Origin: an uncultured Gammaproteobacteria bacterium
GTDB taxonomy: Bacteria; Patescibacteriota; Patescibacteriia; 2-01-FULL-39-33
Length of the DNA stretch: 64,000 bases
Direction of reading: 5' to 3'
Assembly (NCBI GenBank): GCA_964512625.1
Contig: CAZEKG010000001.1
Span: 127,652 to 191,651 of the forward strand
Shown: piece by piece, positions 1 through 64,000 of the stretch
How positions within the stretch are numbered: the stretch's first letter is position 1
Layout of the letters: every line of letters starts with the position of its first letter
Notes under the pieces: model-generated
Told to the model about the DNA's origin: nothing
Seen by the model: the letters and a program-made list of their open reading frames with translations, nothing else
Databases searched by the model: none
Position numbers and translations under genes: made by a program

Positions 1-94
1 TTTTTTCCTATTTAGGGTGTTAAAAATCTTGAGCATAATTTTCGCCTATTTTTCTTAAGTTTATCCGAAAACCGCCTTTTTGGCAAATAAGCCT

Positions 95-124
95 TAATTT
101 AAAAAGAGGCTTTTTCAAGCCTCT
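95..124 (-). terminator. rho-independent terminator downstream of the Cys-rich ORF
   Basis: Hairpin AGAGGC-N8-GCCTCT at 105-124, followed by a T-run on the minus strand (A-run 101-104 on plus). Confidence 0.5.
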
Positions 125-461
125 ATTCGATAGTCGAGCCAGGTACCGCCTTACTAGATACCGGATTAGCGAGATAACAGACAACGCACTTGCAGCCATC
201 AATCGAACCGGTTTTCTCCGCTCCACAATCAGTCAGCCGATAAAGCGGCTGATGACAATCACGGCACAATCGGAGAACGATATCCAATCTTTCCGTCGGC
301 GTTCCACAAACCAAACACTTTTCCCGACGCCGGCAAACAGGACTCTTGTCGTCAAAAAACGGAACGCAAACTCTAAATCCGCAATTACGACACACGAAAT
401 CATGATCGCATGACCGACAAGTCTCCTGAATAACCGGTTTCACCTCTTGAATCGTATTCAT
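123..461 (-). CDS. cysteine-rich small protein (16 Cys, several CxxC pairs; zinc-ribbon-like), orphan ORF
   Basis: 112-aa ORF with AGGAGG 8 nt upstream of ATG. GC is visibly higher (~47%) than flanks. Confidence 0.5.
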   Translation of the reverse strand: MNTIQEVKPVIQETCRSCDHDFVCRNCGFRVCVPFFDDKSPVCRRREKCLVCGTPTERLDIVLRLCRDCHQPLYRLTDCGAEKTGSIDGCKCVVCYLANPVSSKAVPGSTIE

Positions 462-499
462 AACTCACGCCTCCTTTTTTAACTCCTCACCACAAAAAG

Positions 500-527
500 A
501 ACAAAAAACTCCGCCTCTTCGGCGGAG
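500..527 (-). terminator. rho-independent terminator of the coiled-coil protein gene
   Basis: Hairpin CTCCGCC-TCTTC-GGCGGAG at 509-527 followed by T6 on the minus strand. Confidence 0.55.
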
Positions 528-648
528 CTCTCTTAGAAATAGAGTATGAGAAAACTAACCGCCGCTTAGCCGGAGCAACAAGCCTAACAACAAGTTTGTT
601 CGCGAAATAGTTTTCATGCTTTAATCTTAAATATTAGAGCTAAAAATG

Positions 649-999
649 TCAAATCTTCTTGAAATTAACCCTGAAGATCGGCTCATATTCATTCTCATAA
701 GCGTCATTAACCTTGACTGTCTCACCTTTCATTAATTGATTGATCGCTAAATCGCTTAACATCTCATTATCCGTATCCAAGTCTATTTTTAAATCATCTA
801 ATTGAGTATATTCACTGGAAAGCTGATGGCGAATCTCCCCTTCGATCTCTTTTTTCTTATCGCGCAACTCCTTTAATTCTTCCTGGATTTTTTTATATTG
901 AACCGAGGAATCGAAAGCATCCCTAATGATTGATTTTATTTCTTTTTGTTTTTTCTTGGTTTCCTGAATGCGAATAAAAACCTCCTGGAGATTAGACAT
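649..999 (-). CDS. hypothetical coiled-coil protein, K/E-rich
   Basis: 116-aa ORF with charged heptad-like composition. Confidence 0.45.
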   Translation of the reverse strand: MSNLQEVFIRIQETKKKQKEIKSIIRDAFDSSVQYKKIQEELKELRDKKKEIEGEIRHQLSSEYTQLDDLKIDLDTDNEMLSDLAINQLMKGETVKVNDAYENEYEPIFRVNFKKI

Positions 1000-1035
1000 T
1001 TATTTTATATGTTATTTATGATTTTTTTAAAAAAA

Positions 1036-2001
1036 TTACCGACTTTCTTCGATTTGTTTGATCCAATTAGCAAAAACTTCCCCTGTTCTCGAATCTGGTC
1101 TCATTCGATGAAGACCGTTAAGATTACCAGCCGATTGCCAAGCGCCAGGCAAAGTCGTAACCGCACCAAGATAGCCAGCGTCAGCCACAATCTTTTTATA
1201 TTCTTCCTTATATCGACCATAAGGATAGGCAAAAGTTTCAACCGGCAATCCAGTTATTTGCTCTAAATCAGTTTTACTATTAGCAATTTCCGTCACCGCA
1301 TCATTATAGCCAATAATACTAAGATCAGGATGATTAAAAGTATGGGAACCAATTTCTACATAACCACTATTAGCCATTTCCTTGACCTGAGCATGAGTTA
1401 GATAACCAGACTGGCCAAGAGCATTAACAATAATATAAAAAGTCGCCTTCATATCATATTTCTTTAAGAGAGGATAAACATTGGTATAAAAATCAAGATA
1501 GCCATCATCAAAACTAAGAGCGACAGTTCTTGGCGGTAAAGCTTGATTCGCTCGGAGGCTTCTTGCGATATCTCTAACAAAAACCGTATTGTATGATAGC
1601 GATTTAAGTTCTTTAAGTTGATTCTCAAAATCAGCCGGCGCAATATATAATCCAGGTAATTTAGCATTCGGCGGAATCGGCTCGACATAATGATAAATGA
1701 AGATCGGCGCCTTAATTGAAAATTTAGACTGATTGCTGTCTTTAATTTTTTCTTCTTTTTTTGTTCCAACTATAACTGGCTGAGTAGTCGTAACTTCTTT
1801 ACTTATTACCGGCGTAGAAGAAACAGCAATAGTGTCGGTTATTCTTTGTTCATTCCAAAGATATTGCTGTTCGATATTTTTTTGACTGCCATTACTGCTG
1901 AAGGATAAACCATACCAATTCTCCAACCAAAAAAAACCGGCCACGGAGACGATAACTAATAAATTAACTGTCAAGATTATATTATTCCTATTTTTTATCA
2001 T
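1036..2001 (-). CDS. polysaccharide deacetylase (NodB-homology domain) with N-terminal TM anchor
   Basis: FDDGY and HTFNHPDL motifs typical of CE4 deacetylases; N-terminal hydrophobic helix. Confidence 0.75.
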   Translation of the reverse strand: MIKNRNNIILTVNLLVIVSVAGFFWLENWYGLSFSSNGSQKNIEQQYLWNEQRITDTIAVSSTPVISKEVTTTQPVIVGTKKEEKIKDSNQSKFSIKAPIFIYHYVEPIPPNAKLPGLYIAPADFENQLKELKSLSYNTVFVRDIARSLRANQALPPRTVALSFDDGYLDFYTNVYPLLKKYDMKATFYIIVNALGQSGYLTHAQVKEMANSGYVEIGSHTFNHPDLSIIGYNDAVTEIANSKTDLEQITGLPVETFAYPYGRYKEEYKKIVADAGYLGAVTTLPGAWQSAGNLNGLHRMRPDSRTGEVFANWIKQIEESR

Positions 2002-3362
2002 ACTTCGTAAAATTTTCCTTCTTCAATAATAACGGGATTGAGTTTTAATTTTTGTTTTATGCCATCAGCCAACATTAAACTTGATTTTTCCTCGCCATGA
2101 CCTATAAAAACAACCTTAGGCTTCGGACTATTTATCTTTTTTAACCAATGAAGCAATTTCGGCTGATCGGCATGGGAAGAATAAGCGCCAATCGCGGAAA
2201 CTTTCGCTTTTACTCTTATCTTTTTTCCTTCGATATTAATTTCCTTATCGCCCCTTAAAAGCCGTCGGCCGAGAGAGCCTTCTGATTGATAACTGATGAT
2301 TAAAAGATGATTTTTCGAACTATCAAGATACTCTTTAAGATGAAAAACCATGCGACCGCCGTTTAACATTCCGCCGCCGGCCAAAATGATCTTCGGCGGA
2401 GGCGTTCGATTGATTTTCTTGCTCTGGGCAACGGTTCTAGTATACTCTAATCCGGGGAATTTGAAAAGGTCATCGCCATCGCGGATTCTTGACCTTGACT
2501 CCTTATCAAAAAAATCATGGTATTTCTCATAAATCCCTATCGCCTCAATTGAAAGCGGGCCATCTAAAAATACCGGCACGGCCGGGATTTGGCGACTCTC
2601 CGAAAGATAATTAAGCTCATATAAAACTTCCTGAGTTCTTTCCAGAGCAAAAACCGGGATCATTAAAACTCCTCCTCGATCAACGGTTTCAAGGATCGCC
2701 TGACGCAACATCTTAACCCGGAGATCGGCCGGCTCATGGATTTTACCGCCATAAGTCGATTCAATAAAAACCACTTCCGCTCCTTTAATGAATTCCGTAT
2801 CCTGAACTACCGGCACAGGAGAATTACCTAAATCACCTGAAAAAACCAACTTTTTTTCCCTTAGGCCTTCCCTAACATAAACCTCAACTATCGCCGAACC
2901 AAGAATATGTCCGGCATCACGAAAAACAATTGAAACATCGGAAGATAATTTTTGTTTTTTACGATATGGCAATCCCCAAAAAAGAGGAAAAACTTTCCTA
3001 ACCTCCCTCTCTCCGTAAAGAGGCGGTAAGCGATATTTCTTAAATTCCTCAGCCATGACCTTAGCGCTATCGAGCATGATAATTTCCACCAACTCTCTAG
3101 TCGGATCAGTAGAATAGATCTTGCCATTAAAGCCCTCGGCGACTAACTTTGGCAACCGAGCGCAATGATCGGCGTGAGCATGAGTAAGAATAACGAAATT
3201 AATCTCTTTAGGATCAAAAGAAAAGGGCTTAAAATTATCCTCACTGGCAAAACGACCGCCCTGAAATATGCCGCAGTCAATTAAAAATTTCGTTTTTTTA
3301 GTTTCCAATAAAATGCAAGAACCGGTAACTTGCTTGGCGGCGCCGTTAAAAGATATTTTCAT
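1998..3362 (-). CDS. MBL-fold beta-CASP family ribonuclease (RNA-metabolising metallo-beta-lactamase)
   Basis: HAHADH motif, C-terminal beta-CASP/RMMBL-like region, 454 aa. Four-nt overlap with the downstream gene. Confidence 0.7.
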   Translation of the reverse strand: MKISFNGAAKQVTGSCILLETKKTKFLIDCGIFQGGRFASEDNFKPFSFDPKEINFVILTHAHADHCARLPKLVAEGFNGKIYSTDPTRELVEIIMLDSAKVMAEEFKKYRLPPLYGEREVRKVFPLFWGLPYRKKQKLSSDVSIVFRDAGHILGSAIVEVYVREGLREKKLVFSGDLGNSPVPVVQDTEFIKGAEVVFIESTYGGKIHEPADLRVKMLRQAILETVDRGGVLMIPVFALERTQEVLYELNYLSESRQIPAVPVFLDGPLSIEAIGIYEKYHDFFDKESRSRIRDGDDLFKFPGLEYTRTVAQSKKINRTPPPKIILAGGGMLNGGRMVFHLKEYLDSSKNHLLIISYQSEGSLGRRLLRGDKEINIEGKKIRVKAKVSAIGAYSSHADQPKLLHWLKKINSPKPKVVFIGHGEEKSSLMLADGIKQKLKLNPVIIEEGKFYEV

Positions 3363-3418
3363 GTCTTAATTATAACAAAACTTTTAACCATAACCAAACA
3401 AGATTAGAAAAATAAAAA

Positions 3419-3982
3419 TCAAAACTTAATCGCTTTCAATCTTCGATTAAGAACGCGATAATTGGGGATTGTCTTAGCGACTAAACTCCAAAACCTTAAG
3501 CTATGATTCATTTCTTTCAAATGGCACAACTCATGAACAATTACTAAATCGGAAATTTCTGGCTCTAAAAAAATTAAGCGATAATTAAAATTCAAGTTAC
3601 CTTTACTTGAACAACTACCCCAAAGACTTGAGTGATTTTTGATAGAAATTCTTTCGTATTTAAAGCCGTAATATTGATTATAATATTCTAATCTCTCTTT
3701 GATATGTTTTTTAGCTCTCGCCCGATAGCCTCGATAACCGATTAACGGACTATAACCCGGAAGATTATTAGGCTTATTGCCAATTTTTTCCATCGCCGAT
3801 ATAACCCAATCAATCTTACTACTAACTAATTCCTTTAAATAACTAACCGTAATCAGCTTCGGCGCAGAAACTACAAGGACCGGACCGGCCTTAACGCTAA
3901 GTCTAATCGATTTTAAGCCTCTCCGGCGGTTAACGACGAATTCTAAATCCCTTTCGCCGATTTGTATTTTCTGTTTCTCCAT
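3419..3982 (-). CDS. YgjP-like (DUF45) metal-dependent hydrolase
   Basis: WGSCSSKG...VIVHELCHLKEMNHSLRFW signature (HExxH) of DUF45/M48-like hydrolases. Lies 9 nt downstream of lexA. Confidence 0.7.
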   Translation of the reverse strand: MEKQKIQIGERDLEFVVNRRRGLKSIRLSVKAGPVLVVSAPKLITVSYLKELVSSKIDWVISAMEKIGNKPNNLPGYSPLIGYRGYRARAKKHIKERLEYYNQYYGFKYERISIKNHSSLWGSCSSKGNLNFNYRLIFLEPEISDLVIVHELCHLKEMNHSLRFWSLVAKTIPNYRVLNRRLKAIKF

Positions 3983-3991
3983 GCCTTAAAC

Positions 3992-4660
3992 TTAAAATTG
4001 AAAGGAAGGGGACAATTGGTATTTAAGAACATCAACTACTTTGCCATTAATAACGAAATCATCGCTTGGGGTTAGGAAAATCGGCTGATGTTTTTTATTT
4101 GTTGATTGAGGTAAAAGCACGATAGTTTTCTTATCTATTTTCTTAAAAGTTTTAACCGTCGCTAAGCCGTCGATTACGACTAAAACCTTATCGCCGTCTT
4201 TAAATACCTTAACTTCCGGATCGACAATAATAAAATCGCCGTCTTCGATCCGCTTATTATTTATTACGGAAAGATTCATTGAATCGCCACTAACCTTAAC
4301 AGCGAACAAGTTAGACTTCTTAAAAAGATTCTTGGAAATCTTAAGATAGCCTAAAATATTCTGTTCCGCCCAAAAGAACGGACTACCGGCGCTAGCCGTT
4401 CCGAAAATCGGTAAATCGATAAACGATTTTTTATCAAAAGACTTGAGCTGAGTACCTTTTTTGGTCGGGATACGAGAAACTAAACCTTTCTCTTCAAGCG
4501 ACTTAAGATAAAGAAAAACGCTACGAGTACTTTTTAGCTTAAGCCCGAGCTCAGAACATTTATCCTGAAGCTCGCGAACCTTAGGCATCCGCCCAATATC
4601 GGCGGAAAACTCCTTGATGGCTTGCAGAACTGTTTTCTGCTTTGGGGTTAAGACTTTCAT
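3992..4660 (-). CDS. lexA: LexA repressor (wHTH + S24 peptidase)
   Basis: N-terminal LexA wHTH, Ala-Gly cleavage site (TASAGSPF), and C-terminal Ser/Lys S24 domain (VSGDSM...K). Confidence 0.85.
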   Translation of the reverse strand: MKVLTPKQKTVLQAIKEFSADIGRMPKVRELQDKCSELGLKLKSTRSVFLYLKSLEEKGLVSRIPTKKGTQLKSFDKKSFIDLPIFGTASAGSPFFWAEQNILGYLKISKNLFKKSNLFAVKVSGDSMNLSVINNKRIEDGDFIIVDPEVKVFKDGDKVLVVIDGLATVKTFKKIDKKTIVLLPQSTNKKHQPIFLTPSDDFVINGKVVDVLKYQLSPSFQF

Positions 4661-4809
4661 ATTGTTTACTTATGTTTCATATCTTGTTTAATTATATCAT
4701 CGGGGGATTACCCTGGCAAGACTAAGTTATCAACAGGCCAATTAAATGAATTAAAACAAAAAACCTCGCTCTATTTAAGCAAGATTTTTTTCTCTCCTAA
4801 AATATTACT

Positions 4810-5328
4810 TTAAGCGATCGCGGCTACTGTCGAAATAATTTGATCCGGTTCCTCAAGATCGTAATCGGAAATAAAGTTATCCACTCCCGCCTCTTCAAAA
4901 TCTCCCCCATTCTTACCAATACCGACAACCTTGCCTGAAAAATTAAACTTATTCAATTCCCTAACAATTTCAGAACCCTCAACCCCTTCTGAAAGCGTAT
5001 CGCTAAGAATCACCATATCGGAATTAGAACTTAAGATATATTCTACTAAATCGCTCATATCTTCGCCGTCATACTTAAAGAATTCCGCCTTACCCTCGGT
5101 AGCAGCCAATAATTCAGGAATTAAGGATTTTAAAACCTCGATTAAATCCGTAACCAACAAGACTTTCTTATCCCTTAAAGAATCCCATTCCGGCAAGGTT
5201 TTCGGAACTTCTCGGTATTTAACCGCTTCGTCGCCTAAAAGGGTTTTCATTTTTTCATTAATCTTAGCTAAAATTTCTGATTGGGTCGCTCTACCTTCAG
5301 CTCCAAGCTCGGCTTTAAAATGACGCAT
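4810..5328 (-). CDS. hypothetical protein with a degenerate CheY-like or Rossmann-like C-terminal half
   Basis: 172-aa ORF. A weak alternating beta/alpha pattern (KVLLVTD, MVILSD, KVVGIG) suggests a receiver-like fold. Confidence 0.35.
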   Translation of the reverse strand: MRHFKAELGAEGRATQSEILAKINEKMKTLLGDEAVKYREVPKTLPEWDSLRDKKVLLVTDLIEVLKSLIPELLAATEGKAEFFKYDGEDMSDLVEYILSSNSDMVILSDTLSEGVEGSEIVRELNKFNFSGKVVGIGKNGGDFEEAGVDNFISDYDLEEPDQIISTVAAIA

Positions 5329-5390
5329 ATTTGATAAAATTATTTTCTTTTACGCGTTCATTATACTCCTTATCTTCGAGTTTGACAATA

Positions 5391-5421
5391 AACTAAAAAC
5401 CTCGCTTTTTAAAGCGAGGTT
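5391..5421 (-). terminator. rho-independent terminator of the DEAD-box helicase gene
   Basis: Hairpin AACCTCGC-N8-GCGAGGTT followed by a T-run on the minus strand. Confidence 0.55.
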
Positions 5422-5451
5422 TTAGCTATTTTAAGACTTGAAAATCTTTAA

Positions 5452-6753
5452 TTAACGGCGCTTTCTGCGAGGAAAATCGCCTGGTCGTCTTGACCGGCCT
5501 GACGATCGATTATAACCGCCCGCTCTTGGGCTACTCGAACGGCCATAACCTTCGCGAGAACCGCCTGAACGGCCATACCCGCCCCTAGGACTAACGGAAA
5601 CCGCCTCGACTACCGGAGGTCGGCGTTTAGGCAAAGTTGGTAAATCGTGGATTGGAATCTTAACCTTAATCAGCCTTTCAATATGCCTGACATCATATAA
5701 TTCCGTCGGAGCAATAAAAGAAATAGCTTTGCCTGATTTTCCAGCGCGGCCGGTTCGGCCAATGCGATGGACATAATCCTCGGGATTATCCGGCAAGTCA
5801 AAATTAATAACTAAAGAAATATTATTAACATCAATACCCCGAGCGGCGATATCGGTTGCAATTAAAATACGATAAGCTCCTGATTTAAAACCGCTAAGCG
5901 CTTCTTTACGTTGGCCGAGAGAAAGATTAGAATGCATTTCCGCGGCAGTATAACCCATAGCGCGAACTTCGTGCATGATTTTCTTGGCGCCGTATTTAGT
6001 TCTTGAAAAAACTAAAACTGAGCCTGGATGATCTTCTAAAAGCTTTTCCAGTAACTGCATCTTATTATCTTTGCTAGCTACGAAAGCTTTTTGGTCAATA
6101 TTGGCCGCCGGCAATCCCGGAGGCGCTACCTCGACTCGAAGCGGAGTTTTCATGAAAGTTGTTGCGATCTGAGCGATAGCGTGAGGCATAGTCGCGGAGA
6201 AAAGCAAAGTTTGCCTTTCCTGGGGAGCTTGGCTCAAGATTTTCTTGATTTGAGGCATGAAACCGATATCAAGCATCCGATCAGCCTCATCAAGAACGAC
6301 AATACTAACTTTATTAAGACTAATATTTTTTTGATTCATGTGGTCATCAAGCCGGCCCGGAGTCGCAACAATTATATGTGGATTACGCTTAATCATCTCT
6401 AATTGGCGATACATAGAAGCGCCGCCGATTAAAATTGCCGTCTTAAGACCGAATTCGCGACCGATTTTTTGTAAAACCTCATCAACCTGAAGAGCTAACT
6501 CCCTAGTCGGTAAAAGGATTAGGCCTTGACCTTGACTCTCAGAAAGTCGTTGAAGCATAGGAATGCCAAAAGCTAAGGTTTTACCCGTACCTGTTTGAGC
6601 GATACCAACGACATCCTTGCCCTCAATAGCCAAAGGAATAACCCTGGCCTGAATAGGAGTCGGCTCACTGAATTGTTTTTCGAGAACCTTTAAAAGATTC
6701 GGAACAATGCCAAGCTCGTTAAAAGCTGGCACTTTTTGTTTGTTTTGTGTCAT
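5452..6753 (-). CDS. DEAD-box ATP-dependent RNA helicase with C-terminal RGG/Gly-Arg-rich tail
   Basis: Q-motif, GTGKT, DEAD, SAT, and HRIGRTGRAG motifs. The C-terminal R/G-rich tail gives local GC elevation. Confidence 0.9.
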   Translation of the reverse strand: MTQNKQKVPAFNELGIVPNLLKVLEKQFSEPTPIQARVIPLAIEGKDVVGIAQTGTGKTLAFGIPMLQRLSESQGQGLILLPTRELALQVDEVLQKIGREFGLKTAILIGGASMYRQLEMIKRNPHIIVATPGRLDDHMNQKNISLNKVSIVVLDEADRMLDIGFMPQIKKILSQAPQERQTLLFSATMPHAIAQIATTFMKTPLRVEVAPPGLPAANIDQKAFVASKDNKMQLLEKLLEDHPGSVLVFSRTKYGAKKIMHEVRAMGYTAAEMHSNLSLGQRKEALSGFKSGAYRILIATDIAARGIDVNNISLVINFDLPDNPEDYVHRIGRTGRAGKSGKAISFIAPTELYDVRHIERLIKVKIPIHDLPTLPKRRPPVVEAVSVSPRGGYGRSGGSREGYGRSSSPRAGGYNRSSGRSRRPGDFPRRKRR

Positions 6754-6912
6754 ATTTTTTTATTTGTGACCCATATTCCAGTTGAGCCACATCAGTAATG
6801 ACACAAAAAAGGTTAGAGTCGCTAAACGCCTTAAATAGCGCTAGGATTATTAAATCTCTTATATACTATCATAAATGATATTTTTTGTCAACATCTGACC
6901 AAAATATCCCCA

Positions 6913-8367
6913 TTAAACCTTACTTAAATCTAAATACTCGTCAATTCTGATTTCTTTGACAAAATCGGGCATATGACTGACTAAAAGCATCGCTCCTTCG
7001 TAATTATTGATCGCCTCGGCAATAACCGGAATATGGCGGAAGTTGATATGATTGGTCGGCTCATCAAGGATAAGAAGTCCCGGCTTCATTAAGACTAAGC
7101 GAGCGAAAGATAATAAGCCTTTTTGACCCTCGGATAAATCCCCTACCCTATTACCCATTAAATCGCCGGTAATTAAAAAGCTGGCTGCGACGGCGCGCAT
7201 GTTTTGAATATCGATAATATCATCGTTAATAGAAGCCTTAAGCGAATCGAAAACCGTATCCTCAAAATTAAGATTAGAGAAATCCTGACTGTAATAGCCG
7301 ACAATAACGCCTTCGGTAATCTTTGCTCCTTCCGACTCCCCGGAAACCAGCGTTCTTAAGAAAGTGCTTTTCCCAATACCGTTAGGACCTTCGACTAAGA
7401 CATGCTTATTCTTCCTAATTGTTAAATCAACCTCTTTAACTAAAGGCAGATGATCATAAAAAGATAAAATGGAACTTATTTTTACGACATCCGTAATGAC
7501 ATTTTGAGCCGGAATACGGAATTTCCTAATCGTCTTATCCTCTCTTCGGACATCGACCATATTCTCCTCAAGTTCTTCAGTTTCTTCCTTAAGTTTCTTA
7601 GCCAGCTTTCTCATCTTACCTCCCTTGTTAGCGAAAAAATTGACTTTCTCCTTACGGTCGCGGATCACTTTTTCAGCTCGGGCGTTTTCCATCAACTCCC
7701 TTTCAATTCGCTTGCTGATTTCCTCGACAACCGAATAATAATCGCCAACATAGCTTTCAATCTTATGCTTAAAAACATCAAGATAAATAACGCCGTCAGT
7801 AAAGCAGTTTAAGAAGTCGGCGTCATGGGAAATAACAATAACTGTCTTATCATACATGACTAAGAATTGAATTAAATGGTCGATTCCGGCTTGATCAAGA
7901 TTGTTAGTCGGTTCATCAAGCAGTAAGATATCGGGATCCTGGACTAAAGCGAAGGCAAGGAGTAGTCGCGCTTGTTGACCGCCGGAAAGAGCCGCTACTT
8001 TGCGATCATAAGCGACATTAAGATTGACCGCCTCAAGAACTTTATTGATCCTACTTTTTATATTGGTCGGCACAACCTCAAAGGCTTTAGAAAAGTATTC
8101 CTCCACATTAAGCTCAAGATCTTCGCGAGCAATTACCTGGCGAGCCGTTCCGATCGTCGCATTATTAGTTATATGGATACTACCCTCTTTAGGTTTTAAC
8201 TTGCCAAGGATAAGATTAAAGATCGTTGTCTTGCCGGCGCCGTTTTGACCCATTAAAGTAACCTTAGAACCCTTGCGAATGCTAAAACTTGCCTCGTCAA
8301 GGAGAGGTTTTTTATGAGCATATTCAAAAGTAACTTCATCAAACCTTAAGACAACTTCTTCCGCCAT
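6913..8367 (-). CDS. ABC-F family ATPase (two tandem ABC domains, no TMD)
   Basis: Two Walker A sites (GQNGAGKT, GPNGIGKS), two signature motifs (LSGGQ, LSEGQ), and an inter-domain linker. Confidence 0.85.
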   Translation of the reverse strand: MAEEVVLRFDEVTFEYAHKKPLLDEASFSIRKGSKVTLMGQNGAGKTTIFNLILGKLKPKEGSIHITNNATIGTARQVIAREDLELNVEEYFSKAFEVVPTNIKSRINKVLEAVNLNVAYDRKVAALSGGQQARLLLAFALVQDPDILLLDEPTNNLDQAGIDHLIQFLVMYDKTVIVISHDADFLNCFTDGVIYLDVFKHKIESYVGDYYSVVEEISKRIERELMENARAEKVIRDRKEKVNFFANKGGKMRKLAKKLKEETEELEENMVDVRREDKTIRKFRIPAQNVITDVVKISSILSFYDHLPLVKEVDLTIRKNKHVLVEGPNGIGKSTFLRTLVSGESEGAKITEGVIVGYYSQDFSNLNFEDTVFDSLKASINDDIIDIQNMRAVAASFLITGDLMGNRVGDLSEGQKGLLSFARLVLMKPGLLILDEPTNHINFRHIPVIAEAINNYEGAMLLVSHMPDFVKEIRIDEYLDLSKV

Positions 8368-8477
8368 TTTTTTTATGATTAAATATGATATTAAAAACGC
8401 ATATTATTGCGTCTGGAAAAGATTACTGATTAACTTTTGCATGATAACAGATTTCCGCTCTTTTGTCCATTCCCGAG

Positions 8478-9293
8478 CTAAAGCCAAGCCCTAATAAGGC
8501 CGGCGGTCGTTTTTGGCTTCTCAAGAACAACCACATGACCGGCATTGCTAACTAATTTAAAATCAGCTCCGGGCATCCGATCAGCCAATTCCTTAACCGA
8601 CTTCCAGGGAGCGATTTCATCGCGATCGCCGGCAATGACTAAAGCCGGATTCTTAATTTTATCCGCCAGCGCGTATAAGTCTGATTGATAAAAATCATTG
8701 AACATATCAATACTGATTTGGGGGTTTAAGCGATCAAGTTCTCGATTACTGTCGGCAATCAGCTTTTTCCGTCTTTCTGGCCCGGAGGATTTATAAATAA
8801 TAAGATTGCCGGCTTGGCGATACAGCTTATTATAAAGCCAGGGTTTTTTTAAGCCATTAGGCAATTTATCCGCTATTAAATATTCCAAAGCGGCTAACTG
8901 AGCAATAAAACCTTCGACTCTTAAAACTGGCGTTATTAAGACGGCTTTAGAAATCCGCTCGGGATACTGGCTACTAAAACTCAAGGCTAAACGAGCGCCG
9001 AATGAATGGCCAATTATTTTTACCTTATTAAGGCCTATCTCCTTAAAAAAAAGATCTAACCAACTAACATATTTATCAAGCGAATGCTGACCATTTAACG
9101 GAGCTGATTCTCCACATGAAGGCATATCAGGAATAATAAGCCGATAATCATCCAATCCCCTGGCTAAGTCTAAAAGTCCGCCATGATTGCCGGGAAAGCC
9201 ATGGAGTAAAAGAATGGTTTCCGGTTTATTAGGATTTTTCTCCCAATAATGAAACTCCCCTTCGTTTATTTTTATAGTATTTTTTTTAAACAT
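8478..9293 (-). CDS. alpha/beta-fold hydrolase
   Basis: HGFPGN oxyanion region and GHSFGA nucleophile elbow. Confidence 0.75.
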   Translation of the reverse strand: MFKKNTIKINEGEFHYWEKNPNKPETILLLHGFPGNHGGLLDLARGLDDYRLIIPDMPSCGESAPLNGQHSLDKYVSWLDLFFKEIGLNKVKIIGHSFGARLALSFSSQYPERISKAVLITPVLRVEGFIAQLAALEYLIADKLPNGLKKPWLYNKLYRQAGNLIIYKSSGPERRKKLIADSNRELDRLNPQISIDMFNDFYQSDLYALADKIKNPALVIAGDRDEIAPWKSVKELADRMPGADFKLVSNAGHVVVLEKPKTTAGLIRAWL

Positions 9294-9420
9294 GATTACT
9301 TCCGATTATTTCTTCTTCATTTTAGCTTAAATAATGATAAATTTCAATTCAAGGGAATTAAAAGAGGGGCGTCCATATCAATGGATCACCCCTTGTATTT
9401 CTCTGTCTGGAAGGAGCTCC

Positions 9421-9825
9421 TTAGGCGAGGATTGCTCCAATCAAATTTCCGTCGAAAAGACCTCCGGAATTGCAGAGCTCCGGTTTGGGCTCCCAATAGA
9501 ACTGGTAGTCCTTGGCGACGCCGAAACTTCCGGCATTGTTCGGAAGAAGGTCTTGGAAGTGACGTCGGCATTCCATCCAGAACAAACCGTTGACAAAATC
9601 GCTTTGCTCCCTCAAATCCTCAAGAACTTGTCGCGCCCTCTCTCCAAGAGCCTTGACCTCTTTGATGCTGTCGATCGCATCGAGCTCTTCCTGAAAGCGC
9701 TGCTTCGTCGCCCGCAACTCTTCACCCAAATACCTCCGAAGCGCGAACAGACGCTTCAGGCGGTCAGGAAGAACGCCGATGACAGTCTGGTTTTCTTCGA
9801 GTTCTGACAGCGGTCCCTCGACCAT
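9421..9825 (-). CDS. hypothetical protein, GC-rich orphan ORF (cassette a)
   Basis: 134-aa ORF in a ~600-bp block of ~50% GC. The overlapping plus-strand ORFs have poorer protein-like composition. Confidence 0.45.
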   Translation of the reverse strand: MVEGPLSELEENQTVIGVLPDRLKRLFALRRYLGEELRATKQRFQEELDAIDSIKEVKALGERARQVLEDLREQSDFVNGLFWMECRRHFQDLLPNNAGSFGVAKDYQFYWEPKPELCNSGGLFDGNLIGAILA

Positions 9826-9946
9826 CTCCAGGTCGATAGCTTCCGCACGCTCGAGTAACGTCTCAACAAAAAAAGAAGCTTCATCACAATTCCTCCGACT
9901 TTGAGTTAAGGGACAACCGCTGGCCTACTTACCAGCAGCACCCAAT

Positions 9947-9975
9947 ATTGTAATATATAATAAAAAAAATGTCAA
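9947..9975 (-). promoter_or_regulatory. sigma70-like promoter TTGACA-17-TACAAT driving cassette a
   Basis: Read on the minus strand: TTGACA (9970-9975), 17-nt spacer, TACAAT (9947-9952). Confidence 0.5.
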
Positions 9976-10043
9976 GGTTAATGACAAAAATATTTAAAAT
10001 AAGATAAAAAATACCAGAAAATTACCAATTTATTAATGCAGGC

Positions 10044-10760
10044 TCATCTTATCCTTAACATATCAAAGAATATCTTACTAAAATCCCTTAATCTTAGCTT
10101 GCTATTATTTTCATTATGCCAATTAACCCCTATTTGTTTAATATCAATGCCGGCTTGGCCGTATAAGTAAAGCATTTCCACATCAAAAACCCAACCAGTT
10201 ACTTTTATTTTCGGAAAGATTTTCTTTGCCATCTCCGCTCGGAAAACCTTAAAGCCGCAACCGAAATCGCTGATATTCTTAAGCCCGGTAACAAGCCGGG
10301 AAAATAAAACATACGCCGAACCGACTTGGCGCCTTAGCCATCCTTGGGGCTTTATTAAGTTTGAAGTCTTTAATTTTCTTGAGCCGATGATAAGCTCATC
10401 GCCGGCGAGAATATTAGGAATAAACTTTTCAATCTCTCTAAGGGGCGTCGACATATCCGCATCCGCCATCAAGATATAATCCATACCGGCGAGAGAAACG
10501 CCGTACTTGATCGCCGAGCCCTTGCCTTGATTGATTTCATAGCCGGCTAAGCGACAATCGATCTCCGGATGAGCTTTTATAAAATCATTTATTTTTAAAA
10601 CCGTCTTGTCCGTACTACCGTCACTAACGAAGATGACTTCGAATTTATTGAATAATTGGGAGTTATAAAAGCTCAATATCTCATCAAAGGAAATATTTAT
10701 TCTCTTTTCTTCATTATAAACCGGAATTATTATGCTTAAGCCGAGAGATTCCATCTTCAT
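10044..10760 (-). CDS. family 2 glycosyltransferase (DPM1-like)
   Basis: IIIPVYNEE and DAD motifs of GT2. Confidence 0.8.
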   Translation of the reverse strand: MKMESLGLSIIIPVYNEEKRINISFDEILSFYNSQLFNKFEVIFVSDGSTDKTVLKINDFIKAHPEIDCRLAGYEINQGKGSAIKYGVSLAGMDYILMADADMSTPLREIEKFIPNILAGDELIIGSRKLKTSNLIKPQGWLRRQVGSAYVLFSRLVTGLKNISDFGCGFKVFRAEMAKKIFPKIKVTGWVFDVEMLYLYGQAGIDIKQIGVNWHNENNSKLRLRDFSKIFFDMLRIR

Positions 10761-10906
10761 ATCCTGCCCATAAATTCCATATCAAACCTTAAAGTAGTAT
10801 TTGAGCTAATCTTATCATTTAGATTAAACAAAAACAACCCAGGATGGGCTGTTTTTTGAAGTTATTAGCTCTTTAATAGAGTTTTCTATCTTTATTACCC
10901 TTACGC

Positions 10907-10935
10907 TTTACAATCACAACCTATTGTAATAATAT
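10907..10935 (+). promoter_or_regulatory. sigma70-like promoter TTTACA-17-TAATAT upstream of dut-dcd fusion
   Basis: Hexamers at 10907-10912 and 10930-10935. RBS AGAGAGG lies 7 nt before ATG. Confidence 0.5.
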
Positions 10936-10993
10936 GTAACCGTAGCGATTCCAAGCGTGTCCTTTATGTAAATACGAAAAGAGAGGTATTCTC

Positions 10994-12031
10994 ATGAAAA
11001 CGATTCAAGTAATTAGACTCTTCGAAGACGCCCAAACTCCGGTAAGAGCCAGTAACGGCGCGGTCGGTTTCGATGCTTTCGCCTACGGCGTGCTTGATGT
11101 GGAAACCAAGGAATACAAGGAAGGCGAGAGCTTGCCATTTACCCTCAATCCCGGCGAGAAGGTCCTCATCGGCATTGGCGTCGCTTTTGCCTGCCCCTGG
11201 CCGATCGAGTGCCAAGTAAGGCCAAGAAGCGGCTTAGCAAACAAGTACGGCATCGAACTAGGGAATTCTCCCGGCACCATCGATCCGGATTTCCGTGGCA
11301 ATGCGGGAGTATTACTTCGCAACCGCAGCGAGGATCCTTTCGTCATTACGAAGGGTATGCGAATCGCCCAGCTGGTCTTCGCGGAAGTTGAAATTCCAGT
11401 TTTCGAAGAAGTCGCAGTACTCCCAAAAACCCGCCGCGGCGCCGGAGGCTTCGGATCTACCGGCCTCCTACAGGTAATCGAGGGAACGGAAGAGTACCAA
11501 AGGCACCTTAATGAACAGGATACCTTCTATATGAGAATGGCCATCGCTGCCTCCGATCGCTCCAATTGCGTTCGCGGATGCCAAAAAGACAGCGACGGAC
11601 ATTACCGGCTTGACGAGAAAGGAAAGCTCATCGGACAAACGAGAAAGTTCGGTTGCGTGATCGTAAAAGGAGATAACGTCGTCTCCTTCGGCTATAACGC
11701 CCAAGCGCCCGGCCAGCCTTTGTGCTCGGAGGTAGGCTGCATGCGGGAAGATGAGGGCATTCCTTCCGGTTCAAGAATCGAACGATGCCGCGCCGTCCAT
11801 GCCGAAGAAATGGCTTTTTTGAAAATGCTGGCGAGCGGAGTGGCCGCCTCAACGATAGGCGCGACCATGTATGTTACCGCTGAGCCGTGCGAAGTCTGCG
11901 CTAAGTCCATTGCCGGCTCAGGCATAGACACGCTCGTCGTCCTCGAGGGAGTCTACCCTCAGAACGGCCTTCAAATCGTCAAAGACGCGGGCGTCAATGT
12001 GCGATTTGTAAGTAAAGAGGCTGTAGCCTAA
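10994..12031 (+). CDS. bifunctional fusion: N-terminal trimeric dUTPase + C-terminal zinc-dependent dCMP deaminase (ComEB/DCTD family)
   Basis: dUTPase motifs RSGLANKYGIELGNSPGTIDPDFRGN, GMRIAQLVF, RGAGGFGSTG. Deaminase motifs CSEVGC, HAEEMA, PCEVCAKSI. GC ~55% against a ~38% background. This is the only plus-strand gene among minus-strand neighbours. Confidence 0.85.
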   Translation: MKTIQVIRLFEDAQTPVRASNGAVGFDAFAYGVLDVETKEYKEGESLPFTLNPGEKVLIGIGVAFACPWPIECQVRPRSGLANKYGIELGNSPGTIDPDFRGNAGVLLRNRSEDPFVITKGMRIAQLVFAEVEIPVFEEVAVLPKTRRGAGGFGSTGLLQVIEGTEEYQRHLNEQDTFYMRMAIAASDRSNCVRGCQKDSDGHYRLDEKGKLIGQTRKFGCVIVKGDNVVSFGYNAQAPGQPLCSEVGCMREDEGIPSGSRIERCRAVHAEEMAFLKMLASGVAASTIGATMYVTAEPCEVCAKSIAGSGIDTLVVLEGVYPQNGLQIVKDAGVNVRFVSKEAVA

Positions 12032-12042
12032 ACAAAAACACA

Positions 12043-12072
12043 GGCGGAATCAAAAAATGATCCGCCTTTTTA
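12043..12072 (+). terminator. rho-independent terminator after dut-dcd fusion
   Basis: GGCGGA-N12-TCCGCC followed by TTTTT. Confidence 0.6.
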
Positions 12073-12121
12073 AATTGGTTTAAAAATGTAAACAACCCTA
12101 TCCTATTTCTATTTAATAAAT

Positions 12122-12739
12122 TTAACTATTTTTCAAATTATCAACCAATTCAAGAAATTCTTCTTGCGTAAAATGACCGCGATCCTCAAAAGACACTAGG
12201 ATTGAAGACGGGATGTCTCTTTTATACTTTTCAACATCAGCAAATGGCACTGAAGGATCATCTTTACTTTGGTAAAGAAAAATTTTATCAGTCTTTTTTA
12301 CTAAATCGCTAACCTTATCGGTGAGAGCAAAATCCCCCAAAGATTCCTTACACACCTCAGTATTATAGGGGGCGGCAACTAAATGAATAGATTTAATTTT
12401 TTTCGGAAAAATGCTCTCCGTTAAATACTTTGCGAGAAATATTCCTCCAAGGGAGTGGCCAACCAGTGTTACTTCATTAGTGAGTAGCGGAAATAATTTC
12501 TCAAACCAAATTTTCCATTCTAAATATTTAGCATTTTTAGGGTTAGGCATTCTGGGATAAATAACCTCGAATTCCGACAACTTCAACTTTAAATTATCTT
12601 TCCAATCTTTATAGTTTATCTTTTCCATGGTAAGCTCAGATGACTTTAGATATTCCATATAATCTTCATAAGTATCGAAAGTTGATCCGCCATGAATTAC
12701 AACAATCTGTTTTTTCATATAATAAATTCTTAAATTCAA
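12122..12739 (-). CDS. small alpha/beta hydrolase (YdeN/RBBP9-like serine hydrolase)
   Basis: GHSLGG nucleophile motif; about 200 aa. Confidence 0.6.
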   Translation of the reverse strand: MNLRIYYMKKQIVVIHGGSTFDTYEDYMEYLKSSELTMEKINYKDWKDNLKLKLSEFEVIYPRMPNPKNAKYLEWKIWFEKLFPLLTNEVTLVGHSLGGIFLAKYLTESIFPKKIKSIHLVAAPYNTEVCKESLGDFALTDKVSDLVKKTDKIFLYQSKDDPSVPFADVEKYKRDIPSSILVSFEDRGHFTQEEFLELVDNLKNS

Positions 12740-12740
12740 T

Positions 12741-13241
12741 CTAACTAATGCTTTCTTTTATACTTTCCGCCAAGGCTTGCAATTTCTCCGACGCAACCAT
12801 CGGTCCGCTAGCCGAAGAGATATAGCCCTCGTATTTATCAAACCAAAATTCTTTACCACTAACCGCCTGCTGCCAGACGCCTTCTTTTAAATATCCCGTT
12901 CCATGCATCGGCACTAATTTTATATGCGCATGATCAATACCCATTCCTTCCATAATCAAACCGACTCGCCCGACATCGGAAAAATAATTCTCCAAGATGC
13001 TAGCCACCTTCTTCGACGCTAAAATGAACCTTTGAAGAACATCATCGGGCATCTTAAGCACATCGCTGCCGAAATGTTGCTTAGGAATTACACAACTGAA
13101 ACCTTCGGTATTAGGGTCGATCGCCAGCCAGGCCATGAATTCATCATCCTGCCAAAAATAGCCCGGCGTCTTGATATTTCCGGCGACGATTTCGCAAAAA
13201 ATGCACTTATCGTCTTTTGTTCTCGCGTCGTATCCCGACAT
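12741..13241 (-). CDS. HIT (histidine triad) family hydrolase
   Basis: CIFCEI N-terminal motif and HAHIKLVPMHG histidine triad. One-nt gap to the downstream hydrolase. Confidence 0.75.
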   Translation of the reverse strand: MSGYDARTKDDKCIFCEIVAGNIKTPGYFWQDDEFMAWLAIDPNTEGFSCVIPKQHFGSDVLKMPDDVLQRFILASKKVASILENYFSDVGRVGLIMEGMGIDHAHIKLVPMHGTGYLKEGVWQQAVSGKEFWFDKYEGYISSASGPMVASEKLQALAESIKESIS

Positions 13242-13272
13242 ATAATTGAATGATTATTTATGAAATAAAAAA

Positions 13273-13923
13273 TCAGCTGTTTTTCTTTTTAAGCTCTTTG
13301 ATTTCCGCCTTAAGCTCCGCCATCTTAAGCTCTCGGCCAGTCATATATTGATTCATTTTCTCTAATTCTTTAATTTTTTCAACCAACTGCAACTGAGTTT
13401 CGCGCTGGGTAATTATATTCTCTAATGAGTTAGCGAAAATTTGGATTCTGCGGACATCTTCCTGGGTATAATCTGATTCCTTATTACCAACACCGAAGAT
13501 AACTTTAACTTTGCCATTTTGAATCACCGGTATGCTCATAAACCTAGTTAAAGGCACATGACCCGATGGCAATCCTTTTTGATTAGGTGATTTAGGAAAA
13601 TCATTATAGATAACTGGTTTCTTTTGCCTGACGCAATCAACCCAATTGCCGGCCTTTTCTAAAGGATAGTGTCCTTCCGTCGGCCGTTTGCAATTCTTTA
13701 AAGCTTCTTTATTCCAAGTAGTCAAATGAATCATTTTTTCATCATCGGAAATTAAATGAAAAAAACCAATCTTACTAGAAGTTAATAAGACTATCTTATC
13801 CAATACAAAATCATACAGCTCCTTGTCGGCCATACCTAAAAACTTTTCAAATAATTCAACTAGCGCCATTTCCAAACTAGTCGATTGCTGGGATGACACA
13901 CTATTTTCCTTAGTATTAGTCAT
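13273..13923 (-). CDS. GAF domain protein with C-terminal coiled coil
   Basis: GAF-like core followed by a K/E-rich heptad C-terminus. Confidence 0.55.
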   Translation of the reverse strand: MTNTKENSVSSQQSTSLEMALVELFEKFLGMADKELYDFVLDKIVLLTSSKIGFFHLISDDEKMIHLTTWNKEALKNCKRPTEGHYPLEKAGNWVDCVRQKKPVIYNDFPKSPNQKGLPSGHVPLTRFMSIPVIQNGKVKVIFGVGNKESDYTQEDVRRIQIFANSLENIITQRETQLQLVEKIKELEKMNQYMTGRELKMAELKAEIKELKKKNS

Positions 13924-14009
13924 AATATTATTGATTAGTTTAATGAGTCAATTATACTACTGCATCGAAAATTATTCAATTTTTTTACTATAGGAAAAGC
14001 CTGTTTGCC

Positions 14010-14095
14010 GGTAGACAGGGACTTTCGACAGAAATCGCCAGCAGAAACTAGCGATTTCTTCTGACCCGTTCGAGTCCCACTTTCCCACGGAAAGT
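14010..14095. other. structured non-coding segment: tRNA 3'-half-like fragment (GTTCGAGTCCC) plus two hairpins
   Basis: Plus-strand GTTCGAGTCCC at ~14060-14070 matches the T-loop/stem of the adjacent tRNA-Gln in inverse orientation. Hairpins GAAATCGC-N12-GCGATTTC (14031-14059) and ACTTTCC-CAC-GGAAAGT (14073-14089). It does not fold as a complete tRNA. Confidence 0.3.
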
Positions 14096-14135
14096 AAAAA
14101 TAAATACAGCCCTAGCTAGGGCTGTATTTATTTTT
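14096..14135 (-). terminator. bidirectional rho-independent terminator downstream of tRNA-Gln
   Basis: Perfect hairpin AAATACAGCCC-TAGCTA-GGGCTGTATTT flanked by A- and T-runs. Confidence 0.65.
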
Positions 14136-14140
14136 ATCAT

Positions 14141-14211
14141 CTGCGGGACAGGGACTCGAACCCCGATAACACCCTCCAGAGGGGCGTGTCCTACCATTAG
14201 ACGATCCCGCA
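14141..14211 (-). tRNA. tRNA-Gln (anticodon CTG)
   Basis: Manual cloverleaf: acceptor TGCGGGA/TCCCGCA (U1-A72, G73, typical of bacterial tRNA-Gln), D-arm GTCT/GGAC, anticodon loop CTCTGGA, T-arm CGGGG-TTCGAGT-CCCTG. Confidence 0.8.
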
Positions 14212-14327
14212 ATACTTACACTTCGGCAATTAAGCCAATTAAGAAGCTAGAAAATCAAATGCTTCTCAATAATAACAGATTTAGTTGGTCTTTTCAAGTC
14301 TTTTATCTTAATTATCCCCACGCGCTA

Positions 14328-14356
14328 TTGACTTATTCCCCAAAATATGCTAAGAT
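14328..14356 (+). promoter_or_regulatory. sigma70-like promoter TTGACT-17-TAAGAT for RRM protein gene (long leader)
   Basis: Hexamers at 14328-14333 and 14351-14356. This implies a ~110-nt GC-rich 5' UTR. Confidence 0.45.
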
Positions 14357-14472
14357 TAAAACATATCTGAAGGTGCTTAATTAGGTGCGTGGCTGGAGCG
14401 TGCTCAAAAGCCGGCCGAAATAAGAACAAAAGGTCCGCCAACAGATAAGAATAAAAACACAAGAAAATTTCC

Positions 14473-14757
14473 ATGAACAACAAACTTTATGTTGGCGGAA
14501 TTTCTTACGACACCAAAGACGAAGGTTTGAAAGAATTCTTCGCTCAAGCCGGAAACGTTTTATCAGCTCAAATTATTGTTGATAGAGCTACCGGCCGATC
14601 AAAGGGTTTCGGTTTTGTCGAAATGTCATCTGACGCAGAAGCTGAAAATGCTATTGCTATGTTAGACGGTAAAGAACTTGACGGACGAAGATTGTCTGTT
14701 AAAGAAGCTAGACCAAAAGAAGACAAGCCAAAATTCAGAGGCGGTTTCCGTAATTAA
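14473..14757 (+). CDS. RRM-domain RNA-binding protein with Gly/Arg tail
   Basis: RNP2 (LYVGGI) and RNP1 (KGFGFVEM) motifs; C-terminal RGGFRN. Confidence 0.85.
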   Translation: MNNKLYVGGISYDTKDEGLKEFFAQAGNVLSAQIIVDRATGRSKGFGFVEMSSDAEAENAIAMLDGKELDGRRLSVKEARPKEDKPKFRGGFRN

Positions 14758-14820
14758 ATTCTCAAAACAAAAATCTCCCTTAACCGGGAGATTTTTGTTT
14801 TGTCTGACTATTATGATTGT

Positions 14821-16614
14821 CTAGGATTTTTTAGATGAACGAGCAAGCTTTATCCTATCATTTTCCGTTAAAAGCTGTTTTCTTAATCTTATCGATTTCG
14901 GAGTAATTTCTAAATATTCATCTTCCGCCATAATTTCCATGCCTCGTTCCAAGGTAATTTCCAAAGGCGGAGTTAAGCGGATTGTATCGTCTGATCCGGA
15001 AGCACGCATATTAGTTAAATTTTTACCTTTGATCGGATTAACCGTCATATCATTACCCTTCGCCACATTGCCGATAACCATACCCTGGTAAACCTCTTCG
15101 TTAGCCTTGATGTACAAGACGCCACGAGTTTGAAGATTATCTAAGGCGTAAGCCAAAGCCTTACCGGTTTCCATGGAAATCATCGAGCCGACATCGCGCT
15201 TCTCAATCGCGCCAACATAATCCTTAAAGCCGATAACGCGGGTATATAGAATCCCCTCGCCTCGTGTATCAACAATGAATTCACTTCGATAACCTAAAAG
15301 TCCGCGAGTTGGGATTTCGAAAATCATTCTCGTATGAATGCCTTCCGGCTTCATTTCCTGAAGAGAACCTTTGCGGCGAGATAATTTATCAATAACTGTT
15401 CCGGACATTTCCGCCGGCACATCAACAATAACTTCCTCAAAAGGCTCAAACTTCTTACCGTTTTCCTCTTTAATAATTACCTGAGGCTGAGAAACTTGAA
15501 CCTCATAACCCTCTCTTCTCATATTCTCAAGCAAAATCGCAATGTGCAATTCTCCTCGGCCATAAACTTTATAAAATTCGGATGAATCAAAATCGATCTT
15601 CAGGCCCACATTAATTTCTAATTCCTTTTGTAATCTTTCTTTTATTTGTTTACTAGTAACAAACTTGCCTTCGCGTCCAGCAAAAGGCGAACTATTAACT
15701 AAAAAATTAAGAGAAATAGTCGGCTCATCAATCGTAATAGCAGGTAAAGCTTCCTGATCGGCATTAGCGCAAATAGTCTCACCAATAAAAATATCAGGGA
15801 GTCCAGCGATTAAAACAACATCTCCAGCTAGGGCTTCAGTAACTTCATTCCTTTGAAGGCCGTGAAAAGTGAAAAGTTTTGAAATTCTGCCGTTTCTTGT
15901 TTCGCCGGTCGGCTTCTTAACAATAACTTGATCGCCTACTTTTATCTTGCCTTCGTAAATCCTACCGATGGCCATACGGCCGAGAAAATCATCATAAGCA
16001 AGATTAAAAGGCTGTAAGCGAAGAGGTAAACTACTATCATTTTTGGCTGGATGAACTTTAGCAATAATAGTTTCTAAAAGAGGCGTCATATCGCTATCCT
16101 CATCATCAAGACTAAGCTTCGTCTTACCCTCTCTAGCGATAGCATAAACAACCGGAAAATCCAATTGCTCGTCCGAAGCTCCAAGATCAAGAAATAACTC
16201 ATAAACTTCTTCAAGAGTTATATCAGGTTGAGCAGCCGGCTTATCGATTTTATTTAAGACTAAAATCGCCTTAAGGCCAAGCTCCAAGGATTTCTTTAAA
16301 ACAAACTTCGTTTGAGGCATAGGACCTTCCTGAGCATCAACCACAAGAACAACTGCATCAATGGAACGCAAAACGCGTTCTACCTCGGAACCGAAATCGG
16401 CATGGCCGGGAGTATCGACAATATTTATTTTCGTCCCTTTATAATCGATTGAACCGTTCTTAGAATAGATAGTAATGCCTCTTTCCTTTTCTAAGTCATT
16501 AGTATCCATACTAAAATCATCCTTAACCATACCCGTTTGTTTAAGGATAGCGTCCGTTAGGGCGGTCTTACCATGATCAACGTGAGCAATAATAGCGATG
16601 TTTCTGATTTCCAT
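14821..16614 (-). CDS. typA: translational GTPase TypA/BipA
   Basis: AHVDHGKT G1, DTPGH G3, NKID G4; ~600 aa with BipA C-terminal domain. Confidence 0.9.
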   Translation of the reverse strand: MEIRNIAIIAHVDHGKTALTDAILKQTGMVKDDFSMDTNDLEKERGITIYSKNGSIDYKGTKINIVDTPGHADFGSEVERVLRSIDAVVLVVDAQEGPMPQTKFVLKKSLELGLKAILVLNKIDKPAAQPDITLEEVYELFLDLGASDEQLDFPVVYAIAREGKTKLSLDDEDSDMTPLLETIIAKVHPAKNDSSLPLRLQPFNLAYDDFLGRMAIGRIYEGKIKVGDQVIVKKPTGETRNGRISKLFTFHGLQRNEVTEALAGDVVLIAGLPDIFIGETICANADQEALPAITIDEPTISLNFLVNSSPFAGREGKFVTSKQIKERLQKELEINVGLKIDFDSSEFYKVYGRGELHIAILLENMRREGYEVQVSQPQVIIKEENGKKFEPFEEVIVDVPAEMSGTVIDKLSRRKGSLQEMKPEGIHTRMIFEIPTRGLLGYRSEFIVDTRGEGILYTRVIGFKDYVGAIEKRDVGSMISMETGKALAYALDNLQTRGVLYIKANEEVYQGMVIGNVAKGNDMTVNPIKGKNLTNMRASGSDDTIRLTPPLEITLERGMEIMAEDEYLEITPKSIRLRKQLLTENDRIKLARSSKKS

Positions 16615-16784
16615 TTAATCGTTTAATTAGTCGTTAAAACTTGTTTAGTATATCATTTGATGAGAAAAATGTCAATTTAGGGAACTATTTAATCTTGAAA
16701 AGGGCTCATAATCACCTAAAACAGAGCCTCCGGATAAAGCTTTTCTTTATTAAGGCCAATTTGCTATAATATAAGCAATAATAT

Positions 16785-17453
16785 ATGAATCGAAAAATCA
16801 AGGTCAGCTTGATTATCCCGGCCCATAACGAAGCGGACAATATCGGCCGAGTCCTAGCTGTCGCTCAAAAAATCAAAGAAATTGACGAAATAATCGTTAT
16901 CGCTGACGCCTGTACCGACGACACTTTTCGAGTCGCTTACGGATTTGGGGTTGATGTCTATAATAAAGAAACGACTCTCGGCAAAGGCGACGCCATGATC
17001 TTTGGATTTAATAAATCGCGGGGCGAAATAATTATGTTCGCTGATGCCGACCTAGAGAATCTAACCAGCGACCATCTTCGAAAAGTCCTTAATCCAGTCT
17101 TAAAAGAGGGTTATGATTTATCAATTGGCTTAAGAGATCGTATCTTCGGCCTTGGCGCCATTATCCCGAAAATCTACCCAACCTACGCCATTGGAGGCGA
17201 AAGAGCTATGAAGCGTGATTTTTTCCTTAAAGTGATTAAAAACGATTATTCCCACGACTTCGGAATCGAAACCGTTATGAATTACTACGCTAAAAAAATG
17301 AATTTAAAAGTCGCAACACCAATCTTAAAGAACCTCCATCAAGTCATTAAAGAAAAGAAGTGGGGTTTTTGGCAAGGGCTCAATTCCCGTTTCGATCTTA
17401 TGCGTCAAGTCCTAAGAGCGAGAAAGGCAATGAAAAAAATAACCGAACTATGA
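16785..17453 (+). CDS. family 2 glycosyltransferase
   Basis: SLIIPAHNE...DAD motifs. Confidence 0.75.
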   Translation: MNRKIKVSLIIPAHNEADNIGRVLAVAQKIKEIDEIIVIADACTDDTFRVAYGFGVDVYNKETTLGKGDAMIFGFNKSRGEIIMFADADLENLTSDHLRKVLNPVLKEGYDLSIGLRDRIFGLGAIIPKIYPTYAIGGERAMKRDFFLKVIKNDYSHDFGIETVMNYYAKKMNLKVATPILKNLHQVIKEKKWGFWQGLNSRFDLMRQVLRARKAMKKITEL

Positions 17454-18295
17454 AAATAAAAGAAGCGCTTAAATCCGGATATGAAAAATTAAAAATAAAA
17501 AAAATAACTTCGGCGCATCTTGACGCGGAAGTTTTATTGTCTTTCGCGATCAATAAAAGCAAGGAATTCCTCTATACCTATCCAGAGAAAGAATTAAGCT
17601 TAATACAAAAGAATAAATTCCAAAACTTAATCAGGCAGCGCTCGAAAAATATCCCGATCGCCTATCTTATAAATCATAAATTTTTCTACGGCTTGGATTT
17701 TTTCATTGACAAGAATGTTTTAATTCCCCGAACGGAAACGGAAACGTTAATTGAGACTGCCCTAAAAACCATTGCCGAGATGAAACTTAAAAGTCTTTTA
17801 GACCTGGGAACCGGCAGCGGCGCTATCGCTATCGCCATAAAAAAACAATGCCCGAAGATAAAAGCCGGCGCCGGCGACCTTAGTCTTGAGGCGCTTAAGA
17901 CTGCCAAGAAAAATAGCAGGGTTCTGAAAGCGGATGTCCTAATTAAAAAAGGTGACTTTAAAGAATTGCTTCGTAAGATTCCGGCGGAATTAATTATTTC
18001 CAATCCCCCTTACATCGATATTAAAAAGAAAAAAGAAACGATAAAAAGATGCCCGGACTTAAAATACGAACCTGCTTCCGCCTTATTCGCGAAAAATCAA
18101 GGCTTAGAATTTTATGAGTTAATTATTAAGGAAATCGCCGAATTAAAGACCTTGCCTAGAGCCATTATTTTCGAAATCGGCGATACTCAGGCTAAAAAAA
18201 TATCTAAACTGACTAAGGAATATCTCCCGAGGGCCGAGATAAAAATAATTAAGGATTTAGCCGGCAAAGATAGAGTTATGGAAATAAAATTATAA
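17450..18295 (+). CDS. prmC: release factor glutamine N5-methyltransferase PrmC/HemK
   Basis: NPPY motif (ISNPPYI) and SAM-binding GTGSG. The start was reset to the ATG that overlaps the upstream TGA (ATGA); the track ORF begins at an upstream alternative start. Confidence 0.8.
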   Translation: MKIKEALKSGYEKLKIKKITSAHLDAEVLLSFAINKSKEFLYTYPEKELSLIQKNKFQNLIRQRSKNIPIAYLINHKFFYGLDFFIDKNVLIPRTETETLIETALKTIAEMKLKSLLDLGTGSGAIAIAIKKQCPKIKAGAGDLSLEALKTAKKNSRVLKADVLIKKGDFKELLRKIPAELIISNPPYIDIKKKKETIKRCPDLKYEPASALFAKNQGLEFYELIIKEIAELKTLPRAIIFEIGDTQAKKISKLTKEYLPRAEIKIIKDLAGKDRVMEIKL

Positions 18296-18304
18296 TCAAT
18301 GCGC

Positions 18305-18336
18305 AAAAAGAGCTTGGATAAACCAAGCTCTTTTTT
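18305..18336. terminator. bidirectional terminator between prmC and rplY
   Basis: AAAAAGAGCTTGG-ATAAA-CCAAGCTCTTTTTT. Confidence 0.65.
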
Positions 18337-18367
18337 ATGTATAGCGATTAAGATCACAAAAATACTA

Positions 18368-18994
18368 TTATTTCTTTTCTTCTTCTTTCTTAACTTCAGC
18401 CTCAACTGGAGCAGCTTCAACCGGAGCCTCTTCTTCGTGTTTAGGCTTAACCATCAAACAAACAACATCATCATCTTCATGACCGGTAATCTCAACGCCC
18501 TTAGGCAACTTAAGATCCTTAATAGCGATAACATCATCAAAATCGTTCAAGACGGAAATATCAACTTCGATTTCATGGATTAAGTCGCCAGGCAAGCATC
18601 TTATTTCAACTTCCGAGATGCTATGAACTAAGGATCCGCCTTCTTCTTTTATTAATCTTGAATCGCCGACAAAATTAATAGGGATATTAGCATTAATTTC
18701 CTCATCCATCTTAATCTCGTGAAAATCAACATGAATGATCCTATTTTTAACCGGATCTCTTTGGATATCAGCAACAATAGTTTTAACTGTCTTGCCGCCA
18801 TCAATCTTTAAATCGATGATCGTACTTTCTCCCGCTTCGGAAAAAATCTTTTCAAATTCGCTGTAAGAAACTGATAAGTTCTCATTCTTTACTTTATTGC
18901 CGTAAAGCACAGCCGGGATTAAATCCTGCTTTCTAAGTTGAAAAATCTTTTTTCCAACTAGCTCTCGCCCTTTAGCTTCCAATTTTAAAGTCAT
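18368..18994 (-). CDS. rplY: 50S ribosomal protein L25 (general stress protein Ctc form)
   Basis: N-terminal L25 fold (LKLEAKGRELVGKK...PAVLYG) with a C-terminal acidic/Lys extension. Confidence 0.85.
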   Translation of the reverse strand: MTLKLEAKGRELVGKKIFQLRKQDLIPAVLYGNKVKNENLSVSYSEFEKIFSEAGESTIIDLKIDGGKTVKTIVADIQRDPVKNRIIHVDFHEIKMDEEINANIPINFVGDSRLIKEEGGSLVHSISEVEIRCLPGDLIHEIEVDISVLNDFDDVIAIKDLKLPKGVEITGHEDDDVVCLMVKPKHEEEAPVEAAPVEAEVKKEEEKK

Positions 18995-19021
18995 GGTGTT
19001 TTTAATTTATTTCTTATTTTC

Positions 19022-19372
19022 TTAAGCCAGGAAAATCCTCTCCAACTCTCCTTTTAATGAAACTTTCTCGAAAGCCTCGATAACGTCATCAGCCTCTACT
19101 TTAGCCATATCTCTAAACCTGATTATTTCCAAACCGTCTAGGTCGGTTATTAAGCCGATTGAGCTGATACCAAAACTATTAGTCATAACTAAGGCTACGA
19201 CGGAAGATTGGCACCTTCGACATTTGACATGGATTAAATGGGCGTTATCGTTTTCATCAAGAACCTTGGCTTCCATGGGGTTGTATTGATAATGACAAAC
19301 CGGGCAATGGGTCATCATCTTCAATCCTTCCTCCGAAAATCGCCCGGCATTCTGAGGATTAATATCTTTCAT
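19022..19372 (-). CDS. hypothetical zinc-ribbon protein
   Basis: CPVCH...CRRCQ four-Cys arrangement. Confidence 0.45.
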   Translation of the reverse strand: MKDINPQNAGRFSEEGLKMMTHCPVCHYQYNPMEAKVLDENDNAHLIHVKCRRCQSSVVALVMTNSFGISSIGLITDLDGLEIIRFRDMAKVEADDVIEAFEKVSLKGELERIFLA

Positions 19373-19415
19373 ATATTTATTCTCCTTTCATCTTTATTGT
19401 GCAGGTTATAAGCCT

Positions 19416-20291
19416 TTAAGTCAAGCTAAAATCCTTATTTCGGCTCTTTACAAGCCCGTTTTGGCAGTAAATAAGCCCTGAATCGATTGTTTTATGATAA
19501 CATTCATTATTTAGGCTAAAATTAGACCTTTCCGCTTTCTCATGCCAAAGATGATAAGAAACGGCGCCATACCTTAAATTTTTCCTCTTAACTCCGCTAT
19601 TTATAAGCCTTTGAATTAATTCGTTATCTTCTCGTCCCCAACCGACAATATCTTCATTAAAACCGTTGACTTTAATCAAGTCTTGCTTCCAAAAACCGCA
19701 TTTTGAACCGCTTACTCCCTTTAAGGAATCTTCATAAGACTTAATAAAGCCACTAAACAAAGGAATCTTAAAGGGCCATTTCCTTATTAAATCAGTTAAA
19801 AACCAAAAAGCCCAAGGCCATCTAACCACACCGAATCGATTAGTAATCCCCTTAGAAGTAATACTTAATCTCAAATCCCTTTGTTTCAATATCTTATTTC
19901 TTAAGCTTATTTGAATATTCCGACCAAAGCTTTGGATATAATAACCAGGTGCCGCCGCTTTTAAATAATCAACGATGAAATATTTATCAAGAATCATGTC
20001 CTGATCAATGAAAATAAGATAATCAGAAGTGCTGGCATCAATAGCCAGGTTGCGAACCGCCGAAAGCCGAAAACCTAAATGTTCCTGAAAAACATACCTC
20101 AATAAACATTTGAATCGCGGCCTATATTCTTCAACTATCGATTTTATATCTTCATTAGAACCGTCATCAGCGATAATAACTTCCTCAGGCATTATTCGCT
20201 GTTTTAAAACGCTATCCAAACAAAGCCGAAAATGCTCCGGCCTATTATAGACAGTAATGATTAAGGCGATTTTAAAATTATTTTTCGGCAT
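19416..20291 (-). CDS. family 2 glycosyltransferase
   Basis: IALIITVYNRPE...DQD motifs. Confidence 0.75.
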   Translation of the reverse strand: MPKNNFKIALIITVYNRPEHFRLCLDSVLKQRIMPEEVIIADDGSNEDIKSIVEEYRPRFKCLLRYVFQEHLGFRLSAVRNLAIDASTSDYLIFIDQDMILDKYFIVDYLKAAAPGYYIQSFGRNIQISLRNKILKQRDLRLSITSKGITNRFGVVRWPWAFWFLTDLIRKWPFKIPLFSGFIKSYEDSLKGVSGSKCGFWKQDLIKVNGFNEDIVGWGREDNELIQRLINSGVKRKNLRYGAVSYHLWHEKAERSNFSLNNECYHKTIDSGLIYCQNGLVKSRNKDFSLT

Positions 20292-20294
20292 GAT

Positions 20295-21395
20295 TTATTT
20301 CCTTCCAATAACGCCGAACTTATGAATATTCTGAACAACTCCCATTAACAGCATGATACTAATTAAAAAGCTACCGCCGTAAGAAACAAAAGGTAAAGGA
20401 ATACCAGTAACCGGCAATAATCCTAGACACATGCCCACATTGATAAAAACTTGAACGAAAATAATCGTTAAGAGCAAAAGACCGACAAACATCCCGAAAT
20501 CATCAGGCGCCCGAACCGAAATCCGATATAGACGATAAAAAATAATGCCAAAGAAAATTAAAAGCATAACAACACCGAAAAAACCCAACTCTTCCGCAAT
20601 AACAGCAAAAATAAAATCTGTCTGACTTTCCGGAATAAATTTCAATTGGCTTTGTGAACCAAATCCCAAACCCCTGCCAAGCACCCTTCCAGCACCGACG
20701 GCAATAATAGATTGGCGGACATTATAACCACTGCCGAGCGGATCAAGAGAAGGATCAATAAAAGTCATAACGCGAGCTTTTTGATAATCCTGGAAAAGAA
20801 AAAACCATGCTCCCACAAAAATAAGGATCAAAGCAATATGCCAATTCTTTTTACTGATAAAAAAGAAGGAGGCAAACCAAATACTAAAAAGCATCATAGC
20901 GGAACCGAAATCAGGCTGTAAAACAACCAAGCCGAGCGGCAAAAAAACTACCAAACCTAAAAGCAAAGTTTGCCAAAGACGATGGACCCTTCTTACGTAC
21001 CGACTGCAAACATCAGCCAATACTAAAATAATCGAGACTTTCATTATTTCAACTGGTTGAAAATTCATAAAACCCAAAGAGAACCAACCTCTCGTTCCTT
21101 TAACTACCGAACCAAGTGGAGTAAGGACTAGTATTAAAAGAATGAGGCTTAATAAATAAATTACCCAACTCCAACGACGCCAATAATGATAATCAATATT
21201 GGAAATTAAAAACATAGCCGTTAAGCCGATCATCGTCCAAATGATTTGTTTTTGAAAATTGATGAATTGACCGGAGCCTTGGCCTAAAGCGACACTATAA
21301 ATAGCGGCTAAACCGAAAAAAACTAAAAACATGCTGGCAATAAATAAAGTCCAGTCAGTTTTTTTAAAGGGATTAAGAAGGGAGTTTAATTGCAT
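20295..21395 (-). CDS. SEDS family peptidoglycan glycosyltransferase (RodA/FtsW-like)
   Basis: Multi-TM protein with the conserved C-terminal LPxxGxxLPFxSYGGS motif. Three-nt gap after the ABC permease gene. Confidence 0.8.
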   Translation of the reverse strand: MQLNSLLNPFKKTDWTLFIASMFLVFFGLAAIYSVALGQGSGQFINFQKQIIWTMIGLTAMFLISNIDYHYWRRWSWVIYLLSLILLILVLTPLGSVVKGTRGWFSLGFMNFQPVEIMKVSIILVLADVCSRYVRRVHRLWQTLLLGLVVFLPLGLVVLQPDFGSAMMLFSIWFASFFFISKKNWHIALILIFVGAWFFLFQDYQKARVMTFIDPSLDPLGSGYNVRQSIIAVGAGRVLGRGLGFGSQSQLKFIPESQTDFIFAVIAEELGFFGVVMLLIFFGIIFYRLYRISVRAPDDFGMFVGLLLLTIIFVQVFINVGMCLGLLPVTGIPLPFVSYGGSFLISIMLLMGVVQNIHKFGVIGRK

Positions 21396-21397
21396 AA

Positions 21398-22645
21398 TTA
21401 TTCGTGTCTTATAGCACTAATCGGATCAAGGCCGGCCGCTTTTTGGGCCGGATAATAACCGAAAATCAGTCCGACGGCGCCACAAAAGCCGAAGGCGATC
21501 AGGATAGAAAGGAATGATAAATTAAAATTCCAAGAAAAGCCGAAATTACCAGCCACTAAACTAATGAGAAAAGAAATAAGAATACCAGCAATAATCCCGA
21601 AGAAACCGCCTAAAAGCGTTACCGCTATCGCTTCAGCCAAGAACTGCCAAAGAATTTGTTTTTTCTTAGCGCCTAAAGCTTTTCTTAAACCGATTTCAAA
21701 AGTTCTCTCCGTAACAGAAACATACATAATATTCATAATACCAACCCCGCCGACTGCTAAAGAAATTCCGGCTAAAGCGACTAACAATAGAGTAATACCG
21801 CCGAAGATGGTATCGATCATTTTCCTTGCCTCCTCCATAGTTGTGACTGCGAAATCGTCATCTTCCGGATTAGTTATACTGTGCCTTTCTCTTAAAAGCT
21901 GGGCTATATCATCAGCTGTTTGATCCTGAATCGCTGGGTTCTTAACTTGGGAAGTAACCATTAAAACATAATCTATGCCCATAATTATTTTTTGAGCTGT
22001 TTGGATAGGCATAAAAAACATATTATCATAGTCAAGGCCAAAACTAGCTCCTCTTTCCTTAAAAACTCCAATGACACGGAATTTATTTTTACCGATTTTA
22101 ATACTTTGACTTATGGGATCCTGATTACCAAAAAGCTTGTCAGCCAACTTACTACCTAAAATGACTACTCGTGCTAATTCATTATCTTCCTCGGGCGTAA
22201 AAAAGCGGCCTTTAACGATTTCTGATTTATCAATATTAATAAAGCCGGGGGAAACGCCAAAAAAATTAGTAGATTTATTTTGATCTTCGTGGGAGACTAC
22301 TTGTTGTCCGATAACGGCCGCATAATAAGCTTTAATATTGGGCAGTCTGCCGATCGCTTCCGCATCGCTTAATTTCAAAGTTGTTATTTGGACTCCCTGA
22401 GCCATACTGCCGGCATTAGCGGTTGAATTCTTACCAGTAGAGGGAACCTTAACTTCGGTTTGAATTAAATTAGAACCAAAGGATTCAACTTGACCGAGCA
22501 CTAAACCCTTTAAGCTTTCTCCGGCTGACATAACGATAATAACCGCCGCAATACCGATCATAATACCTAAAACCGTTAAAAAGGTTCTACTTTTATGCAG
22601 GATCAAGGAATTCCAAGCGATTTTAATGGGAAGAAATATATTCAT
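21398..22645 (-). CDS. ABC transporter permease, FtsX/MacB-like
   Basis: N-terminal TM, MacB periplasmic core domain, C-terminal FtsX 3-TM bundle. Confidence 0.8.
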   Translation of the reverse strand: MNIFLPIKIAWNSLILHKSRTFLTVLGIMIGIAAVIIVMSAGESLKGLVLGQVESFGSNLIQTEVKVPSTGKNSTANAGSMAQGVQITTLKLSDAEAIGRLPNIKAYYAAVIGQQVVSHEDQNKSTNFFGVSPGFINIDKSEIVKGRFFTPEEDNELARVVILGSKLADKLFGNQDPISQSIKIGKNKFRVIGVFKERGASFGLDYDNMFFMPIQTAQKIIMGIDYVLMVTSQVKNPAIQDQTADDIAQLLRERHSITNPEDDDFAVTTMEEARKMIDTIFGGITLLLVALAGISLAVGGVGIMNIMYVSVTERTFEIGLRKALGAKKKQILWQFLAEAIAVTLLGGFFGIIAGILISFLISLVAGNFGFSWNFNLSFLSILIAFGFCGAVGLIFGYYPAQKAAGLDPISAIRHE

Positions 22646-22648
22646 AAA

Positions 22649-23884
22649 TTATTCATATCTTAAAGCCTCGATAGGATCAAGCTTAGAAGCTTTAATAGCC
22701 GGATAAAGACCGAAAATCAAACCAACTAAGAAAGCGACGGCAAAGCCGACTAAAATGGAAATGGGACTAATAACTAAATCCCAATTATAACCGAGATACT
22801 TGGCAACAACCGCCACTAAAACGGAAAAGAGTGAGCCTATGATAATACCAATAATACCACCGACTAAGGTTATAACGATTGACTCAACTACAAACTGCCT
22901 AACAATGTCCGAGGGTTTAGCGCCGACCGCCTTTCTTAAGCCAATTTCCCTAATTCTTTCATTGACTGAAGCCAGCATGATATTCATAACACCAACACCG
23001 CCGACAATAAGAGATATCGCCGCAATCGCCGCTAAAAAGAATTTTAAAGCGTCAGTTATACTAGTTAAAGTATCAATAGCTTCCTTAGTATTTCTGACAC
23101 TAAAATCTTCGGCATCTGCTTCTTTGAGGTTATGGCGATCTCGTAGAAGTAGTCTAATATCATTAGTCGCTTGATCCATCTTGTCGGGAGAAGAAACCTT
23201 GACTCGGATATAATTAATATAATTAACGCCCAACATGATATTTTGGACCGTTGAAACTGGTAATAAGATTATCGTATCCTGATTCTGGAAGCCGGCCACG
23301 CCTCTTTTATTCATAACTCCGATAACTTCAAAAAATTCTTTCTTGATTTTTATTTTCTTACCAATCGGATCCTGGCCGTTAAAAAGGTTCTGCCAAGTCT
23401 CATAGCCTAAAACTGCGACGCGAGCATTATTGCGCTCTTCCTCGGCCGTAAAAAAACGACCAGACATGACCTTCGACTCCTCAACATCAACATAGCCACT
23501 CATCACGCCGTAATAATTGCCATCACTGGAATTATTTTGATAAGTCGATTTAGCGATGCCAGTATTGTAAGAAGAAACAGCGGCAATATTTTGGATTTGC
23601 TCGCCAATAGCTCGAGCATCCTCATACTTCAGGGTTGTTATAACGATGCCAAGGGCCGAAGCCGGCGGACCATTACTGTCTGAGGCGCCAGGCAAAATAC
23701 CGATTAAGTTAGTCCCGACTGAATTAAGCTGATTGATTATAAGACTTTGCGCTCCAGCACCGACTGAGATAATAATAATAACCGCGGCAATACCGATAAC
23801 GATTCCCAAGCTAGTTAAAAAACTGCGAACTTTATTAGCTCGCAAAATAGAAAAAGATAGTTTTATGGTCTCAGATAGTCTCAT
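22649..23884 (-). CDS. ABC transporter permease, FtsX/MacB-like (paralog)
   Basis: Same architecture as the neighbouring permease. Confidence 0.8.
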   Translation of the reverse strand: MRLSETIKLSFSILRANKVRSFLTSLGIVIGIAAVIIIISVGAGAQSLIINQLNSVGTNLIGILPGASDSNGPPASALGIVITTLKYEDARAIGEQIQNIAAVSSYNTGIAKSTYQNNSSDGNYYGVMSGYVDVEESKVMSGRFFTAEEERNNARVAVLGYETWQNLFNGQDPIGKKIKIKKEFFEVIGVMNKRGVAGFQNQDTIILLPVSTVQNIMLGVNYINYIRVKVSSPDKMDQATNDIRLLLRDRHNLKEADAEDFSVRNTKEAIDTLTSITDALKFFLAAIAAISLIVGGVGVMNIMLASVNERIREIGLRKAVGAKPSDIVRQFVVESIVITLVGGIIGIIIGSLFSVLVAVVAKYLGYNWDLVISPISILVGFAVAFLVGLIFGLYPAIKASKLDPIEALRYE

Positions 23885-23940
23885 CCCGGTTTATAAAGAT
23901 TCTTAAATAGCGGCCATTTTAATACTTAAAAAAATGGAAA

Positions 23941-24660
23941 TTATTTCATCAATTCCTCCCCGTCTTTAGCTGAGCGACGATTACTTACTCGATCATCATT
24001 ACAAATAAGGCCATCGCACATCTTGATTATTCTCTTAGCATGGCGCGCTGTATCACTTTCATGAGTAACAAGAATAATGGTCTTACCCTTATCATTCAAT
24101 TCCTCAAGGATTTCCATAATGGCATTGCCGGACTTACTATCCAAGTTACCGGTCGGCTCATCAGCGAAAATAAGTGACGGGTTGTTTACTAAAGCGCGGG
24201 CAATCGCGACTCGCTGCTTTTCACCGCCGGAAAGCTGATTGGAAAAATTATTAATACGATGATTAAGGCCGACCGCTTCAATAGCGCTAAGAACGGCCTG
24301 ATGCTGATCCTTCCGTTTACTGTACAATAAAGGCAGTCTAACATTCTCGTAAACCGTAGTTTTCGGTAAAAGATTAAAAGCTTGAAAAACAAAGCCGACT
24401 TCCTCGTTTCTTATTTGAGCTAACTGATTATCATCAAGATTACTAACATCCTTATCTTTAAAAAGATAAGTTCCGCTAGTTAGAACATCAAGAAAACCAA
24501 GAATATGCATCAAGGTTGACTTACCTGATCCCGAAGGACCCATAATAGCTAAAAATTCTCCCGCCTCAACCTTGAAATTAAGGCCGAAAAGAACGTTGGT
24601 CACTAATTCTTCGTTGACATAATCCTTCTTTAAGTCGCGGACTTCTATAAGAGTAGACAT
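23941..24660 (-). CDS. ABC transporter ATP-binding protein (MacB/LolD-type)
   Basis: Walker [10 protein letters not shown], signature LSGGEKQR, Walker B IFADEPT. Confidence 0.9.
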
Positions 24661-24683
24661 GATAATTTTCTTAAGCTAGTAAT

Positions 24684-26444
24684 TTAGGGAGTGGCAGCGC
24701 CCTTTGTAAAAGTAACCACCTTTTCTCCTTCGCTCAAGCCGGAAGTAATTTCAACTAAGCCATTATCCGCTCTTAAGCCGGTCGTAACGATTTTTTCTAC
24801 CGCCTGGCCGTTCTCTAAGACCTGGACATATTTAACCGGATTCTCGCCTAAAGCCGTATCCTTAAGTCTAACTGCTCTTTGAGCGATATATAAAACATCT
24901 TGCTTTTCGTTAGTAACTAAAGTCACATCAGCCGTCATGCCTGGCTTTACTTGTTCGATAAAAGAATCCTCGTTAAAAATAACCGTCGTTTTATAATAAG
25001 TGACATCCTGAATAACCGTTTGAGCCGGATCGATAAAAGTGACGCTGCCGGAAAAAAGATGATCATTGCCGAAAGCATCAAGATTAATAACCGCTTTATC
25101 GCCGATTTTTATCTTAGTGACATCGGACTCCGGGATATCGACTTTAATCTGATATTTTAAATCGCTTTGCATTTGAATGACCGACTGAGACATACTAGTT
25201 TGTTCGCCAAGATTGAAATTTACTTTATTGACTCGGCCGTCGATCGGGGCTTTAATCGAGTAATCGTTAAGATTGGCAAAAAGCGCGTCTAGTTGAGCTT
25301 GGGCCTGCGCCACATTAGCTTCAGCCGAAGCTAAATCGAAACTTCTCGGACCGGCCTTTTTCAAAGCCAATTGAGCTTGGGCGATAGAAAGAGCATCGGA
25401 AGCCGCCTTGATTTGAGAATCGTAAGTGTTTGTCGTATTGATAACACTGCCGGGATAAGTGGCGATCGCGGAATTAAGATTGGCTCGCGCCGTTTGCAGC
25501 GAAGAAATGGAAGTATTGACTGCCGTTTGCTGGCCGCTGATATCCGATTTAATCGAGCTGATAGTAGCTTGAGGATAATTGGAATTTTCAATGATACTAT
25601 TGGCTAAATCATAAGAATCATTAAGTAAGGTCAATAAAGTATTCAAGAAATTTTTAGCATTGTCCGCTACTTTCATTAAATCACCATTAGTAGTTCCTGA
25701 ATTTATGGAGCCGACCTGTTTCTTAATCTCTAAAAAACTGTCTATGGTTATATTGTAATTATTATCAACCCGATTCTTTAAGCCGATATTGGAAACTTGC
25801 ATGTTTTGATTCTTTGAAGTATCGACTAGCTTATCATTGATCTTATTAAGAGCGACTTGAGCGACGGAAATACTACTATTTAAATAATTGATATTGCTGT
25901 CCCTTAGATTACTGACCTGTTCATTATAATCGCTCTGCATAGTCGCTAACTTATCCTGTTTTTGAGTGATTAGATTGTTCAAATCATTCTGAGCTTTATT
26001 TACCTGCTCCTCATAAACTTGTATATCTTCGGAACCGGCGCCAGCCTTAACCTTTTGATAATTAGCAACCGCCGAACTGACATTCGCTTGAGCCTGTTTT
26101 ACCTGAGCGCTTAAACTAGCAGAATCAATCCGAGCTAAAACTTGTCCAGCCTTAACGATTTGACCCTCTTTAGCATCAAGAAAAACCAGCTTGCCCGGAG
26201 ACTTAAAATTCAAAGAGATATCTTCCGACGGCTCGACTGAACCGGTAGCTGAAACAGTTTGAGTCAAACTGCCTTTTTTAACATCTTCCGTCGTATACTG
26301 GACCGTCGGCTTCTTATTCAACAAACTAAAAACAACCGCTCCAATTATAATAATTAGAAGAGCTATCAGGCCCCAAAACCATTTTTTCTTAAAAATCTTT
26401 TTCATAAAATATGATAAATTATGGATTATAAAAACCATTTTCAC
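24684..26444 (-). CDS. periplasmic adaptor (membrane fusion protein, HlyD/MacA family) with an extended coiled-coil
   Basis: N-terminal TM, barrel-sandwich/lipoyl motifs, and a very long Q/N/A-rich coiled-coil hairpin; 586 aa. Confidence 0.75.
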   Translation of the reverse strand: MKMVFIIHNLSYFMKKIFKKKWFWGLIALLIIIIGAVVFSLLNKKPTVQYTTEDVKKGSLTQTVSATGSVEPSEDISLNFKSPGKLVFLDAKEGQIVKAGQVLARIDSASLSAQVKQAQANVSSAVANYQKVKAGAGSEDIQVYEEQVNKAQNDLNNLITQKQDKLATMQSDYNEQVSNLRDSNINYLNSSISVAQVALNKINDKLVDTSKNQNMQVSNIGLKNRVDNNYNITIDSFLEIKKQVGSINSGTTNGDLMKVADNAKNFLNTLLTLLNDSYDLANSIIENSNYPQATISSIKSDISGQQTAVNTSISSLQTARANLNSAIATYPGSVINTTNTYDSQIKAASDALSIAQAQLALKKAGPRSFDLASAEANVAQAQAQLDALFANLNDYSIKAPIDGRVNKVNFNLGEQTSMSQSVIQMQSDLKYQIKVDIPESDVTKIKIGDKAVINLDAFGNDHLFSGSVTFIDPAQTVIQDVTYYKTTVIFNEDSFIEQVKPGMTADVTLVTNEKQDVLYIAQRAVRLKDTALGENPVKYVQVLENGQAVEKIVTTGLRADNGLVEITSGLSEGEKVVTFTKGAATP

Positions 26445-26536
26445 TCACTATAATATAACATAAATAGAAATCAAAGTCCATAAAAAAACAAGCCGTCATT
26501 CGGCCTGTAATCTCGTTCATTATTCTTAAAAAAATG

Positions 26537-27445
26537 CTAAGAAAAAATCAGCATATACCAAAGCATTAGAGAGATAATAAAAGCTGCCAGCTTATACTGC
26601 CAATTACGGGTTAAAATAGCATGCCAAGAAGCGTTAGCTCGGCTTAAATCGACATTTTCCTTAATAAATTTATTAATCACTTCTTCGAGGATCTTCATAT
26701 CGTTTATCTTCTTAAGCTTACCCTCGGAAGCTAAAGAAATAGTTCCGCGCTCCTCGGAGACGATAATCGCTAAAGCGTCAGTCGCTTCCGTTATTCCCGC
26801 GCCGGCCCGATGCCTTGTTCCGACGCTCTCATATTTATCAAACTTAAGCGCCAAAGGAAGATGAACGCCGAATTTTTTAATTCGATTGTTTTCAATAATA
26901 ATCGCCCCGTCATGGCCCGGAGACGAAGGATCAAAGATGCTTAAAAAAAGCGGAACCGAAATCTTGCCCTCAAGATTAATTCCACCTTCAATAAACCCTT
27001 CCAGGGGCTGTTCCCCCGGCAAGACGATAAGGGCTCCGAACTTCCTTTTACTTAATTCAATGATAGCCTCATACATTTTTTGAGCCGCTTCCGAAGAAAC
27101 TATCTTTTTCCTATTGGCGGCTAAGCGATGGCCGGCGGCAGAAAACCATTCAAAAAACTTCCTAATATCCCTTTGGAAAACTACGACTAAAACGACCATG
27201 AAGAAAGTTAAAAACGGCCTGAAAAGAGTTTGTGTCAATTTAAAATCTATCGCCTCAGCAAAATAATTAAGTCCGATAAAGCCGAAAAAGATATAAAGGA
27301 CGAAATAAAACCTGGTTCGTTTGATAAAAACCATAACCACATAAATAACTGCCGCTACGACAAAAACATCGACAAAATCCTTCAGCTTCATGATACTGAA
27401 AATATTAAGCAGGAATAAGGGTAAGTTTTCCAATAAAGCCAGCAT
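26537..27445 (-). CDS. cdaA: diadenylate cyclase CdaA (c-di-AMP synthase)
   Basis: Three N-terminal TM helices and a DAC domain with the DGA(III) and GTRHRA motifs. Confidence 0.85.
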   Translation of the reverse strand: MLALLENLPLFLLNIFSIMKLKDFVDVFVVAAVIYVVMVFIKRTRFYFVLYIFFGFIGLNYFAEAIDFKLTQTLFRPFLTFFMVVLVVVFQRDIRKFFEWFSAAGHRLAANRKKIVSSEAAQKMYEAIIELSKRKFGALIVLPGEQPLEGFIEGGINLEGKISVPLFLSIFDPSSPGHDGAIIIENNRIKKFGVHLPLALKFDKYESVGTRHRAGAGITEATDALAIIVSEERGTISLASEGKLKKINDMKILEEVINKFIKENVDLSRANASWHAILTRNWQYKLAAFIISLMLWYMLIFS

Positions 27446-27457
27446 GAAAATTAAAAA

Positions 27458-27958
27458 TTAATTAAGGATTACTGGCATTAAACCGCCAACAATTATAAAA
27501 ATTACAAAAAAAACATACTTAAAAATTCTTTCAGCTGCCGTAGACGGCTCATGAATGACATTAATGATCGAATAACAAAGCATTAATAAGATAGTTGCTA
27601 TAAAATAAGCCAAAGCAACCTCATGATACATGGAATTAGTCATTAGTCCGACAGCATTAAAAACAAAAATATTACCTAAAGTATTAGTAATCCAACCTAA
27701 ATAATCCCAAGTCTTCGTTTCTCTCCAATAACCTATCTTAGAATAAGCTAAAGTAGAAACATAAAGTAACGGTATGGCTAAGACTAGCTGGAAGATCATT
27801 ACTTGACTAACTCTTTCAGGACTTAAAGTTAAAGCGAGAGTTAAAATAAAAAATAAACTCCCCATCATAAAGGAATTGATAGCGACTTTAGAAGCCGCTT
27901 TTTCCGGATTAGTCCTAAAGACTTCTTTTTTCGGTTTTCTTTTCTTAAATATCCTCAT
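27458..27958 (-). CDS. hypothetical integral membrane protein
   Basis: 166-aa ORF with about four hydrophobic helices. Confidence 0.5.
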   Translation of the reverse strand: MRIFKKRKPKKEVFRTNPEKAASKVAINSFMMGSLFFILTLALTLSPERVSQVMIFQLVLAIPLLYVSTLAYSKIGYWRETKTWDYLGWITNTLGNIFVFNAVGLMTNSMYHEVALAYFIATILLMLCYSIINVIHEPSTAAERIFKYVFFVIFIIVGGLMPVILN

Positions 27959-28081
27959 AAATATATTTTAACCTAAAATAAAATGTTTTAAAAGCATTAG
28001 GTTGACAAATTAAAATTAAAAGGTAATATTTAGATTGCCTTAACTCTTATATAATGTCACCACAAGGAAGGAGAGCTGGTC

Positions 28082-28582
28082 ATGATCCCTAGGTACTTTT
28101 TCGAGAAGGTCCTGAAGAACGGAATCGAGATCGATTTCGTCGAAGTAGTCCTTGATCCCGAAATCGCAGCAGAAATGCTCATCTTTGGAGCCAATTTCCA
28201 AATCGTTGAAAGAGGACACTTCGATTCAAGAGAACGTCTCTTGTCATTTGAGCACTTTCCGAAAGATGCTCAAAACCCAAGACGTATCGCCCTCGTCCGG
28301 TTCAAGACCGAAGTCAAGCCCGGAGAAGATGTCCTTCCTATCTTTAAGGAGTTTAACATCACTCCCGCAACCCTGATCGATATCCTAACTATCAATCTCC
28401 AACACCCCGGAGTAGTTGATGAATCCCCAATCGTCGCGCTCGGCGATATGAAGCAAGTCGGCGGCGAAAAGCACGCCCCAGCAATCAGCGGTAAAAGCGA
28501 CTGCCGATATCTCAATATGATGTTCTGCCTGGATGATGTTCCACGCAACGTCCGCTACGCCGGAGTCATTACCTGCTACTAA
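28082..28582 (+). CDS. hypothetical protein, GC-rich orphan ORF (cassette c, gene 1)
   Basis: 166-aa ORF with ~48% GC. Preceded by TTGACA at ~28004 and TATAAT at ~28054; RBS AGGAGA. Confidence 0.5.
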   Translation: MIPRYFFEKVLKNGIEIDFVEVVLDPEIAAEMLIFGANFQIVERGHFDSRERLLSFEHFPKDAQNPRRIALVRFKTEVKPGEDVLPIFKEFNITPATLIDILTINLQHPGVVDESPIVALGDMKQVGGEKHAPAISGKSDCRYLNMMFCLDDVPRNVRYAGVITCY

Positions 28583-28585
28583 GCC

Positions 28586-28611
28586 AACCCCGCAAAGCCG
28601 GGGTTTTTATT
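28586..28611 (+). terminator. rho-independent terminator
   Basis: CCCCG-CAAAGC-CGGGG followed by TTTTT. Confidence 0.65.
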
Positions 28612-28653
28612 TTAAGAAAAATAAAAAGCGCCAAACGTATTACGCGCTTGACG

Positions 28654-30309
28654 CTAGACAGTCGCAACGACAGCGGCAACTCTTTCGAGGTAGCCGTCCT
28701 CGTCAACACGCAGTTGCTTAGAATCGATAAGACGGTTAATGGCCGACTGAATAGCCTTGACCATCAAACCATCCTTCATATTCAAAGGCAACGCGTAGCC
28801 TTCGAGGTTTCTTGCCTGCCTTAAACGGTTTACCACCTCGCCTCTCTTGAGATATACCTTGTCAGCCGAGGCTCGATCGATAATCTGTAAGACAGCCGCT
28901 TGCCAATCCTCCGGCGAATCAATGAGCTTCCGGCCGTCTTGGTAGAATTTACCTTTAGCCGAACCTTTATCGTAGAAGGACCTATTAATGGCGTCCTTCC
29001 CCGACTGAGGGCCTCGAGCTATCCTTTCGTCATCCAAGACGACAAGGTAGTTTTCCTTTTCCAAGGCGACTAACTCATTACGAAGATGATTCTCGACATT
29101 AGTATCAGAGAAAGTCGAGATATCATAGCTGAAGTAAGGAGCTGAAGATTTCGCTTTCTCCGTCACTCCCTCAAAAGTCAGGGTGTAGCCGGACTTCTCA
29201 AGAATACCCAACAAGATCTTTTGCCAATCTTCACTGGCAACAGGATACTTCAAAGGACCTTGAGGTGGCGCCGGACCGTGATTCTTTTCACGCCCCTGGG
29301 GATTTCTTCGCCCCGAGGCATCATCATCAGAGCCATCCTCGGCAGTTACGTATTCGCCGACAATACTCCTTAGCTTCTCGCGTCCCTTGGTGGTCAAATC
29401 GTAACAACCAGTAACAGGATCGCGTCTCAGCAGTTCCGCCTTACTCGAACCGTAGTTGAGCTGTTGAGTTATCGTCTTATTATCGAAACGTGGGTTGGCT
29501 TTCAGTGCTCGAGTGATATCATCGCGACTCATCGGACCCCGAGTAAAAACAGTAAGCAACTGATCGATAAGCTTCCCGGATTTCCCGGTCTTGGCTCGCC
29601 GATGAGATGCTTGCAATTGCGCCAAACGATCTTCGCGGTTAACTGACCGGCCATTGCCGGATTCAGCCTTTTCTTCCCGCAATTGAGCCTGGAGCTGTTG
29701 TTTGCACGTAACCTTCTGAGCGCTATCGACGGCTCCCGATTCAGCTCCTGTCTCTTCCGCCCGATGCCACTTGCGGTCAGTCCTACCGATACGACCGCTT
29801 TTTTTCAGTTTCAAAAGAGCCTGATAAACAGCGCCTTCGCTGTTCCCAACCTCTGAAGCAACTTCTTTAGTCGTAAACCCGCGTTTCGGTCCGCGACGGC
29901 TGACAATCTCGACGAGCTTATCTGATTTATCGTTCCGCTGTCCGCCCTTCGGCTTTTGGTTTGTAGCCGTTTCCTTGGAAACAGCCCGCCCATTGCCTTT
30001 CGAATCCGAGGTAGCTTTTTCCGGCAATTCAAGAATCTCTAAATCTCCTCTCGACTGAGAAGGAAGCAAGGCAAGATTTTCCTGCGCCTTCCTGGTAATA
30101 GCTTCGGCCTGCGCCGAAAGCTTCCCGGCATTTTCGATCTGCTTCCGATTTAGATCGTGAACCAAATCAAAAAACCTGCCGGTAAAATCCTTCCGATCCT
30201 CCTCGCTCAGACCCGTCTCCGGATCAATGCTGTGAACATCGGAAACCAAGACTGCCCCATCCTTTGGAAGAACAACCGCCAAGAAATTGCTTATTACCTG
30301 ACTTTCCAT
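28654..30309 (-). CDS. hypothetical protein with several winged-helix-like repeats, GC-rich orphan ORF (cassette c, gene 2)
   Basis: 551 aa with ~52% GC. Three or four segments have wHTH-like periodicity, separated by charged low-complexity linkers. Confidence 0.5.
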   Translation of the reverse strand: MESQVISNFLAVVLPKDGAVLVSDVHSIDPETGLSEEDRKDFTGRFFDLVHDLNRKQIENAGKLSAQAEAITRKAQENLALLPSQSRGDLEILELPEKATSDSKGNGRAVSKETATNQKPKGGQRNDKSDKLVEIVSRRGPKRGFTTKEVASEVGNSEGAVYQALLKLKKSGRIGRTDRKWHRAEETGAESGAVDSAQKVTCKQQLQAQLREEKAESGNGRSVNREDRLAQLQASHRRAKTGKSGKLIDQLLTVFTRGPMSRDDITRALKANPRFDNKTITQQLNYGSSKAELLRRDPVTGCYDLTTKGREKLRSIVGEYVTAEDGSDDDASGRRNPQGREKNHGPAPPQGPLKYPVASEDWQKILLGILEKSGYTLTFEGVTEKAKSSAPYFSYDISTFSDTNVENHLRNELVALEKENYLVVLDDERIARGPQSGKDAINRSFYDKGSAKGKFYQDGRKLIDSPEDWQAAVLQIIDRASADKVYLKRGEVVNRLRQARNLEGYALPLNMKDGLMVKAIQSAINRLIDSKQLRVDEDGYLERVAAVVATV

Positions 30310-30447
30310 GACCTACCCCTTTTAACCGTTCCCACCCTAAAAACACAAGAAAACTGATTTATTTCAAGCGCCTAATTCGACGCTACTTTTTAAGTACGAC
30401 TCACTAATTCAGTTTAATAACAATCGCCTATTTAAGTCAAATTAAAA

Positions 30448-30470
30448 ACACCCATAAAGGTGTTTTTAAT
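30448..30470 (-). terminator. terminator downstream of tRNA-Glu
   Basis: ACACC-N5-GGTGT with a T-run on the minus strand. Confidence 0.5.
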
Positions 30471-30477
30471 TTCTTTG

Positions 30478-30549
30478 TAGCCCCACGGAGAATCGAACTC
30501 CGGTTCTCGCCTTGAGAAGGCGGTGTCCTAGCCACTAGACGATGAGGCC
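30478..30549 (-). tRNA. tRNA-Glu (anticodon CTC)
   Basis: Manual cloverleaf: acceptor GGCCTCA/TGGGGCT (two G-U pairs), D-arm GTCT/GGAC, anticodon loop TTCTCAA, T-arm CGGAG-TTCGATT-CTCCG, discriminator A; no encoded CCA. Confidence 0.75.
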
Positions 30550-30627
30550 GAATAAAATAACATTGTCAACATTATACATATATATTATAATAAAATCAAG
30601 TCTAACTAAATAATGGGAGGTAATAAT

Positions 30628-31203
30628 ATGGAAAAAATAGATTTGGGCGCTTTCGCCAAGGGCATAACCATTGCCGTCATCATGCTCATAGTCGGCCTAT
30701 GCCTTTTTGGCTGGGGCTTAAGTATCGGCTTATCAAGTCCGAAAGCCGCTAACAATAGCTGCCTTAAAGAAGCGGCAAAAAAAGTCGAAGATTCCAATCT
30801 TTTTATCATGGACAAGCAACCGCTTAATGCCATAACAGGTAAAATAACAAAAATAGAAAACGGCAAGCTTTACTTAGAAGCAGCTAATCTCATGCAAAAT
30901 CCCCTAGCCGAATCAACTCCGAAAGAGAGGGCGATTAATTACGACGATACGATAAAAATCTCCTTGCAGCAAAATAAATCACCCGAGACGATGAATGCTG
31001 ACATGGCTAAGTTCAATAAAGAGATGGCGGCCTTTTCCAAAGATCCGAAAATCGCTCCTCCTATGCCTCCCATGCCTTTTGAAATAAAAACCATCAGTCC
31101 TTCCGAATTAAAAACCGGAGTTAGCGTAATGATTATGTCTTCTGAAGACATAAGATACGCCAAAGAAGTAAAAGCCAGCGAAATAAGAATCATCAATCCT
31201 TAA
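30628..31203 (+). CDS. hypothetical membrane-anchored protein with proline-rich segment
   Basis: The start was set at the ATG after GGGAGG (30615-30620). N-terminal TM; PPMPPMP motif. Confidence 0.5.
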   Translation: MEKIDLGAFAKGITIAVIMLIVGLCLFGWGLSIGLSSPKAANNSCLKEAAKKVEDSNLFIMDKQPLNAITGKITKIENGKLYLEAANLMQNPLAESTPKERAINYDDTIKISLQQNKSPETMNADMAKFNKEMAAFSKDPKIAPPMPPMPFEIKTISPSELKTGVSVMIMSSEDIRYAKEVKASEIRIINP

Positions 31204-31213
31204 GCTTATAAAT

Positions 31214-31250
31214 AAAAAACTCCGAAACACTTCGGGGTTTTTTTATTCGC
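31214..31250 (+). terminator. rho-independent terminator
   Basis: CTCCGAA-ACAC-TTCGGGG followed by T7. Confidence 0.6.
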
Positions 31251-31257
31251 ATTTATT

Positions 31258-31310
31258 TTTGTATCTGTATTTGTATTTGTATTTGCGTTAGTATTTGCGA
31301 GCGTTAAAAA
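31258..31310. repeat. GTATTT hexamer tandem repeat ending in the 20-mer GTATTTGCGAGCGTTAAAAA (copy A)
   Basis: tgtatt x4-5, then the 20-mer at 31291-31310, which is identical to 41885-41904. Confidence 0.6.
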
Positions 31311-31856
31311 TCAAAACTTATAAACGAAAATCCGATTAAGCTCCGTATTATCCTGATTAGTAATAACCACCTTATCCGCCTGCCTCCTCTTAAGAGCAAA
31401 CCCGTAAGTAACAACCCTGCTGCCAGGCTTCATTTCCTTAACAAACTTATCGTGAAGCTTATCCATGGTTTCGGGAAATAGATAGCAAAAAACGATATCC
31501 GCTTTCGAAAGATCCGCTTTATACATATTAGAAAAATGAACTTCTGTTTTTTTATAACGCCCATACCAAAGATTAAAAATCGCCATTAAGTAAGGCCAAA
31601 CAGAAATTTCATACCCGATACCCCTGGTATTATAATTCTTTTCCGCATAAGTCAGTAAATGGGCTTTACCGCAACCAAGATCATAAATCAACTCATTGGG
31701 CTTAGCCTCAACCGCCTCCATAATCGCCTTAAAATCCTTATTGGATGTTGAAATAAAAGGAATGCCTTCTGCCGCAATCATACCGATAACAATGAGCGAA
31801 GCGATAATCGCCGCCAATACCGACAAGATGAGCATTAAGAAAAGAATGTAGATCAT
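31311..31856 (-). CDS. class I SAM-dependent methyltransferase with N-terminal TM helix
   Basis: LIYDLGCGKA motif I. Confidence 0.65.
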   Translation of the reverse strand: MIYILFLMLILSVLAAIIASLIVIGMIAAEGIPFISTSNKDFKAIMEAVEAKPNELIYDLGCGKAHLLTYAEKNYNTRGIGYEISVWPYLMAIFNLWYGRYKKTEVHFSNMYKADLSKADIVFCYLFPETMDKLHDKFVKEMKPGSRVVTYGFALKRRQADKVVITNQDNTELNRIFVYKF

Positions 31857-31920
31857 AATAAGTCTTAAGTTATAATAACTGACTGAATTATAACAATTTT
31901 TAGGCTATTTTACATCCCCC

Positions 31921-31949
31921 TTGACAATTATCAAAAAAATCGATAAAAT
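31921..31949 (+). promoter_or_regulatory. sigma70-like promoter TTGACA-17-TAAAAT for rpmE-prfA
   Basis: Hexamers at 31921-31926 and 31944-31949. Confidence 0.45.
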
Positions 31950-32000
31950 ACGCATATTGGTTACAGTAATTGGCCAAATACTTAAATAAGACAATAAATT

Positions 32001-32294
32001 ATGAAAAAAGATATCCATCCGGAATATTACTCAGACTCTAAGGTTACCTGCGCTTGTGGCAATACCTTTACTGTTGGTTCAACCTTAAAAGCCATAAATA
32101 CTGAAATGTGCTCTGCTTGCCATCCTTTCTATTCAGGCAAACAAAAATTAGTAGATACCGCTAGACGCGTCGATAAATTCCAAAAGAGAGTCGCCGCTCA
32201 AGAAGGTTCTGCCGCCACTCGAAAAGGCAAGAAAGTTAAGAAGGAAAAGTTAAAAATCATCAAAGAGACTAAAAAAGCTAAGACCGAAAAATAG
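32001..32294 (+). CDS. rpmE: 50S ribosomal protein L31 (zinc-ribbon type) with Lys-rich C-terminal extension
   Basis: MKKDIHPEY start and CxC...CxxC zinc site. 97 aa against the usual ~70. Confidence 0.85.
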
Positions 32295-32300
32295 CTTAAA

Positions 32301-32347
32301 TAAAATAAAAAGAACCCTTAAGGCATAAGATGCGTGGGTTCTTTTTA
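32301..32347 (+). terminator. rho-independent terminator after rpmE
   Basis: AGAACCC...GGGTTCT followed by TTTTTATTT. Confidence 0.5.
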
Positions 32348-32385
32348 TTTAAAGCCGTTTAAAAACTATTCCTTTTAACTTAAGG

Positions 32386-33471
32386 ATGGCCTATAATGTA
32401 ATTATGAGAGAAAAACTAGCCAAACTGCAATTAAGATTCGAAGAATTGGAACGCCTGCTTCAGGACGAGTCCATTGTTTCTAATCCGGAAAAAAGCAAGA
32501 AAATCGCCCAGGAATATGATGACCTTAAGGAAGTTATTGAGGCGAATAAGAAACTTAATAAAGTTGAGAGCGATCTGATTGAAATAGATAAGATGCTTGA
32601 AGATAATAAAGATGATGAGGAATTGAAAGCCATAACCGAGGAAGAGAAAAAAGCCCTTATCGAACAACAAAACGAATTAGAAAAAGAAATTCGGACTTTA
32701 CTGATCCCGAAGGATCCGGCCGATAAAAAAAATGTCATTATGGAAATAAGAGCCGGCGCCGGAGGCGACGAATCGGCTTTATTTTCAGCTGAGCTTTTCC
32801 GCATGTATTCCCGCTTTGCCGAAAAAAAGAATTGGAAAGTATCCCTAATCTCTTCTAATAAGATCGGCATCGGCGGTTTTAAAGAAGTTATTTTTGAAGT
32901 AAAGGGCAAAGATATTTACGGCTTGATGAAATATGAAAGTGGCGTCCACCGAGTCCAGCGAGTGCCGGAAACGGAGAAAAAAGGCCGCGTCCATACCTCA
33001 ACAGTGACTGTCGCCGTTATTCCGGAAATAGAAGATGTCGATATTAAAATCGACCCGAAAGACTTAAGAATCGATACCTTCTGTGCTGGAGGCCATGGTG
33101 GACAATCAGTCAATACGACTTATTCGGCGGTTCGCATAACCCATATCCCGACCAACTTAGTCGTTAACTGCCAAGACGAAAGATCTCAGCTCCAAAATAG
33201 AGAAAAAGCTATGATGGTTCTTCGCTCCCGGCTTTGGGCCCTAAGAAGAGAAGAAGAGGAAAAGAAGCTGAGCGCCGAGAGAAAATCCCAAATCGGAACG
33301 GGCGACCGCAGCGAAAAAATCAGAACTTATAACTTCCCTCAAGATCGCATTACTGATCATCGAGTCAATCTTAACTTCAATAACATTCCGGTCATCCTTG
33401 ACGGCGAAATAGAAGAGATAATCAAAGCCGTTAAAGAACATTACGATAACCTGCAAATCGTCGCTGATTAA
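32386..33471 (+). CDS. prfA: peptide chain release factor 1
   Basis: GGQ motif ([11 protein letters not shown]). The RF1-type codon-recognition loop [13 protein letters not shown] carries PET where PAT/PVT is expected. Exact start codon uncertain. Confidence 0.85.
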
Positions 33472-33508
33472 AAAATACTCCCTAACCGGAGTATTTTTTA
33501 TTTTAAGT

Positions 33509-34342
33509 CTATTTAACTATTTTCTTATTCTTTTTACCTGGCAAAAAATTCTCTTTAGAGACAACCGGCCTTCCAAGTTTGCGTTCAATTTGCTTCCTAG
33601 CCGATCCGGCGATTTGGCCGCCCGACCTGGCGTCGTCCTTTAGCCTTGGCAAGCCTTCTGATTCATTTTTACGATGTATTTCCGTCGTCGTCTGCTCTCC
33701 CAGCATAGTCAGAATTAATTCCAGATCATTCATATGATCTCTAAGATTTTCTCTCTTCAATCCTTTAATTTTTTTATACTCAGACGGTATAACGCCAAAA
33801 GTCGCCTTAGATATCTCAGCGGTCAAGATTTCATAATCCTTTTGCCTTTCCGCTCCTCGTTTATCCCATTCGTCCGTCAGCTCATTGCGAACAGCAATTC
33901 CTCGCATTCTTTTTTCTATCCAATTATCCGGGTAACCCTTTAACTTATAAAGTGTCTTAGCGCGTTTTGAGGCCAATTCCGGGTCTTCGATTTCCTTAAT
34001 TCTTTCATAGCCGACTTTAGCCAGCCAGCGTTTAAGTGGCTCAGCTTTAGGCGATGGAATTGACTGGATAATACGAAATAAGCCTTCTGTATTGGCGCAA
34101 TCGGTTTCTCGCATTTTGCCATCTTCGGCTGTCATTTTCAACTGTTCCCAAAATGGGAACGGTTGAGACATATCTTTATCTCTTTCTTTCATTTTAGCCC
34201 AATATGTCTTCGGCTGTGGACTATCAGTCAAAATGGCGATAATATCTAAAATAGAAAACCACCATTCTTTATGAAAAATGGTCTTTCTAATTGCATTGCC
34301 TTTAAAAATTGCAACTTGGTTAATTATCTCCTTATTATCCAT
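33509..34342 (-). CDS. DinD-like protein (Bro-N domain, DNA-damage-inducible protein D family)
   Basis: N-terminal Bro-N-like region. The C-terminal region KGLKRENLRDHMNDLELILTMLGEQTTTEIHRK parallels E. coli DinD KGLKKNQKILDHMGSTELAANLFRATQTEEKLKR. Own TTGCCG-17-TATAAT promoter. Confidence 0.55.
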   Translation of the reverse strand: MDNKEIINQVAIFKGNAIRKTIFHKEWWFSILDIIAILTDSPQPKTYWAKMKERDKDMSQPFPFWEQLKMTAEDGKMRETDCANTEGLFRIIQSIPSPKAEPLKRWLAKVGYERIKEIEDPELASKRAKTLYKLKGYPDNWIEKRMRGIAVRNELTDEWDKRGAERQKDYEILTAEISKATFGVIPSEYKKIKGLKRENLRDHMNDLELILTMLGEQTTTEIHRKNESEGLPRLKDDARSGGQIAGSARKQIERKLGRPVVSKENFLPGKKNKKIVK

Positions 34343-34440
34343 ACTAATGAATTATTACTCTTTGAGGTTAATTATACTCCTAAAGAATAACCTCGGCAAA
34401 GCCTATCAAATGGACCTGAATTTTTAATTTGACGCATATA

Positions 34441-34472
34441 AAAAACTCAGTTGTCGACAACTGAGTTTTTTA
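34441..34472. terminator. bidirectional terminator
   Basis: Perfect hairpin CTCAGTTG-TCGA-CAACTGAG flanked by A6 and T6. Confidence 0.65.
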
Positions 34473-34547
34473 TTTACCCAAAAGGAATAATTTCTTATTT
34501 TTTTAAACTACCAAATATATTAGTCTGTAAAATATCCTATACTTATA

Positions 34548-34928
34548 CTACTCTGCTTTTTTTCTAGCAGTGATATATATAGTATAGACACCAGTGTCCG
34601 TTCGGTCAATTTTATGATACATAATTATTCCCATTTCTTCCAGTTGTTTATATAGGGAACTCATTTTATCGAATTTTTCTTCAATAACCTTACGATTTTC
34701 ATCGAAATATATAATAGCTCGATCTCCATCATATAAACTACTATAAACTGCCCACAATAAATTTTCCTCTTCTCTACTGAGTCCATCCCATTGTTTTATA
34801 AGATCACGAGCAGTAGGAAGCTTTAGCATTTCATTGATTAATTCCTGTCTTCTTTCAAGTACTTCTTGATTTTTTTTACCTTCCCCTTCAGTTTGGCTAT
34901 TTATTCTTTGTTCCGGTGATTTTGGCAT
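34548..34928 (-). CDS. hypothetical protein (orphan ORF in AT-rich low-coding region)
   Basis: 126-aa ORF; local GC ~32%, lower than the background. Confidence 0.4.
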   Translation of the reverse strand: MPKSPEQRINSQTEGEGKKNQEVLERRQELINEMLKLPTARDLIKQWDGLSREEENLLWAVYSSLYDGDRAIIYFDENRKVIEEKFDKMSSLYKQLEEMGIIMYHKIDRTDTGVYTIYITARKKAE

Positions 34929-35143
34929 AAAATTACAATAATATTTAAAATAATGATGCCTTTATTGTACCTCCCCCCGACAGGTTTTGGCAAATTTTTT
35001 TATCCACAGGCATTGATTTATTGACCTTCTGAGGCTGTATTCGTATCGGATTTGCGCCATTGATAAATATTGTGCCAACTTATTTATAAGGAGCCTGCCT
35101 ACCGGCAGGCAGGCATGATTTCGATCGGCGCGACTTTTTTTGT

Positions 35144-35170
35144 AATACTTTTTTTCTAGAAAAAAGTATT
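35144..35170. repeat. near-perfect 27-bp palindrome AATACTTTTTTT-CTAG-AAAAAAGTATT
   Basis: Read directly from the sequence; centred on CTAG with one-nt asymmetry in the homopolymer run. Confidence 0.6.
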
Positions 35171-35253
35171 AGGTATAAAAAAATAATGCAAGGGATTCCT
35201 CCACTCAGATGATTATATCCTCAGTCGGAATAACAATGCGGGATGACGAACAC

Positions 35254-35298
35254 AAAAAAAATACGCTCCTGCAATTACAAGAGCGTGTTTTTTTATTT
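35254..35298 (-). terminator. terminator downstream of murF
   Basis: ACGCTC-N12-GAGCGT flanked by A8 and T7. Confidence 0.55.
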
Positions 35299-35324
35299 TG
35301 CTTTTTAAATTTTAAACTTATCCC

Positions 35325-36608
35325 TTACTTCCCCTGCCAGAACTTATCAAACCTAACTAACAATTCTTCCGCTCTTAAAGGCTCAGCCATAATTTCCTTA
35401 ACGATTTTTTCCATTCTCGCCCCTTGAGAACCCTTAACAAGGATATAATCACCCTTATTTATCCTGCCTTGAACGAAAATCCCAGCCTCTTCGCGATCGG
35501 AAAAAGTAAATACCCTATCCCTATTCATGCCAAGACTTAAAGCTTTATCAGCAATAATCGCGGCTCTATCTCCAACCGTAATCAAATAATCAATTTTATT
35601 TTCTACGATTTTCTTACCGACTAATTCATGGCCCTCCCTAGTAAAATCACCAAGCTCCAACATATCGCCTAGGACTGCGTATTTATAAGTCTCCGTTTCA
35701 ATCCTACCTAAAACATCAACAGCCGCCGCCATCGAATCGGGCGAAGCATTATAGGTATCATCAATAATATATGTACCTTTAATGCCACTAATTAAATTCA
35801 TACGTCCGCTGGGCGCCTTGAATTGCTTTAAGGCCGTAGCTATTTCAACCATATTCATTTCAAAAATAATCCCAATCGCCGAAGCCGCCAAAGCAGCATA
35901 AACTAAATGCTCCCCTAAAATATTAGGCAAAAGAACCGGAACAGCGCTGCCATTATAAATCATTTTAAAACTTAGGCCTGATAAACCACCTAATTCGCCA
36001 TGAGAAAGACTGACTTCAACCGCTTTAATATCGGCTTCGTTTTTTATGCCGTAAGTTAAGCATCTACCTTTAGCCAAGCTAACCATGCTCTCCGTATATT
36101 GATTATCGTTATTTAAAACTGCCCAACCGTTCCGATCGATATGGGAAATAACAATAGCCTTTTCTTTAGCTATTCTCTCTAAGGTTCCAAAATGTTCAAG
36201 GTGAACAGGACCAATATTAGTTACCACTCCAACATAACAATTAACCAAATCAGTTAGATACTTCATATCGCCTTTCCGATCAACTCCCATTTCCAAAACT
36301 AAGATATCAGGATAATTTTTATCCTTAAAAATCATTAAGCTGACGGCTTTAATAAAGACTTTAGCCCAGCTGATAAGCGAACGGCCGCCAGAACCGGCAC
36401 CGATAATAGTCAAAGGCAAACCTATTTCATTATTATAGTTCTTGATATTGCGTCTGACTTTCAGCTTTGAGGCTAAAACGGCATAAATCGCCTCTTTAGT
36501 TGAGGTTTTACCCACACTACCGGTAATACCAACAACCTTCGGCTCATACCTTTTAAGGATAGCCGAGGCTAATAAAAACAAGATTTTTTTAAGGATTTTC
36601 CTGCCCAT
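35325..36608 (-). CDS. murF: UDP-N-acetylmuramoyl-tripeptide--D-alanyl-D-alanine ligase MurF
   Basis: Mur ligase P-loop GITGSVGKTSTKE and the three-domain architecture. Confidence 0.85.
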   Translation of the reverse strand: MGRKILKKILFLLASAILKRYEPKVVGITGSVGKTSTKEAIYAVLASKLKVRRNIKNYNNEIGLPLTIIGAGSGGRSLISWAKVFIKAVSLMIFKDKNYPDILVLEMGVDRKGDMKYLTDLVNCYVGVVTNIGPVHLEHFGTLERIAKEKAIVISHIDRNGWAVLNNDNQYTESMVSLAKGRCLTYGIKNEADIKAVEVSLSHGELGGLSGLSFKMIYNGSAVPVLLPNILGEHLVYAALAASAIGIIFEMNMVEIATALKQFKAPSGRMNLISGIKGTYIIDDTYNASPDSMAAAVDVLGRIETETYKYAVLGDMLELGDFTREGHELVGKKIVENKIDYLITVGDRAAIIADKALSLGMNRDRVFTFSDREEAGIFVQGRINKGDYILVKGSQGARMEKIVKEIMAEPLRAEELLVRFDKFWQGK

Positions 36609-38526
36609 AGCTTACTTTTTTTACGGTTTGAGTTAGTCTCGGATCACTAGGATTGTCATACGGGACATTATAATACTGAAGGATAAATTTGGCAATATCC
36701 CCAAAAACCGGAGCGGCAACCAATTCGCCTAAGCTAGCGGTTCTTGGCCGATCAATTCTAACTAGCATTACGAATTTCGGGTCATTAAAAGGAGCATAAC
36801 CGATAAAAGATCCGATCGTGGCATTAGCGTCATATTTACCGTCCGTATTAGCTACTTGAGCCGTTCCCGTCTTACCAGCCACGCGATAACCCGGAACTCC
36901 TGCTTTTTTTCCATGGCCGTTCTCAACGACGCTGACCATCATGGCTCCCGCCATAGACGCCGCTTTAGAAGAAATTACTTGGCGGATAATTTTCGGCTCA
37001 ATATTAGTAACCTTCTTTTCCGGCGAAATAATTTGAGAAACTATATAAGGCTTCATCAATTTACCGCCATTAGCGATCATAGCGATCGCATTAACCATTT
37101 GAAGTGGGGTAGCCGTTAAGCCTTGCCCGAAAGAACCGGTAGCTGCATAAATCTCAGCACCTGATTTAAGATTATTAATATTACCGGGCATCTCCTTATC
37201 AAGCTCAATACCTGTAACATCCCCAAAGCCTGAATCTTTGATATATTTATAAAAAACTTTCGGCGTTATTTGACGCATAGCATAGATAACGCCGGTATTT
37301 ATGGAATTCTCTAAGACCTGGGTCATACTCTGACGGCCGTAAACCTTATTTTCAAAATTTCTAATCGTATTGGGACCGATCTTAACCGAACCAGTATCCT
37401 CATATGTTGTTTCCGGGGTAATCTTGCCCGCGTCTAAAGCGTATGCTAAGGTCAAAGGCTTAAAAATCGAGCCCGGCTCATAGGCACTATAAATCGCCGG
37501 ATTATTATAAACATTAGGATCTTCAACCTCATTATATTTATCCGGATTATAATCAGGATTACTACACATAGCAATAATAGCGCCCGTCTTCGGTTCCATA
37601 ACTACAATTACTCCGCCATCAGCTTTAGAGTTTTTAACAGCAAAGAAAAGAGTTTGGCAAACTTTATATTGGATAGCCCTATCGATTGTTAAAACTAAAT
37701 CAGAACCATCAACCTTCTCTTGAAACTTATTATTGCCGATAGCGATAATATTGCCCCTATTATCTTTTTCTGATTGGATTAGGCCTGATTTACCTGCTAA
37801 TAAGGCGTCAAAACTGCCTTCAAGACCGTAAATGCCTTTACGTTCATCATTTTTAATACCCCAAAAACCGAGGATTTGTCCGCCCATGTTTTGTTCGGAA
37901 TAATAACGCCAAGCCTCTTTCTTAAAATAAAATCCCCTTATCCCTGAAGCTTTGACTTTTTCCGATTGAGCATCGCTGATTTTATGTTTAATAGCGAGAT
38001 ATTGGCTTTCCTTATTAGAAAACTTGGTTGTCCATTTCTCTATTTCTTTATTTTTTTGATCCTCATACCAAGCATCCAACCTCGTTTTTAAAATCTCTGC
38101 CCTAAGCTTCGGATCAAGTTCGGCCGACAAATCCTTGGATAATTCTTTTTCTGCAGCTATACGATCAATGCTCTCCGGCAAACCGAAAATAGCAAAAATC
38201 AGTTCAGCCGCCGCTTTTGGATCTTCTATTTCCCTTGGTACGGCATAAAGCATGTCGAGTTCCTGATTACTAACTAAAGGAAATAAACTTGATTTATTGC
38301 CGTCCTTATCTAAAACATAAATCGAGCCTCGCTCGGGAAAAAGCTTTTTATAAAGCTCATGCTGGCCGGCAGCCAAAGCGGCATAAGCCGAACCCTGAAG
38401 AACTTGAAGATTAAAAAGCTGAATAATAACTGCCAAAACTAATAAGATAAAAAGATAGCCTAAGATTTTAATTCTTAGACCTTCGGCGCTTTCCCTCTTG
38501 TTTAGGAATGAGGATCCGATGCGCAT
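36589..38526 (-). CDS. ftsI: penicillin-binding protein (class B transpeptidase, FtsI/PBP2-type)
   Basis: N-terminal TM and dimerisation domain; transpeptidase motifs SxxK (SIFK), SxN (SIN), KTGT (KTGTA). Confidence 0.85.
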   Translation of the reverse strand: MRIGSSFLNKRESAEGLRIKILGYLFILLVLAVIIQLFNLQVLQGSAYAALAAGQHELYKKLFPERGSIYVLDKDGNKSSLFPLVSNQELDMLYAVPREIEDPKAAAELIFAIFGLPESIDRIAAEKELSKDLSAELDPKLRAEILKTRLDAWYEDQKNKEIEKWTTKFSNKESQYLAIKHKISDAQSEKVKASGIRGFYFKKEAWRYYSEQNMGGQILGFWGIKNDERKGIYGLEGSFDALLAGKSGLIQSEKDNRGNIIAIGNNKFQEKVDGSDLVLTIDRAIQYKVCQTLFFAVKNSKADGGVIVVMEPKTGAIIAMCSNPDYNPDKYNEVEDPNVYNNPAIYSAYEPGSIFKPLTLAYALDAGKITPETTYEDTGSVKIGPNTIRNFENKVYGRQSMTQVLENSINTGVIYAMRQITPKVFYKYIKDSGFGDVTGIELDKEMPGNINNLKSGAEIYAATGSFGQGLTATPLQMVNAIAMIANGGKLMKPYIVSQIISPEKKVTNIEPKIIRQVISSKAASMAGAMMVSVVENGHGKKAGVPGYRVAGKTGTAQVANTDGKYDANATIGSFIGYAPFNDPKFVMLVRIDRPRTASLGELVAAPVFGDIAKFILQYYNVPYDNPSDPRLTQTVKKVSYGQENP

Positions 38527-38529
38527 ATT

Positions 38530-38904
38530 TTACTTTCTTAACGCTACGACCTGATCGCTATAGTTTATGATTTCAACCCCGTTAGAAGCTACTAAATTAA
38601 GCTTAGGCACTTTTGAGACGACATTAGACATTGATTGCAAGCTGACATAAGTTAATTTTGCTTTCTTATTCTCATTTTGGAGTTCAGCCACCTGCCTTTC
38701 AAGGTCTTTAATGACATAGCCTTTGGTCGCCGTATAATTAGTTTGGAGTAAATAAGCTAAGCCGAAAATAAAAGACAAAGCAATCATAAAATAAGAAAGC
38801 CTTTGCCAGTTTGAAAACCAACTGAATAAACTGAACAATCCTCGACGGCGATTAAGCTCGGGGAAATGATGATTGCATTTTTCTTTTCGCCAGAATTTAC
38901 ACAT
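38530..38904 (-). CDS. ftsL: cell division protein FtsL-like
   Basis: Small bitopic protein (TM followed by coiled-coil) in the conserved position between rsmH and ftsI. Confidence 0.6.
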   Translation of the reverse strand: MCKFWRKEKCNHHFPELNRRRGLFSLFSWFSNWQRLSYFMIALSFIFGLAYLLQTNYTATKGYVIKDLERQVAELQNENKKAKLTYVSLQSMSNVVSKVPKLNLVASNGVEIINYSDQVVALRK

Positions 38905-38933
38905 GGAAAGAAGATACTTCGCGATTTAATATT

Positions 38934-39842
38934 TTAAATTTTCTCAATCACTCTTAACTTGGCGCTGCGGCTTCTCGGATTAGACTCGATTTCCTCGCTA
39001 GAAGGATAGATCGGCTTCTTAGTAATTAATTTAACCCGCGAATCCTCCGCCTTAGCCATTTCCCGAAACATATGCTTAACGATCCGATCCTCTCCCGAAT
39101 GGAAAGTGATAATAGCTAAGCGGCCGCCCGAAGACAAGACTTCGACAGCTTCCGGAATGGCTTTTCTGATGTTGCCAAATTCGTCGTTGACGGCGATCCT
39201 TAAAGCTTGAAAAACCTTGGTAGCCGGGTTTTTCCGAGAGGGCTTTTTATAGCGTCTTTTATAGACGCGGGAGACTAGCTGGACAAGCATTTCAGCCGTC
39301 TCTATTTTTTCGCCTTGTTCTCGCAATTTTATGATTTCTTTGGCTAGAGGCCAAGCCAAAGGATCGTCGCCAAACTCCTTAAATATTTCAAATAACTCTT
39401 TCTGATTATAACTAGTCAATATCTCCGCCGCCGTTAAGTCGCCTGATTGCGGATTAAACCTTAAATCTAAATATCCCTGGTCATTAAAACTGAATCCTCT
39501 GCCAGAATCTGCTAATTGATCTGAGGATAAGCCTAAATCAAGAAGAACACCATCAATCTTATCCATTATCCCGTCTTTTTTTAACCTTAAATATATTTCC
39601 TTAAGATTTTTATAGTTGTCATTGACGAGAATCAAGTTATCGCTAATACTGTCTTTCGCCACTTTCGGATCAAGATCAACGCCGATAACTTTTCCTTCCG
39701 GCTTTATTCTATCCATCAGCTCAAGAGAATGGCCGCCGCCGCCAAAAGTTCCGTCAAGATAATTTTTACCTGGCTCCGGCTTTAAGGCTTCTAAAACTTC
39801 CTTAAGCATGACCGGTTCATGAATGGTCGCCATATTAATCAT
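38934..39842 (-). CDS. rsmH: 16S rRNA (cytosine1402-N4)-methyltransferase RsmH (MraW)
   Basis: Conserved N-terminus HEPVMLKEVLE, the GGGGHS SAM site, and genomic context. Confidence 0.9.
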   Translation of the reverse strand: MINMATIHEPVMLKEVLEALKPEPGKNYLDGTFGGGGHSLELMDRIKPEGKVIGVDLDPKVAKDSISDNLILVNDNYKNLKEIYLRLKKDGIMDKIDGVLLDLGLSSDQLADSGRGFSFNDQGYLDLRFNPQSGDLTAAEILTSYNQKELFEIFKEFGDDPLAWPLAKEIIKLREQGEKIETAEMLVQLVSRVYKRRYKKPSRKNPATKVFQALRIAVNDEFGNIRKAIPEAVEVLSSGGRLAIITFHSGEDRIVKHMFREMAKAEDSRVKLITKKPIYPSSEEIESNPRSRSAKLRVIEKI

Positions 39843-40263
39843 TTAAGCCTTCTAATGCTTCCGCTATTTCGCCAGAATTCTTTGCCGCCTCGGCGCTATA
39901 AGCCTTCCACTTATCTTCATCCCAAATTTCCAAATGAGTATAAAGGCCGGCCACGATCGCATTCTTATTTATACCGGCAAATTCTCTAAGATACTCAGGC
40001 AAGATGATCCTGCCCTGCTTATCGAATTCAACTTCCATGGCGCTCGCCAACATAAAGCGGGTAAAAGCGCGGTTATTAGACTTCGTAATCGGAAGGCTAG
40101 AAAATTTTTCCGCCATCTTATCCCATTCTTTTTTCGGATAAAGGACTAAACAATTATCCAAACCCTTAGTTACGACCGCCTTTTTTAATTCAGTCCGAAA
40201 CTTAGCCGGAATAGCCAGTCTACCTTTAACATCTACACTATGGGAATATTGGCCTAGAAACAT
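39835..40263 (-). CDS. mraZ: transcriptional regulator MraZ
   Basis: Start reset to the internal ATG that gives MFLGQYSHSVDVKGRLAIPAKFR, the typical MraZ N-terminus. The track ORF begins at an upstream GTG. Two SpoVT/AbrB-like repeats. Confidence 0.85.
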   Translation of the reverse strand: MFLGQYSHSVDVKGRLAIPAKFRTELKKAVVTKGLDNCLVLYPKKEWDKMAEKFSSLPITKSNNRAFTRFMLASAMEVEFDKQGRIILPEYLREFAGINKNAIVAGLYTHLEIWDEDKWKAYSAEAAKNSGEIAEALEGLND

Positions 40264-40277
40264 AATTTTAGCTTCAG

Positions 40278-40307
40278 TATTTTCACCACTTTTCACCACA
40301 ATTCACC
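40278..40307 (-). promoter_or_regulatory. putative MraZ operator: three tandem 10-bp direct repeats GGTGAAWWNN
   Basis: Minus-strand reading GGTGAATTGT GGTGAAAAGT GGTGAAAATA lies between the -10 and the mraZ start codon. A 10-bp period is typical of MraZ boxes. Confidence 0.55.
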
Positions 40308-40318
40308 TTACATGTTTA

Positions 40319-40347
40319 ATTATAACCCACTGCTTGGGATCTGACAA
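40319..40347 (-). promoter_or_regulatory. Pmra-like promoter TTGTCA-16/17-TTATAAT
   Basis: Minus-strand hexamers at 40342-40347 and 40319-40325. Confidence 0.5.
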
Positions 40348-40450
40348 CACTTCCTAACAATTTTTTAGAATTAAAAAAGCGCCCTTTTTCGGCGTTTTTT
40401 TAATTACGAGTCTTTAATTGGTGGATAACAAGTGGATAAGTAATCCCCTT

Positions 40451-40849
40451 TTAACCGATATTGGGTTCGCGATCATAAACCGGAACAACCGGTTTGAATT
40501 TTTTCTGAGTTTTTAATTTTTTTACAACTTTACCGACTAACTCATTATTATCGCTGAATTCTTTAAGACTTAAGCCGACAACCGGTATTTTAAGCGCGTA
40601 AGCAAGGGTGTTGGCAGAAGCAACACCAATCCGAACTGAGGTAAAACCGCCGGGACCGGTTACGACTCCGAGACCTTTGATCTTTTTTAGTTCTATTTTA
40701 TTTTTTTTCATGGCAGTTTCAACCAATCTTAAGAGATGCTCTGACTGCTTCCTTTCGCCTGTTTTTTTATAAACCTTAAAATCTTTCGCCGTCTTGGCGA
40801 GTATAATAGAGATTTCATTGTCTTTAGCTGTGTTGATGATTAGATGCAT
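40451..40849 (-). CDS. tsaB: TsaB/YeaZ-like protein (N-terminal domain only, truncated form)
   Basis: GVVTGPGGFTSVRIGV motif of the Kae1/TsaB fold. Only 132 aa. Confidence 0.6.
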   Translation of the reverse strand: MHLIINTAKDNEISIILAKTAKDFKVYKKTGERKQSEHLLRLVETAMKKNKIELKKIKGLGVVTGPGGFTSVRIGVASANTLAYALKIPVVGLSLKEFSDNNELVGKVVKKLKTQKKFKPVVPVYDREPNIG

Positions 40850-41038
40850 AGAGTGTGGGGCTAAGGACTAGGAAACAGTACCTTAAAAATAATAAATTTA
40901 ATTACAATTACTTTGGTTACTAGTTACAAGTTGCTAATTTAATTATCTTATCATTTTAATCTTTTTTCGGCAAAATAAAAAATCCCTCGTCTTCCGGGCA
41001 CTCAAGCGTCAAGGAATCCAAGGGATTAAGTCAAGCCG

Positions 41039-41692
41039 TCACGTCAATTTTGGAACGACGACGCGATTACTAAGCTCAGCATCCCGGGCATAGCCACGCT
41101 CAAAGCGACTGACACTAGCACGGAGCTTGCCACTGACAGATAAGTACGCAAAAGCAACGAATAAATGACCATGCGACCAATATAGGAAAAAAGTCGCGCG
41201 ACCATCAAGTCGGAACCAGTCTCGATACTTCCTAGCGAAACCTCTGATCTGGGCCGGCGTAAGACAGAGCCTATCTAAGTCATGAGATAATGAGCCGAAC
41301 ATCTGAGGAAAAGTTCCGTCCCTCTCCAACTCGAGCACCTCGACTTTCGTAGCGAGTGTAGGCTTACCGGGTTCGTCCGCGCCCCAATTACGAAAATCAG
41401 GGTCGATATTTCCGTCGAAGACATCATGAGCACCAATAAATCCTTCCGTCCCGTCGGTCGCGTCGATAATGAGCTCATGATCACCTGAGACTGAGCGGAA
41501 GTAAGGTTTACAATTGACAATAACCTCCGCAATCCGCTTCAGCGTTTGCGCTCCTGCCGGCGTAATTAGACGATAAATATCCTCCATCGTCCCGCCGAGC
41601 TCTTTCACCTTATCTACAAGCAAAGTAATCAGGGATTGAAAAACCCCGGCGCCGGAAATAATCGCTTCCACCTCTTTCTTACTCTTAGCCAT
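41039..41692 (-). CDS. hypothetical protein, GC-rich orphan ORF (cassette d)
   Basis: 217 aa with ~52% GC; RBS AGAGAGGAAG. Confidence 0.5.
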   Translation of the reverse strand: MAKSKKEVEAIISGAGVFQSLITLLVDKVKELGGTMEDIYRLITPAGAQTLKRIAEVIVNCKPYFRSVSGDHELIIDATDGTEGFIGAHDVFDGNIDPDFRNWGADEPGKPTLATKVEVLELERDGTFPQMFGSLSHDLDRLCLTPAQIRGFARKYRDWFRLDGRATFFLYWSHGHLFVAFAYLSVSGKLRASVSRFERGYARDAELSNRVVVPKLT

Positions 41693-41774
41693 GACTTCCT
41701 CTCTTTCGATCAGCCCCTCATTCCAGCACTATGTCGGAACCCCAGGCCAATCTTTGTTGTACAGTACTATCCAA

Positions 41775-41803
41775 TATATATCATTTATTGATCTTTTTGT
41801 CAA
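41775..41803 (-). promoter_or_regulatory. consensus sigma70 promoter TTGACA-17-TATATA driving cassette d
   Basis: Minus-strand hexamers at 41798-41803 and 41775-41780. Confidence 0.55.
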
Positions 41804-41867
41804 TGTTTAGAAAAAATTTAAACTAAAAATTAGCCTAGTCAGGCTAAATAATTTTCGCATTTGTATT

Positions 41868-41905
41868 TGTATTCGTATTTGCGAGCGTTAAAAAATATTG
41901 TGCTG
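41868..41905. repeat. GTATTT-type repeat ending in the 20-mer GTATTTGCGAGCGTTAAAAA (copy B)
   Basis: 20-mer at 41885-41904 identical to 31291-31310; it is preceded by tgtatt units in both copies. Confidence 0.6.
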
Positions 41906-42080
41906 ATTTTTCATGATAGCGAGGCTTAAAAGCCAATTACTTCTGTTGCTATTCTGATAATTGGCTTGCCGAGCGAAATGAAATAATCAGCCATGATTTT
42001 TTACAGCGAGCGATTTTTCTTTTTGTTAGCTTTTTCTTTTCTAAAAAAGAAAAAGTAAAAACAAAGAATTAATAATCAAA

Positions 42081-42369
42081 CTCTCTTTATATACTTGTCA
42101 TCCCGAGGGAGCGCAGCGACCGTGGGGATCCCGTGGAAATATAGTAAGTCTTTAATTGCCTCGGCAAACCCCTCCTAACCTCCCCTTGGTAAGGGGAGGG
42201 GAAATACAACCTGGATTCCCATTTTCACGGGAATAACAACTAAAAAAGACTTGGATAATAATTAAACCAAGTCCATTAAAATTCATTAGACAAAATGTCA
42301 GATTGATATTTCCACGGGATCCTCACGGTCGATTGATTACAATCTCCCTCAGGATGACATTAAAGAGAG
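42081..42369. mobile_element. MITE-like non-autonomous element (~289 bp) with ~60-bp composite terminal inverted repeats
   Basis: Left arm 42081-42142 and right arm 42306-42369 are reverse complements. Outer arm is ctctcttta..gtcatccYgagggag; inner arm is cgaccgtgRggatcccgtggaaatat (25/26 identical). The internal part carries three further hairpins. No ORF. Confidence 0.5.
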
Positions 42370-42469
42370 TCCTTAATTACAAATTACTTATTACTTGCAC
42401 CTTCTGGCATTACTTATTACCTGTTACTTGTTACTTTCGACTTTATGACTTTCGACTCTCCCCCCCCTC

Positions 42470-43849
42470 TTACTTCACATAAACCCTCGTCCCAATATCG
42501 ACCCAATCATAAATAATCTTCGCTTCCGGAGTTTTCATATTGACACAGCCATGACTCATTTGATGTCCGAAATTATTATGCCAATAAGTGCCATGAATCG
42601 TATACGGCCCCTTAAAGGAAGAAACCCAAGGGACTCCCGGAAGATCATAATTGTCCGGATGGTTATACCCGTAATACCCGCTCATCCTAACACTAGCTCG
42701 CTTTAAGAAGATAGAAAATTCGCCCTTAGGCGTCGGATGAGTCCTTAAACCGGAAGAAATCAGGAATTTACCTAATTGATAGCCGTTCTGCCAATATATT
42801 AAAGTTTGCGATTTAAGATCAACTGAAATATATTTATAATCTTTCTCATTCAAAGACTCAAAGATTCGCTCCGGCAAAGTTATAATCTTAACCGAGCCGT
42901 CAGCGTCTTTAATTGACGCGATCTTACCGCCACCCTTATATTCAAACTCATAAGCCAAGAATTGCTTCAATCTCTCCCCTTGGCCGCTAAAAATCCCGAT
43001 TCGCGCCTCGGCCCCGAAGCTCGGCGCCGTTATTATCTCCGCCTTACTGTCGTTATTGATATCGCCGACAGCCGTATTCACTCCGCCGATATAGCCCTCA
43101 TCATAAGCGAAGAATGATTTTAAAATATTAAAATTGCTATCCATAACAAGCACTTCCGGCTTATTGCCGTAACCGTAAGAAACGATTATTTCCGCTCTGC
43201 CGTCGTTATTAATATCTCCAGAAGAAATATTAACGCCGCCGATCGGCTTAATCGGCAAGCCTTTCTTAAAAAATTTACCCTCTTTAAGATAACCGACTTC
43301 CGGATTGCTATTTAAACCGCTGGAAAAGATTATTTCCGCCTGGCCATCTTTATCAATATCACCGGAAGCGATTCGCGCGCCAGAACGCTCTTTTTGAGCA
43401 AAGACGAATTCCTGATAAAGTAGTTGACCATCTTTAAAAACCCGGACATGCGGCCCGCCGCCGAAACCGGGCGCGGTTATTATCTCCGCCTGGCCGTCGC
43501 CGTCATAATCGCCGACCGCCACATTAACGCCGCCCTTGAAACTTTCCGCGTAAGCTAAAAATTCGCTGACAACTTGCCCTTCAAGGTTATAAATCTTGAC
43601 TATCGGGGAATAACCGGCCCCAAAACCGATAACGATTTCATCTCGCCCATCATGATTTACATCACCCGAGGCTAAGCTAACCGTTGAATTAAAATCTTTC
43701 GCTAATGGCAAGAAGCTAGCGGTCTCTTTTCCTGATGCATCAAAAAACTTCAACCAGGGATCAATCCCGGGGATAGCTGCGTAAACCGCTTGGCCTCCCG
43801 CTAAAAATAGCAAAGAAGCCGCGCCGAACATCATTATTTTACGACGCAT
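42470..43849 (-). CDS. secreted FG-GAP/VCBS repeat protein with C-terminal L,D-transpeptidase (YkuD) domain
   Basis: Signal peptide; repeated GDxNxDGxxEI units; C-terminal HGT...SHGCVNM catalytic motif. Confidence 0.75.
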   Translation of the reverse strand: MRRKIMMFGAASLLFLAGGQAVYAAIPGIDPWLKFFDASGKETASFLPLAKDFNSTVSLASGDVNHDGRDEIVIGFGAGYSPIVKIYNLEGQVVSEFLAYAESFKGGVNVAVGDYDGDGQAEIITAPGFGGGPHVRVFKDGQLLYQEFVFAQKERSGARIASGDIDKDGQAEIIFSSGLNSNPEVGYLKEGKFFKKGLPIKPIGGVNISSGDINNDGRAEIIVSYGYGNKPEVLVMDSNFNILKSFFAYDEGYIGGVNTAVGDINNDSKAEIITAPSFGAEARIGIFSGQGERLKQFLAYEFEYKGGGKIASIKDADGSVKIITLPERIFESLNEKDYKYISVDLKSQTLIYWQNGYQLGKFLISSGLRTHPTPKGEFSIFLKRASVRMSGYYGYNHPDNYDLPGVPWVSSFKGPYTIHGTYWHNNFGHQMSHGCVNMKTPEAKIIYDWVDIGTRVYVK

Positions 43850-43852
43850 ATC

Positions 43853-44446
43853 TTAAAGATTATCAATGACGATTATATTCTTACCTTCAAGAAGGTCGTA
43901 AAGGAATTTATCGGTTACATTCTTGCGAAAAAGAAAATCGGCCTTAGGCATGATGGAATAATTGAGCGTTTGCCCCATTTCCTTCTCAAATGTCTTAATT
44001 AAACGAGAAAACTTCGTCTTATCAACACTGCCGACGATGAGCATATCAACCGGGGCGTCTCGGCGTCCGACAAATATACCGGAAAGAAGAAAAAAAGCGA
44101 TGTTGCCGATTTTCTCTATTTTTTGAACTAAGGATTTTTCAACGATGACTTGAGCTTTAATCATTAAAGCGCGTAACTCCTCCACAAAAGGAAAATGAGG
44201 ATTGAGAATATAATAACGTTTATTATCTTTCGGTTCTTTAATACTTTCTTCGGTTTCGACGCCTTCTTTAGTGGCAGAAGTGATGATGCCGATCTCCTCA
44301 AGATTGGCTAGTTCCCGCCTAACCGAATTAAGATGGAGTTCCATGTTGCGCGACATCTCGCGAACGAAAAAAGATTTGTCAGGATTATTAATAAACATCC
44401 TAAGAAGAACGACCCTAGTCTTTGAACCGAATAATTGTTCAAGCAT
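43853..44446 (-). CDS. winged-helix transcriptional regulator with uncharacterised C-terminal domain
   Basis: N-terminal wHTH (RVVLLRMFINNPDKSFFVREMSRNMELHLNSVRRELANLEEIGII). Four-nt spacing to the downstream L,D-transpeptidase gene. Confidence 0.5.
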   Translation of the reverse strand: MLEQLFGSKTRVVLLRMFINNPDKSFFVREMSRNMELHLNSVRRELANLEEIGIITSATKEGVETEESIKEPKDNKRYYILNPHFPFVEELRALMIKAQVIVEKSLVQKIEKIGNIAFFLLSGIFVGRRDAPVDMLIVGSVDKTKFSRLIKTFEKEMGQTLNYSIMPKADFLFRKNVTDKFLYDLLEGKNIIVIDNL

Positions 44447-44575
44447 ATTTTATGATCAAAATTTTAGTAATGGCAGCTAAGCGACTAGAAAGGCGAAAAA
44501 TCCATTTTATCCTCCAAAGCCATTTAACAACTTCTATAAAATATTGTATAATAAATAGAGTTAAGTGTAAAGATA

Positions 44576-47188
44576 ATGAGCCAATTTTCAACCCAAATCC
44601 ATAAACTCTCCCTCGATTCCAAAGATGGCGTAATCGTGGGCGATGTTTTTTCAACTAAAACCGAGAAAGGCCTAACTGACCGGCTCGGCTATATTTTTGG
44701 CCTGATCGAATTAATAGATATGCCTGATCAATTCATTGACAGGTTTTTTGAAATCGTCGAGGACTTAAGAACAGAATACTATCTCCCGCCTTTTAACCTT
44801 GAAAACGGCTTAGAAAAAAGATTCGAAGAATGCCTTCTTCGGGCTAATCGGAGAATATATAAAGCCATCAACGAATCAATCGAAAAAATCGACCTGGAAA
44901 ATATCAACTGTATCCTCGGCCTAAACCATCGCAGTCAGCTTTTCCTAAGTCAGGCAGGAATCGGGCTCGGACTTCTTTTCCATTTAAAAAGCAAATACGA
45001 TTATTCCATTGTAGAAATTTTTGATAATCATAGCGACAAGAAGCATAAGCTTAATCAGGAAAGGCTTTTTTCCAATATCATCAGCGGCGGCATAAGCGAA
45101 AAAGATACTCTTTTCTTTTCCAATAACTCCATTACCAACTACCTTTCCAAAAAAGACCTATCGGAAATAATCCTGAAAGAACATCCCCAAGAAGCGCTCT
45201 TAATGATTGAGAAAAAGTTAAGGTTGGCCAATTCGGAAGAAGGCTTTTATGCTATTACTATCGACTCGAATCGAGAACAAAAAAACAGCCAACTGGAAAA
45301 AGAAAAAGCGGAAACCATTTATAACTCAAAAACAGAGCATTCTTTAAATAACCTAATCAAAACTCAAGAAAAAACAGAGCAATTCCTTAAGCCTTCTTTA
45401 ATGCCTAATTGGCAAAAAGCCATTGTCATCGCTCTCAGTTATCTTAAAAAGGGAGTTATCTTTATCAGCATTAAAGGCTATCAAGGACTTAAGATTGCCG
45501 GCGTAAAATCATGGGGCTTAATTAAGAATGTCCTGCCCGGCCATAAAGCTAAAACTATTCCCGAAGAAGTAAAAAAAGAAGACGATATAGATGAAATCGG
45601 TATCGAGGAATTCTTAGAAGAAATGCCCAATCGCCAGGCCAGCGAAATAACCGAAGCTAATTTAAATAATGTAGCTCCGGAATACCCAATTAGCGAATCA
45701 ATCGTCGAAGCGCCGGAAAATATTGTCGATCTAAAAGAAAATAACGCAGACATAATCGCCGAAGACGATGATGATATCTTTATCGCCAGTAAATACGAGG
45801 ATACTTCTTCCGAAATAATGAATAAGGAAGAGCCAGTAGCGGAAGAAGTAATGCTCAGCGAAGAAGAAAAAGAATTTCCGGTTGAAGAGCCAATAGCGGA
45901 AATAGAAATGATAAGAACCGAGGGGCCGAAATCCTTAAAGCAATCGCTATCTAATACCGATCAGAAAATCGTAATCAAGCTAAACCCTTTTAAATCAATA
46001 ATTTATTGGTTGGCTGGTGCGATAAATATTTTTAAAAACGGCGGACCGGCGAAAAACCTAAGCCTCCGACTCAATCAAGCAATTCAATCTTTTATTAATC
46101 TAAGGCGATCGCAGCAAGCAGTTCTGATTGTAATTTTTGTCCTGCTTTTCCTCTTCAGCCAAAGCGCCGTCTTAATTGGAAGAAGCCAAAGGTCCTCCAG
46201 CAATATAAATATCCCGGAAATCTCGAGCCAAATCCAAGAACTGCTTGATTCGGCGGAAGCAAAGAATGTTTATGCTGACGAAGCCGGCTCAAAGATAAAC
46301 CTCGACGAAGCTCAAGCCTTATTAGATACTATACCTGATAGCAAAAAATTCGCCTCAACTAAAGAAGAATTACAAAACAGGATCAATAGCATCAGCGAAT
46401 CAATCCAAAAAATAGTCAACATTGAGAATCCGCCGTTAGTGTATGACCTAGGGAAAAATAATCCCGATGTCCAACCAGCCGGCTTAGCCAGCATTAACAG
46501 TAATTTATTTACCGCCGATAAAATTACCGGCAACCTTTATCAACTTGATACCGTAAAAAAACAATTTAAAAAAATCGTCGGAAACGCCAAAGCGAAAAAA
46601 ATAGAGAATTGGAATGATAAGCAACTAATCATCTACGACGGACTGAAAAGCGTTTCCTTCTTCCTAATCGGTTCAAGCTCAACTCAACCGGCTCTAGCTT
46701 TAAGCGAGCCACTAAGCGACTTTGCCGTTTACAGCTCGCGCCTATACGCCCTCCTGCCGGGCAAGAAGCAAATCATGAAATACTCGCCAACAGGTAATAA
46801 ACTTAATTCCGGCGCCGTTTTTTATAAAGACCAAGCTATCCTAAAAGACGCCGTCTCTTTAGCTGTCGATATCGATTCCTACCTACTCCTTACTAATGGC
46901 GAGGTGGTTAAAATAGTTAAAAATGAAGTAGAAAGGCGATTCAATATTTCGGCCGGAAAGAAGCTAGGTATCAACTCCCAAATCCAAACCGAATCCGGCT
47001 CCAACTACCTATTTATTTTTGATCCGACCAATAAGAGAATCATCGTTACCGACCGCAAGGGATCAATCAAGCTCCAATTCGTCTCTCCCGCCCTCTCTAA
47101 TGCGACTGATTTTACCATCCAGGAAAAGCTTAAGAAAATCTTCTTCCTTTCGGATAATAAAGTCTATTCTCTCGATATAAAATTTTAA
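44576..47188 (+). CDS. large hypothetical bitopic membrane protein (870 aa)
   Basis: N-terminal globular ~250 aa, acidic low-complexity linker, single TM (AVLIVIFVLLFLFSQSAVLI), and a C-terminal ~330-aa probable extracytoplasmic domain. Confidence 0.55.
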   Translation: MSQFSTQIHKLSLDSKDGVIVGDVFSTKTEKGLTDRLGYIFGLIELIDMPDQFIDRFFEIVEDLRTEYYLPPFNLENGLEKRFEECLLRANRRIYKAINESIEKIDLENINCILGLNHRSQLFLSQAGIGLGLLFHLKSKYDYSIVEIFDNHSDKKHKLNQERLFSNIISGGISEKDTLFFSNNSITNYLSKKDLSEIILKEHPQEALLMIEKKLRLANSEEGFYAITIDSNREQKNSQLEKEKAETIYNSKTEHSLNNLIKTQEKTEQFLKPSLMPNWQKAIVIALSYLKKGVIFISIKGYQGLKIAGVKSWGLIKNVLPGHKAKTIPEEVKKEDDIDEIGIEEFLEEMPNRQASEITEANLNNVAPEYPISESIVEAPENIVDLKENNADIIAEDDDDIFIASKYEDTSSEIMNKEEPVAEEVMLSEEEKEFPVEEPIAEIEMIRTEGPKSLKQSLSNTDQKIVIKLNPFKSIIYWLAGAINIFKNGGPAKNLSLRLNQAIQSFINLRRSQQAVLIVIFVLLFLFSQSAVLIGRSQRSSSNINIPEISSQIQELLDSAEAKNVYADEAGSKINLDEAQALLDTIPDSKKFASTKEELQNRINSISESIQKIVNIENPPLVYDLGKNNPDVQPAGLASINSNLFTADKITGNLYQLDTVKKQFKKIVGNAKAKKIENWNDKQLIIYDGLKSVSFFLIGSSSTQPALALSEPLSDFAVYSSRLYALLPGKKQIMKYSPTGNKLNSGAVFYKDQAILKDAVSLAVDIDSYLLLTNGEVVKIVKNEVERRFNISAGKKLGINSQIQTESGSNYLFIFDPTNKRIIVTDRKGSIKLQFVSPALSNATDFTIQEKLKKIFFLSDNKVYSLDIKF

Positions 47189-47195
47189 TTCAAAC

Positions 47196-47228
47196 TAAAA
47201 ACTCCCGAGTTAAACGGGAGTTTTTAGT
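47196..47228. terminator. bidirectional terminator between the 870-aa gene and rplL
   Basis: AAAAACTCCCG-AGTTAAA-CGGGAGTTTTT. Confidence 0.7.
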
Positions 47229-47236
47229 TTGAAGAT

Positions 47237-47638
47237 TTATTTCAAAGTAACAGTAGCGCCAGCGGCTTCTAATTGCTTCTTAAGCTTTTCAGCTTCTTCT
47301 TTCTTTACAGCTTCTTTAACGATTTTTGGAACAGCATCAACTAAATCTTTAGCTTCTTTAAGGCCTAATTCAGTAATAGCTCTAACTTCTTTAATGACAG
47401 CGATCTTACTAGCGCCGGCAGAAGTGATTTCAATGTCAAAGCTGTCTTTTTCTTCAACAGCTTCAGCTGGAGCAGCAGCGGCAGAAACAGCAGCTACCGG
47501 AGCAGCAGCGCTAACACCGAACTTCTCTTCAAGAACTTTTACTAACTCTGATAAATCAAGAACGCTCAAGTTTTCGATTTGCTCCACAAGAGATTTAAAC
47601 TTCTCAGGAACAACTACATCTTTTTTTTCTTCTGACAT
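47237..47638 (-). CDS. rplL: 50S ribosomal protein L7/L12
   Basis: Ala-rich hinge and a conserved C-terminal domain ending GATVTLK. Confidence 0.95.
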
Positions 47639-47659
47639 AATTTTAAATTAATATTTTTA

Positions 47660-48184
47660 TTAAGACTTCTTTTCCTTAACGGAGTTAAGGACATAAACCA
47701 AACTTCTCAAGTTGCCTTGCATTACGCCGACCAATCCGGAGAGAGGCGCCGCCATGCTACCAACCATCTTAGCCAACAACTCTTGCTTGCTAGGAAGCTT
47801 AGAAAGAGAAAGGATCATTTTTTCATCAATCACTTTACCCTCTAAAATACCGCCGACAATCTTAAGTTTTTGCTGACCCTTAGCGAAACTGCTAGCCAAC
47901 TTAGCTGGAGTTATCTCATCGGTATAACCTAATATTACGCCGACTTCTCCGGTTATGCTTTCGTCGTCGCCTGCCTGGATGCCTTTTTCCAACAATACTT
48001 TCCTAAGTAAAGTCTTCTTAGCTACCATGTAAAGCGCGCCTTCGTCCTTGCAATTGTTTCTCAATTGGTCAATTTCCTTAACCGGAATACCGGAGAAATT
48101 AACAAAGACGCCTGACTTAACCGAACCGATTCTTTCCTGCAAAGTTCTTAGAATTTCGCCTTTTTGCACTTTGTTTTTAGGCAT
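47660..48184 (-). CDS. rplJ: 50S ribosomal protein L10
   Basis: L10 N-terminal domain; position upstream of rplL. Confidence 0.9.
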   Translation of the reverse strand: MPKNKVQKGEILRTLQERIGSVKSGVFVNFSGIPVKEIDQLRNNCKDEGALYMVAKKTLLRKVLLEKGIQAGDDESITGEVGVILGYTDEITPAKLASSFAKGQQKLKIVGGILEGKVIDEKMILSLSKLPSKQELLAKMVGSMAAPLSGLVGVMQGNLRSLVYVLNSVKEKKS

Positions 48185-48438
48185 ATTTCTATAGAATTAT
48201 TTAATCTAATTAACTTTTTAAAAAACAAAATCCGTGGTTATCCACAGACTTTAAAAGCCAAAAAACGAGTTTCTAGCTATTATTTTCCTCGATAGGCCGT
48301 TTTATGGGTTTAAGCTCTAATACCTTAATTTATGGTATTTTTAGGCCTTAAGGCCTATTTTTAGAGCACCTATTGTCTGTGGAATTAGGTTTTACTTCCT
48401 TATTATAGCAAAATTAGGCCTTTTGTCAATAATCGGCT
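48185..48438 (-). promoter_or_regulatory. probable L10 (rplJ) autoregulatory leader
   Basis: ~250-nt untranslated leader upstream of rplJ with complementary segments (CCACAGAC/GTCTGTGG, GGCCTTAAGGCC palindrome); position-based inference. Confidence 0.35.
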
Positions 48439-49437
48439 CTAATCGAGATACTTTGCGGTATTGGCCTGATGCTCTTGAAAAGTCTTGGCAAAATGAGTCA
48501 CGCCGTTTTTATCCATTAAAAAATAATAATAATCGTTCGCTTTCGGATAGATAACTGCCCTAATCGAGTCTAGGCCAGGATTACTAATAGGTGTCGGGGG
48601 CAAACCTGGATATTTATAAGTATTATATTTCGAGTCAACAGCTAAGTCGTTATAGCTTGGCCTTAACTCGCTCTTGCCGGTTACATAATTAACCGTAGCA
48701 TCGGATTGTAGCGCCATGTTTATTTTAAGTCGTTTTAAAAAGACATCGGCTACCATCGCTCTATTGTCGGCCGTCGCTTCCCTCTCAACTATCGAAGCTA
48801 GCGTCAAAGTTTTATAAAAACCGATGCCGGAATTATCCGCCTCCTCGCGAAGATCGAGAGTGAATTTATGATCGAAGTTATCAAGCATCTTAGTAATAAG
48901 GTCTTCGGGCTTAGCATCCTTGAATAAGCGGTAAGTATCCGGGAAAAGAAAACCTTCAAGATTGTCGCCTTTGACTTCGGAAAGAAAGTCGTATTTTCCG
49001 CGCCACTTCGAAACGACCGCGGCGGCCAAGAATTCTTTCGCCGTCATCACTCCTTGAGCCTCAAGATAACTAGCAATCTGACGATCTGTCCAGCCTTCGC
49101 GAATAATAACTGTTTTTTCCAAATCAGCATTCTTATTATCGGCTAAATAATCAATCAACGATATCAAGTCGAGATTTTTCTTAAGGGAAAATTGGCCGTA
49201 TGCTAATTTATCCGACTTATTATTTATTTTAGCAACTATCTTGAATAATAATTCGCTCCTAATCAGCCCGTCCGACTTAAGTTTATTAGCGATAGCGCTA
49301 GCTCCCTCCCCTTTTTCAATATTAATCATAACACCATCATTACTCTTGGAAACCGGGGAAATAAAATAAAAAAAACCGGCTGATAACAGCCCGATAAGCA
49401 AAATTGCTAAAAATAATATCAAAAATATTCTCTTCAT
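48439..49437 (-). CDS. mltG: endolytic murein transglycosylase MltG (YceG-like)
   Basis: N-terminal TM and YceG domain; 332 aa. Confidence 0.75.
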   Translation of the reverse strand: MKRIFLILFLAILLIGLLSAGFFYFISPVSKSNDGVMINIEKGEGASAIANKLKSDGLIRSELLFKIVAKINNKSDKLAYGQFSLKKNLDLISLIDYLADNKNADLEKTVIIREGWTDRQIASYLEAQGVMTAKEFLAAAVVSKWRGKYDFLSEVKGDNLEGFLFPDTYRLFKDAKPEDLITKMLDNFDHKFTLDLREEADNSGIGFYKTLTLASIVEREATADNRAMVADVFLKRLKINMALQSDATVNYVTGKSELRPSYNDLAVDSKYNTYKYPGLPPTPISNPGLDSIRAVIYPKANDYYYFLMDKNGVTHFAKTFQEHQANTAKYLD

Positions 49438-49518
49438 GAATTGATTATATCAAGCTTAGGAATTAAAGACAATAAGTGTTTTTTTATGATATAATTCAAA
49501 CAATCAATCTTAGATAAT

Positions 49519-50265
49519 ATGCTTAAATTCATAAAAAGAGTCATTCTTTTCCTAGTCCTGGCCGGCTTATTTTTTAAATTATCCGTTATTGCGGCAATCG
49601 CTTTCTTCCCTAGGGTCTCGCCCGCTAATTTAGATATAAATTCAAAAAAAATAGTGGAACTGGTAAATAATTATCGCCTAAACGCCGGCTTAAGCGCCTT
49701 AAAGACCAATCCCCGACTAACTCAAGCAGCGGCCAACAAAGGCAAAGATATCTTAAATCGCCAATATTTCAATCATACCTCCCCGGAGGGCAAGAAATTT
49801 TCCGACTGGATAAAAGAAGTGGACTACGAATACCTTTATGTCGGAGAAAACTTAGCGATTGATTTCCAAACCAACGAAGAAGCTTTTACTGCCTGGCTCA
49901 ACAGCCCGAAGCATCTCGAAAATATCATCAAGTCGCAATACCAGGAAACGGGAGTAGCGGTTGTCGAGGGGAAATTTAAAAACCGTCCAACGACGGTTAT
50001 TGTCCAACTCTTCGGAACTAGGGTTTTGGGCGTCAGTGATTTAGCCGACCAGATCGAATCATATGAATCAATTCCCGGGCTGGCCGAAAATTATTTTTCC
50101 AAGGAAACTTTAATGCAAAAAATACTGAACCCGCCGACTTTAAGCGCTCTTGATTCCTTTTCAACTCAATTCCTAATTATCGCCCTAACCTTATTCGTTT
50201 TTATTTACCGTCCCGATAAGAAAATAAACCAGATCAGCGCCAAACAGCCAATAATAAGCCGATAA
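49519..50265 (+). CDS. CAP (SCP/PR-1-like) domain secreted protein with C-terminal TM
   Basis: Signal/TM N-terminus; CAP motifs (HYTQVVW-like region, GENLA). Confidence 0.65.
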   Translation: MLKFIKRVILFLVLAGLFFKLSVIAAIAFFPRVSPANLDINSKKIVELVNNYRLNAGLSALKTNPRLTQAAANKGKDILNRQYFNHTSPEGKKFSDWIKEVDYEYLYVGENLAIDFQTNEEAFTAWLNSPKHLENIIKSQYQETGVAVVEGKFKNRPTTVIVQLFGTRVLGVSDLADQIESYESIPGLAENYFSKETLMQKILNPPTLSALDSFSTQFLIIALTLFVFIYRPDKKINQISAKQPIISR

Positions 50266-51023
50266 TAAGCAAAGACATTCAAAGAATGATTACTTACATA
50301 CTTTAAGAAATACTTGATGACGAAATAGCCGGAGATGAAAGAAGCGAAGAAGCCGAAAAAAAGAATCCAAGCGCTTTCTCCGGAAAAAGATATACCGTCT
50401 AAAATAGTCTTAACTGAAGCTCCGAAGATAACCGGCGCCGAAAGAAGAAAAGAAAACCTGGCCGCATCCTCCCTTTTTAATTTTCTCGCCATACCTGCTA
50501 TAATAGTAATGCCGGAGCGCGAGGTTCCCGGGAAAAAAGCTAGGATCTGAGAAAGGCCGATAATAAAAGCATCCATCTTCGACATTTGCTGGAGATCCTT
50601 AGACCTTGATGATCTCTTTTCAACGACTAAAAGAACAATCGCTACCAGGATCATCATCACCCCGACGACTAAGACCGATCTCAGCCTTGACTCGATGAAA
50701 TCCTGAAAAAAATAACCGGAAATGAAAGCCGGAATAGCCGAAATAATAATCAGCCAAGAAAGGCGCTGATTGAAATTATTAGTTAGATTCCAATTAGTTA
50801 AGCTGGAAAGAAAGCCGCGGATAACCTTCATAATATCGCGATAGAAAAAAATCAAGAGCGAGAAAAAAGTCCCTAAATGAAGCATAACATCGAAAGTAGC
50901 ACTGCTCTCAATATCGAAATTAAAAATCTGATGGAAAAGAATCAAGTGGCCGGAACTAGATACAGGTAAAAACTCGGTAACCCCCTGAATTACTCCCGCA
51001 ATAATCGAATAAATATATTCCAT
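50205..51023 (-). CDS. uppP: undecaprenyl-diphosphate phosphatase UppP/BacA
   Basis: LPVSSSGHLIL and GTSRSGITI conserved motifs; eight TM helices. Confidence 0.9.
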   Translation of the reverse strand: MEYIYSIIAGVIQGVTEFLPVSSSGHLILFHQIFNFDIESSATFDVMLHLGTFFSLLIFFYRDIMKVIRGFLSSLTNWNLTNNFNQRLSWLIIISAIPAFISGYFFQDFIESRLRSVLVVGVMMILVAIVLLVVEKRSSRSKDLQQMSKMDAFIIGLSQILAFFPGTSRSGITIIAGMARKLKREDAARFSFLLSAPVIFGASVKTILDGISFSGESAWILFFGFFASFISGYFVIKYFLKYVSNHSLNVFAYYRLIIGCLALIWFIFLSGR

Positions 51024-51028
51024 AAAAT

Positions 51029-51451
51029 ATGTATGAATTAATTATCATTCCTATCCTCGTCGCCTTTATGACTCAAATCATAAAGCTCACTATTGATGGT
51101 ATACCAAATAACCTTAATTGGCAACATCTCCTAAGTGATTACGGCGGCATGCCTTCGTCACATACGGCCTTTGTCAGTTCGCTCGTTACGGTTATTGCCC
51201 TAAGAGAAGGCTTCAATTCGGCGGCCTTTGCCATCGCTTTCATGCTGATGATTGTGGTAGTGCGAGACGCGGTCGGTTTCCGAAGAGAAATCGGAAAGAA
51301 CGCGGCTCTAACTAATCTTGTCGCTAAAGCAGTATTAAAGAAGGACTGCCCGCAATTAACCGAGCGAGTCGGCCATAAGCCGACGGAAGTCATCGCCGGC
51401 TTTTTAACCGGTTGTGTCCTATCTATTATTCTTTATTACATTTTTTACTAA
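51029..51451 (+). CDS. divergent PAP2 family membrane protein (YuiD/DUF212-like)
   Basis: PSSHTAF motif in a small 4-TM protein. Confidence 0.6.
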   Translation: MYELIIIPILVAFMTQIIKLTIDGIPNNLNWQHLLSDYGGMPSSHTAFVSSLVTVIALREGFNSAAFAIAFMLMIVVVRDAVGFRREIGKNAALTNLVAKAVLKKDCPQLTERVGHKPTEVIAGFLTGCVLSIILYYIFY

Positions 51452-51511
51452 AAACTAGGCAATCAAGCTAGAGAAAACGAAGTGATCAATCTTCGTTTTT
51501 TTTACCAAAGA

Positions 51512-52372
51512 TTATTTTTGGCAACTATCGCAAAAATGGGTTCCGCGACCATTAACTTTTATCCTTTTAATAACTCCGGCGCACCTCAGGCATTTTTTAT
51601 CTTTCCTTTGATAAACTTTTAAATACTTAACCATACTTCCCCTACTGCCATCAGTTAGGATATAAGTATTAGCCGAAGTTCCTTTTTTCAATACGGCAAA
51701 CTTAAGAATCCTAACAATACAGCGATGAAGCTTTTTCATTTCTTCTTTTTTTAAACTGCCGGAGATTCTCATTGGCAAAATGCCAGCACAAAAACAAGCC
51801 TCATCGCAATAAATATTACCAATGCCTGAAATAAGAGACTGATCGAGTAGGAGCTGTTTTATTTTTCTCTTCGGATATTTTTTTAAGATATCTATGAAAG
51901 CCTGATTGGTAAATTCTTTTGACAGCGGCTCTAAGCCGTATTTACTTGCAGCTTTTTCCATCTCCGTCTTACTCACTAATCTAATCCAGCCAAAACGCCT
52001 GATATCGTTAAAAAAAAGCTTGCTGCCATCTTTAAAATCGAAGATAACATGAGAAAACTTATTAGGCAATTGGCCGATGTTTCCGATCGGATGCCCGCCG
52101 GAGACCGCCTTACCTTTTTTACCGATAAAAACGAATTGACCCGTCATTTTAAGATGAGAAAGTAAATAATCGCCACCGGAAAGATGGAAAATTATCATCT
52201 TAGCTCGACGCCGGACGGAAATTATTTTCTTGCCCTGAAGCTTTTTAGAAAACTCTTCCGGACCGGGGTCAGTAATCTTCGCCGCCCGGACTTCGACAGC
52301 CTTAATCGCCTTATTCTTCGTTTTAAGATTCAATTCTGAAACTATTGTTTCGACTTCTGGAAGTTCCGGCAT
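51512..52372 (-). CDS. mutM: formamidopyrimidine-DNA glycosylase (Fpg/MutM)
   Basis: N-terminal PELPEVE catalytic start; C-terminal zinc finger CxxC...CxxC. Confidence 0.9.
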   Translation of the reverse strand: MPELPEVETIVSELNLKTKNKAIKAVEVRAAKITDPGPEEFSKKLQGKKIISVRRRAKMIIFHLSGGDYLLSHLKMTGQFVFIGKKGKAVSGGHPIGNIGQLPNKFSHVIFDFKDGSKLFFNDIRRFGWIRLVSKTEMEKAASKYGLEPLSKEFTNQAFIDILKKYPKRKIKQLLLDQSLISGIGNIYCDEACFCAGILPMRISGSLKKEEMKKLHRCIVRILKFAVLKKGTSANTYILTDGSRGSMVKYLKVYQRKDKKCLRCAGVIKRIKVNGRGTHFCDSCQK

Positions 52373-52373
52373 A

Positions 52374-53849
52374 TTATTTTTTTATTTTCGTATAAACATA
52401 ATAGGATTCCATCGAATGACTAACTCCGAAATAATCATGCTCGCAAGCATGGATCAACTCGTAATTATTTAAATATTGAGCCTCTAAAGGCTGATTCAAG
52501 ACTAAAAGATAATCCTCCTTAAAGCCGGATTTTTCCGTTTCAGTCATTAATCGGTTTTGGGGAGATTTATAAAGAGTCTTGCCTTGCCTATCCCAAGTCA
52601 CGTAAGTTCCAAAATCTTTGTATTCTACGCGCCAATTCCTAGCATCGGGTAAATAGGCTAAAACGGGAGTTATTTCATAAAAAGGATAGGCGATAATATT
52701 GCTGTTGCTATGATTAGCCCTTAGGTAATCACTAACTTCAAGAGAACAGGAAAATTTATACTTATAATCGCTATATAGAATATTAACTCCTGAAAAAACC
52801 GGATAAATCAGAAAAATCACCATCACAATATTAATAGCAGTACGCCATCTTACTAACTTTTTATCGCTCTCGCCATCCGGATAAGCCAGCCAATAGCAAA
52901 AAAGAGTTAACATCAAGATTAAAGCGTGATGCCTTATTGAGCCACTATGCCTAAAAACAAAAATATACATCAGCCAGCAAAAAGACAAAAACGAGAAAAC
53001 AAAAATCTTCTTAGACCTGATAAAAAAGAACCAAGCCATGAAATAAAAGAAAGCGATCGGAATCAAGGCGAGATAAACCCAATAAGATTTCGCGTCTAAT
53101 TTCAAAAAAAATAAATTATAAAAAGGAAAAATCTCAATATTCTTAAAATACTCTTGAGCGCCGGCATAAAAATTATCTCCAGCCGGAAATAGCTGATATA
53201 AAGAAATAAGATAGCCGGCGCCCAAAAGAAGAGAAATGGCTACAATCTTTTTCATTTCAATTTTCCTAAGCCGTAAATCATAAATGAACCAAGCGCCAAG
53301 GACAATAGCCGGCAAATAAAAATGAACAATGGTATTGCTTAAAAGGAATATGAAAATAGCATACAAGAAAGGCCGGTCAAATCTTTTTTTATACATGGCG
53401 GCCAAAGAGAATAAGATCAAAACCGCCAGCATATAGCTTCGCGCGATAACCGGATATTCATAAATGAAATAATAAGAAAAAATTACCGCCAACTTAAGAG
53501 GCCTCGGCCAAGGAGAAAAAAATAAGATTAGTCCCGCCGCCACTAAGGAAAATAGGCCGTTTAAAAGCTGCATTGAGAAAATCGGCAACCCGAAATGAGC
53601 CAAAGGATAATTAAATAAATGCCAAAGAGCCGGCGAGCCCTCATAATGCATTTGATTCAATATCTGGAGTGGATTAAGGTCCCTGGCAATCAGCCAAGCC
53701 TGCGCTTCGTCCCGCCAAACTTCGTGATGGAAAATCCCGATAAATATCAAAACTGCGTAAAGAACCAAAGCCAAAAATTCCAGCCAATACTTTTTTAATA
53801 TTATTACGCCAGCTTTACTAACCGTTATATTCTTCATCAGCATTAACAT
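52374..53849 (-). CDS. polytopic membrane protein, putative GT-C fold glycosyltransferase (ArnT/PMT-like)
   Basis: About 11 TM helices. Conserved acidic pair (WRDE) in the first extracytoplasmic loop, as in GT-C enzymes. Confidence 0.4.
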   Translation of the reverse strand: MLMLMKNITVSKAGVIILKKYWLEFLALVLYAVLIFIGIFHHEVWRDEAQAWLIARDLNPLQILNQMHYEGSPALWHLFNYPLAHFGLPIFSMQLLNGLFSLVAAGLILFFSPWPRPLKLAVIFSYYFIYEYPVIARSYMLAVLILFSLAAMYKKRFDRPFLYAIFIFLLSNTIVHFYLPAIVLGAWFIYDLRLRKIEMKKIVAISLLLGAGYLISLYQLFPAGDNFYAGAQEYFKNIEIFPFYNLFFLKLDAKSYWVYLALIPIAFFYFMAWFFFIRSKKIFVFSFLSFCWLMYIFVFRHSGSIRHHALILMLTLFCYWLAYPDGESDKKLVRWRTAINIVMVIFLIYPVFSGVNILYSDYKYKFSCSLEVSDYLRANHSNSNIIAYPFYEITPVLAYLPDARNWRVEYKDFGTYVTWDRQGKTLYKSPQNRLMTETEKSGFKEDYLLVLNQPLEAQYLNNYELIHACEHDYFGVSHSMESYYVYTKIKK

Positions 53850-55236
53850 TTAAGACATTATAATCGCCACCCATGATATTCCTGGCAGCATAAAGGCCGG
53901 TTAAAATAGAATGATCCATATTATTATAGCGATATAAGCCGCTCCGGCCGATCAGCTGAAAATTCTTAAACTGCGATAAATAAAGAAAGATATCCTCGAG
54001 GTCTTTTTTATAATCAAGATGATAAACCGGATAAGCGTATTTATTCCTTATCACTAGCCCGCCTTCGATAAGTCGGCTATCAACTAAGCCGATTCGCGAC
54101 AACTCTTCTTTCGCCAAATCGATCAGCTCGGAATCAGATTGCGACCACAGCTCATCGCCCTCCCAGCAGGCATACTCGACGCCAATATTGGTTTTATCCT
54201 CATCAGGCGACATGAACGGGCTCCAATTAGTAAAGTTTTGAACTCTAATAGCCTTAACTCCGGGATCCTGGACATAAATCCAATTATCGGGAAAAACTTC
54301 CTTCTTATTAACGATTAAACAAACATCAAAAAAAGCTCGGAAGCGCAAATTCTTAGCAACTTTTACAACCTCTTCCGGAGGTCTCGGCGATAATGATTCC
54401 AACAGCTTATTAAGAGGAATGGATGAGATGTAATAATCAGCTGAGACCTCGGTTTCCTTACCGCTAGTATTAGCGACAATGACTTTATCGATTGAACTAT
54501 TATTGTGTACGATGCTTTTTATTTTCTGATTGAGATTTATCTTGCCTCCCTGATTCTCGATCAGTCGTCCCATTTTTTCATACAGCATGCCCGGACCATA
54601 CTTAGGATAATTAAACTTATCAATCCAGCTTTTTACTTGGCCGGATCGCTTGTTTATCGCCAAGCTTTTTAAGACATTCAATAAGGATATGCCTTTCATT
54701 CTTTGAGCCGCCCAATCAGCTCCCAGCTCTTTTACTGAAACGCCCCAAAGCTTCTCTGTATAGCTCTTAAAAAAATGGTTGAACAACCTCGAGCCGAATC
54801 TCTTAATAACCCAATCCTCAAAGCTCTTCTCCTCTTTTTTATAAAATAAACCGATTAGCCGAACTCTTAAAAGGCTTAAAAAAATCAAAAGTCCTTCTAC
54901 TACTCCTAATTGCCTTAAAACATCAAGCAGTTTTATCGGGTAATGGAAAAATTTCTTGCGATAATAAATCCTCGACAGCCTATTTCTAACTAAAAAATCC
55001 TCCCCCATTATCTCATTCCAAATCCTATTAACTTCCTCAACTTTAGTAAAAAAACGATGGCCTCCTAAATCATACTTAAAGCCGTCGCAAGAATGAGTCG
55101 CGCACAACCCGCCAATTTTTTCTTCGGCCTCGAAAAATTCAACCGCATAGTCTGATTTAATAAGCTCCCAACCAGCCGCTAAACCCGAAGGTCCGGCGCC
55201 CATTATAATAACCGCTTTTTTTATTCTTCCTTCCAC
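53818..55236 (-). CDS. FAD-dependent UDP-galactopyranose mutase-like protein
   Basis: GAGPSGLAAG dinucleotide site, EKLWG motif, and C-terminal GRSGLYRYNNMD resembling the UGM signature GRLGTYRYLDMD. Confidence 0.55.
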   Translation of the reverse strand: MEGRIKKAVIIMGAGPSGLAAGWELIKSDYAVEFFEAEEKIGGLCATHSCDGFKYDLGGHRFFTKVEEVNRIWNEIMGEDFLVRNRLSRIYYRKKFFHYPIKLLDVLRQLGVVEGLLIFLSLLRVRLIGLFYKKEEKSFEDWVIKRFGSRLFNHFFKSYTEKLWGVSVKELGADWAAQRMKGISLLNVLKSLAINKRSGQVKSWIDKFNYPKYGPGMLYEKMGRLIENQGGKINLNQKIKSIVHNNSSIDKVIVANTSGKETEVSADYYISSIPLNKLLESLSPRPPEEVVKVAKNLRFRAFFDVCLIVNKKEVFPDNWIYVQDPGVKAIRVQNFTNWSPFMSPDEDKTNIGVEYACWEGDELWSQSDSELIDLAKEELSRIGLVDSRLIEGGLVIRNKYAYPVYHLDYKKDLEDIFLYLSQFKNFQLIGRSGLYRYNNMDHSILTGLYAARNIMGGDYNVLNVNADEEYNG

Positions 55237-55256
55237 TAGATTTTTGCTTTATTTAT

Positions 55257-55964
55257 TTAATAAGGCCAATTACTTTTCACTTCCTCATACCTTTCCCAAG
55301 TTCCCGTATCGAACCATAAGCCCTCATCCTTGAATCCAGATAACTTTTTTTCCTTAGCCAGTTTAGGGAAAATATCTTTTTCAAACATTAAAAAATCAGC
55401 TTGCTCATCGACATAATCAAAAACTTCGGGACTTAAGAGATAATAACCGCTATTAATGAAGCGGCTAGGCGCCCCTTCTTTTTTCGGCTTCTCAACGAAT
55501 TCCTTAATTAAATGACTATCGAGATCAGCGACCCCGAATTGGCTAGGGTCTTCAACTTCAGTCAAAGCGATCGTAGCGGCGCTTTTATTTTCCTTATGGA
55601 AATCAAACCAAGAAGCTGCATCAAGATCAAAAAGGTTATCGGCATTGACCGTCAAGAAATCTTCTTTGAATATCTCTCCTTGGCGTTTCAATAAAATAAG
55701 GGCTCCCGCCGTTCCCATCGGGCTTTCTTCGATTAAATAATTTATTTTTAAGCCGAAGTCCGAGCCGTCGCCGAAATAATCCATAATCTTATCCGCCAAA
55801 TAACTTACGGAAATATAAAACTCCTTTATTCCTAATCGGCTGGCGATATTAAAAACCTGCTCAATTAGAGTTTTATTTCCGACGGATATTAACGGCTTAG
55901 GCGTTGTTAGAGTCAATGGCTGTAGCCGAGTTCCTTTACCGCCCGCTAAAATTATAGCTTTCAT
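55257..55964 (-). CDS. NDP-sugar pyrophosphorylase (sugar-1-phosphate nucleotidyltransferase)
   Basis: N-terminal ILAGGKGTRLQPLTLTTPKPL signature. Confidence 0.8.
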   Translation of the reverse strand: MKAIILAGGKGTRLQPLTLTTPKPLISVGNKTLIEQVFNIASRLGIKEFYISVSYLADKIMDYFGDGSDFGLKINYLIEESPMGTAGALILLKRQGEIFKEDFLTVNADNLFDLDAASWFDFHKENKSAATIALTEVEDPSQFGVADLDSHLIKEFVEKPKKEGAPSRFINSGYYLLSPEVFDYVDEQADFLMFEKDIFPKLAKEKKLSGFKDEGLWFDTGTWERYEEVKSNWPY

Positions 55965-55973
55965 GCGCTTAAG

Positions 55974-56219
55974 TTAATCTGATATTTTTTCAAACCTAGG
56001 CCTCTTTACGCCGTCAACCTCGACTTCTTCTAAAAACATCTTAAGAGGACGGATCCATAAATCATAATTACCATAACGAGCTTTATAGACCACTAATTCT
56101 TCAAGCGTTTCACTATGCTTAGCAATGCCAATGACTTCATATTCGTTTCCTTTGTAATGGCGATATTTTCCTAGTCCTAATATATTATTTCCCATGGCAA
56201 TTCTTAAATTTCTTGCCAC
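55974..56219 (-). CDS. DUF1653 family protein
   Basis: YRHYKGNEYEV...WIRP...MF pattern. The likely start is a downstream ATG, since this ORF overlaps the secA 3' end. Confidence 0.55.
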   Translation of the reverse strand: MARNLRIAMGNNILGLGKYRHYKGNEYEVIGIAKHSETLEELVVYKARYGNYDLWIRPLKMFLEEVEVDGVKRPRFEKISD

Positions 56220-58908
56220 TACCGCAAGGGCAAGGCTCGTTACGGCCGACTTTCTCGCCGTCGTAATGAGAACTATCCTTAATAATCTTATCAGCCTTGC
56301 GCTCCTGAATTCCTTCGTCGGCCTCCATCGGCGACTTATATGAAGACTCCTTGCTCGGGGCGGAAAATTGCAAATTCTTCGGCGAAGCGTCGGTTTGCGC
56401 CATCTGCTGAGGCGTTACGAAGCCGATCTTAAAAATACTGAAAGCGATTTGTGAATTGATATTATTGAGCAGCTCCCGAAACATACTAATCGATTCTTTT
56501 TTATACTCGACCAGCGGATCTCTTTGGCCATAGCCGCGAAGCCCGATGCCAGTTCTCATATACTGCATAGTTTCCAAATGCTCAATCCAAAGAGTATCTA
56601 TAATTCGAAGTAAAACGGCTCGCTCGACTTGGCGCATCGGCTCAGTCGTCCCGTCTCCGCCAGGCAATGAATTGACCGCTGCTTCCATTTTATTATATTC
56701 CAAAACAGCCAACTTCTTTAAATAATTAACGATCATTTCCCGCGCCATGTAATCATCCTGACCATCTCCCGCTTCCGCTCGAAGCTCTTCCAATTTCTTC
56801 CTTAATTCCGGAGCGACTCTAAAGATAGCGGAGGCTCCTTCGTAAATCGCCTCTAAATCCCAAGTCTTTTCATCTTCCTCAATCGTCTGTTGAGCGACAA
56901 TACTTTCAATCTCCTTATCGAGAGCTTCAATAATAACTTCCTTAGTTCCTTCATTGAATAATATTTCCCTGCGCTTCTTATAAATCGTCTCACGCTGCTT
57001 ATTCATGACATCGTCATACTCGACAAGATGTTTTCTAATATCGAAATTATTGCCCTCAACTTTCTTTTGGGCCTGCTCGATTGATTTTGAAATAATGCCG
57101 TTCTCGATCGGCATATCATCCGGCACGCCAAGAGTTGTCATCATCGATTTCATCCTATCGGAGCCGAAAATCCGCATCAAATCATCATCCATGGAAATAT
57201 AAAACTGGGACTCACCAGGATCGCCTTGTCTTCCGGCACGGCCTCTTAACTGATTATCGATACGTCGTGATTCATGGCGTTCCGTTCCTAATACGCAAAG
57301 ACCGCCAGCTTCGACGACTTTCTTATACTCAGCTTCATCGAAAGGATAGCCGCCTAAAATAATATCAACGCCTCTTCCGGCCATATTGGTTGCAACCGTA
57401 ACCGCTTTAAATTTTCCAGCTTGAGCGATGATATGGGCTTCTTTTTCATGATGTTTAGCGTTTAAGATTTGGCACTCAATACCTTCGCGCGCCAATAAAT
57501 CAGCTAACAATTCATTCTTCTCAATAGAAACCGTGCCAATTAAAACCGGCTGGCCTTTTTCATATCTTTCCTTAACCTCTTTAGCGAGAGCCTGGAATTT
57601 TCCGGTTTCATTCTTATAAATCCGATCATTTAAATCTTTCCTAACCATCGGCCGATTAGTTGGAATCACGACGACTTCCAATTTATAAATCTTAAAAAAT
57701 TCCTCCGCTTCCGTAACGGCGGTACCAGTCATACCGGACAACTTCTTATAAAGACGGAAATAATTTTGAAAAGAAATAGTCGCTAAGGTCTTACTCTCCC
57801 TTTGGACTTCAACATTTTCTTTAGCTTCAATTGCTTGATGCAAACCTTCGCTATAGCGACGGCCGAACATCATACGTCCGGTAAACTCATCGATAATTAT
57901 AATTTCGCCGTCTTTAACTACATAATCGCGATCGCGCTTAAAAAGAGCTTCTGCCTTTAAAGCCTGTTCAATATGATGGACTTCGGTAATGCCCATATCG
58001 GTATAGATATTGCCAACACCTAAGATTTTTTCCACTTTTTCGATTCCGGCCTCCGTTAAGGTTGCCGCTTTCATTTTTTCATCAATGACAAAATCCTCTT
58101 CCTTGTTCAATTTTTTCGCTATCTGGGCGAATTGGGCATACTTCTCGGTCGATTCCATATCGGGCGCCGAAATAATCAACGGCGTTCTCGCTTCATCAAT
58201 TAAAATCGAATCGACTTCATCAACAATGGCATAAAACAGCTCCCGCTGGACCATTTCTTCAGGCGACTGAACCATATTATCCCTAAGATAATCGAAACCG
58301 AATTCATTATTGGTACCGTATAAGATATCGCAAGCATAAGCCTCTTTACGGGAGCATGGTTCAAGATATTGGACATCTAAAACTTCATCGCCTTCGACGG
58401 TTTGCTTGTTCGGATTAAAGCGCAAAGAATTATTCTGTTGTTGAATACAACCGATTGTAAAGCCAAGAAAATTATAAACCCGCCCCATCAAATCGGCGTG
58501 GATTCTTGAAAGATAATCATTAACTGTTACTAGATGAGCGCCCTTGCCGGCTAAGGCATTAAGATACATTGGCGCAACCGCAGTTAAGGTTTTACCTTCT
58601 CCGGTTCTCATTTCCGAAATATGTCCCCGATGCAAAGCGATACCGCCGATCAGCTGGACATCAAATTGCCTCTGACCTAAAACTCTTTTAGAGGCCTCTC
58701 GAACTGTCGCAAAAGCTTCGGGTAAGATATCGTCAAGAGTTTCCCCTGCTGCCAATCTTGCTTTAAACTCGACAGTCTTCTCCTTTAACTGCTCATCAGA
58801 AAGTTTTTCTATCTCGGGCTCCAGAGCATTTATTTTCTCTACTTCATCTTTAATGCTTTTCAAAGCTTTTTCATTCGGATCACCGAAAATTTTATTCAAA
58901 AATGACAT
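56185..58908 (-). CDS. secA: preprotein translocase ATPase SecA
   Basis: DEAD motor motifs, preprotein cross-linking domain, and the C-terminal zinc-binding CPCGSGKKFKNCHG. Confidence 0.95.
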   Translation of the reverse strand: MSFLNKIFGDPNEKALKSIKDEVEKINALEPEIEKLSDEQLKEKTVEFKARLAAGETLDDILPEAFATVREASKRVLGQRQFDVQLIGGIALHRGHISEMRTGEGKTLTAVAPMYLNALAGKGAHLVTVNDYLSRIHADLMGRVYNFLGFTIGCIQQQNNSLRFNPNKQTVEGDEVLDVQYLEPCSRKEAYACDILYGTNNEFGFDYLRDNMVQSPEEMVQRELFYAIVDEVDSILIDEARTPLIISAPDMESTEKYAQFAQIAKKLNKEEDFVIDEKMKAATLTEAGIEKVEKILGVGNIYTDMGITEVHHIEQALKAEALFKRDRDYVVKDGEIIIIDEFTGRMMFGRRYSEGLHQAIEAKENVEVQRESKTLATISFQNYFRLYKKLSGMTGTAVTEAEEFFKIYKLEVVVIPTNRPMVRKDLNDRIYKNETGKFQALAKEVKERYEKGQPVLIGTVSIEKNELLADLLAREGIECQILNAKHHEKEAHIIAQAGKFKAVTVATNMAGRGVDIILGGYPFDEAEYKKVVEAGGLCVLGTERHESRRIDNQLRGRAGRQGDPGESQFYISMDDDLMRIFGSDRMKSMMTTLGVPDDMPIENGIISKSIEQAQKKVEGNNFDIRKHLVEYDDVMNKQRETIYKKRREILFNEGTKEVIIEALDKEIESIVAQQTIEEDEKTWDLEAIYEGASAIFRVAPELRKKLEELRAEAGDGQDDYMAREMIVNYLKKLAVLEYNKMEAAVNSLPGGDGTTEPMRQVERAVLLRIIDTLWIEHLETMQYMRTGIGLRGYGQRDPLVEYKKESISMFRELLNNINSQIAFSIFKIGFVTPQQMAQTDASPKNLQFSAPSKESSYKSPMEADEGIQERKADKIIKDSSHYDGEKVGRNEPCPCGSGKKFKNCHGK

Positions 58909-58976
58909 AATTAATAGTTATTACTAGTTAGGGTATTTTATCAAAAAGACCCTAAAAATGCAACTTTTGTCAAATA

Positions 58977-59000
58977 TAAAAGCCGATCTGTTTAGATCGG
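58977..59000 (-). terminator. terminator downstream of cassette e
   Basis: AGCCGATCT-GTTT-AGATCGGCT followed by a T-rich run on the minus strand. Confidence 0.55.
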
Positions 59001-59222
59001 CTAGTCATGCCCGTAAAGACGGTATTGACCCGTCTTCTCATCAAGACTCAAGCGGGCATCTTCCCTGAGAACCTCGAGGCGTCTTGTGACTTCCTCTAGC
59101 TCAAGAAAAATGCCTCCGGCGGCCAGTTTGCTGGCGACTTGCTCCGGAGAAAGACGAACCGTCTTCCTCGTAAACAAGTTAAACCAAATCACTCTATAAG
59201 CGGGTCTGGTAATAAGACTCAT
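59001..59222 (-). CDS. hypothetical small protein, GC-rich (cassette e, downstream gene)
   Basis: 73 aa. Start overlaps the upstream stop by ATGA. Confidence 0.45.
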   Translation of the reverse strand: MSLITRPAYRVIWFNLFTRKTVRLSPEQVASKLAAGGIFLELEEVTRRLEVLREDARLSLDEKTGQYRLYGHD

Positions 59223-59560
59223 GCCACCTTCTCTCCTTCGGCTCGCTCCCTAATGCAAAAACAGAGGAGGGCGCAGCACTTATTGCTTCGCCGACTGCCA
59301 AAGCCCTCGAGTTCCAAGGTCCCGGACTCCATATCGATCCAATTGACGATATGAAACTCTCTCGTCAGGTCGTGAAGGACTAGCGACCCTTCTTCGATCT
59401 TCTGAGACGAGATCCAATCTAGTCTTTTCCTAATCTGCTCTCCTCGCGGATCTGAGAGTCTTCTCGCTTCCTGCCGATGCTGTTCGCCGATTACTTCATC
59501 AGCCAGCCGGCCAATCTCTCTCCCCCGAAAATGCCGGAATCTTTTCCCCATAGTTGCCAT
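59219..59560 (-). CDS. hypothetical small protein, GC-rich (cassette e, upstream gene)
   Basis: 113 aa, Arg-rich N-terminus, ~50% GC; RBS GGGG. Confidence 0.45.
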   Translation of the reverse strand: MATMGKRFRHFRGREIGRLADEVIGEQHRQEARRLSDPRGEQIRKRLDWISSQKIEEGSLVLHDLTREFHIVNWIDMESGTLELEGFGSRRSNKCCALLCFCIRERAEGEKVA

Positions 59561-59613
59561 GATTGCTTTTCCCCTTTTACCCTTCGATTGAATGTACTAC
59601 TACCCTAAAAACT

Positions 59614-59659
59614 AAAAAAGTGTACTTTATATAGTAACACTTTTTTAAAATAATTGCAA
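59614..59659 (-). promoter_or_regulatory. promoter TTGCAA-17-TACTAT with overlapping 10-bp inverted repeat (operator-like)
   Basis: Minus-strand -35 at 59654-59659 and -10 at 59631-59636. AAAAAAGTGT-N13-ACACTTTTTT (59614-59646) spans the -10 and the transcription start. Confidence 0.5.
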
Positions 59660-59672
59660 TACCCCTTAGCTT

Positions 59673-59972
59673 TTAACTGCTTTTTTCCTTATATTTAACC
59701 AATTCCATCTTTAATTTATCCCTAACTTCATTAATTGATTTAGTTATATTATCGGTTTCCGCCTCGGCCCGCAAAAGCTTCTTAGGAACAACCAAGTTAA
59801 CCTCAGCTCGGAAAATATCCCCCTTATTATGATGAAAAGTAGTAATCCCAACCTCTATATCCGCTTCCAGGATGTTATTATAATACTTAGATAACGACCT
59901 GACTTTCTCCTCTATCGTTTCCTTGGCCTCCGCCGTCAATTTAACATTGGTAGCCTTGATTTTGATTTCCAT
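59673..59972 (-). CDS. hpf: ribosome hibernation promoting factor (HPF/RaiA, short form)
   Basis: Sigma54-modulation/S30EA fold: MEIKIKATNVKLT...EVNL. Confidence 0.85.
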   Translation of the reverse strand: MEIKIKATNVKLTAEAKETIEEKVRSLSKYYNNILEADIEVGITTFHHNKGDIFRAEVNLVVPKKLLRAEAETDNITKSINEVRDKLKMELVKYKEKSS

Positions 59973-60043
59973 TTTTTTAAGGTTATTAATACTCTCAAAC
60001 GGTAATAGTATTTTAACCTTTAATTTGTTTCAATTTATTTTTT

Positions 60044-61012
60044 TTAAAATCCTAAGTAGGCTATTTCCTCGACTAATTGAATATTGAATCTTGACCTAAC
60101 CTTTTGCTTAATCAAACTTATTAGAATGATTACATCTTCGGCCTTAGCCGTTCCATCATTAAAAATTAAATTGGCATTATTTTCATCAATCACGGCGCCG
60201 CCGATAGTCTTACCTTTAAGATCGCAACTCTCGATAAGCCAAGCGGCCGGAATTACTCGACTAGAATTAAAAGCTTCTGGTAATTCGATACTCTTATTCT
60301 TTAATTCATCAGCTAAGCCGCTATCAAGCTCGACATTCTTAAAAATACTGCCAGCGCAGGCCAAATCGCGGAACTTCTTATTTCTTACGGCAATAATCTC
60401 TTTTATTTTATTTTTCATTTCTGTTGGATCAGCTTTCTTTAATTTCAATAAGGCGGAAATAATGAATAGCGGTTCGGTACTTTCCTTAAAAATACTGCGC
60501 CGATAGGAAAAACCGGCGTTCTCCGCTTTCATTTCCTTTATCTTACCAGCTTTAAAATATTTTATAGAAACTAGCGAATCGGAAATACTGGAACCGTAAG
60601 CTCCCGCATTGCCGTAAATCGCGCCTCCCAAGGTCCCCGGAATTCCCGAAGCCCATTCCAACCCAGACAATCCGGCCCCGACACTCTTACCGATTACCTT
60701 CGCCAAGCTCGCTCCGGCGGATGCCTCGATAAAGTCATCGTACGCTTTAATCTTATCGCCGATATACTTAATCACTAAACCGTCATAACCTTTATCGGCA
60801 ACCAAGATATTACTCCCACCACCCAAGATAAAATAAGAGGCTTTGTATTTTTTAGCCGCTTCGAGAGCTTGGGCGACTTCTTTTTCGCTTTCCAATTGGA
60901 GATAATATTTAGCCTCTCCACCGATCTTAAAAGTAGTCATCCCTTTCAAGGGATAGCTTTTTTTCAACTTGTCGCCGAATAAATCGGCTAATTTATTTTC
61001 CAGATTTGGCAT
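60044..61012 (-). CDS. murB: UDP-N-acetylenolpyruvoylglucosamine reductase MurB
   Basis: FAD-binding N-terminus (MTTFKIGGEAKYY, ILGGGSNILV) and C-terminal MurB domain. Confidence 0.85.
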   Translation of the reverse strand: MPNLENKLADLFGDKLKKSYPLKGMTTFKIGGEAKYYLQLESEKEVAQALEAAKKYKASYFILGGGSNILVADKGYDGLVIKYIGDKIKAYDDFIEASAGASLAKVIGKSVGAGLSGLEWASGIPGTLGGAIYGNAGAYGSSISDSLVSIKYFKAGKIKEMKAENAGFSYRRSIFKESTEPLFIISALLKLKKADPTEMKNKIKEIIAVRNKKFRDLACAGSIFKNVELDSGLADELKNKSIELPEAFNSSRVIPAAWLIESCDLKGKTIGGAVIDENNANLIFNDGTAKAEDVIILISLIKQKVRSRFNIQLVEEIAYLGF

Positions 61013-61205
61013 TTTTTCTAAATCTAGTCGAATCTTTTATTCTTATCTTTCTTTTCCTTGATACTGAAGCGAAGCCTTTATTAGAAGCTAAAACCGCCTG
61101 CTGGCCTGAGAAGCCTTGGCCGATAACTTTCTTAATTTTCTTTTTCCGCTCCTTCTCTAAAGCCGCCTGGAGCCTATCAAAATCCTGATAAGGCATATTG
61201 AACAA
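60993..61205 (-). CDS. hypothetical small basic protein between murC and murB
   Basis: 70-aa ORF, Lys/Arg-rich. Overlaps the murB start by 20 nt; may not be expressed. Confidence 0.25.
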   Translation of the reverse strand: MFNMPYQDFDRLQAALEKERKKKIKKVIGQGFSGQQAVLASNKGFASVSRKRKIRIKDSTRFRKNAKSGK

Positions 61206-61233
61206 AAATATTATTCAAGCTTAATTTTTTATC

Positions 61234-62625
61234 TTAGCATTTTCCATTACAAATATTTTTTGCCAGTTCATGAACTGTCCCGGCTCCCATAAGTAAGATT
61301 ATATCAAAATCATCCATTCTCTCCATTAACTTCTCTCCGGTCGACTTCAAATCACCCGAATAGGAAATATTAGCGCCAAGGGCGCGAGCCGCCAAAACTA
61401 ACTTTTCCGAGTCGACATCGAAATCTTTAGGATTTTCCCGTCCCTCGACGAAATAAATATCAGTTAATAAAGCTTCATCGGCGCCATTAAAGGATTCGGA
61501 AAATTCCTTAAAAAAATTCTTAGTCCGATTATATTGATGAGGCTGAAAAATGCTTAAAATCCTTTTTCCAGGATAAAACTCCTTAGCGGCGCGGATTGTT
61601 TTATCAACCGCATCCGGCGTATGGGCGTAATCGGAAATGACTGTTTTACCCTTAAACTCCCCAAGGATTTCAAACCTTCTCCAAGCCCCCTTAAAACCGA
61701 CTAAAGCGGAACTAATAACTTCCCAATCAAGGCCAAGGCTTCTAGAAACGGCAATCGCGGCCAAAGCGTTATAAATATTAAATAGTCCGGGAATCATTAA
61801 ACTGAATTGATATGAACCCCCTTCGACAGTCTTTACCTTAAAAAATTGCCGGCCGGCTTCGACTCTTATTTCTTCCGCTTTAAAATCGGCTTCGCTCCTT
61901 AGACTATAAGTCGTTTTCTTCGCCTGACAAGAAGCAACGGCTTCTTTAGAATTTTCATCATCATTATTGATAGCAATCAAACCGTTTTCCGGTATCTGAT
62001 TTAAATAATCAGAAAAAGCCGATTTAATATCCGCAAGATCTTTATAATAATCAAGATGATCAGCTTCAATATAAGTTATAACTGCTGCCATCGGATTATA
62101 ATTGATGAAAGCTCGGCGATACTCATCGCTTTCGAAAATAAAGTATTTTCCCTTGCCGACTCGGGAATTGCCGCCAAGATAATCGACTTTACTACCGATG
62201 ACTATTGTCGGATCTTCCTGCGCCTCTAAAAATATCTTACCGAGCATAGCCGTAACCGTTGTCTTGCCATTAGTTCCCGAAACACCGATCGAATAATGAT
62301 CCTTCATTAATCGGCCAAGTAACTCCGGATAAGTAAGTTGTTTTATTTTTAACTCTCCGGCTCTTTGACGTTCCGGATGATCTTCTGCGATAGCGACGGT
62401 ATAACAAATCAGATCAGCATCTTCCGGCACATTTTCCGCCCGCTGAGGAGACATAACTTTTATCCCTTCGCGCTCCAATTGCTCGGTAATTTCGCTAGCA
62501 TAAGAATCACTGCCGGAAACCTCCACGCCATAAAAATGAAGAATCCTGGCCGCGGCCGAAATCCCGATCCCGCCGATCCCGATAAAATAAGCTTTCTTAA
62601 TTTTTTTCAAATCAAAATTATCCAT
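61234..62625 (-). CDS. murC: UDP-N-acetylmuramate--L-alanine ligase MurC
   Basis: N-terminal Rossmann IGIGGIGISAAA and Mur ligase P-loop GTNGKTT. Confidence 0.9.
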   Translation of the reverse strand: MDNFDLKKIKKAYFIGIGGIGISAAARILHFYGVEVSGSDSYASEITEQLEREGIKVMSPQRAENVPEDADLICYTVAIAEDHPERQRAGELKIKQLTYPELLGRLMKDHYSIGVSGTNGKTTVTAMLGKIFLEAQEDPTIVIGSKVDYLGGNSRVGKGKYFIFESDEYRRAFINYNPMAAVITYIEADHLDYYKDLADIKSAFSDYLNQIPENGLIAINNDDENSKEAVASCQAKKTTYSLRSEADFKAEEIRVEAGRQFFKVKTVEGGSYQFSLMIPGLFNIYNALAAIAVSRSLGLDWEVISSALVGFKGAWRRFEILGEFKGKTVISDYAHTPDAVDKTIRAAKEFYPGKRILSIFQPHQYNRTKNFFKEFSESFNGADEALLTDIYFVEGRENPKDFDVDSEKLVLAARALGANISYSGDLKSTGEKLMERMDDFDIILLMGAGTVHELAKNICNGKC

Positions 62626-62633
62626 GCCTAGAT

Positions 62634-63698
62634 TTATTTTTTTAAAATGTTATTAACAATCAAATCCACTACTCTTTTAGCGCCATCATTAGGCATCATC
62701 TCGGAGATCTTCTTAGCTAAGTTGTCTTTCTCCTCTTCACTGCCGACCAAGCCTTTAACGACATCAGCAAAAGCTTGTGGCGTCAAAGAGTCTTCGGAAA
62801 GAACAATAACCGCATCATGTTTTTGGAAATACCGGGCATTATCTTCCTGATGACTCCTTGGCATCGGGATTAAAATAGTCGGCTTCTTCATAATTATTAA
62901 TTCGGAAAGGGTCGAAATTCCCGCCCGACTAATAACTAAGTCAGCGGCGCAAAGAGCTTCCAACATCTCATGAGTCAAAAACTCAAACTGGAGATAATTC
63001 TCCGCCTCAACATCAAAACTCTTGCCCTTGCCGGTAATGTGAATCACTTGAGCAAACTGAGTTAATTGAGAAATCGACTTAGCGACTAACTCATTTATCT
63101 TTATCGCTCCCGTTCCGCCGCCAAGAATCAAGACAGCCGGAAGATCTTCTCTAAGCTTGAAAAAGGCGCGGCTACTTTCACAATCGCCGGAATAAAATTC
63201 CCGCCTTACTGGATTACCGGTTAAAACGGTCTTATGAGGAGAAAAATCTTTTAAGGAAATCTCGAAGGAAACGGAAATCTTAGTTGAGACATTAGCCATC
63301 AACTTATTAGCTAGTCCAGGAACAATATCCTGCTGATGAATTAAAACCGGCACCCGTAAAAGCCAAGCGGCATAAGCGACCGGTACGCCTACAAAAGCGC
63401 CAGCGATAATAACAATATCCGGCTTGAACTTCATAATAATTAGAAGACTTTGGAAAAACCCGCCTAAGATTTTAAAGGGATCTAAAAAATTATGCCAATC
63501 GAAATAACGCCTTAACTTTCCGGAAGCGATCGCCCTGAAAGGAATCTTGTAACTTTCGATTGATTGTTTTTCCGGACCGGCCTTAGTGCCTAAAAAAAGA
63601 AATTGCGATGAGCCCTCTCTTTTTTTGACTTCTTCATAAATAGCGACTAAAGGACTGACTGAGCCCATAGTTCCGCCTCCGGCAAAAAGTATTTTCAT
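62634..63698 (-). CDS. murG: UDP-N-acetylglucosamine--N-acetylmuramyl-(pentapeptide) pyrophosphoryl-undecaprenol GlcNAc transferase MurG
   Basis: N-terminal GGGTMGSVSPLVAI G-loop; GT28 two-domain architecture. Confidence 0.9.
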   Translation of the reverse strand: MKILFAGGGTMGSVSPLVAIYEEVKKREGSSQFLFLGTKAGPEKQSIESYKIPFRAIASGKLRRYFDWHNFLDPFKILGGFFQSLLIIMKFKPDIVIIAGAFVGVPVAYAAWLLRVPVLIHQQDIVPGLANKLMANVSTKISVSFEISLKDFSPHKTVLTGNPVRREFYSGDCESSRAFFKLREDLPAVLILGGGTGAIKINELVAKSISQLTQFAQVIHITGKGKSFDVEAENYLQFEFLTHEMLEALCAADLVISRAGISTLSELIIMKKPTILIPMPRSHQEDNARYFQKHDAVIVLSEDSLTPQAFADVVKGLVGSEEEKDNLAKKISEMMPNDGAKRVVDLIVNNILKK

Positions 63699-63720
63699 AT
63701 CCGTTTAAAAGCTTAATAAT

Positions 63721-64000
63721 TTAAGAATGCTGTTTCGATATATTACCTAAAATTCCGACGGCTGCCAAGTTAATCATTAAAGAAGTACCGCCGTAAGAAA
63801 TGAACGGCAACGTAATTCCTGTCATCGGCATAATGCCCAACATCGAACCAATATTGAAAAAAGCCTGAACCCCGAACCAAACCATAATACCAACGACAAT
63901 CAAGCTGGCGAACTTATCATTAGTTTTTTGAGCCAGTTTCAGTCCTCTAATTATCATGAAGAAGAAAACCATAACTAATAAGACGCAAAAAATGAAACCC
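63721..64000 (-). CDS. ftsW: SEDS protein FtsW (C-terminal part; gene continues beyond window end)
   Basis: C-terminal TGITLPFISYGGTSL motif. N-terminus lies outside the window. Confidence 0.75.
   Translation of the reverse strand, partial: GFIFCVLLVMVFFFMIIRGLKLAQKTNDKFASLIVVGIMVWFGVQAFFNIGSMLGIMPMTGITLPFISYGGTSLMINLAAVGILGNISKQHS

Follow-up and report, generated by a model that had tools for sequence, protein, structure and literature searches.

How do gene-sized, GC-rich blocks come to lie between the housekeeping genes of a low-GC chromosome? Genomes of the CPR/Patescibacteria are tiny and have long been regarded as closed to gene flow, and a 64-kb stretch of DNA of this type, referred to here as the window, carries six such blocks. 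The original prediction read them as moron-like cassettes, each with its own promoter and terminator, that were inserted repeatedly from one donor pool or that form one dispersed accessory system. The observation itself is confirmed; the interpretation is partly supported.

Setting and composition of the blocks

The window belongs to a cellular chromosome of Patescibacteria (CPR) type rather than to a phage, and encodes SecA, HPF, MurB, MraZ, TypA, CdaA and an L10 leader. Block neighbours comprise SecA/HPF, CdaA/tRNA-Glu, TsaB/MraZ, a glycosyltransferase and a hydrolase. No phage genes were found among these neighbours, which are housekeeping genes instead, and no integrase, transposase, att repeat or conjugation gene was found near any block. 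This agrees with the predicted self-contained units of one or two genes and with the predicted absence of integrase, transposase and att duplication. A Bro-N domain protein is encoded elsewhere in the window (33509-34342).

Against a window GC of 0.401 and a gene median of 0.400 (MAD-based s.d. 0.026), the eight ORFs in the six blocks (Table 1) have a GC of 0.48-0.54 (robust z +3.1 to +5.5) between flanks of 0.31-0.40, as had been read by eye. The native gene maximum is 0.452, leaving a gap in the GC distribution between native genes and block ORFs. ORFs at least 0.08 above the median number 8 of 66 here, compared with ~3-4% in low-GC relatives (P ~1e-3); in the closest relative by TypA (L091, 80%), 5 of 22 ORFs are GC outliers. 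The GC-normalized dinucleotide relative-abundance distance (delta*) between pooled blocks and native sequence was 136, compared with 35±11 (maximum 81) for 300 draws of size-matched native segment sets, and for each block the distance to the remaining blocks is smaller than that to native sequence. Leave-one-out synonymous-codon log-likelihood ratios gave z = +1.7 to +5.4 for the block ORFs. Comparison with the ribosomal-protein genes L7/L12 (GC3 0.254) and L31 (0.378), and with TypA (0.351), led us to reject the codon bias of highly expressed genes as the source of block GC3. Structured RNA in place of protein was also rejected, as no Rfam family was found in the blocks and codon-position GC, RBSs and source annotation favour coding. 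The GC-rich patches are real and compositionally foreign, and their common signature is compatible with the proposed single donor pool.

Pooled GC1/2/3 is 0.581/0.409/0.544 in the blocks and 0.470/0.334/0.394 in native genes. The established codon-position regressions of Muto-Osawa and Lawrence-Ochman, applied to the pooled block values, imply 50.8, 52.6 and 51.2% GC. These mutually consistent estimates suggest little amelioration of the blocks, and the figure of ~51% is approximate because the fit of the regressions to this genome's native genes is poor. Arg, Gly and Cys are over-represented in the block proteins, and Ile, Lys and Asn are scarce. On the coding strand, A makes up 0.21-0.28 and T 0.20-0.31 of bases; adenine depletion as a DGR side effect was rejected, as no depletion is common to the blocks.

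Table 1 Position and composition of block genes, expression signals and associated features in the window
Feature	Coordinates	Strand	GC	GC3	Remarks
Terminator-like hairpin + T-run	105..124	-			After block 1
Block 1 ORF	123-461	-	0.481	0.451	112-aa Cys-rich orphan (~18 Cys, several CxxC pairs); annotated in source record
Promoter-like TTGACA-17-TAAGAT	624..652	-			Upstream of block 1; assignment uncertain
Imperfect hairpin + T-run	9355..9393	-			After block 2; read from sequence, absent from scan output
Block 2 ORF	9421-9825	-	0.533	0.622	134-aa orphan ORF, start uncertain; GC1/2/3 0.63/0.35/0.62
Promoter-like TTGACA-17-TACAAT	9975..9947	-			Block 2; 11/12
Promoter-like TTTACA-17-TAATAT	10907..10935	+			Block 3
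Block 3 ORF	10994-12031	+	0.544	0.598	dUTPase + dCMP-deaminase (ComEB/DCTD-type) fusion; Pfam, NCBIfam
Hairpin GGCGGA...TCCGCC + T-run	12043..12071	+			After block 3; read from sequence, loop too long for scan
Promoter-like TTGACA-16-TAATAT	28002..28029	+			Block 4a
Block 4a ORF	28082-28582	+	0.487	0.563	166-aa orphan, convergent with 4b; promoter, strong RBS, terminator
Terminator	28586-28605	+			After block 4a
Terminator	28617..28655	-			After block 4b; back to back with 4a terminator
Block 4b ORF	28654-30309	-	0.502	0.518	551-aa multi-winged-helix protein; very sparse family
tRNA-Glu(CTC)	30477-30549	-			Oriented with 3' end towards block 4; 4b starts 167 bp away
Hairpin + T-run	40972..41027	-			After block 5; position matches post-VR hairpin of DGR loci
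Block 5 ORF	41039-41692	-	0.498	0.500	Solo copy, 217 aa; homologous to DGR variable (target) proteins of Patescibacteria
VR-equivalent 3' segment of block 5	41048-41167	-			Drifted
Promoter-like TTGACA-17-TATATA	41803..41775	-			Block 5; read from sequence
HPF-SecA intergenic slot	58909-59672	.			Holds block 6; variable among relatives
Terminator	59002..58981	-			After block 6a
Block 6a ORF	59001-59222	-	0.500	0.527	73-aa orphan, operon gene 2
Block 6b ORF	59219-59560	-	0.526	0.570	113-aa orphan, operon gene 1; stop overlaps 6a start (ATGA)
Promoter-like TTGCAA-17-TACTAT	59659..59631	-			Block 6; weak, only 8/12; read from sequence

The four promoters quoted in the original prediction are all present, that of block 6 being weak. 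The claim that each cassette carries its own promoter and terminator holds for terminators, every unit ending in a hairpin and then a T-run, and fails for the promoter of block 4b, as no convincing one was found 5' of the gene. Native genes are flanked by equally good promoters and terminators (for example, at 5388, 4719, 40347 and 30563), so these signals are not distinctive of the blocks. The + strand carries blocks 3 and 4a in a region that is mostly - strand, and 4a/4b converge, bearing out the orientations described. Block 1 has a strong AAGGAGG RBS, and a terminator-like hairpin at 503-533 stands between this gene and the promoter-like sequence upstream. The block 2 ORF is annotated in the source record and the overlapping + strand ORF is not; the best RBS of that region (GGAGG) serves an out-of-frame 42-codon ORF from 9884.

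Gene content of the blocks

Apart from the Dut-Dcd fusion, the block proteins had been described as lacking any recognisable family. This is true of Pfam, NCBIfam, PHROGs and PADLOC, but three genes have families in raw sequence space, each of them limited to genomes of Patescibacteria type. The block 3 protein combines a dUTPase domain (PF00692, residues 48-157, E 3e-24, 85.5 bits against a cutoff of 22) with a deaminase domain (PF00383, residues 215-317, E 1e-17, 64.2 bits against a cutoff of 25), and matches the NCBIfam equivalog dut (NF001862) at 132 bits against a cutoff of 103. dUTPase and dCMP-deaminase activities both give dUMP for thymidylate synthesis. Block 3 would resemble DCD-DUT, the bifunctional dCTP deaminase-dUTPase, in joining two routes to dUMP; DCD-DUT is a single-domain enzyme, whereas block 3 is a two-domain fusion of a trimeric-type dUTPase, as in Dut, and a zinc-dependent CDA-fold deaminase, as in ComEB/DCTD. 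A literature search found no paper on this fusion, yet it has 3,513 homologues of identical architecture with Patescibacteria names, the best being 80% identical. The L085 orthologue adjoins thymidylate kinase and thymidylate synthase, a neighbourhood that supports the predicted role in the dUMP/thymidylate pathway, in which the fusion would supply dUMP for dTMP synthesis and keep dUTP low. Compared with a 516,640-bp chromosome, Dut-Dcd is 61% and SecA 65% identical; this similar divergence is compatible with vertical descent, and the comparison, a crude one, gives no sign of incongruence. In two other genomes, Dut-Dcd exceeds host GC by +0.06 to +0.09 with native-like GC3 (L083, 0.423; L085, 0.319), whereas GC3 is far above host in the window and in L081 (0.646). 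Judged from these orthologues, the GC excess of this gene is in part intrinsic to the protein family and driven by amino acids.

The block 5 protein has 69 homologues, in Patescibacteria-type genomes only. In all three genomes checked (L171-L173), the homologues are DGR variable (target) genes accompanied by Avd (bAvd) and by an RT (RVT_1) within 1.5 kb of the target; block 5 is 56%, 48% and 49% identical to these targets, respectively. TR/VR mismatches in the three loci fall at adenines in 16 of 18, 18 of 18 and 22 of 23 cases (word-7 blastn). The DNA homology of block 5 to DGR loci spans the VR and the downstream hairpin. DGRs and their C-type-lectin-fold variable proteins (Mtd, TvpA; CPR DGRs, PMC5758913, PMC8144416) are the nearest known counterparts of block 5, which keeps the C-terminal segment homologous to the targets of L171-L173 and the hairpin after the VR. 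A search of the whole window for a TR, with the 3'-terminal 200 nt of block 5 as query (word-7 blastn), matched only the query itself, the window ORFs with Pfam or NCBIfam annotation include no RT, and no bAvd gene was found beside block 5, which has TsaB downstream and a 777-bp ORF-free gap upstream. The VR segment is ~60% identical to the foreign TRs. Compared with the consensus of the three TRs, it differs at 15 of 24 conserved-A and 22 of 70 conserved non-A columns, an adenine-biased footprint (Fisher P = 0.014), whereas active VRs differ at just 1-2 of the 70 non-A columns. A near-invariant scaffold 'VW' is replaced by 'AR'. With none of TR, Avd and RT found in the 64 kb and with a drifted VR, block 5 appears orphaned; it looks like an orphaned relic of a DGR target or, less probably, a remote target. 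Its product would be a ligand-binding protein, the C-terminal ~120 nt of the gene having once been rewritten by adenine-specific mutagenic retrohoming. In the three complete DGRs, the target has a GC of 0.485-0.552 (GC3 0.670 in L172, far above host), compared with 0.35-0.37 for Avd and 0.34-0.43 for RT, matching or below host. As only the target is GC-rich, whole-cassette transfer cannot account for the pattern, and target swapping or a gene-intrinsic cause is needed.

Block 4a has no family in Pfam, NCBIfam, PHROGs or PADLOC and no PDB relative. For the 551-aa protein of block 4b, which has about six distant relatives, exhaustive phmmer against 1.84 billion representatives returned 7 distant matches (E 1e-8 to 7e-4) with a common architecture. 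AF2 gave two confident wHTH units (residues 350-435 and 460-545) in a model that is poor overall (pLDDT 58), and Foldseek matches were generic WH domains, so that the fold is not assignable beyond 'winged helix'; this protein is probably a nucleic-acid (DNA or RNA) binder. The relatives in L089, L174 and L086 are each a solitary GC-rich gene surrounded by housekeeping genes, with GC values of 0.537 against 0.354 for the locus, 0.474 against 0.333 and 0.470 against 0.426, respectively. GC3 is far above host in L089 (0.585) and native-like for the 544-aa homologue in L086 (0.426).

The remaining orphans are small. Block 1 has only marginal zinc-ribbon-like matches in the PDB (E 0.1 or worse) and its Cys-rich product is probably a small zinc-binding protein. 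Neither block 1 nor block 6b has a family in Pfam, NCBIfam, PHROGs or PADLOC, and block 6a has only a sub-threshold PADLOC match to JetA/DUF2397 (E 0.002); genes 6b and 6a would form a translationally coupled pair. A defence system was rejected as a candidate, as PADLOC matches are at noise level only.

Variation among relatives

The HPF-SecA slot is the one of the six that could be tested by synteny, and block 6 is absent from it in L001, L002, L006 and L008. The flanks in L001 are collinear with the window (SecA 74% identical) and enclose a 169-aa ORF, unrelated and of native GC. In L002 an unrelated ORF of 180 aa fills the slot, L006 has an empty 75-bp gap and L008 has 2.4 kb with two genes of unrelated cargo. 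In 80 TypA-anchored metagenome loci, compared for blocks 2 and 3, gene order was not conserved and none carried a homologue of a cassette; because gene order around TypA is not kept, these two slots are not informative by synteny. The synteny comparison called for in the original prediction shows a variable slot at HPF-SecA.

Origin of the blocks

We favour, at a probability of about 0.6, separate horizontal transfers of one or two genes each from a Patescibacteria gene pool into a 40%-GC CPR chromosome. The donors would be a pool of ~51% GC composition circulating among Patescibacteria; several relatives (L002-L006) are at 47-57% GC, so suitable donors exist within the phylum. Each unit would have been inserted into an intergenic slot between housekeeping genes and would be a transcription unit of its own, starting at a sigma-70-like promoter (except 4b), carrying an SD-type RBS and ending at an intrinsic terminator. 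The cargo would be functionally unrelated, consisting of Dut-Dcd, a DGR target homologue, a winged-helix protein and five small orphans. All eight block proteins are singletons at 90% identity and no donor sequence was found. For the three families with relatives, the named homologues all belong to Patescibacteria/Parcubacteria and occupy non-syntenic contexts. In all nine family-genome pairs outside the window, the GC offset over the host locus is positive (+0.04 to +0.18), and GC3 within the three families ranges from native-like to +0.28 above host, a spread expected from transfers of different ages. The analysis shows the composition and its common signature, how the families are distributed, the DGR link in relatives, one variable slot and the regulatory motifs; we infer the transfers, the donor pool and all functions beyond the domain content of block 3.

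Gene transfer within the Patescibacteria pool is itself a known phenomenon: a published analysis of 125 Patescibacteria genomes reports islands and singly transferred genes in the hundreds, exchanged chiefly between Patescibacteria and amounting to up to 13% of a genome (PMC12455944). The blocks match those cases in consisting of one gene or a short island with unusual composition in a streamlined CPR genome, and mobility genes are often not recognisable there. The blocks differ in being defined per gene, in having one common GC-normalized signature, in that no donor was found and in that three of their genes come from families that are GC-richer than the host in every genome examined.

This last point is also the strength of an account that we consider unlikely, in which gene-level constraints (amino-acid content, adenine or codon avoidance, the structure of mRNA or DNA, or gene conversion biased towards GC in genes that recombine often) hold GC above that of the host in possibly long-term residents. 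Such constraints would fit the positive offset in every outside pair, the GC-rich target beside Avd and RT that are not, the high GC of Dut-Dcd even at native-like GC3, and the bias of block proteins towards Arg, Gly and Cys and away from Ile, Lys and Asn. A fixed constraint does not predict the wide GC3 range within families, however, and it sits poorly with the like shift of GC3 and GC-normalized dinucleotides in unrelated genes and with the lack of any common adenine depletion. Conservation is not invocable for five of the eight genes, as these have no detectable relatives.

That the blocks are phage morons or prophage or plasmid remnants, cargo left after an element decayed, is highly unlikely. 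Morons, by definition, are parts of a phage or prophage genome. The blocks share with morons their organization as autonomous promoter-gene-terminator units of composition unlike the surroundings, but they lie between cellular housekeeping genes and no phage relatives were found. dUTPase and dCMP-deaminase domains are common in phages, and PHROGs matches among the block proteins are confined to these domains; the best phage match to the fusion, however, is 28% identical over both domains, compared with 80% in Patescibacteria chromosomes. The seven unknown proteins, concatenated, gave no tblastn match in phages or plasmids, the three proteins scanned had no IMG/VR relative and positions 20000-44000 had no nucleotide match to 50,697 phage records (megablast). 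The Bro-N domain protein counts in favour of an element, as does the fact that DGRs are frequently phage-borne (PMC5758913). Block 4 resembles a tRNA-linked integrative island, lying directly 3' of tRNA-Glu as the 589-aa homologue lies 3' of tRNA-Ser (L089/L090), and Dut-Dcd of L081 also adjoins tRNA-Ser. Block 4 differs from such islands in its length of only 2.2 kb and in having no integrase or duplicated tRNA 3' segment: an att search found no second copy of the tRNA-Glu 3' end on the opposite flank of the block. Relatives of 4b in L086 and L174 have no adjacent tRNA, and among the six blocks only block 4 does. The moron-like and phage reading was therefore not borne out in this cellular chromosome.

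There is very little to recommend the other half of the original proposal, a single dispersed accessory system in which the eight genes cooperate, for example, as the multiple targets, or the partners, of a single retroelement or defence system. The common compositional signature would suit it, as would the membership of one block in a DGR target family, given that some DGR lineages use remote targets (PMC5758913). In CPR DGRs, however, a lone adjacent target is the usual arrangement (PMC5758913), the block 5 3' end has no matching repeat in the window, the block proteins are mutually dissimilar with no paralogy, and homologues of different blocks never occurred together within ±8-10 kb in the 174 loci examined. 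Chimeric assembly or mis-binning of higher-GC fragments into a low-GC contig has a negligible chance of being right: the contig is metagenome-derived and all proteins are singletons, but block borders are gene starts and stops in AT-rich spacers with promoters, RBSs and terminators, the synteny flanking SecA is intact, and homologous genes are GC-rich too in independent ENA, JGI, NCBI and Logan assemblies.

Implications

The separate transfers favoured here leave a regularity in these lineages, namely that DGR targets and two other families are GC-rich relative to the host whereas RT and Avd are not. Unrelated families, among them the DGR variable protein, the multi-winged-helix protein, Dut-Dcd and small orphans, that hold to ~50% GC and one dinucleotide signature irrespective of host GC may point to an unseen common vehicle or to a gene-specific process that raises GC, a suggestion we regard as quite doubtful. 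If true, the vehicle could be an extrachromosomal element or CPR virus of ~51% GC that keeps supplying chromosomes with single genes and exchanges DGR targets; the process could be, for example, GC-biased conversion at loci prone to recombination or retrohoming.

At the level of individual genes, a protein family of Patescibacteria that had been unannotated gains a role as a DGR variable protein, with block 5 as an apparent example of a target gene that lost its retroelement, and the Dut-dCMP-deaminase fusion emerges as a common, uncurated enzyme architecture in Patescibacteria. Foreign gene-sized units between core genes would indicate where and how tiny genomes gain functions without recognisable mobile-element machinery.

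Composition of the GC-rich blocks

The eight ORFs of the six blocks have a GC content of 0.481-0.544 (GC3 0.45-0.62), compared with a median of 0.400 (robust s.d. 0.026) for window genes, of which the top native gene reaches 0.452; robust z-scores of the block ORFs are +3.1 to +5.5. Synonymous codon choice also deviates (leave-one-out z +1.7 to +5.4), with TAC at 0.59 of Tyr codons in blocks versus 0.19 in native genes, TTA at 0.06 versus 0.36 of Leu codons and AAG at 0.63 versus 0.42 of Lys codons. In GC-normalised dinucleotide signature, the pooled blocks lie 136 units from native sequence, versus 35±11 (maximum 81) for size-matched native samples, and every block is nearer to its fellow blocks than to the genome; the reverse is true of native segments. 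The GC-rich blocks of the original prediction are real and significant. Pooled GC1/GC2/GC3 values of 0.581/0.409/0.544 correspond to genomic GC of 50.8, 52.6 and 51.2% by classical regressions, estimates that are approximate because native genes fit these regressions poorly. GC-outlier ORFs account for 12% of window ORFs versus about 3-4% in low-GC relatives. In L091, the closest TypA relative (80%), five of 22 ORFs are outliers (0.48-0.58 versus a median of 0.385), which suggests a trait concentrated in this lineage; two of them resemble real orphan proteins, and two others seem spurious, overlying a GC-rich segment that may encode RNA.

Chromosomal setting and insertion slots

The window is part of a Patescibacteria/CPR-type chromosome and not a phage, as its core genes and SecA relatives indicate. 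With a GC content of 0.401 and densely packed genes, predominantly on the minus strand, it encodes SecA (1139 bits to the equivalog), HPF, MurB, MraZ, TsaB, TypA/BipA, diadenylate cyclase CdaA, L31, a class-1 release factor (PCRF and RF-1 domains), an L10 leader ahead of L10 and L7/L12, and two lone tRNAs. Among 185,579 species genomes, the closest SecA relatives are MAGs with tiny chromosomes (74% identity; 65%, 516,640-bp chromosome; 61%, 886,192-bp chromosome), followed by MAGs labelled Patescibacteria, Kazan, Saccharibacteria and Nealsonbacteria. Every protein tested, SecA included, is a singleton at 90% identity, and all stem from one NCBI contig of 284,256 bp. The two closest SecA relatives (L001 and L002, one on the 886-kb chromosome) are titled 'uncultured Gammaproteobacteria', labels that are probably wrong since their gene content and synteny fit a Patescibacteria-type genome. 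TsaB, directly downstream of block 5, has only 132 aa, covers positions 2-93 of the 212-position model and may be a truncated or minimal form. BRO-N domains are usually phage- or virus-associated, and a 277-aa BRO-N protein (E 1e-10) of native GC (0.403) is the sole phage-flavoured gene noticed in the window.

HPF-SecA is the only slot with conserved flanks in relatives. It spans 75 bp in the relative L006. In L001, the nearest relative and collinear with the window from g63721 to L7/L12, an unrelated ORF of 169 aa with native GC fills it; L002 carries an unrelated 180-aa ORF there and L008 two genes. Because slot contents differ among relatives, block 6 is lineage-specific cargo in a variable slot. 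A TypA-anchored scan of 80 loci (65-80% identity) detected no cassette homologue, which is uninformative for blocks 2 and 3 as gene order is not conserved. A 116-aa gene lies near and upstream of TypA in L091, L095-L098, L102 and L103 (57-64% identity), directly adjoining it in L095-L098; in the window it is 14 kb from TypA, so the region containing blocks 1-3 is rearranged relative to those genomes.

Coordinates of the blocks and associated features
Feature	Locus	Coordinates	Strand
Block 1	Window	123-461	-
Block 2	Window	9421-9825	-
Block 3 (Dut-Dcd)	Window	10994-12031	+
Block 4 (4a; 4b, 551 aa)	Window	28082-30309	4a +; 4b -
Block 5 (217 aa)	Window	41039-41692	-
Block 6 (6b, 113 aa; 6a, 73 aa)	Window	59001-59560	-
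Rearranged region	Window	1-16,600	
Block 1 upstream region	Window	503-652	
Promoter-like TTGACA-17-TAAGAT	Window	652..624	-
Hairpin with T-run	Window	533..503	
116-aa gene	Window	649-999	
Out-of-frame 42-codon ORF (ATG at 9884)	Window	9759-9887	-
GGAGG RBS	Window	9893-9897	-
BRO-N protein	Window	33509-34342	-
TsaB	Window	40451-40849	-
Foreign TR match	Window	41048-41167	
Nested inverted-repeat element	Window	42096-42359	
210-aa protein gene	L081	5908-6540	
PheRS alpha, split	L085	4219-4929	
Thymidylate kinase, split	L085	11095-11713	
GC-outlier ORF	L091	781-1218	
GC-outlier ORF	L091	3444-3785	
GC-outlier ORF	L091	9381-9881	
GC-outlier ORF	L091	14235-15017	
GC-outlier ORF	L091	15376-15891	
Complete DGR	L171	8001-10534	
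Complete DGR	L172	8001-10425	
Complete DGR	L173	8001-10584	

Transcription signals

All four promoters cited originally are found in the sequence, and a fifth lies upstream of block 4a; the 551-aa gene (4b) has no convincing promoter in its upstream sequence. A hairpin plus T-run terminates every block unit, and C6b and C6a overlap via ATGA, forming one operon. Native genes carry equally good signals, and transcriptional autonomy is therefore a trait of the genome, not of the blocks. The start annotated for block 2 is questionable: the strongest upstream RBS serves an out-of-frame 42-codon ORF that overlaps it, and the GGAG ahead of the annotated ATG is poorly spaced; an assembly frameshift, a leader peptide or a mis-called start could account for this. 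Ahead of block 1, on the minus strand, a good promoter-like sequence overlaps the upstream gene's stop, and two hairpins, one with a T-run, separate it from the block 1 RBS; this last hairpin may terminate the upstream gene or form an attenuator-type leader.

A probably orphaned DGR variable-protein gene

Homologs of the 217-aa block 5 protein number 69 (36-68% identity); all are annotated 'hypothetical' and come from Parcubacteria, Buchananbacteria and Andersenbacteria. In the three genomes looked up (L171-L173), the homologue is followed by an opposite-strand bAvd gene and then an RVT_1 reverse transcriptase, and a repeat matching the final ~123 nt of the homologue lies 310-440 nt downstream. 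Mismatches between template and variable repeats (TR and VR) fall at template adenines in 16 of 18, 18 of 18 and 22 of 23 cases. Such adenine specificity is the defining signature of diversity-generating retroelements (DGRs), and the 217-aa family is therefore a DGR variable-protein family. Within the window, no repeat of the block 5 3' end was found, and no Avd or reverse transcriptase among the ORFs annotated with Pfam or NCBIfam; foreign TRs align only to the 3' segment of block 5 (about 60% identity), and the post-VR hairpin is kept downstream. Against a proxy template built from columns where three foreign TRs agree (24 adenine, 70 non-adenine), active VRs differ at 14-17 adenine and 1-2 non-adenine columns, and the block 5 segment at 15 and 22, respectively; block 5 also reads 'AR' where the near-invariant scaffold has 'VW'. 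This pattern is an adenine-biased footprint (p = 0.014) under ordinary drift, as would be expected if template overwriting had stopped. Block 5 is thus probably a solo, orphaned DGR target gene, although a divergent TR may lie in the contig's 220 kb outside the window. Within an ORF-free gap of 777 bp upstream of block 5 lies a ~264-nt element with nested inverted repeats (outer arms 16 nt, 94% complementary; inner arms 26 nt, 96%) that folds as a single long hairpin (MFE -126.9 kcal/mol versus -74.4±5.1 for shuffles, z = -10.2). It has no second copy in the window and no Rfam match, and may represent a MITE-like element or else a structured RNA of unknown kind.

Families of the other block proteins

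Among the eight ORFs, block 3 alone was recognised by curated libraries, through its dUTPase and dCMP-deaminase domains. The view that the remaining genes lack families is nevertheless wrong for the 217-aa and 551-aa proteins, which, like Dut-Dcd, have homologs in raw sequence space. Dut-Dcd has 3,513 homologs of identical two-domain architecture (identity up to 80%), and the named ones come from Patescibacteria or Parcubacteria, consistent with annotation as a phylum-wide Dut-dCMP-deaminase fusion. On the 516,640-bp chromosome, identity is 61% for the orthologue and 65% for SecA. Genes around the fusion are different in each genome examined; in L085, a locus on that chromosome, it adjoins thymidylate kinase and thymidylate synthase, a neighbourhood that fits a putative role in dUMP supply. 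PheRS alpha and thymidylate kinase in L085 are each split into two short ORFs, suggesting either pseudogenes or the kind of frameshift error that long-read assemblies typically carry. In L081, another Dut-Dcd locus, the GC-rich Dut-Dcd abuts the 3' end of tRNA-Ser and lies 3.5 kb from a gene for a 210-aa protein rich in Gly, Ala and Arg, with a signal/lipobox-like N terminus, no Pfam family and a GC of about 0.6 in a 0.435 locus.

A word-index search returned no relatives of the 551-aa protein, and exhaustive phmmer against 1.84 billion representatives returned seven distant ones. Six of these can be aligned over most of their own length. Common to them are an N-terminal module, wHTH-like repeats and, at the C terminus, a conserved 'DW...W.LTF.QL' module. 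The predicted structure is poor overall, with two confident winged-helix units that match generic WH domains only. Members of this multi-winged-helix family are sparse and constitute GC islands in several genomes. The other five block ORFs, including the Cys-rich block 1 protein with its CxxC pairs, have no relatives detected in curated libraries or raw sequence-space searches.

Origin of the blocks

In all nine other pairs examined, members of the three families exceed their host locus in GC: Dut-Dcd (0.572 versus 0.435, 0.491 versus 0.403, 0.398 versus 0.340), the 551-aa family (0.537 versus 0.354, 0.474 versus 0.333, 0.470 versus 0.426) and DGR targets (0.534 versus 0.456, 0.552 versus 0.388, 0.485 versus 0.389). 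GC3 is native-like in three pairs and far above host in the rest, a spread that agrees with acquisition at different times. Some relatives have 47-57% GC, and single-gene exchange among Patescibacteria is frequent in a published survey (PMC12455944). Taken together, these observations make separate transfers of the blocks within the phylum the best explanation (probability about 0.6).

The main rival, a composition intrinsic to each family, is unlikely, yet such a constraint would give uniformly positive GC offsets as well, and it bears on an anomaly in the DGRs. In the three complete elements, the target alone is GC-rich (0.485-0.552, GC3 0.52-0.67; flanks 0.39-0.46), whereas Avd (0.35-0.37) and the reverse transcriptase (0.34-0.43) are at or below the host or flanking value; the excess spans the entire target gene, including its non-VR two thirds. 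Transfer of cassettes could not give rise to such a distribution, and either target swapping, described by Wu et al. (PMC5758913) as the DGR feature that changes fastest, or a gene-intrinsic cause is needed.

Given a GC3 of 0.254 in L7/L12, expression-driven codon bias is unlikely, and the blocks have no coding-strand adenine depletion in common. Derivation from phage morons or prophage remnants is rejected: the flanks are cellular, searches of phages (nucleotide search with 20000-44000, protein search with the seven unknown proteins), plasmids (the same seven) and IMG/VR (three proteins) returned no relatives, and no integrase or att site was found. The tRNA adjacency of block 4, paralleled in L089 (551-aa family) and L081, is suggestive but absent in the 551-aa loci L086 and L174. 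Where the original prediction proposed moron-like cassettes from one donor pool, the foreign, shared composition and the single-gene, autonomous units stand and the phage affinity does not. A single dispersed system is rejected, as the block proteins are unrelated, have homologues that never occur together across 174 loci and match no defence system above noise in PADLOC. An assembly artefact is rejected too, since block borders fall on gene boundaries within spacers that look functional and independent assemblies show the same phenomenon.

HGT islands and DGRs are already known in CPR bacteria. The DGR survey (PMC5758913) does not describe the target-only GC excess, which constitutes a small unexplained regularity and deserves a survey of its own. 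The most concrete new annotations are the probable orphaned DGR variable-protein gene, the phylum-wide Dut-dCMP-deaminase fusion and the multi-winged-helix family.

Follow-up and report, generated by a model that had tools for sequence, protein, structure and literature searches.

Homotrimeric dUTPases (Dut, EC 3.6.1.23) are monofunctional enzymes whose active sites lie at subunit interfaces. Their five motifs, among them motif III with the catalytic aspartate and the glycine-rich motif V, their equivalog threshold and their fold are all matched by residues 1–158 of the 345-residue protein described here. This protein is encoded in a 64,000-nucleotide stretch of DNA, referred to below as the window. 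In contrast to Dut, its motif V is internal rather than C-terminal and is followed by a linker and a 180-residue deaminase domain. In addition, the usual tyrosine of motif III is replaced by phenylalanine (DPDFRG) in most members of the fusion family. The dCMP deaminases (DCTD, ComEB and T4 Cd; EC 3.5.4.12) are dCMP-specific hexamers that dCTP activates and dTTP inhibits. The second half of the protein resembles them, and shares with them the HxE and PCxxC motifs, a structural zinc site, TxxxT and a tyrosine. According to Iyer et al. (2011), this second zinc site lies in an insert before HxE in dCMP deaminases, together with a cysteine between helix 1 and strand 1. However, the fusion fails the ComEB cut-off, lacks the asparagine of HAExNA, has GYNA instead of GYNG, and has an all-cysteine structural zinc site rather than Cys2-His-Cys. 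It is further distinguished by a 22-residue insertion after RSNC and by the fused dUTPase itself.

Three other systems invite comparison. Like DCD-DUT, the fusion is one polypeptide that may couple cytosine deamination and dUTP hydrolysis to yield dUMP, and the presence of a separate dUTPase alongside it in L015 is reminiscent of DCD-DUT alongside Dut in mycobacteria. The two designs differ, as DCD-DUT has a single zinc-independent domain of the dUTPase fold whereas the fusion has a separate zinc domain of the CDA fold; the window protein scores 39.8 vs 92.8 bits with the dCTP_deam model TIGR02274. The zinc-dependent dCTP deaminases (CDADC1, XP-12, PBCV-1 and the anti-phage kinase-deaminases) belong to the same clade as the fused deaminase, and the active domain of CDADC1 likewise has GYNA. 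They provide precedents for triphosphate substrates and, in the case of CDADC1, for the retention of an inactive paralogous domain in an architectural role. Unlike these enzymes, the fusion has neither a kinase nor a second deaminase domain, and its profile scores are low: 52.3 vs 400 bits for the anti-phage dCTP deaminase NF041025 (residues 258–318 only) and 55.6 bits for the PADLOC dCTPase model (residues 260–318 only). Assignment to the known defence family was rejected, given scores far below cut-off and an N-terminal domain that is a dUTPase and not a kinase. Finally, the thyX-dut-dcd cassette of the phage Dulem virus 37 has dut and dcd adjacent, in the order of the fusion and with thymidylate synthase alongside, but the genes are separate (58-nt gap) and identity is only 27.6%.

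The fusion gene starts with ATG, contains zero internal stops and encodes a protein identical to P0001 in NCBI, which lies on a 284-kb contig. Its features are summarized in Table 1. A preliminary description of this DNA had proposed a dUTPase and a dCMP-deaminase-type zinc domain in a single polypeptide. The present analysis agrees: one ORF matches both PF00692 and PF00383, the motifs quoted are all present (RGAGGFGSTG at residues 148–157, CSEVGC at 244–249, HAEEMA at 269–274, PCEVCAKSI at 298–306), and no stop or frameshift separates the halves.

Table 1. Features of the dUTPase-deaminase locus, with coordinates in the window.
Feature	Coordinates	Strand	Basis
Second minus-strand terminator hairpin, just 5' of promoter candidate	10830..10856	-	12-pair stem and T-run; -14.4 kcal/mol, z -4.0
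12-mer TAAACAAAAACA, left copy	10825..10836	+	Within 17-nt repeat, 15/17 identical
Sigma-70-like promoter candidate TTTACA-17-TAATAT, ATG 58 nt downstream	10907..10935	+	9/12 consensus matches
RBS AGAGAGG, 7 nt 5' of ATG	10980..10986	+	Direct sequence reading
Fusion ORF, dUTPase-deaminase (345 aa and stop)	10994..12031	+	ORF call, domain matches
Predicted dUTPase domain, residues 1–158	10994..11467	+	Profile, PDB and fold matches; motifs
Linker LQVIEGT, residues 159–165	11468..11488	+	Conservation; predicted model
Predicted zinc deaminase domain of the dCMP-deaminase clade, residues 166–345	11489..12028	+	Profile and fold ranking
Family-specific insertion of ~22 residues, VRGCQKDSDGHYRLDEKGKLIGQT, residues 193–216, between RSNC and strand 1	11570..11641	+	Homologue comparison
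12-mer TAAACAAAAACA, right copy, stop codon included	12029..12040	+	Within 17-nt repeat, 15/17 identical
Intrinsic terminator, hairpin 12042–12067 and UUUUU	12042..12072	+	Folding energy vs shuffles

The gene had been described as a lone plus-strand gene with its own promoter and terminator. It is indeed the sole convincing plus-strand gene between 1 and 16.6 kb. The proposed promoter sequence is there and is the sole match in 10500–12500, but shuffled sequences match the pattern more often (2.8 ± 1.8), so it carries no statistical evidence and stands as a candidate only. The terminator hairpin was confirmed and is bidirectional, folding at -13.4 kcal/mol (z -4.9) on the plus strand and at -14.8 kcal/mol (z -4.0) on the minus strand; a convergent hydrolase gene ending at 12122 could use the same terminator. 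The two copies of TAAACAAAAACA form the U-tails of both minus-strand terminators and enclose the promoter candidate and the ORF. They are the only copies in the whole 64 kb, and 30% of shuffles likewise give at least two matches with at most one mismatch. As a target-site duplication or insertion junction the pair is suggestive; the idea was set aside because copy number is not significant against shuffles. The possibility that GC-rich patches represent RNA genes was also rejected, an Rfam scan yielding two tRNAs, the L10 leader and nothing further.

Residues 1–158 are, as judged from profiles and a predicted model, a complete trimeric-type dUTPase of the all-beta jelly-roll fold. The motifs GAVGFD (22–27), RPRSG (76–80), PGTIDPDFRG (93–102), RIAQ (123–126) and RRGAGGFGSTG (147–157) are present, their residues being invariant in 24 homologues of 55–80% identity. 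The Pfam dUTPase family PF00692 is matched at residues 48–157 with 85.5 bits (cut-off 22), the NCBIfam dut equivalog NF001862 with 132.2 bits (cut-off 103) and TIGR00576 with 125.9 bits (cut-off 102.55), while the match to PDB dUTPases is 7e-30. When the predicted model of this half was compared with the PDB by Foldseek, matches reached an E-value of 1.5e-14, with TM-scores to the target of 0.8–0.93 and rmsd of 1.3–2.4 Å. The linker, in which G164 is invariant and T165, along with the following Y168, nearly so, joins motif V directly to deaminase helix 1, which begins at residue 166 in the model. Only a single stretch of the model, residues 146–154, has pLDDT below 50.

The C-terminal half is, on profile and fold rankings, a member of the dCMP-deaminase clade and neither TadA nor RibD. 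PF00383 (dCMP_cyt_deam_1) is matched at residues 215–317 with 64.2 bits (cut-off 25). The catalytic zinc site (H269, E271, C299, C302) and the all-cysteine second site (C192, C244, C249, C265) are invariant in the family, as is N235; Y321 is nearly invariant, and TxxxT is present as T291-M-Y-V-T295. Profile matches are strongest to the dCMP deaminases of T4 (3.5e-17), S-TIM5 (6e-13) and S. mutans (9e-13), which lie 4–8 orders of magnitude ahead of TadA (3e-9) and RibD (1e-8). The model of this half has a pLDDT of 90.5, and the first nine Foldseek ranks are all dCMP deaminases, headed by those of T4, S. mutans, S-TIM5 and human. A tRNA-adenosine or riboflavin deaminase, which the preliminary description had named as the alternative, was therefore rejected: the TadA and RibD models give 21.7 vs 150 and 24.9 vs 156 bits, the protein lacks a reductase domain, and it has the second zinc site of the dCMP type. 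The domain is nonetheless a divergent member, since it scores 46.7 bits with ComEB TIGR02571 (curated cut-off 219.45), has lost the asparagine of HAExNA (HAEEMA in the window protein; HAEWWA, HAEQHA and similar in relatives) and has GYNA or GFNA for GYNG across the family; its regulation and substrate may thus differ. The insertion VRGCQKDSDGHYRLDEKGKLIGQT, which forms short strands in the predicted model, is conserved in fusions; neither the standalone dCDs of L014 and L029 nor the degenerate copies have it.

The fusion is widespread in Patescibacteria (CPR) and so far uncharacterized, representing a variant of known enzymes. The same architecture was found in more than 120 protein clusters (55–100% identity) and in the genomes of over 20 GTDB species; every named cluster is from Patescibacteria, and the sole annotation is ‘dUTP diphosphatase’. 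The earlier impression of an uncommon domain order is thus corrected by the census. The suggestion of a phage origin also failed, as searches of 50,697 phage genomes and of IMG/VR yielded only separate dut and dcd genes and not a single fusion. A full-text literature search found no description of a dUTPase-deaminase fusion.

Gene neighbourhoods in other CPR genomes bear out the proposed link to thymidylate synthesis. A conserved cluster runs nusG-rplK-(standalone dCD)-dut/fusion-tmk-thyA/thyX-SHMT, which ties the fusion to dTMP synthesis. For example, dCD, Tmk and either ThyA or ThyX adjoin the gene downstream of nusG-rplK in L007, L011, L012, L024, L029 and L030, and the order in L014 is fusion-ThyA-dCD-kinase-SHMT. 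The window copy stands alone, outside this cluster, and is termed solo here: the 64-kb window contains the L10 leader, rplJ and rplL, but nusG, rplK and thymidylate genes were looked for there and not found, and the neighbours are unrelated housekeeping genes, with no defence or prophage genes among them.

These genomes also document repeated decay of the deaminase module, which on several occasions has disappeared or become inactive next to a standalone dCD. L024 has a dead module and L026 a split one, while L027, L029 and L030 have none. In L024 and L028, a homologous C-terminal domain is kept with all zinc ligands and the catalytic glutamate lost. L024, L029 and L030 have a standalone dCD adjoining the gene, but the neighbourhood of L026 showed none. 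The dUTPase half is retained in every case of decay. Conversely, an intact fused deaminase lies directly beside a standalone dCD in four genomes (L007, L011, L012, L014), and L015 carries an unfused dut and dCD set about 5 kb from its fusion, which argues against simple redundancy.

The window copy is GC-rich, as first described: with a GC content of 0.544, compared with 0.40 across the window, it ranks highest of 57 ORFs, and the change is sharp at both ORF ends. Its GC3 is 0.598 against 0.424 expected from window codon usage, and its codon-usage distance is the largest among window ORFs of at least 200 aa. C3 in this genome is 0.28 for plus-strand and 0.18 for minus-strand genes. GC3 was used in place of C3 because a C3-specific codon bias, considered as a family signature and rejected, is partly explained by this replication-strand asymmetry.

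The preliminary description had taken the GC content as a sign of acquisition. This is plausible for the window copy, which is solo and has the most atypical codon usage; GC content is no proof of a one-off event, as about half of the excess is due to amino-acid composition and an excess is seen at all 22 family loci. It could be a gene-specific bias rather than a sign of transfer. Copies linked to the cluster show an excess of 5.5 points, roughly the level set by amino-acid composition, whereas the excess is 12.7 points in solo copies (p=0.002) and 15 in the window copy. This larger excess supports relocation or lateral transfer among CPR, and not from phage. As its codon usage is foreign to the genome, the most likely history of the window copy is relocation, or lateral acquisition from a different CPR bacterium richer in GC. 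Metagenome contigs anchored on the neighbouring 205-aa hydrolase yielded no relative with an empty site that would demonstrate insertion; the best relative is only 72% identical, synteny is not shared, and none carries the fusion nearby.

On balance, we consider the protein to be probably a bifunctional supplier of dUMP and sanitizer of dUTP, whose window copy is a solo copy that was most likely relocated or laterally acquired from CPR. The N-terminal homotrimer-type dUTPase would convert dUTP to dUMP and PPi, keeping uracil out of DNA. The C-terminal zinc deaminase would turn a deoxycytidine nucleotide into its uridine counterpart, with dCMP as the most likely substrate, and dUMP from both activities would feed thymidylate synthase. 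With a short conserved linker right after motif V, the deaminase is predicted to adjoin the dUTPase active site. The expected assembly is a dCMP-deaminase hexamer with two dUTPase trimer caps, as trimer and hexamer share three-fold symmetry. The nusG-rplK-linked thymidylate cluster appears to be the home of the gene in Patescibacteria, while the window copy is self-contained, with its promoter candidate, RBS and bidirectional terminator.

The preliminary description had suggested that a single fused enzyme would channel dCMP and dUTP to dUMP. These two reactions are parallel rather than consecutive, and there is no obvious gain from fusing two parallel reactions; true channelling would need dCTP as the deaminase substrate. 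It is possible, though we regard it as doubtful, that the protein is a sequential machine, in which the zinc deaminase converts dCTP to dUTP and the fused dUTPase converts this at once to dUMP. Consecutive steps are the usual reason for fusions, and the linker sets the deaminase directly behind motif V, which forms the lid over the dUTPase active site. A role distinct from dCMP deamination would also account for intact fusions beside canonical dCD in four genomes and a separate dUTPase in L015, although domain loss beside dCD in L024, L029 and L030 fits redundancy with dCMP deamination. The lost HAExNA asparagine and GYNA recall the (d)CTP deaminase CDADC1, and dCTP specificity arose several times in the clade (CDADC1, XP-12, PBCV-1, anti-phage enzymes). 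Likewise, anti-phage dCTP deaminase gives the zinc core its best partial matches in NCBIfam and PADLOC (52 and 56 bits), but these span the universal zinc motif only. In sequence and fold alike, the nearest solved structures belong to dCMP-specific enzymes, with CDADC1 and PBCV-1 bi-DCD scoring much lower. Speculatively, additional phosphates might be held by the fusion-specific insert, which is conserved and rich in basic residues (R194, K198, R205/206, R217), whereas four of the five triphosphate-binding lysine positions of CDADC1 appear to be non-basic here, as located by rough offset counting from shared motifs rather than by alignment to the CDADC1 C-terminal domain. Similarly doubtful is a broader proposal in which the fused deaminase acts on dCTP, or on both dCMP and dCTP, taking dCTP through dUTP to dUMP on one particle, and in which solo GC-rich copies pass from one CPR lineage to another as a portable module for dUMP supply.

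Other explanations fare less well. The C-terminal domain might be mainly architectural or regulatory, oligomerizing the dUTPase or sensing dCTP or dTTP, so that the protein is a regulated dUTPase in which deamination is secondary. The copies of L024 and L028, which keep the domain without zinc ligands or catalytic glutamate and resemble the inactive structural domain of CDADC1, are consistent with this, as is the NCBI family name, simply dUTP diphosphatase. We consider it improbable, because the window protein and nearly all relatives, across 45–80% identity, share H269, E271, C299, C302, N235 and all four cysteines of the structural zinc site without change, indicating selection on catalysis, and because the complete deletion of the domain in L027, L029 and L030 indicates that dUTPase function does not need it. 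Less probable still is a mobile defence gene that, on phage infection, draws down dCTP by converting it to dUMP, or a captured phage auxiliary gene. In favour of this, the gene is solo, self-contained, atypical in composition and variable in genomic location, and the window protein does partially match the PADLOC defence ‘dCTPase’. That match is confined to residues 260–318, however, and the NF041025 score is 52 bits against a 400-bit cut-off; the N-terminal P-loop kinase-like or sensor domain that is the hallmark of anti-phage dCTP deaminases is missing. Moreover, the phage and IMG/VR searches returned no fused copy, the window neighbours are housekeeping genes, and in many genomes the gene belongs to a thymidylate operon. 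The merging of two genes by a sequencing frameshift or assembly chimera is effectively refuted. While separate, adjacent dut and dcd occur in one phage and dCD-dut pairs in L029 and L030, the uninterrupted ORF and conserved linker recur across many samples, in over 120 independent clusters, and in the genomes of over 20 species, and unfused operons run dCD then dut, the opposite of the domain order in the fusion.

Patescibacteria have minimal genomes, lack de novo nucleotide synthesis and depend on nucleotides scavenged from their hosts. To our knowledge, the balancing of dCTP, dUTP and dTTP pools in these organisms is poorly understood. A lineage-wide fusion of two dUMP-producing activities within a nusG-rplK-linked thymidylate cluster would be a distinctive solution to this problem, and the annotation ‘dUTP diphosphatase’ conceals half of the protein. 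The fusion family is a directly testable enzyme. In addition, its deaminase domains, some intact and others catalytically dead, split or deleted, provide a natural series on the rise and decay of bifunctional enzymes. If dCTP is the substrate, the family would represent a second, convergent dCTP-deaminase/dUTPase design that avoids free dUTP: DCD-DUT would have been reinvented independently from two domains and another deaminase fold, with dUTP passed to the adjacent site. If the solo copies are portable, they would constitute a dUMP-supply module for organisms living on scavenged nucleotides.

The gene encodes one polypeptide in which both Pfam domains are matched (dUTPase at 85.5 bits, dCMP_cyt_deam_1 at 64.2 bits), bearing out the preliminary description of a single fused protein. 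Every motif quoted there is present: RGAGGFGSTG at residues 148-157, CSEVGC at 244-249, HAEEMA at 269-274 and PCEVCAKSI at 298-306. The N-terminal half is an intact dUTPase. It scores above the curated NCBIfam dut equivalog threshold (132.2 vs. 103 bits) and matches solved dUTPases at 7e-30, and its AlphaFold model superimposes on them with a TM-score of about 0.9. The two domains are joined by a short conserved stretch (GL..I.EGT..Y, G164 invariant) that starts directly behind dUTPase motif V.

The C-terminal half belongs to the dCMP-deaminase clade of zinc deaminases and is intact, though it falls under the curated equivalog thresholds (ComEB 46.7 vs. 219, RibD 24.9, TadA 21.7). When solved structures were ranked with a family profile of 24 sequences, the dCMP deaminase of T4 (3.5e-17), cyanophage S-TIM5 (6e-13) and S. 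mutans (9e-13) came above TadA (3e-9), RibD (1e-8) and human DCTD (5e-8). The nine best Foldseek matches of a deaminase-only model (pLDDT 90.5, pTM 0.87) are all dCMP deaminases. The clade is characterized by a second zinc site, a TxxxT strand and a conserved Tyr (Iyer et al. 2011); the fusion has the zinc site (C192/C244/C249/C265) as well as the strand and the Tyr. TadA and RibD, the two other deaminases considered at the outset, are ruled out by the profile ranking, Foldseek and the second zinc site, and the dCMP-deaminase assignment holds. Within the clade, however, the domain is divergent. It lacks the Asn of HAExNA, carries GYNA in place of GYNG, as does the (d)CTP deaminase CDADC1, and has a conserved 22-residue insertion after RSNC that is absent from standalone dCMP deaminases (dCDs) of CPR bacteria.

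A search of 5.8 billion proteins recovered 3,513 homologues. Both domains are present in all of the best 120 clusters, at 55-100% identity and a length of 320-365 aa, bar a few shorter, apparently truncated entries; an artefact is thereby essentially excluded. Named entries among these clusters are all from Patescibacteria or Parcubacteria and are labelled only ‘dUTP diphosphatase’. Full-length matches among GTDB species genomes are confined to CPR lineages (Paceibacterota, Parcubacteria, Saccharibacteria, Falkowbacteria, Berkelbacteria, Staskawiczbacteria), and in non-CPR genomes the dUTPase half alone matches, for example in Gemmatimonadota at 45-50%. About 20 representatives (50% clustering) match the whole deaminase module with its insert, most of them 330-380 aa long; the P-loop kinase-deaminase proteins of ~330 aa in the same search have a different, known architecture. 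The initial impression of an uncommon architecture was therefore mistaken: it is found widely across CPR bacteria and already has under-annotated entries in databases. It is unpublished within the literature searched, no description having been found in full text. Nor was the fusion found in 50,697 phage genome records or in IMG/VR contigs, contrary to the phage origin first suggested. Viral matches stop at about residue 158-170, and one phage carries thyX, dut and dcd as separate genes. Curated profile scores, PADLOC and the phage and viral searches essentially exclude a defence role.

Features of the fusion gene and of other regions of the window
Feature	Position	Strand	Remarks
Fusion ORF	10994-12031	+	ATG start, 345 aa, uninterrupted
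Ribosome-binding site AGAGAGG			7 nt upstream of fusion ATG
Candidate promoter TTTACA-17-TAATAT	10907-10935		Match frequency not above shuffled sequence
Terminator hairpin and U-run	12042-12067	+	-13.4 kcal/mol, z -4.9
GC-rich patch, ~0.5 kb	9334-9825		GC about 0.51; 1.2 kb upstream of fusion
GC-rich patch, two convergent ORFs	28082-30309		GC 0.48-0.51 vs. about 0.39
166-aa ORF	28082-28582	+	C3 0.42, highest in window
551-aa ORF	28654-30309	-	
tRNA-Glu	30477-30549		Just downstream of the preceding patch
277-aa ORF, BRO-N domain	33509-34342	-	Region otherwise housekeeping
217-aa ORF	41039-41692	-	GC 0.50, third most deviant codon usage in window
rplL	47237-47638		
rplJ	47660-48184		
L10 leader (Rfam RF00557)	48214-48400	-	50.1 bits; upstream of rplJ

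The fusion is the sole credible plus-strand gene in the first 16.6 kb of the window, in line with the earlier description of a lone plus-strand gene in a minus-strand block. Of the promoter and terminator attributed to it, the terminator stands and the promoter is a candidate only. The hairpin folds well on the opposite strand too, so it can also serve the convergent hydrolase gene. The 12-mer TAAACAAAAACA flanks promoter and ORF on both sides as the U-tails of two minus-strand terminators; the pair is suggestive of an insertion junction, though statistically not significant.

The gene is GC-rich as first reported (0.544 vs. 0.40 for the window), with the switch at most 100 nt from either ORF end, but this is not unique to the genome: it is GC-richer than neighbouring ORFs in 22/22 loci (mean +9.8 points), and its GC3 is higher in 18/22. 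Recoding with the window’s codon usage gives a GC of 0.480, so about half of the excess reflects amino-acid composition and the remainder is synonymous. GC3 is 0.598 vs. 0.424 expected; the apparent C3 specificity is due in part to replication strand, and GC3 is strand-neutral. Codon usage is the most deviant among window ORFs of at least 200 aa. Among loci flanked by 4 kb or more on each side, which are not phylogenetically independent, the excess is +5.5 points in copies linked to a thymidylate cluster (n=7) vs. +12.7 in solo copies outside it (n=10; Mann-Whitney p=0.002). The window copy is solo, with an excess of +15.5; its neighbours are unrelated housekeeping genes, and thyA, thyX, tmk, SHMT, dCD, nusG and rplK are all absent from the 64-kb window. 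Most simply, linked copies would be residents whose composition has equilibrated, and solo copies would have arrived by relocation or by lateral transfer from CPR lineages of higher GC; carriers with a high GC include L016 (0.65), L019 (0.61) and L025 (0.58). A gene-specific bias could also explain the excess, and a search for an empty site lacking the fusion found none. Of the acquisition first proposed, what survives is a probable move of the solo copy from one CPR bacterium to another. Copies from genomes labelled Saccharibacteria in MAG records (L010 vs. L021/L022/L024) split by sequence into two or more clusters, L010 grouping with Parcubacteria-type linked copies and L021 and L022 forming a GC-rich solo group; this split is consistent with transfer or paralogy.

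Elsewhere in the window, the patch at 28082-30309 may be another foreign island; neither of its ORFs has a Pfam match at 1e-5, and an Rfam search found no RNA there. The patch nearer the fusion holds two candidate ORFs that overlap on opposite strands (9334-9807, +, 157 aa; 9421-9825, -, 134 aa), with no Pfam match for the latter and nothing from Rfam. The 217-aa ORF likewise has no Pfam match. The BRO-N domain in the 277-aa ORF is characteristic of anti-repressor-like proteins from phages or mobile elements. The window shows strong strand asymmetry: plus-strand GC skew is negative over its whole length, the minus strand carries 46 of the 57 ORFs, and C3 is 0.28 in plus-strand vs. 0.18 in minus-strand genes. 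It lies within a single replichore, and its genes run in the direction of replication. The rplJ-rplL operon is preceded by YceG/MltG instead of rplK-rplA, which places nusG-rplK elsewhere in the genome.

In other genomes the gene repeatedly lies in a cluster of the order nusG-rplK-(dCD)-dut or fusion-tmk-thyA or thyX-(kinase, SHMT), which ties it to dTMP synthesis, in agreement with the link initially drawn (L007, L010, L011, L012, L014, L024, L026, L029, L030). In L014, thymidylate synthase lies 14 nt after the fusion, followed by a dCD, a P-loop (d)NMP-kinase-like protein and serine hydroxymethyltransferase. The deaminase domain is variably retained. In L024 and L028 a homologous C-terminal domain persists but has neither zinc ligands nor the catalytic Glu, the L026 ORF ends after the linker, and L027, L029 and L030 have the dUTPase alone, that of L029 still ending in the linker start ‘GFGSTGLFEIKK’. 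A dCD adjoins in L024, L029 and L030. Intact fused deaminases also neighbour dCDs (L007, L011, L012, L014), and L015 carries the full dut-kinase-dCD-SHMT set in unfused form 5 kb from the fusion. The dCDs of L014 (11869-12432) and L024 (9938-10513) are themselves unusual, which complicates redundancy arguments: they have GYIG/GYVG for GYNG, lack the conserved substrate-contacting Asn and carry an insertion of roughly 10 residues ahead of PCxxC.

Two further ORFs of these clusters stand out. In the Saccharibacteria cluster of L024, a 566-aa ThyX-like ORF (12116-13816) appears by eye to contain a large intein-like insertion with LAGLIDADG/HNH-type features between ThyX segments. Between dut and tmk, L029 (11121-12584) and L030 (about 9948) encode a 487-aa ORF whose C-terminal part resembles thymidylate synthase, with a PPCL motif and an 85-aa match to ThyA at 28% identity; since a normal 218-aa ThyA is in the same cluster, possible identities of this ORF are a second, paralogous ThyA or an enzyme like the dCMP/dUMP hydroxymethylases.

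The favoured deaminase substrate is dCMP, because dCMP deaminases are the closest relatives of solved structure and because the domain can be dispensed with in the presence of a dCD. Deamination of dCTP, which has precedents within the same clade, is a serious alternative, although we consider it less likely. Under this reading the two reactions would be consecutive steps, the presence of separate dCD and dut genes alongside the fusion would be accounted for, and the altered regulatory motifs would fit. A purely structural role is unlikely for the window copy given that catalytic residues are invariant.

The fusion is real, its domain assignments are correct, and it is a variant of known enzymes. 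Since dUTPases are trimers and dCMP deaminases are hexamers (the latter summarised in the CDADC1 paper), the fusion would probably assemble on a shared three-fold axis. It would convert dUTP to dUMP and deaminate a deoxycytidine nucleotide to yield dUMP, and the dUMP from both activities would feed thymidylate synthase.

Follow-up and report, generated by a model that had tools for sequence, protein, structure and literature searches.

A putative acquired islet near tRNA-Glu with a predicted multi-winged-helix protein in a Patescibacteria-like genome

Positions ~27959 to 30440 of the window (the whole 64,000-nt stretch of DNA that was analyzed) are best read, with moderate confidence, as a small horizontally acquired accessory islet encoding a DNA-binding multi-winged-helix protein. 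The islet would be bounded by a host membrane-protein gene on one side and by the terminator of tRNA-Glu(CUC) on the other, and would consist of a convergent pair of transcription units that are independent of each other, every one having its own promoter-like site, Shine-Dalgarno (SD) sequence, and terminator. It looks like an ordinary small acquired islet, neither a replicon nor an integrase-driven island; the integrated-replicon and classical tRNA-island readings of this block are thus removed, and a concrete, testable reading takes their place. A prfA scan places the host in the Patescibacteria, near Ca. Buchananbacteria.

Composition and organization of the gene pair

The block comprises a 166-aa orphan gene on the forward strand (28082 to 28582; predicted alpha/beta product), delimited by its ORF, SD, and own terminator, and a gene on the reverse strand (28654 to 30309) for a 551-aa multi-winged-helix protein, as indicated by the ORF, its relatives, an AF2 model, and Foldseek. 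The pair converges on two terminators. Across ~28050 to 30330, GC reaches 45 to 59% per 100-nt segment versus 20 to 37% immediately outside. The 166-aa and 551-aa genes have GC contents of 0.487 and 0.502 (flanks, ~40%) and GC3 values of 0.563 and 0.518, respectively. Against the medians of 61 ORFs in the window (GC, 0.403, standard deviation 0.045; GC3, 0.409, standard deviation 0.069), both are outliers of ~2 standard deviations, moderate rather than extreme, and in GC and GC3 alike they show the atypical composition by which genomic islands are recognized. These values bear out the sequence-only reading of a compositionally foreign convergent pair, in a block of ~50% GC by tRNA-Glu, at the coordinates confirmed here. 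The neighbors are core housekeeping genes (CdaA, a membrane protein, tRNA, a methyltransferase, rpmE, and prfA). Elsewhere, the window carries further small GC-rich orphan cassettes; in a BLASTP-type comparison, these orphans and the small neighbor genes of the relatives of the 551-aa protein (see below) shared no similarity.

A native, fast-evolving, lineage-specific pair, whose GC would follow from amino acid makeup and whose position at the tRNA would be coincidental, is a less probable account, which we consider rather unlikely. It is in keeping with the lack of att sites and of mobile-element genes, including an integrase, and GC1 and GC2 of the pair are indeed raised partly by the Gly/Ala/Arg/Pro/Asp/Glu-rich makeup of the products. 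However, GC3, which is free of amino acid constraint, is also up (0.52 to 0.56 versus 0.41, and likewise at the family loci L004 and L006), and the unrelated 166-aa gene, with a GC3 of 0.563 versus a GC2 of 0.323, has the same bias.

Each gene has its own transcription signals. The AT-rich leader of the 166-aa gene (27959 to 28081, forward strand; defined by promoter scan, sequence, and strain comparison) contains a promoter-like TTGACA-16-TAATAT arrangement at 28002 to 28029, identified in the promoter scan, and a strong SD (AAGGAAGGAGAG) at 28064 to 28075. The TTGACA (28002 to 28007) and TATAAT (28050 to 28055) that had been combined earlier lie 42 nt apart and cannot be one promoter. The clean terminator claimed for this gene was found at 28586 to 28605 on the forward strand (stem AACCCCG...CGGGGTT followed by a T-run). 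On the reverse strand, the intrinsic terminator of the 551-aa gene (28627 to 28655) is an 11-pair stem followed by TTTTTATTTTT, and its promoter-like TTGACT-18-TAAACT (30411 to 30440) matches the consensus at 9 of 12 positions. An inverted repeat at 30351 to 30415 (AAACTGATTTA and TAATTCAGTTT; 11-nt arms, 43 nt apart) overlaps the -10 region and the 5' leader of the latter gene. It is a marginal candidate operator, equal arm length being reached in 12 of 200 shuffles, through which the 551-aa protein might, speculatively, repress its own promoter. An analogous repeat upstream of the relative P0004 has 15 nt and a 41-nt spacer, values that none of 200 shuffles reached. The 12-mer TACGACTCACTA at 30396 to 30407 resembles a T7 promoter and was discarded, with more than 3 mismatches from the 18-nt T7 consensus.

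The islet edges

An intact tRNA-Glu(CUC) at 30477 to 30549 on the reverse strand (ARAGORN; Rfam RF00005, 54.2 bits) was the only match of the Rfam scan. On the same strand, 3' of the tRNA, a hairpin at 30439 to 30472 with a perfect 14-bp stem (100% complementary) and a 6-nt loop is likely its terminator, and ~130 nt of AT-rich DNA separate this terminator from the start codon of the 551-aa gene. With the tRNA's own hairpin and this AT-rich stretch in between, the GC-rich block is not in contact with the 3' end of the tRNA. The earlier placement of the block directly downstream of tRNA-Glu therefore holds for its downstream position but not for contact.

tRNA genes are classical island targets, via tyrosine integrases acting on att sites. 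The islet shares with such integrative islands a foreign composition and a location downstream of a tRNA gene, but it lacks an integrase and a duplicated tRNA segment, spans only 2.4 kb, and leaves the tRNA terminator and the AT-rich DNA before its first gene. No integrase or transposase occurs within ~8 kb, and Pfam searches of all ORFs of at least 100 aa between 20295 and 39842 revealed no tyrosine or serine recombinase. Neither a repeat search (seed 8) nor blastn-short (word 7) detected a copy (att) of the tRNA 3' end, whose only matches of at least 10 nt were AT-rich AAATTAAAA strings (E = 0.34). All these searches concur with the earlier observation of no integrase and no att duplication, whereas the accompanying claim of a classical tRNA island target, with the integrase/att mechanism absent, turned out to be weakly supported.

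Comparison with a second strain places the other edge. A single 1.2-kb contig of strain L070, which covers only 546 nt of the islet, at its left end, is 97.6% identical to the window over 27313 to 28504 (1,192 bp). There are 26 differences, mostly synonymous, in its 646 nt of host sequence (~4%) versus only 3, clustered, in the islet's left 546 nt (Fisher p = 8e-5; Poisson P = 6e-7). Strain divergence falls ~7-fold exactly at the islet edge, which argues against a native pair. The 123-nt leader at 27959 to 28081 shows 0 differences, next to a host gene that is 3.8% diverged, and so appears to behave as part of the islet. The low islet divergence points to recent spread; the same pattern would result from a recombination tract that had nothing to do with acquisition. 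Entry of the islet and its later strain-to-strain spread may have occurred by recombination of incoming DNA, e.g., through transformation or gene flow, rather than by site-specific integration, given that neither an integrase nor att sites were found.

When the clusters of the flanking genes were looked up, the sole contigs to come back were L070, with the left junction, and L071, which runs from rpmE to the methyltransferase; both end before the tRNA. In the nearest GTDB genomes, prfA is 69 to 73% identical and the locus is not kept: Ca. Buchananbacteria-related genomes have rpmE-prfA and the MacB operon in a different arrangement, and CdaA, the membrane-protein gene, tRNA-Glu, and a 196-aa gene were not found in the fetched loci. 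These genomes show no synteny here. No empty site was found, and it is composition and divergence that point to an insertion.

In Patescibacteria, up to 13% of genome length consists of genomic islands and of genes transferred singly, for the most part between Patescibacteria (PMC12455944). Like those islets, the one described here is a short atypical accessory block amid core genes, in a setting of what appears to be mostly intra-Patescibacteria transfer; it differs from them in its sharp two-strain divergence break and in carrying a recurrent, undescribed family whose GC in several hosts is above that of the surrounding DNA. This break makes the locus a small, clean example of what would be recent, recombinase-free islet spread in ultra-small episymbiotic bacteria.

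Predicted architecture of the 551-aa protein

The 551-aa product is probably a multi-winged-helix, DNA-binding protein. Its N-terminal half is laid out as a long helix (aa 36 to 81) followed by two basic winged helix-turn-helix modules, wHTH1 (~125 to 190) and, more tentatively, wHTH2 (~240 to 325), and its C-terminal half as an acidic/Pro linker followed by the tandem winged helices WH3 (~350 to 436) and WH4 (~458 to 548). AF2 modeled the last two with pLDDT values of 83 to 92 (WH3, aa ~350 to 435) and 70 to 92 (WH4, aa ~460 to 545; 10-residue block means), and in this model both display the three-helix bundle plus beta-hairpin wing of the winged-helix fold, in H-H-H-E-E order at aa 359 to 432 and 466 to 543 (pLDDT 70 to 92 as 10-residue block means). 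Values are moderate for the N-terminal helix, moderate also (62 to 76) for the wHTH1 segment at aa 127 to 175, and low for aa 83 to 126 and 176 to 346, with wHTH2 being poorly modeled (<50). For wHTH1, sequence support is transitive, through P0009, which matches HTH_23 at 1.8e-23; the quoted segment of this module is 37% identical to an HTH repeat with Pfam matches of 1e-20 or better to both HTH_23 and Sigma70_r4_2. Within this module, aa 144 to 181 gave sub-threshold Pfam matches to PadR, TrmB, and HTH_24. No curated wHTH family exceeded the Pfam threshold on the 551-aa protein (best, PadR, 17.4 bits; cut-off, 27), and the PDB profile search revealed no sequence similarity. Foldseek matched single WH domains only (cullin WHB, DtxR, Rpa2-WH, and E2F/DP; probability ~1.0, target TM 0.6 to 0.77); the TM normalized to the 551-aa query was at most 0.13, and the structural matches are generic WH. 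The multi-winged-helix assignment made earlier is upheld by the AF2 model, in which winged-helix folds are predicted, by these WH matches, and by the HTH_23/Sigma70_r4_2 homology of the very segment that had been quoted for it.

Alignment of WH3 with WH4 by hhalign shows an internal repeat (probability, 93.5%; E 2.4e-7), and net charges are +6 for wHTH1, +5 for wHTH2, -5 for WH3, and +1 for WH4. The protein may be a DNA-binding regulator or a nucleoid-type protein, in which the long N-terminal helix could promote self-association, the two basic wHTH modules would contact DNA (HTH homology being established for wHTH1), and the neutral-to-acidic WH3/WH4 might act as protein-contact modules. With wHTH regulators of the PadR, TrmB, MarR, and DtxR types it shares the three-helix core of wHTH1 (matched by Foldseek to DtxR and other WH domains) and a basic surface, but it combines four WH-type modules in one chain with the long N-terminal helix and with acidic/Pro linkers that are disordered, and it lacks the ligand-binding or dimerization domain of those families. 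The homologous, non-basic WH3-WH4 pair is reminiscent of tandem WH proteins (ScpB/MukE/JetB, YceH/DUF480, the SelB C terminus, and Stn1/RPA32), and Foldseek aligned 150 to 210 columns to YceH-like, MukE, JetB, SelB, and Stn1 chains; however, E values of 0.01 to 0.2 and rmsd above 10 Å indicate that individual domains alone match. For kite-type matches (ScpB/MukE/JetB class), E was 0.09 to 0.17 and rmsd exceeded 15 Å. No SMC or kleisin gene lies near family members in the five contexts read, and an EF-Tu context is also absent.

That an integrated plasmid or phage left this block behind as a remnant, with the 551-aa protein as its replication initiator or partition/centromere-binding protein, is quite improbable. 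A multi-WH architecture is common to RepA/RepE-type initiators and some partition adaptors, and such a remnant would account for the foreign composition; Foldseek also ranked a phage RepA-like initiator 21st (E = 0.13), along with the tandem-WH proteins MukE, JetB, YceH, and SelB (E 0.01 to 0.2). These are nonetheless generic WH matches with the low query-normalized TM given above, and Pfam, NCBIfam, PHROGs, and the PDB profile search yielded no Rep family, with no match to Rep_3, RepA, ParA, or ParB in the first three. No ParA/ParM-like gene neighbors the pair. Between 27400 and 31300, tandem or direct repeats of at least 12 nt did not exceed chance, so that iterons were not found, and neither were centromere repeats. 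Likewise, tblastn of 50,697 phage and 72,556 plasmid records gave no match, and scans of IMG/VR contigs with P0001 and alignment A2 gave no relative. The likeness to replication-initiator or partition proteins suggested by the sequence-only reading found no support in these searches.

Relatives of the 551-aa protein and its 166-aa partner

The 551-aa protein is a 90%-identity singleton among ~15 billion proteins, with no close relative, and has no exact entry in the contig index. Word-indexed searches with either islet protein or with profile A1 returned the query alone; for A1 this is a weak negative, as the search missed even the profile's own members. Exhaustive phmmer/HMMER searches recovered six colinear relatives of 241 to 617 aa (E 1e-8 to 2e-4), and a metagenome scan with alignment A2 added one orthologue, L073. 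The family is very rare and undescribed and has so far been seen only in Patescibacteria-like contigs; Pfam, NCBIfam, PHROGs, and PADLOC all lack it. These sequences document a protein family of defined architecture, in which the long N-terminal helix is followed first by the two basic wHTH and then by the tandem winged-helix pair.

In Patescibacteria-like contigs, the relatives occupy, as stand-alone genes, five unrelated housekeeping loci, two of which abut tRNA genes. A 535-aa gene of L004 downstream of tRNA-Glu(UUC) proved to be a look-alike, unrelated to the family. At each of the five loci with readable DNA, the family gene is richer in GC than the remainder of its contig, and at four of them its GC3 is above that of the neighbors (z-scores versus neighboring genes, +3.4 in L004 and +4.0 in L006, but -0.7 in L001, whose member has native GC3). 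The contigs L001/L002/L003 and L004/L005 are from the same strains (99.98% identity) and yield no divergence contrast. Apart from one LAGLIDADG homing endonuclease, no other mobile-element gene occurs in the five contexts, which is a further point against a replicon remnant. A native origin of the pair agrees with the L001 value, with GC1 and GC2 being raised in all family members, and with the confinement of the family to Patescibacteria-like contexts; moreover, P0004 and its 75%-identical orthologue L073 (amino acid identity) are syntenic at the same tRNA-Ser locus of two related contigs, which resembles vertical descent of some depth. It is at odds with the spread of the family over five unrelated loci. 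Within the favored reading of an acquired islet, the 551-aa family behaves as horizontally moving cargo in Patescibacteria-like contigs. A far bolder idea, to which we attach little probability, is that the family marks an integrase-less one- or two-gene mobile cassette circulating in Patescibacteria from a GC-richer pool, with the WH protein itself promoting establishment or retention; it might, for example, bind its own flanks or silence and organize host DNA. It would explain the stand-alone GC-rich recurrence, the two tRNA-abutting loci, and the similar orphan cassettes of the window. The wider impact of the locus is limited, and the function of both proteins is inferred at most.

The 166-aa protein is also a 90%-identity singleton, and word-indexed searching of 5.8 billion sequences returned it alone. 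It had no match in Pfam, PHROG, PADLOC, or NCBIfam, nor in the viral contigs scanned with it. Its single-sequence AF2 model has a pLDDT of 50, and Foldseek against PDB returned nothing below E = 0.35. A two-component conflict system (toxin-antitoxin or anti-phage), with the WH protein as sensor or regulator and the 166-aa protein as effector, would be in keeping with defense and toxin-antitoxin loci, for which a small foreign islet that combines orphan genes with HTH regulators is typical, with the other GC-rich orphan cassettes of the window, and with a PHROG match, though a weak one (E = 0.016), to Ren-like exclusion proteins. We regard this as very unlikely, because the sole PADLOC match, a CARF model on the wHTH (E = 0.032), is not significant, no enzymatic domain was detected, and the two genes are separate convergent units rather than an operon. 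Neither is the partner conserved: no 166-aa homologue lies beside other members of the 551-aa family, whose small neighbors are unrelated (BLASTP E of at least 0.5), suggesting that the two islet genes never travel together. In the acquired islet, the 166-aa gene would thus be an unrelated orphan passenger; it is present in strain L070 with 2 amino acid changes.

Architecture and signals of the islet

The 166-aa gene (28082-28582, plus strand) and the 551-aa gene (28654-30309, minus strand) are convergent ORFs separated by a 71-nt spacer with one intrinsic-terminator-like hairpin per strand (28586-28605, plus; 28655-28627, minus), and lie beside tRNA-Glu(CUC) (30477-30549, minus). GC content in 100-nt windows steps up from 20-34% to 45-59% at ~28050 and drops back at ~30330, and the GC-rich DNA begins ~150 nt from the tRNA-Glu 3' end. 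Compared with the window ORFs (medians of 0.403 for GC and 0.409 for GC3; n = 61), both the 166-aa gene (GC 0.487, GC3 0.563) and the 551-aa gene (GC 0.502, GC3 0.518) are composition outliers by ~2 sd. ORFs, GC step, and tRNA thus confirm the GC-rich convergent pair noticed in the sequence-only reading.

A promoter scan placed a promoter-like TTGACA-16-TAATAT element (28002-28029) ahead of the 166-aa gene and its SD, AAGGAAGGAGAG (28064-28075); the TTGACA/TATAAT promoter proposed earlier has its hexamers 42 nt apart and was discarded in favor of this 16-nt pairing. The 551-aa gene has an SD-like AAGGGGTAGG and, by consensus resemblance, a promoter-like TTGACT-18-TAAACT (30440-30411). Overlapping its -10 region is an 11-nt inverted repeat (arms 30351-30361 and 30405-30415, 43 nt apart), which is marginal, its arm length being matched in 12 of 200 shuffles. 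In the distant relative P0004, the equivalent position is occupied by an inverted repeat of 15 nt whose arms are 41 nt apart (0 of 200 shuffles). The repeat at 30351-30415 is a possible operator. A perfect 14-bp hairpin, uncovered by repeat search directly after tRNA-Glu (30439-30472), insulates the tRNA from the islet. Between the 551-aa start codon and tRNA-Glu, the 12-mer TACGACTCACTA equals the T7 class III core, but a T7 promoter at 30394-30413 (plus) was rejected on five mismatches to the 18-nt consensus, which was not found within three mismatches anywhere in the window; the resemblance is probably due to chance.

Genomic setting and history

The islet is surrounded by core genes, among them rpmE and prfA; the others encode a MacB/FtsX-HlyD ABC exporter, CdaA, a small membrane protein, a methyltransferase, MraW, FtsL, a PBP, a Mur ligase, and a Bro-N protein. 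The window prfA is 69-73% identical to those of MAGs labeled Candidatus Buchananbacteria or Patescibacteria, which identifies the host as a Patescibacteria (CPR) bacterium. In Buchananbacteria relatives (L009-L017), the strand opposite to rpmE-prfA carries the MacB/FtsX-ABC-HlyD operon, 4-6 kb downstream of these two genes; in the window (21398-33471) the operon is found upstream of them, separated by CdaA, the islet, and tRNA-Glu. This altered order places the islet inside a lineage-specific rearrangement junction; the CdaA-to-tRNA-Glu segment was absent from the relatives' loci retrieved. Just downstream of prfA, the Bro-N gene (277 aa; 33509-34342, minus), of native GC, matches phrog_15286 over its full length (E = 7e-88) and the anti-repressor Ant weakly; it may be phage derived and domesticated in the chromosome.

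The sharpest evidence comes from a second strain, represented by L070, a 1,192-bp Logan contig (SRR30164235) that aligns to window positions 27313-28504 at 97.6% identity. Its host part (CdaA 5' end and membrane-protein gene) differs at 26 of 646 nt (4.0%), with 14 synonymous and 4 nonsynonymous codon changes in the membrane-protein gene, whereas its islet part (546 nt from 27959, i.e., the intergenic leader and 423 nt of the 166-aa gene) shows three differences, all within 6 nt (Fisher p = 8e-5; Poisson probability of three or fewer, given 22 expected, 6e-7). The break sits at the start codon of the membrane-protein gene, setting the left boundary at ~27959 and assigning the AT-rich promoter leader to the islet. 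The history of the islet is thus decoupled from that of its flank: as judged from its left part, which is what L070 covers, the islet was gained or swapped once these strains had already separated, although a recombination tract of other origin is a possible explanation of the break. Beside this boundary, three of the four nonsynonymous changes cluster in codons 2-9 of the membrane-protein gene (27934-27954).

The locus shows no sign of site-specific integration. Repeat search and blastn-short over 27300-30400 returned no copy of the tRNA-Glu 3' end or of any other part of the tRNA; the sole 10-nt matches were AT-rich AAATTAAAA strings (E = 0.34). Neither tandem repeats or iterons around the islet nor a recombinase within ~8 kb were found, in agreement with the earlier failure to detect an integrase or a duplicated tRNA end.

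A multi-winged-helix protein family

In searches of Pfam, NCBIfam, PHROGs, and PADLOC, no match of either protein passed the threshold; the 551-aa protein gave sub-threshold wHTH matches at aa 144-181 (PadR, 17.4 bits; also TrmB and HTH_24). Both are 90%-identity singletons among ~15 billion proteins, occurring solely in one 284-kb NCBI contig, and tblastn against 50,697 phage and 72,556 plasmid records produced no match, nor did IMG/VR contigs contain relatives. Exhaustive phmmer against 1.84 billion cluster representatives retrieved six proteins genuinely but distantly related to the 551-aa one (P0003-P0008; 241-617 aa, ~27-30% identity, E 1.4e-8 to 1.7e-4) and P0009, a repeat-HTH protein matching aa 143-211 only. 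The family alignment is colinear over the full length. Its N-terminal motif (DPxTMLTxxQ...F.GL..FC) precedes two HTH-type modules; these are followed by an acidic/Pro-rich linker, in which a PP is invariant, a highly recognizable 'DW..L....W.LTFE.L' module, and a second module with 'W..AVL..I'.

The AF2 model built on this alignment has a mean pLDDT of 58 and a pTM of 0.26 and is confident locally, namely, at a helix (aa 36-81; pLDDT 70-82), wHTH1 (aa 127-175; 62-76), WH3 (aa 350-435; 83-92), and WH4 (aa 460-545; 70-92 as 10-residue block means); pLDDT is under 50 in the linkers and in wHTH2 (aa ~245-320). The PDB hits of Foldseek were exclusively winged-helix domains (cullin WHB, DtxR/IdeR N-terminal domains, Rpa2-WH, and E2F/DP; probability ~1.0, target TM 0.6-0.77, rmsd 2.4-3.7 Å). 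The tandem-WH proteins YceH-like, Stn1, MukE, JetB, and SelB gave longer alignments but with E ≥ 0.01 and rmsd >10 Å. The BFVD structure search yielded nothing specific, and the profile search of PDB sequences nothing below E = 0.17. Model and Foldseek thus show a predicted multi-winged-helix fold, as read earlier from the sequence, with wHTH2 weakly modeled.

By hhalign of sub-alignments, WH3 and WH4 form an internally duplicated pair (93.5% probability, E 2.4e-7). By sequence, wHTH1 is an HTH homologue: it shares 37% identity across 51 aa with the P0009 repeat unit, which matches HTH_23, Sigma70_r4_2, and HTH_38 at 1e-17 to 1e-23. Both wHTH modules are basic (+6 for wHTH1, +5 for wHTH2), and WH3 and WH4 are acidic or neutral, WH4 being strongly acidic in most relatives. 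The family is undescribed, yet built from a well-known fold; as to function, we infer that the protein most likely binds DNA, that its N-terminal helix would mediate self-association, and that WH3 and WH4 would make protein contacts. For the 166-aa protein, an alpha/beta structure is predicted, and its poor model (pLDDT 50) had no structural match.

Distribution of the family and nature of the islet

Relatives occupy five loci that are unrelated to one another, although the contigs are alike in their housekeeping and Patescibacteria-like gene content. In L001, the family gene has a response regulator and a GC-rich 137-aa orphan on one side and a GT4/ATP-synthase cluster on the other; in L004, it is flanked by Pro_CA_2/response regulator genes and, opposite them, by tRNA-Ser and a LAGLIDADG gene; in the P0005 contigs, it adjoins dnaJ-dnaK; in L006, it separates Cu-oxidase_4 from an ABC transporter; and L007 is a short contig. 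The family gene exceeds the rest of its contig in GC in the window (0.50 versus 0.40), L001 (0.47 versus 0.43), L004 (0.54 versus 0.35), L006 (0.47 versus 0.33), and L007 (0.39 versus 0.27); its GC3 z score against neighboring genes is +3.4 in L004, +4.0 in L006, and -0.7 in L001. There is no conserved partner gene: the small genes next to the relatives are related neither to one another nor to the 166-aa protein. The family behaves as mobile cargo. Some vertical persistence also occurs, since a 75%-identical P0004 orthologue (contig L073), itself of 50-60% GC versus 33-36% in its flanks, likewise adjoins tRNA-Ser genes.

Upstream of P0003, the 137-aa orphan (L001 5894-6307, plus; GC 0.53, GC3 0.58) is the strongest GC3 outlier of its contig, so that the P0003 islet, too, may consist of two genes, the passenger being another one. 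Beside P0004, a LAGLIDADG homing-endonuclease gene lies between two tRNA-Ser genes, one inverted (L004 11894-14057), whereas L073 has two in tandem without the endonuclease (1961-3023), a local rearrangement associated with the homing endonuclease.

The evidence best supports an accessory islet that is small, lacks an integrase, and has spread recently. This fits the published finding that up to 13% of genome length in Patescibacteria genomes consists of islands and individually transferred genes, for the most part passed between Patescibacteria (PMC12455944). The sequence-only interpretation is partly supported: the foreign, GC-rich, wHTH-encoding character stands; the replication-initiator and partition readings failed the tests run on them, as did prophage and defense/TA alternatives. 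As an object, the islet is nothing out of the ordinary. That the family marks a recombinase-free type of mobile cassette in Patescibacteria is improbable.

The window holds at least four further short blocks of high GC (GC 0.50-0.54, GC3 0.50-0.60), each standing alone among genes of ~40% GC: 9334-9825, holding a 134-aa orphan (9421-9825, minus); 10994-12031, a 345-aa dUTPase and dCMP-deaminase fusion with strong PHROG nucleotide-metabolism matches; 41039-41692, a 217-aa orphan; and 59001-59560, an overlapping 113-aa and 73-aa pair. Each apparently has its own AT-rich leader and terminator, and every one is a singleton at 90% identity; with the islet included, these blocks account for ~8% of the window.
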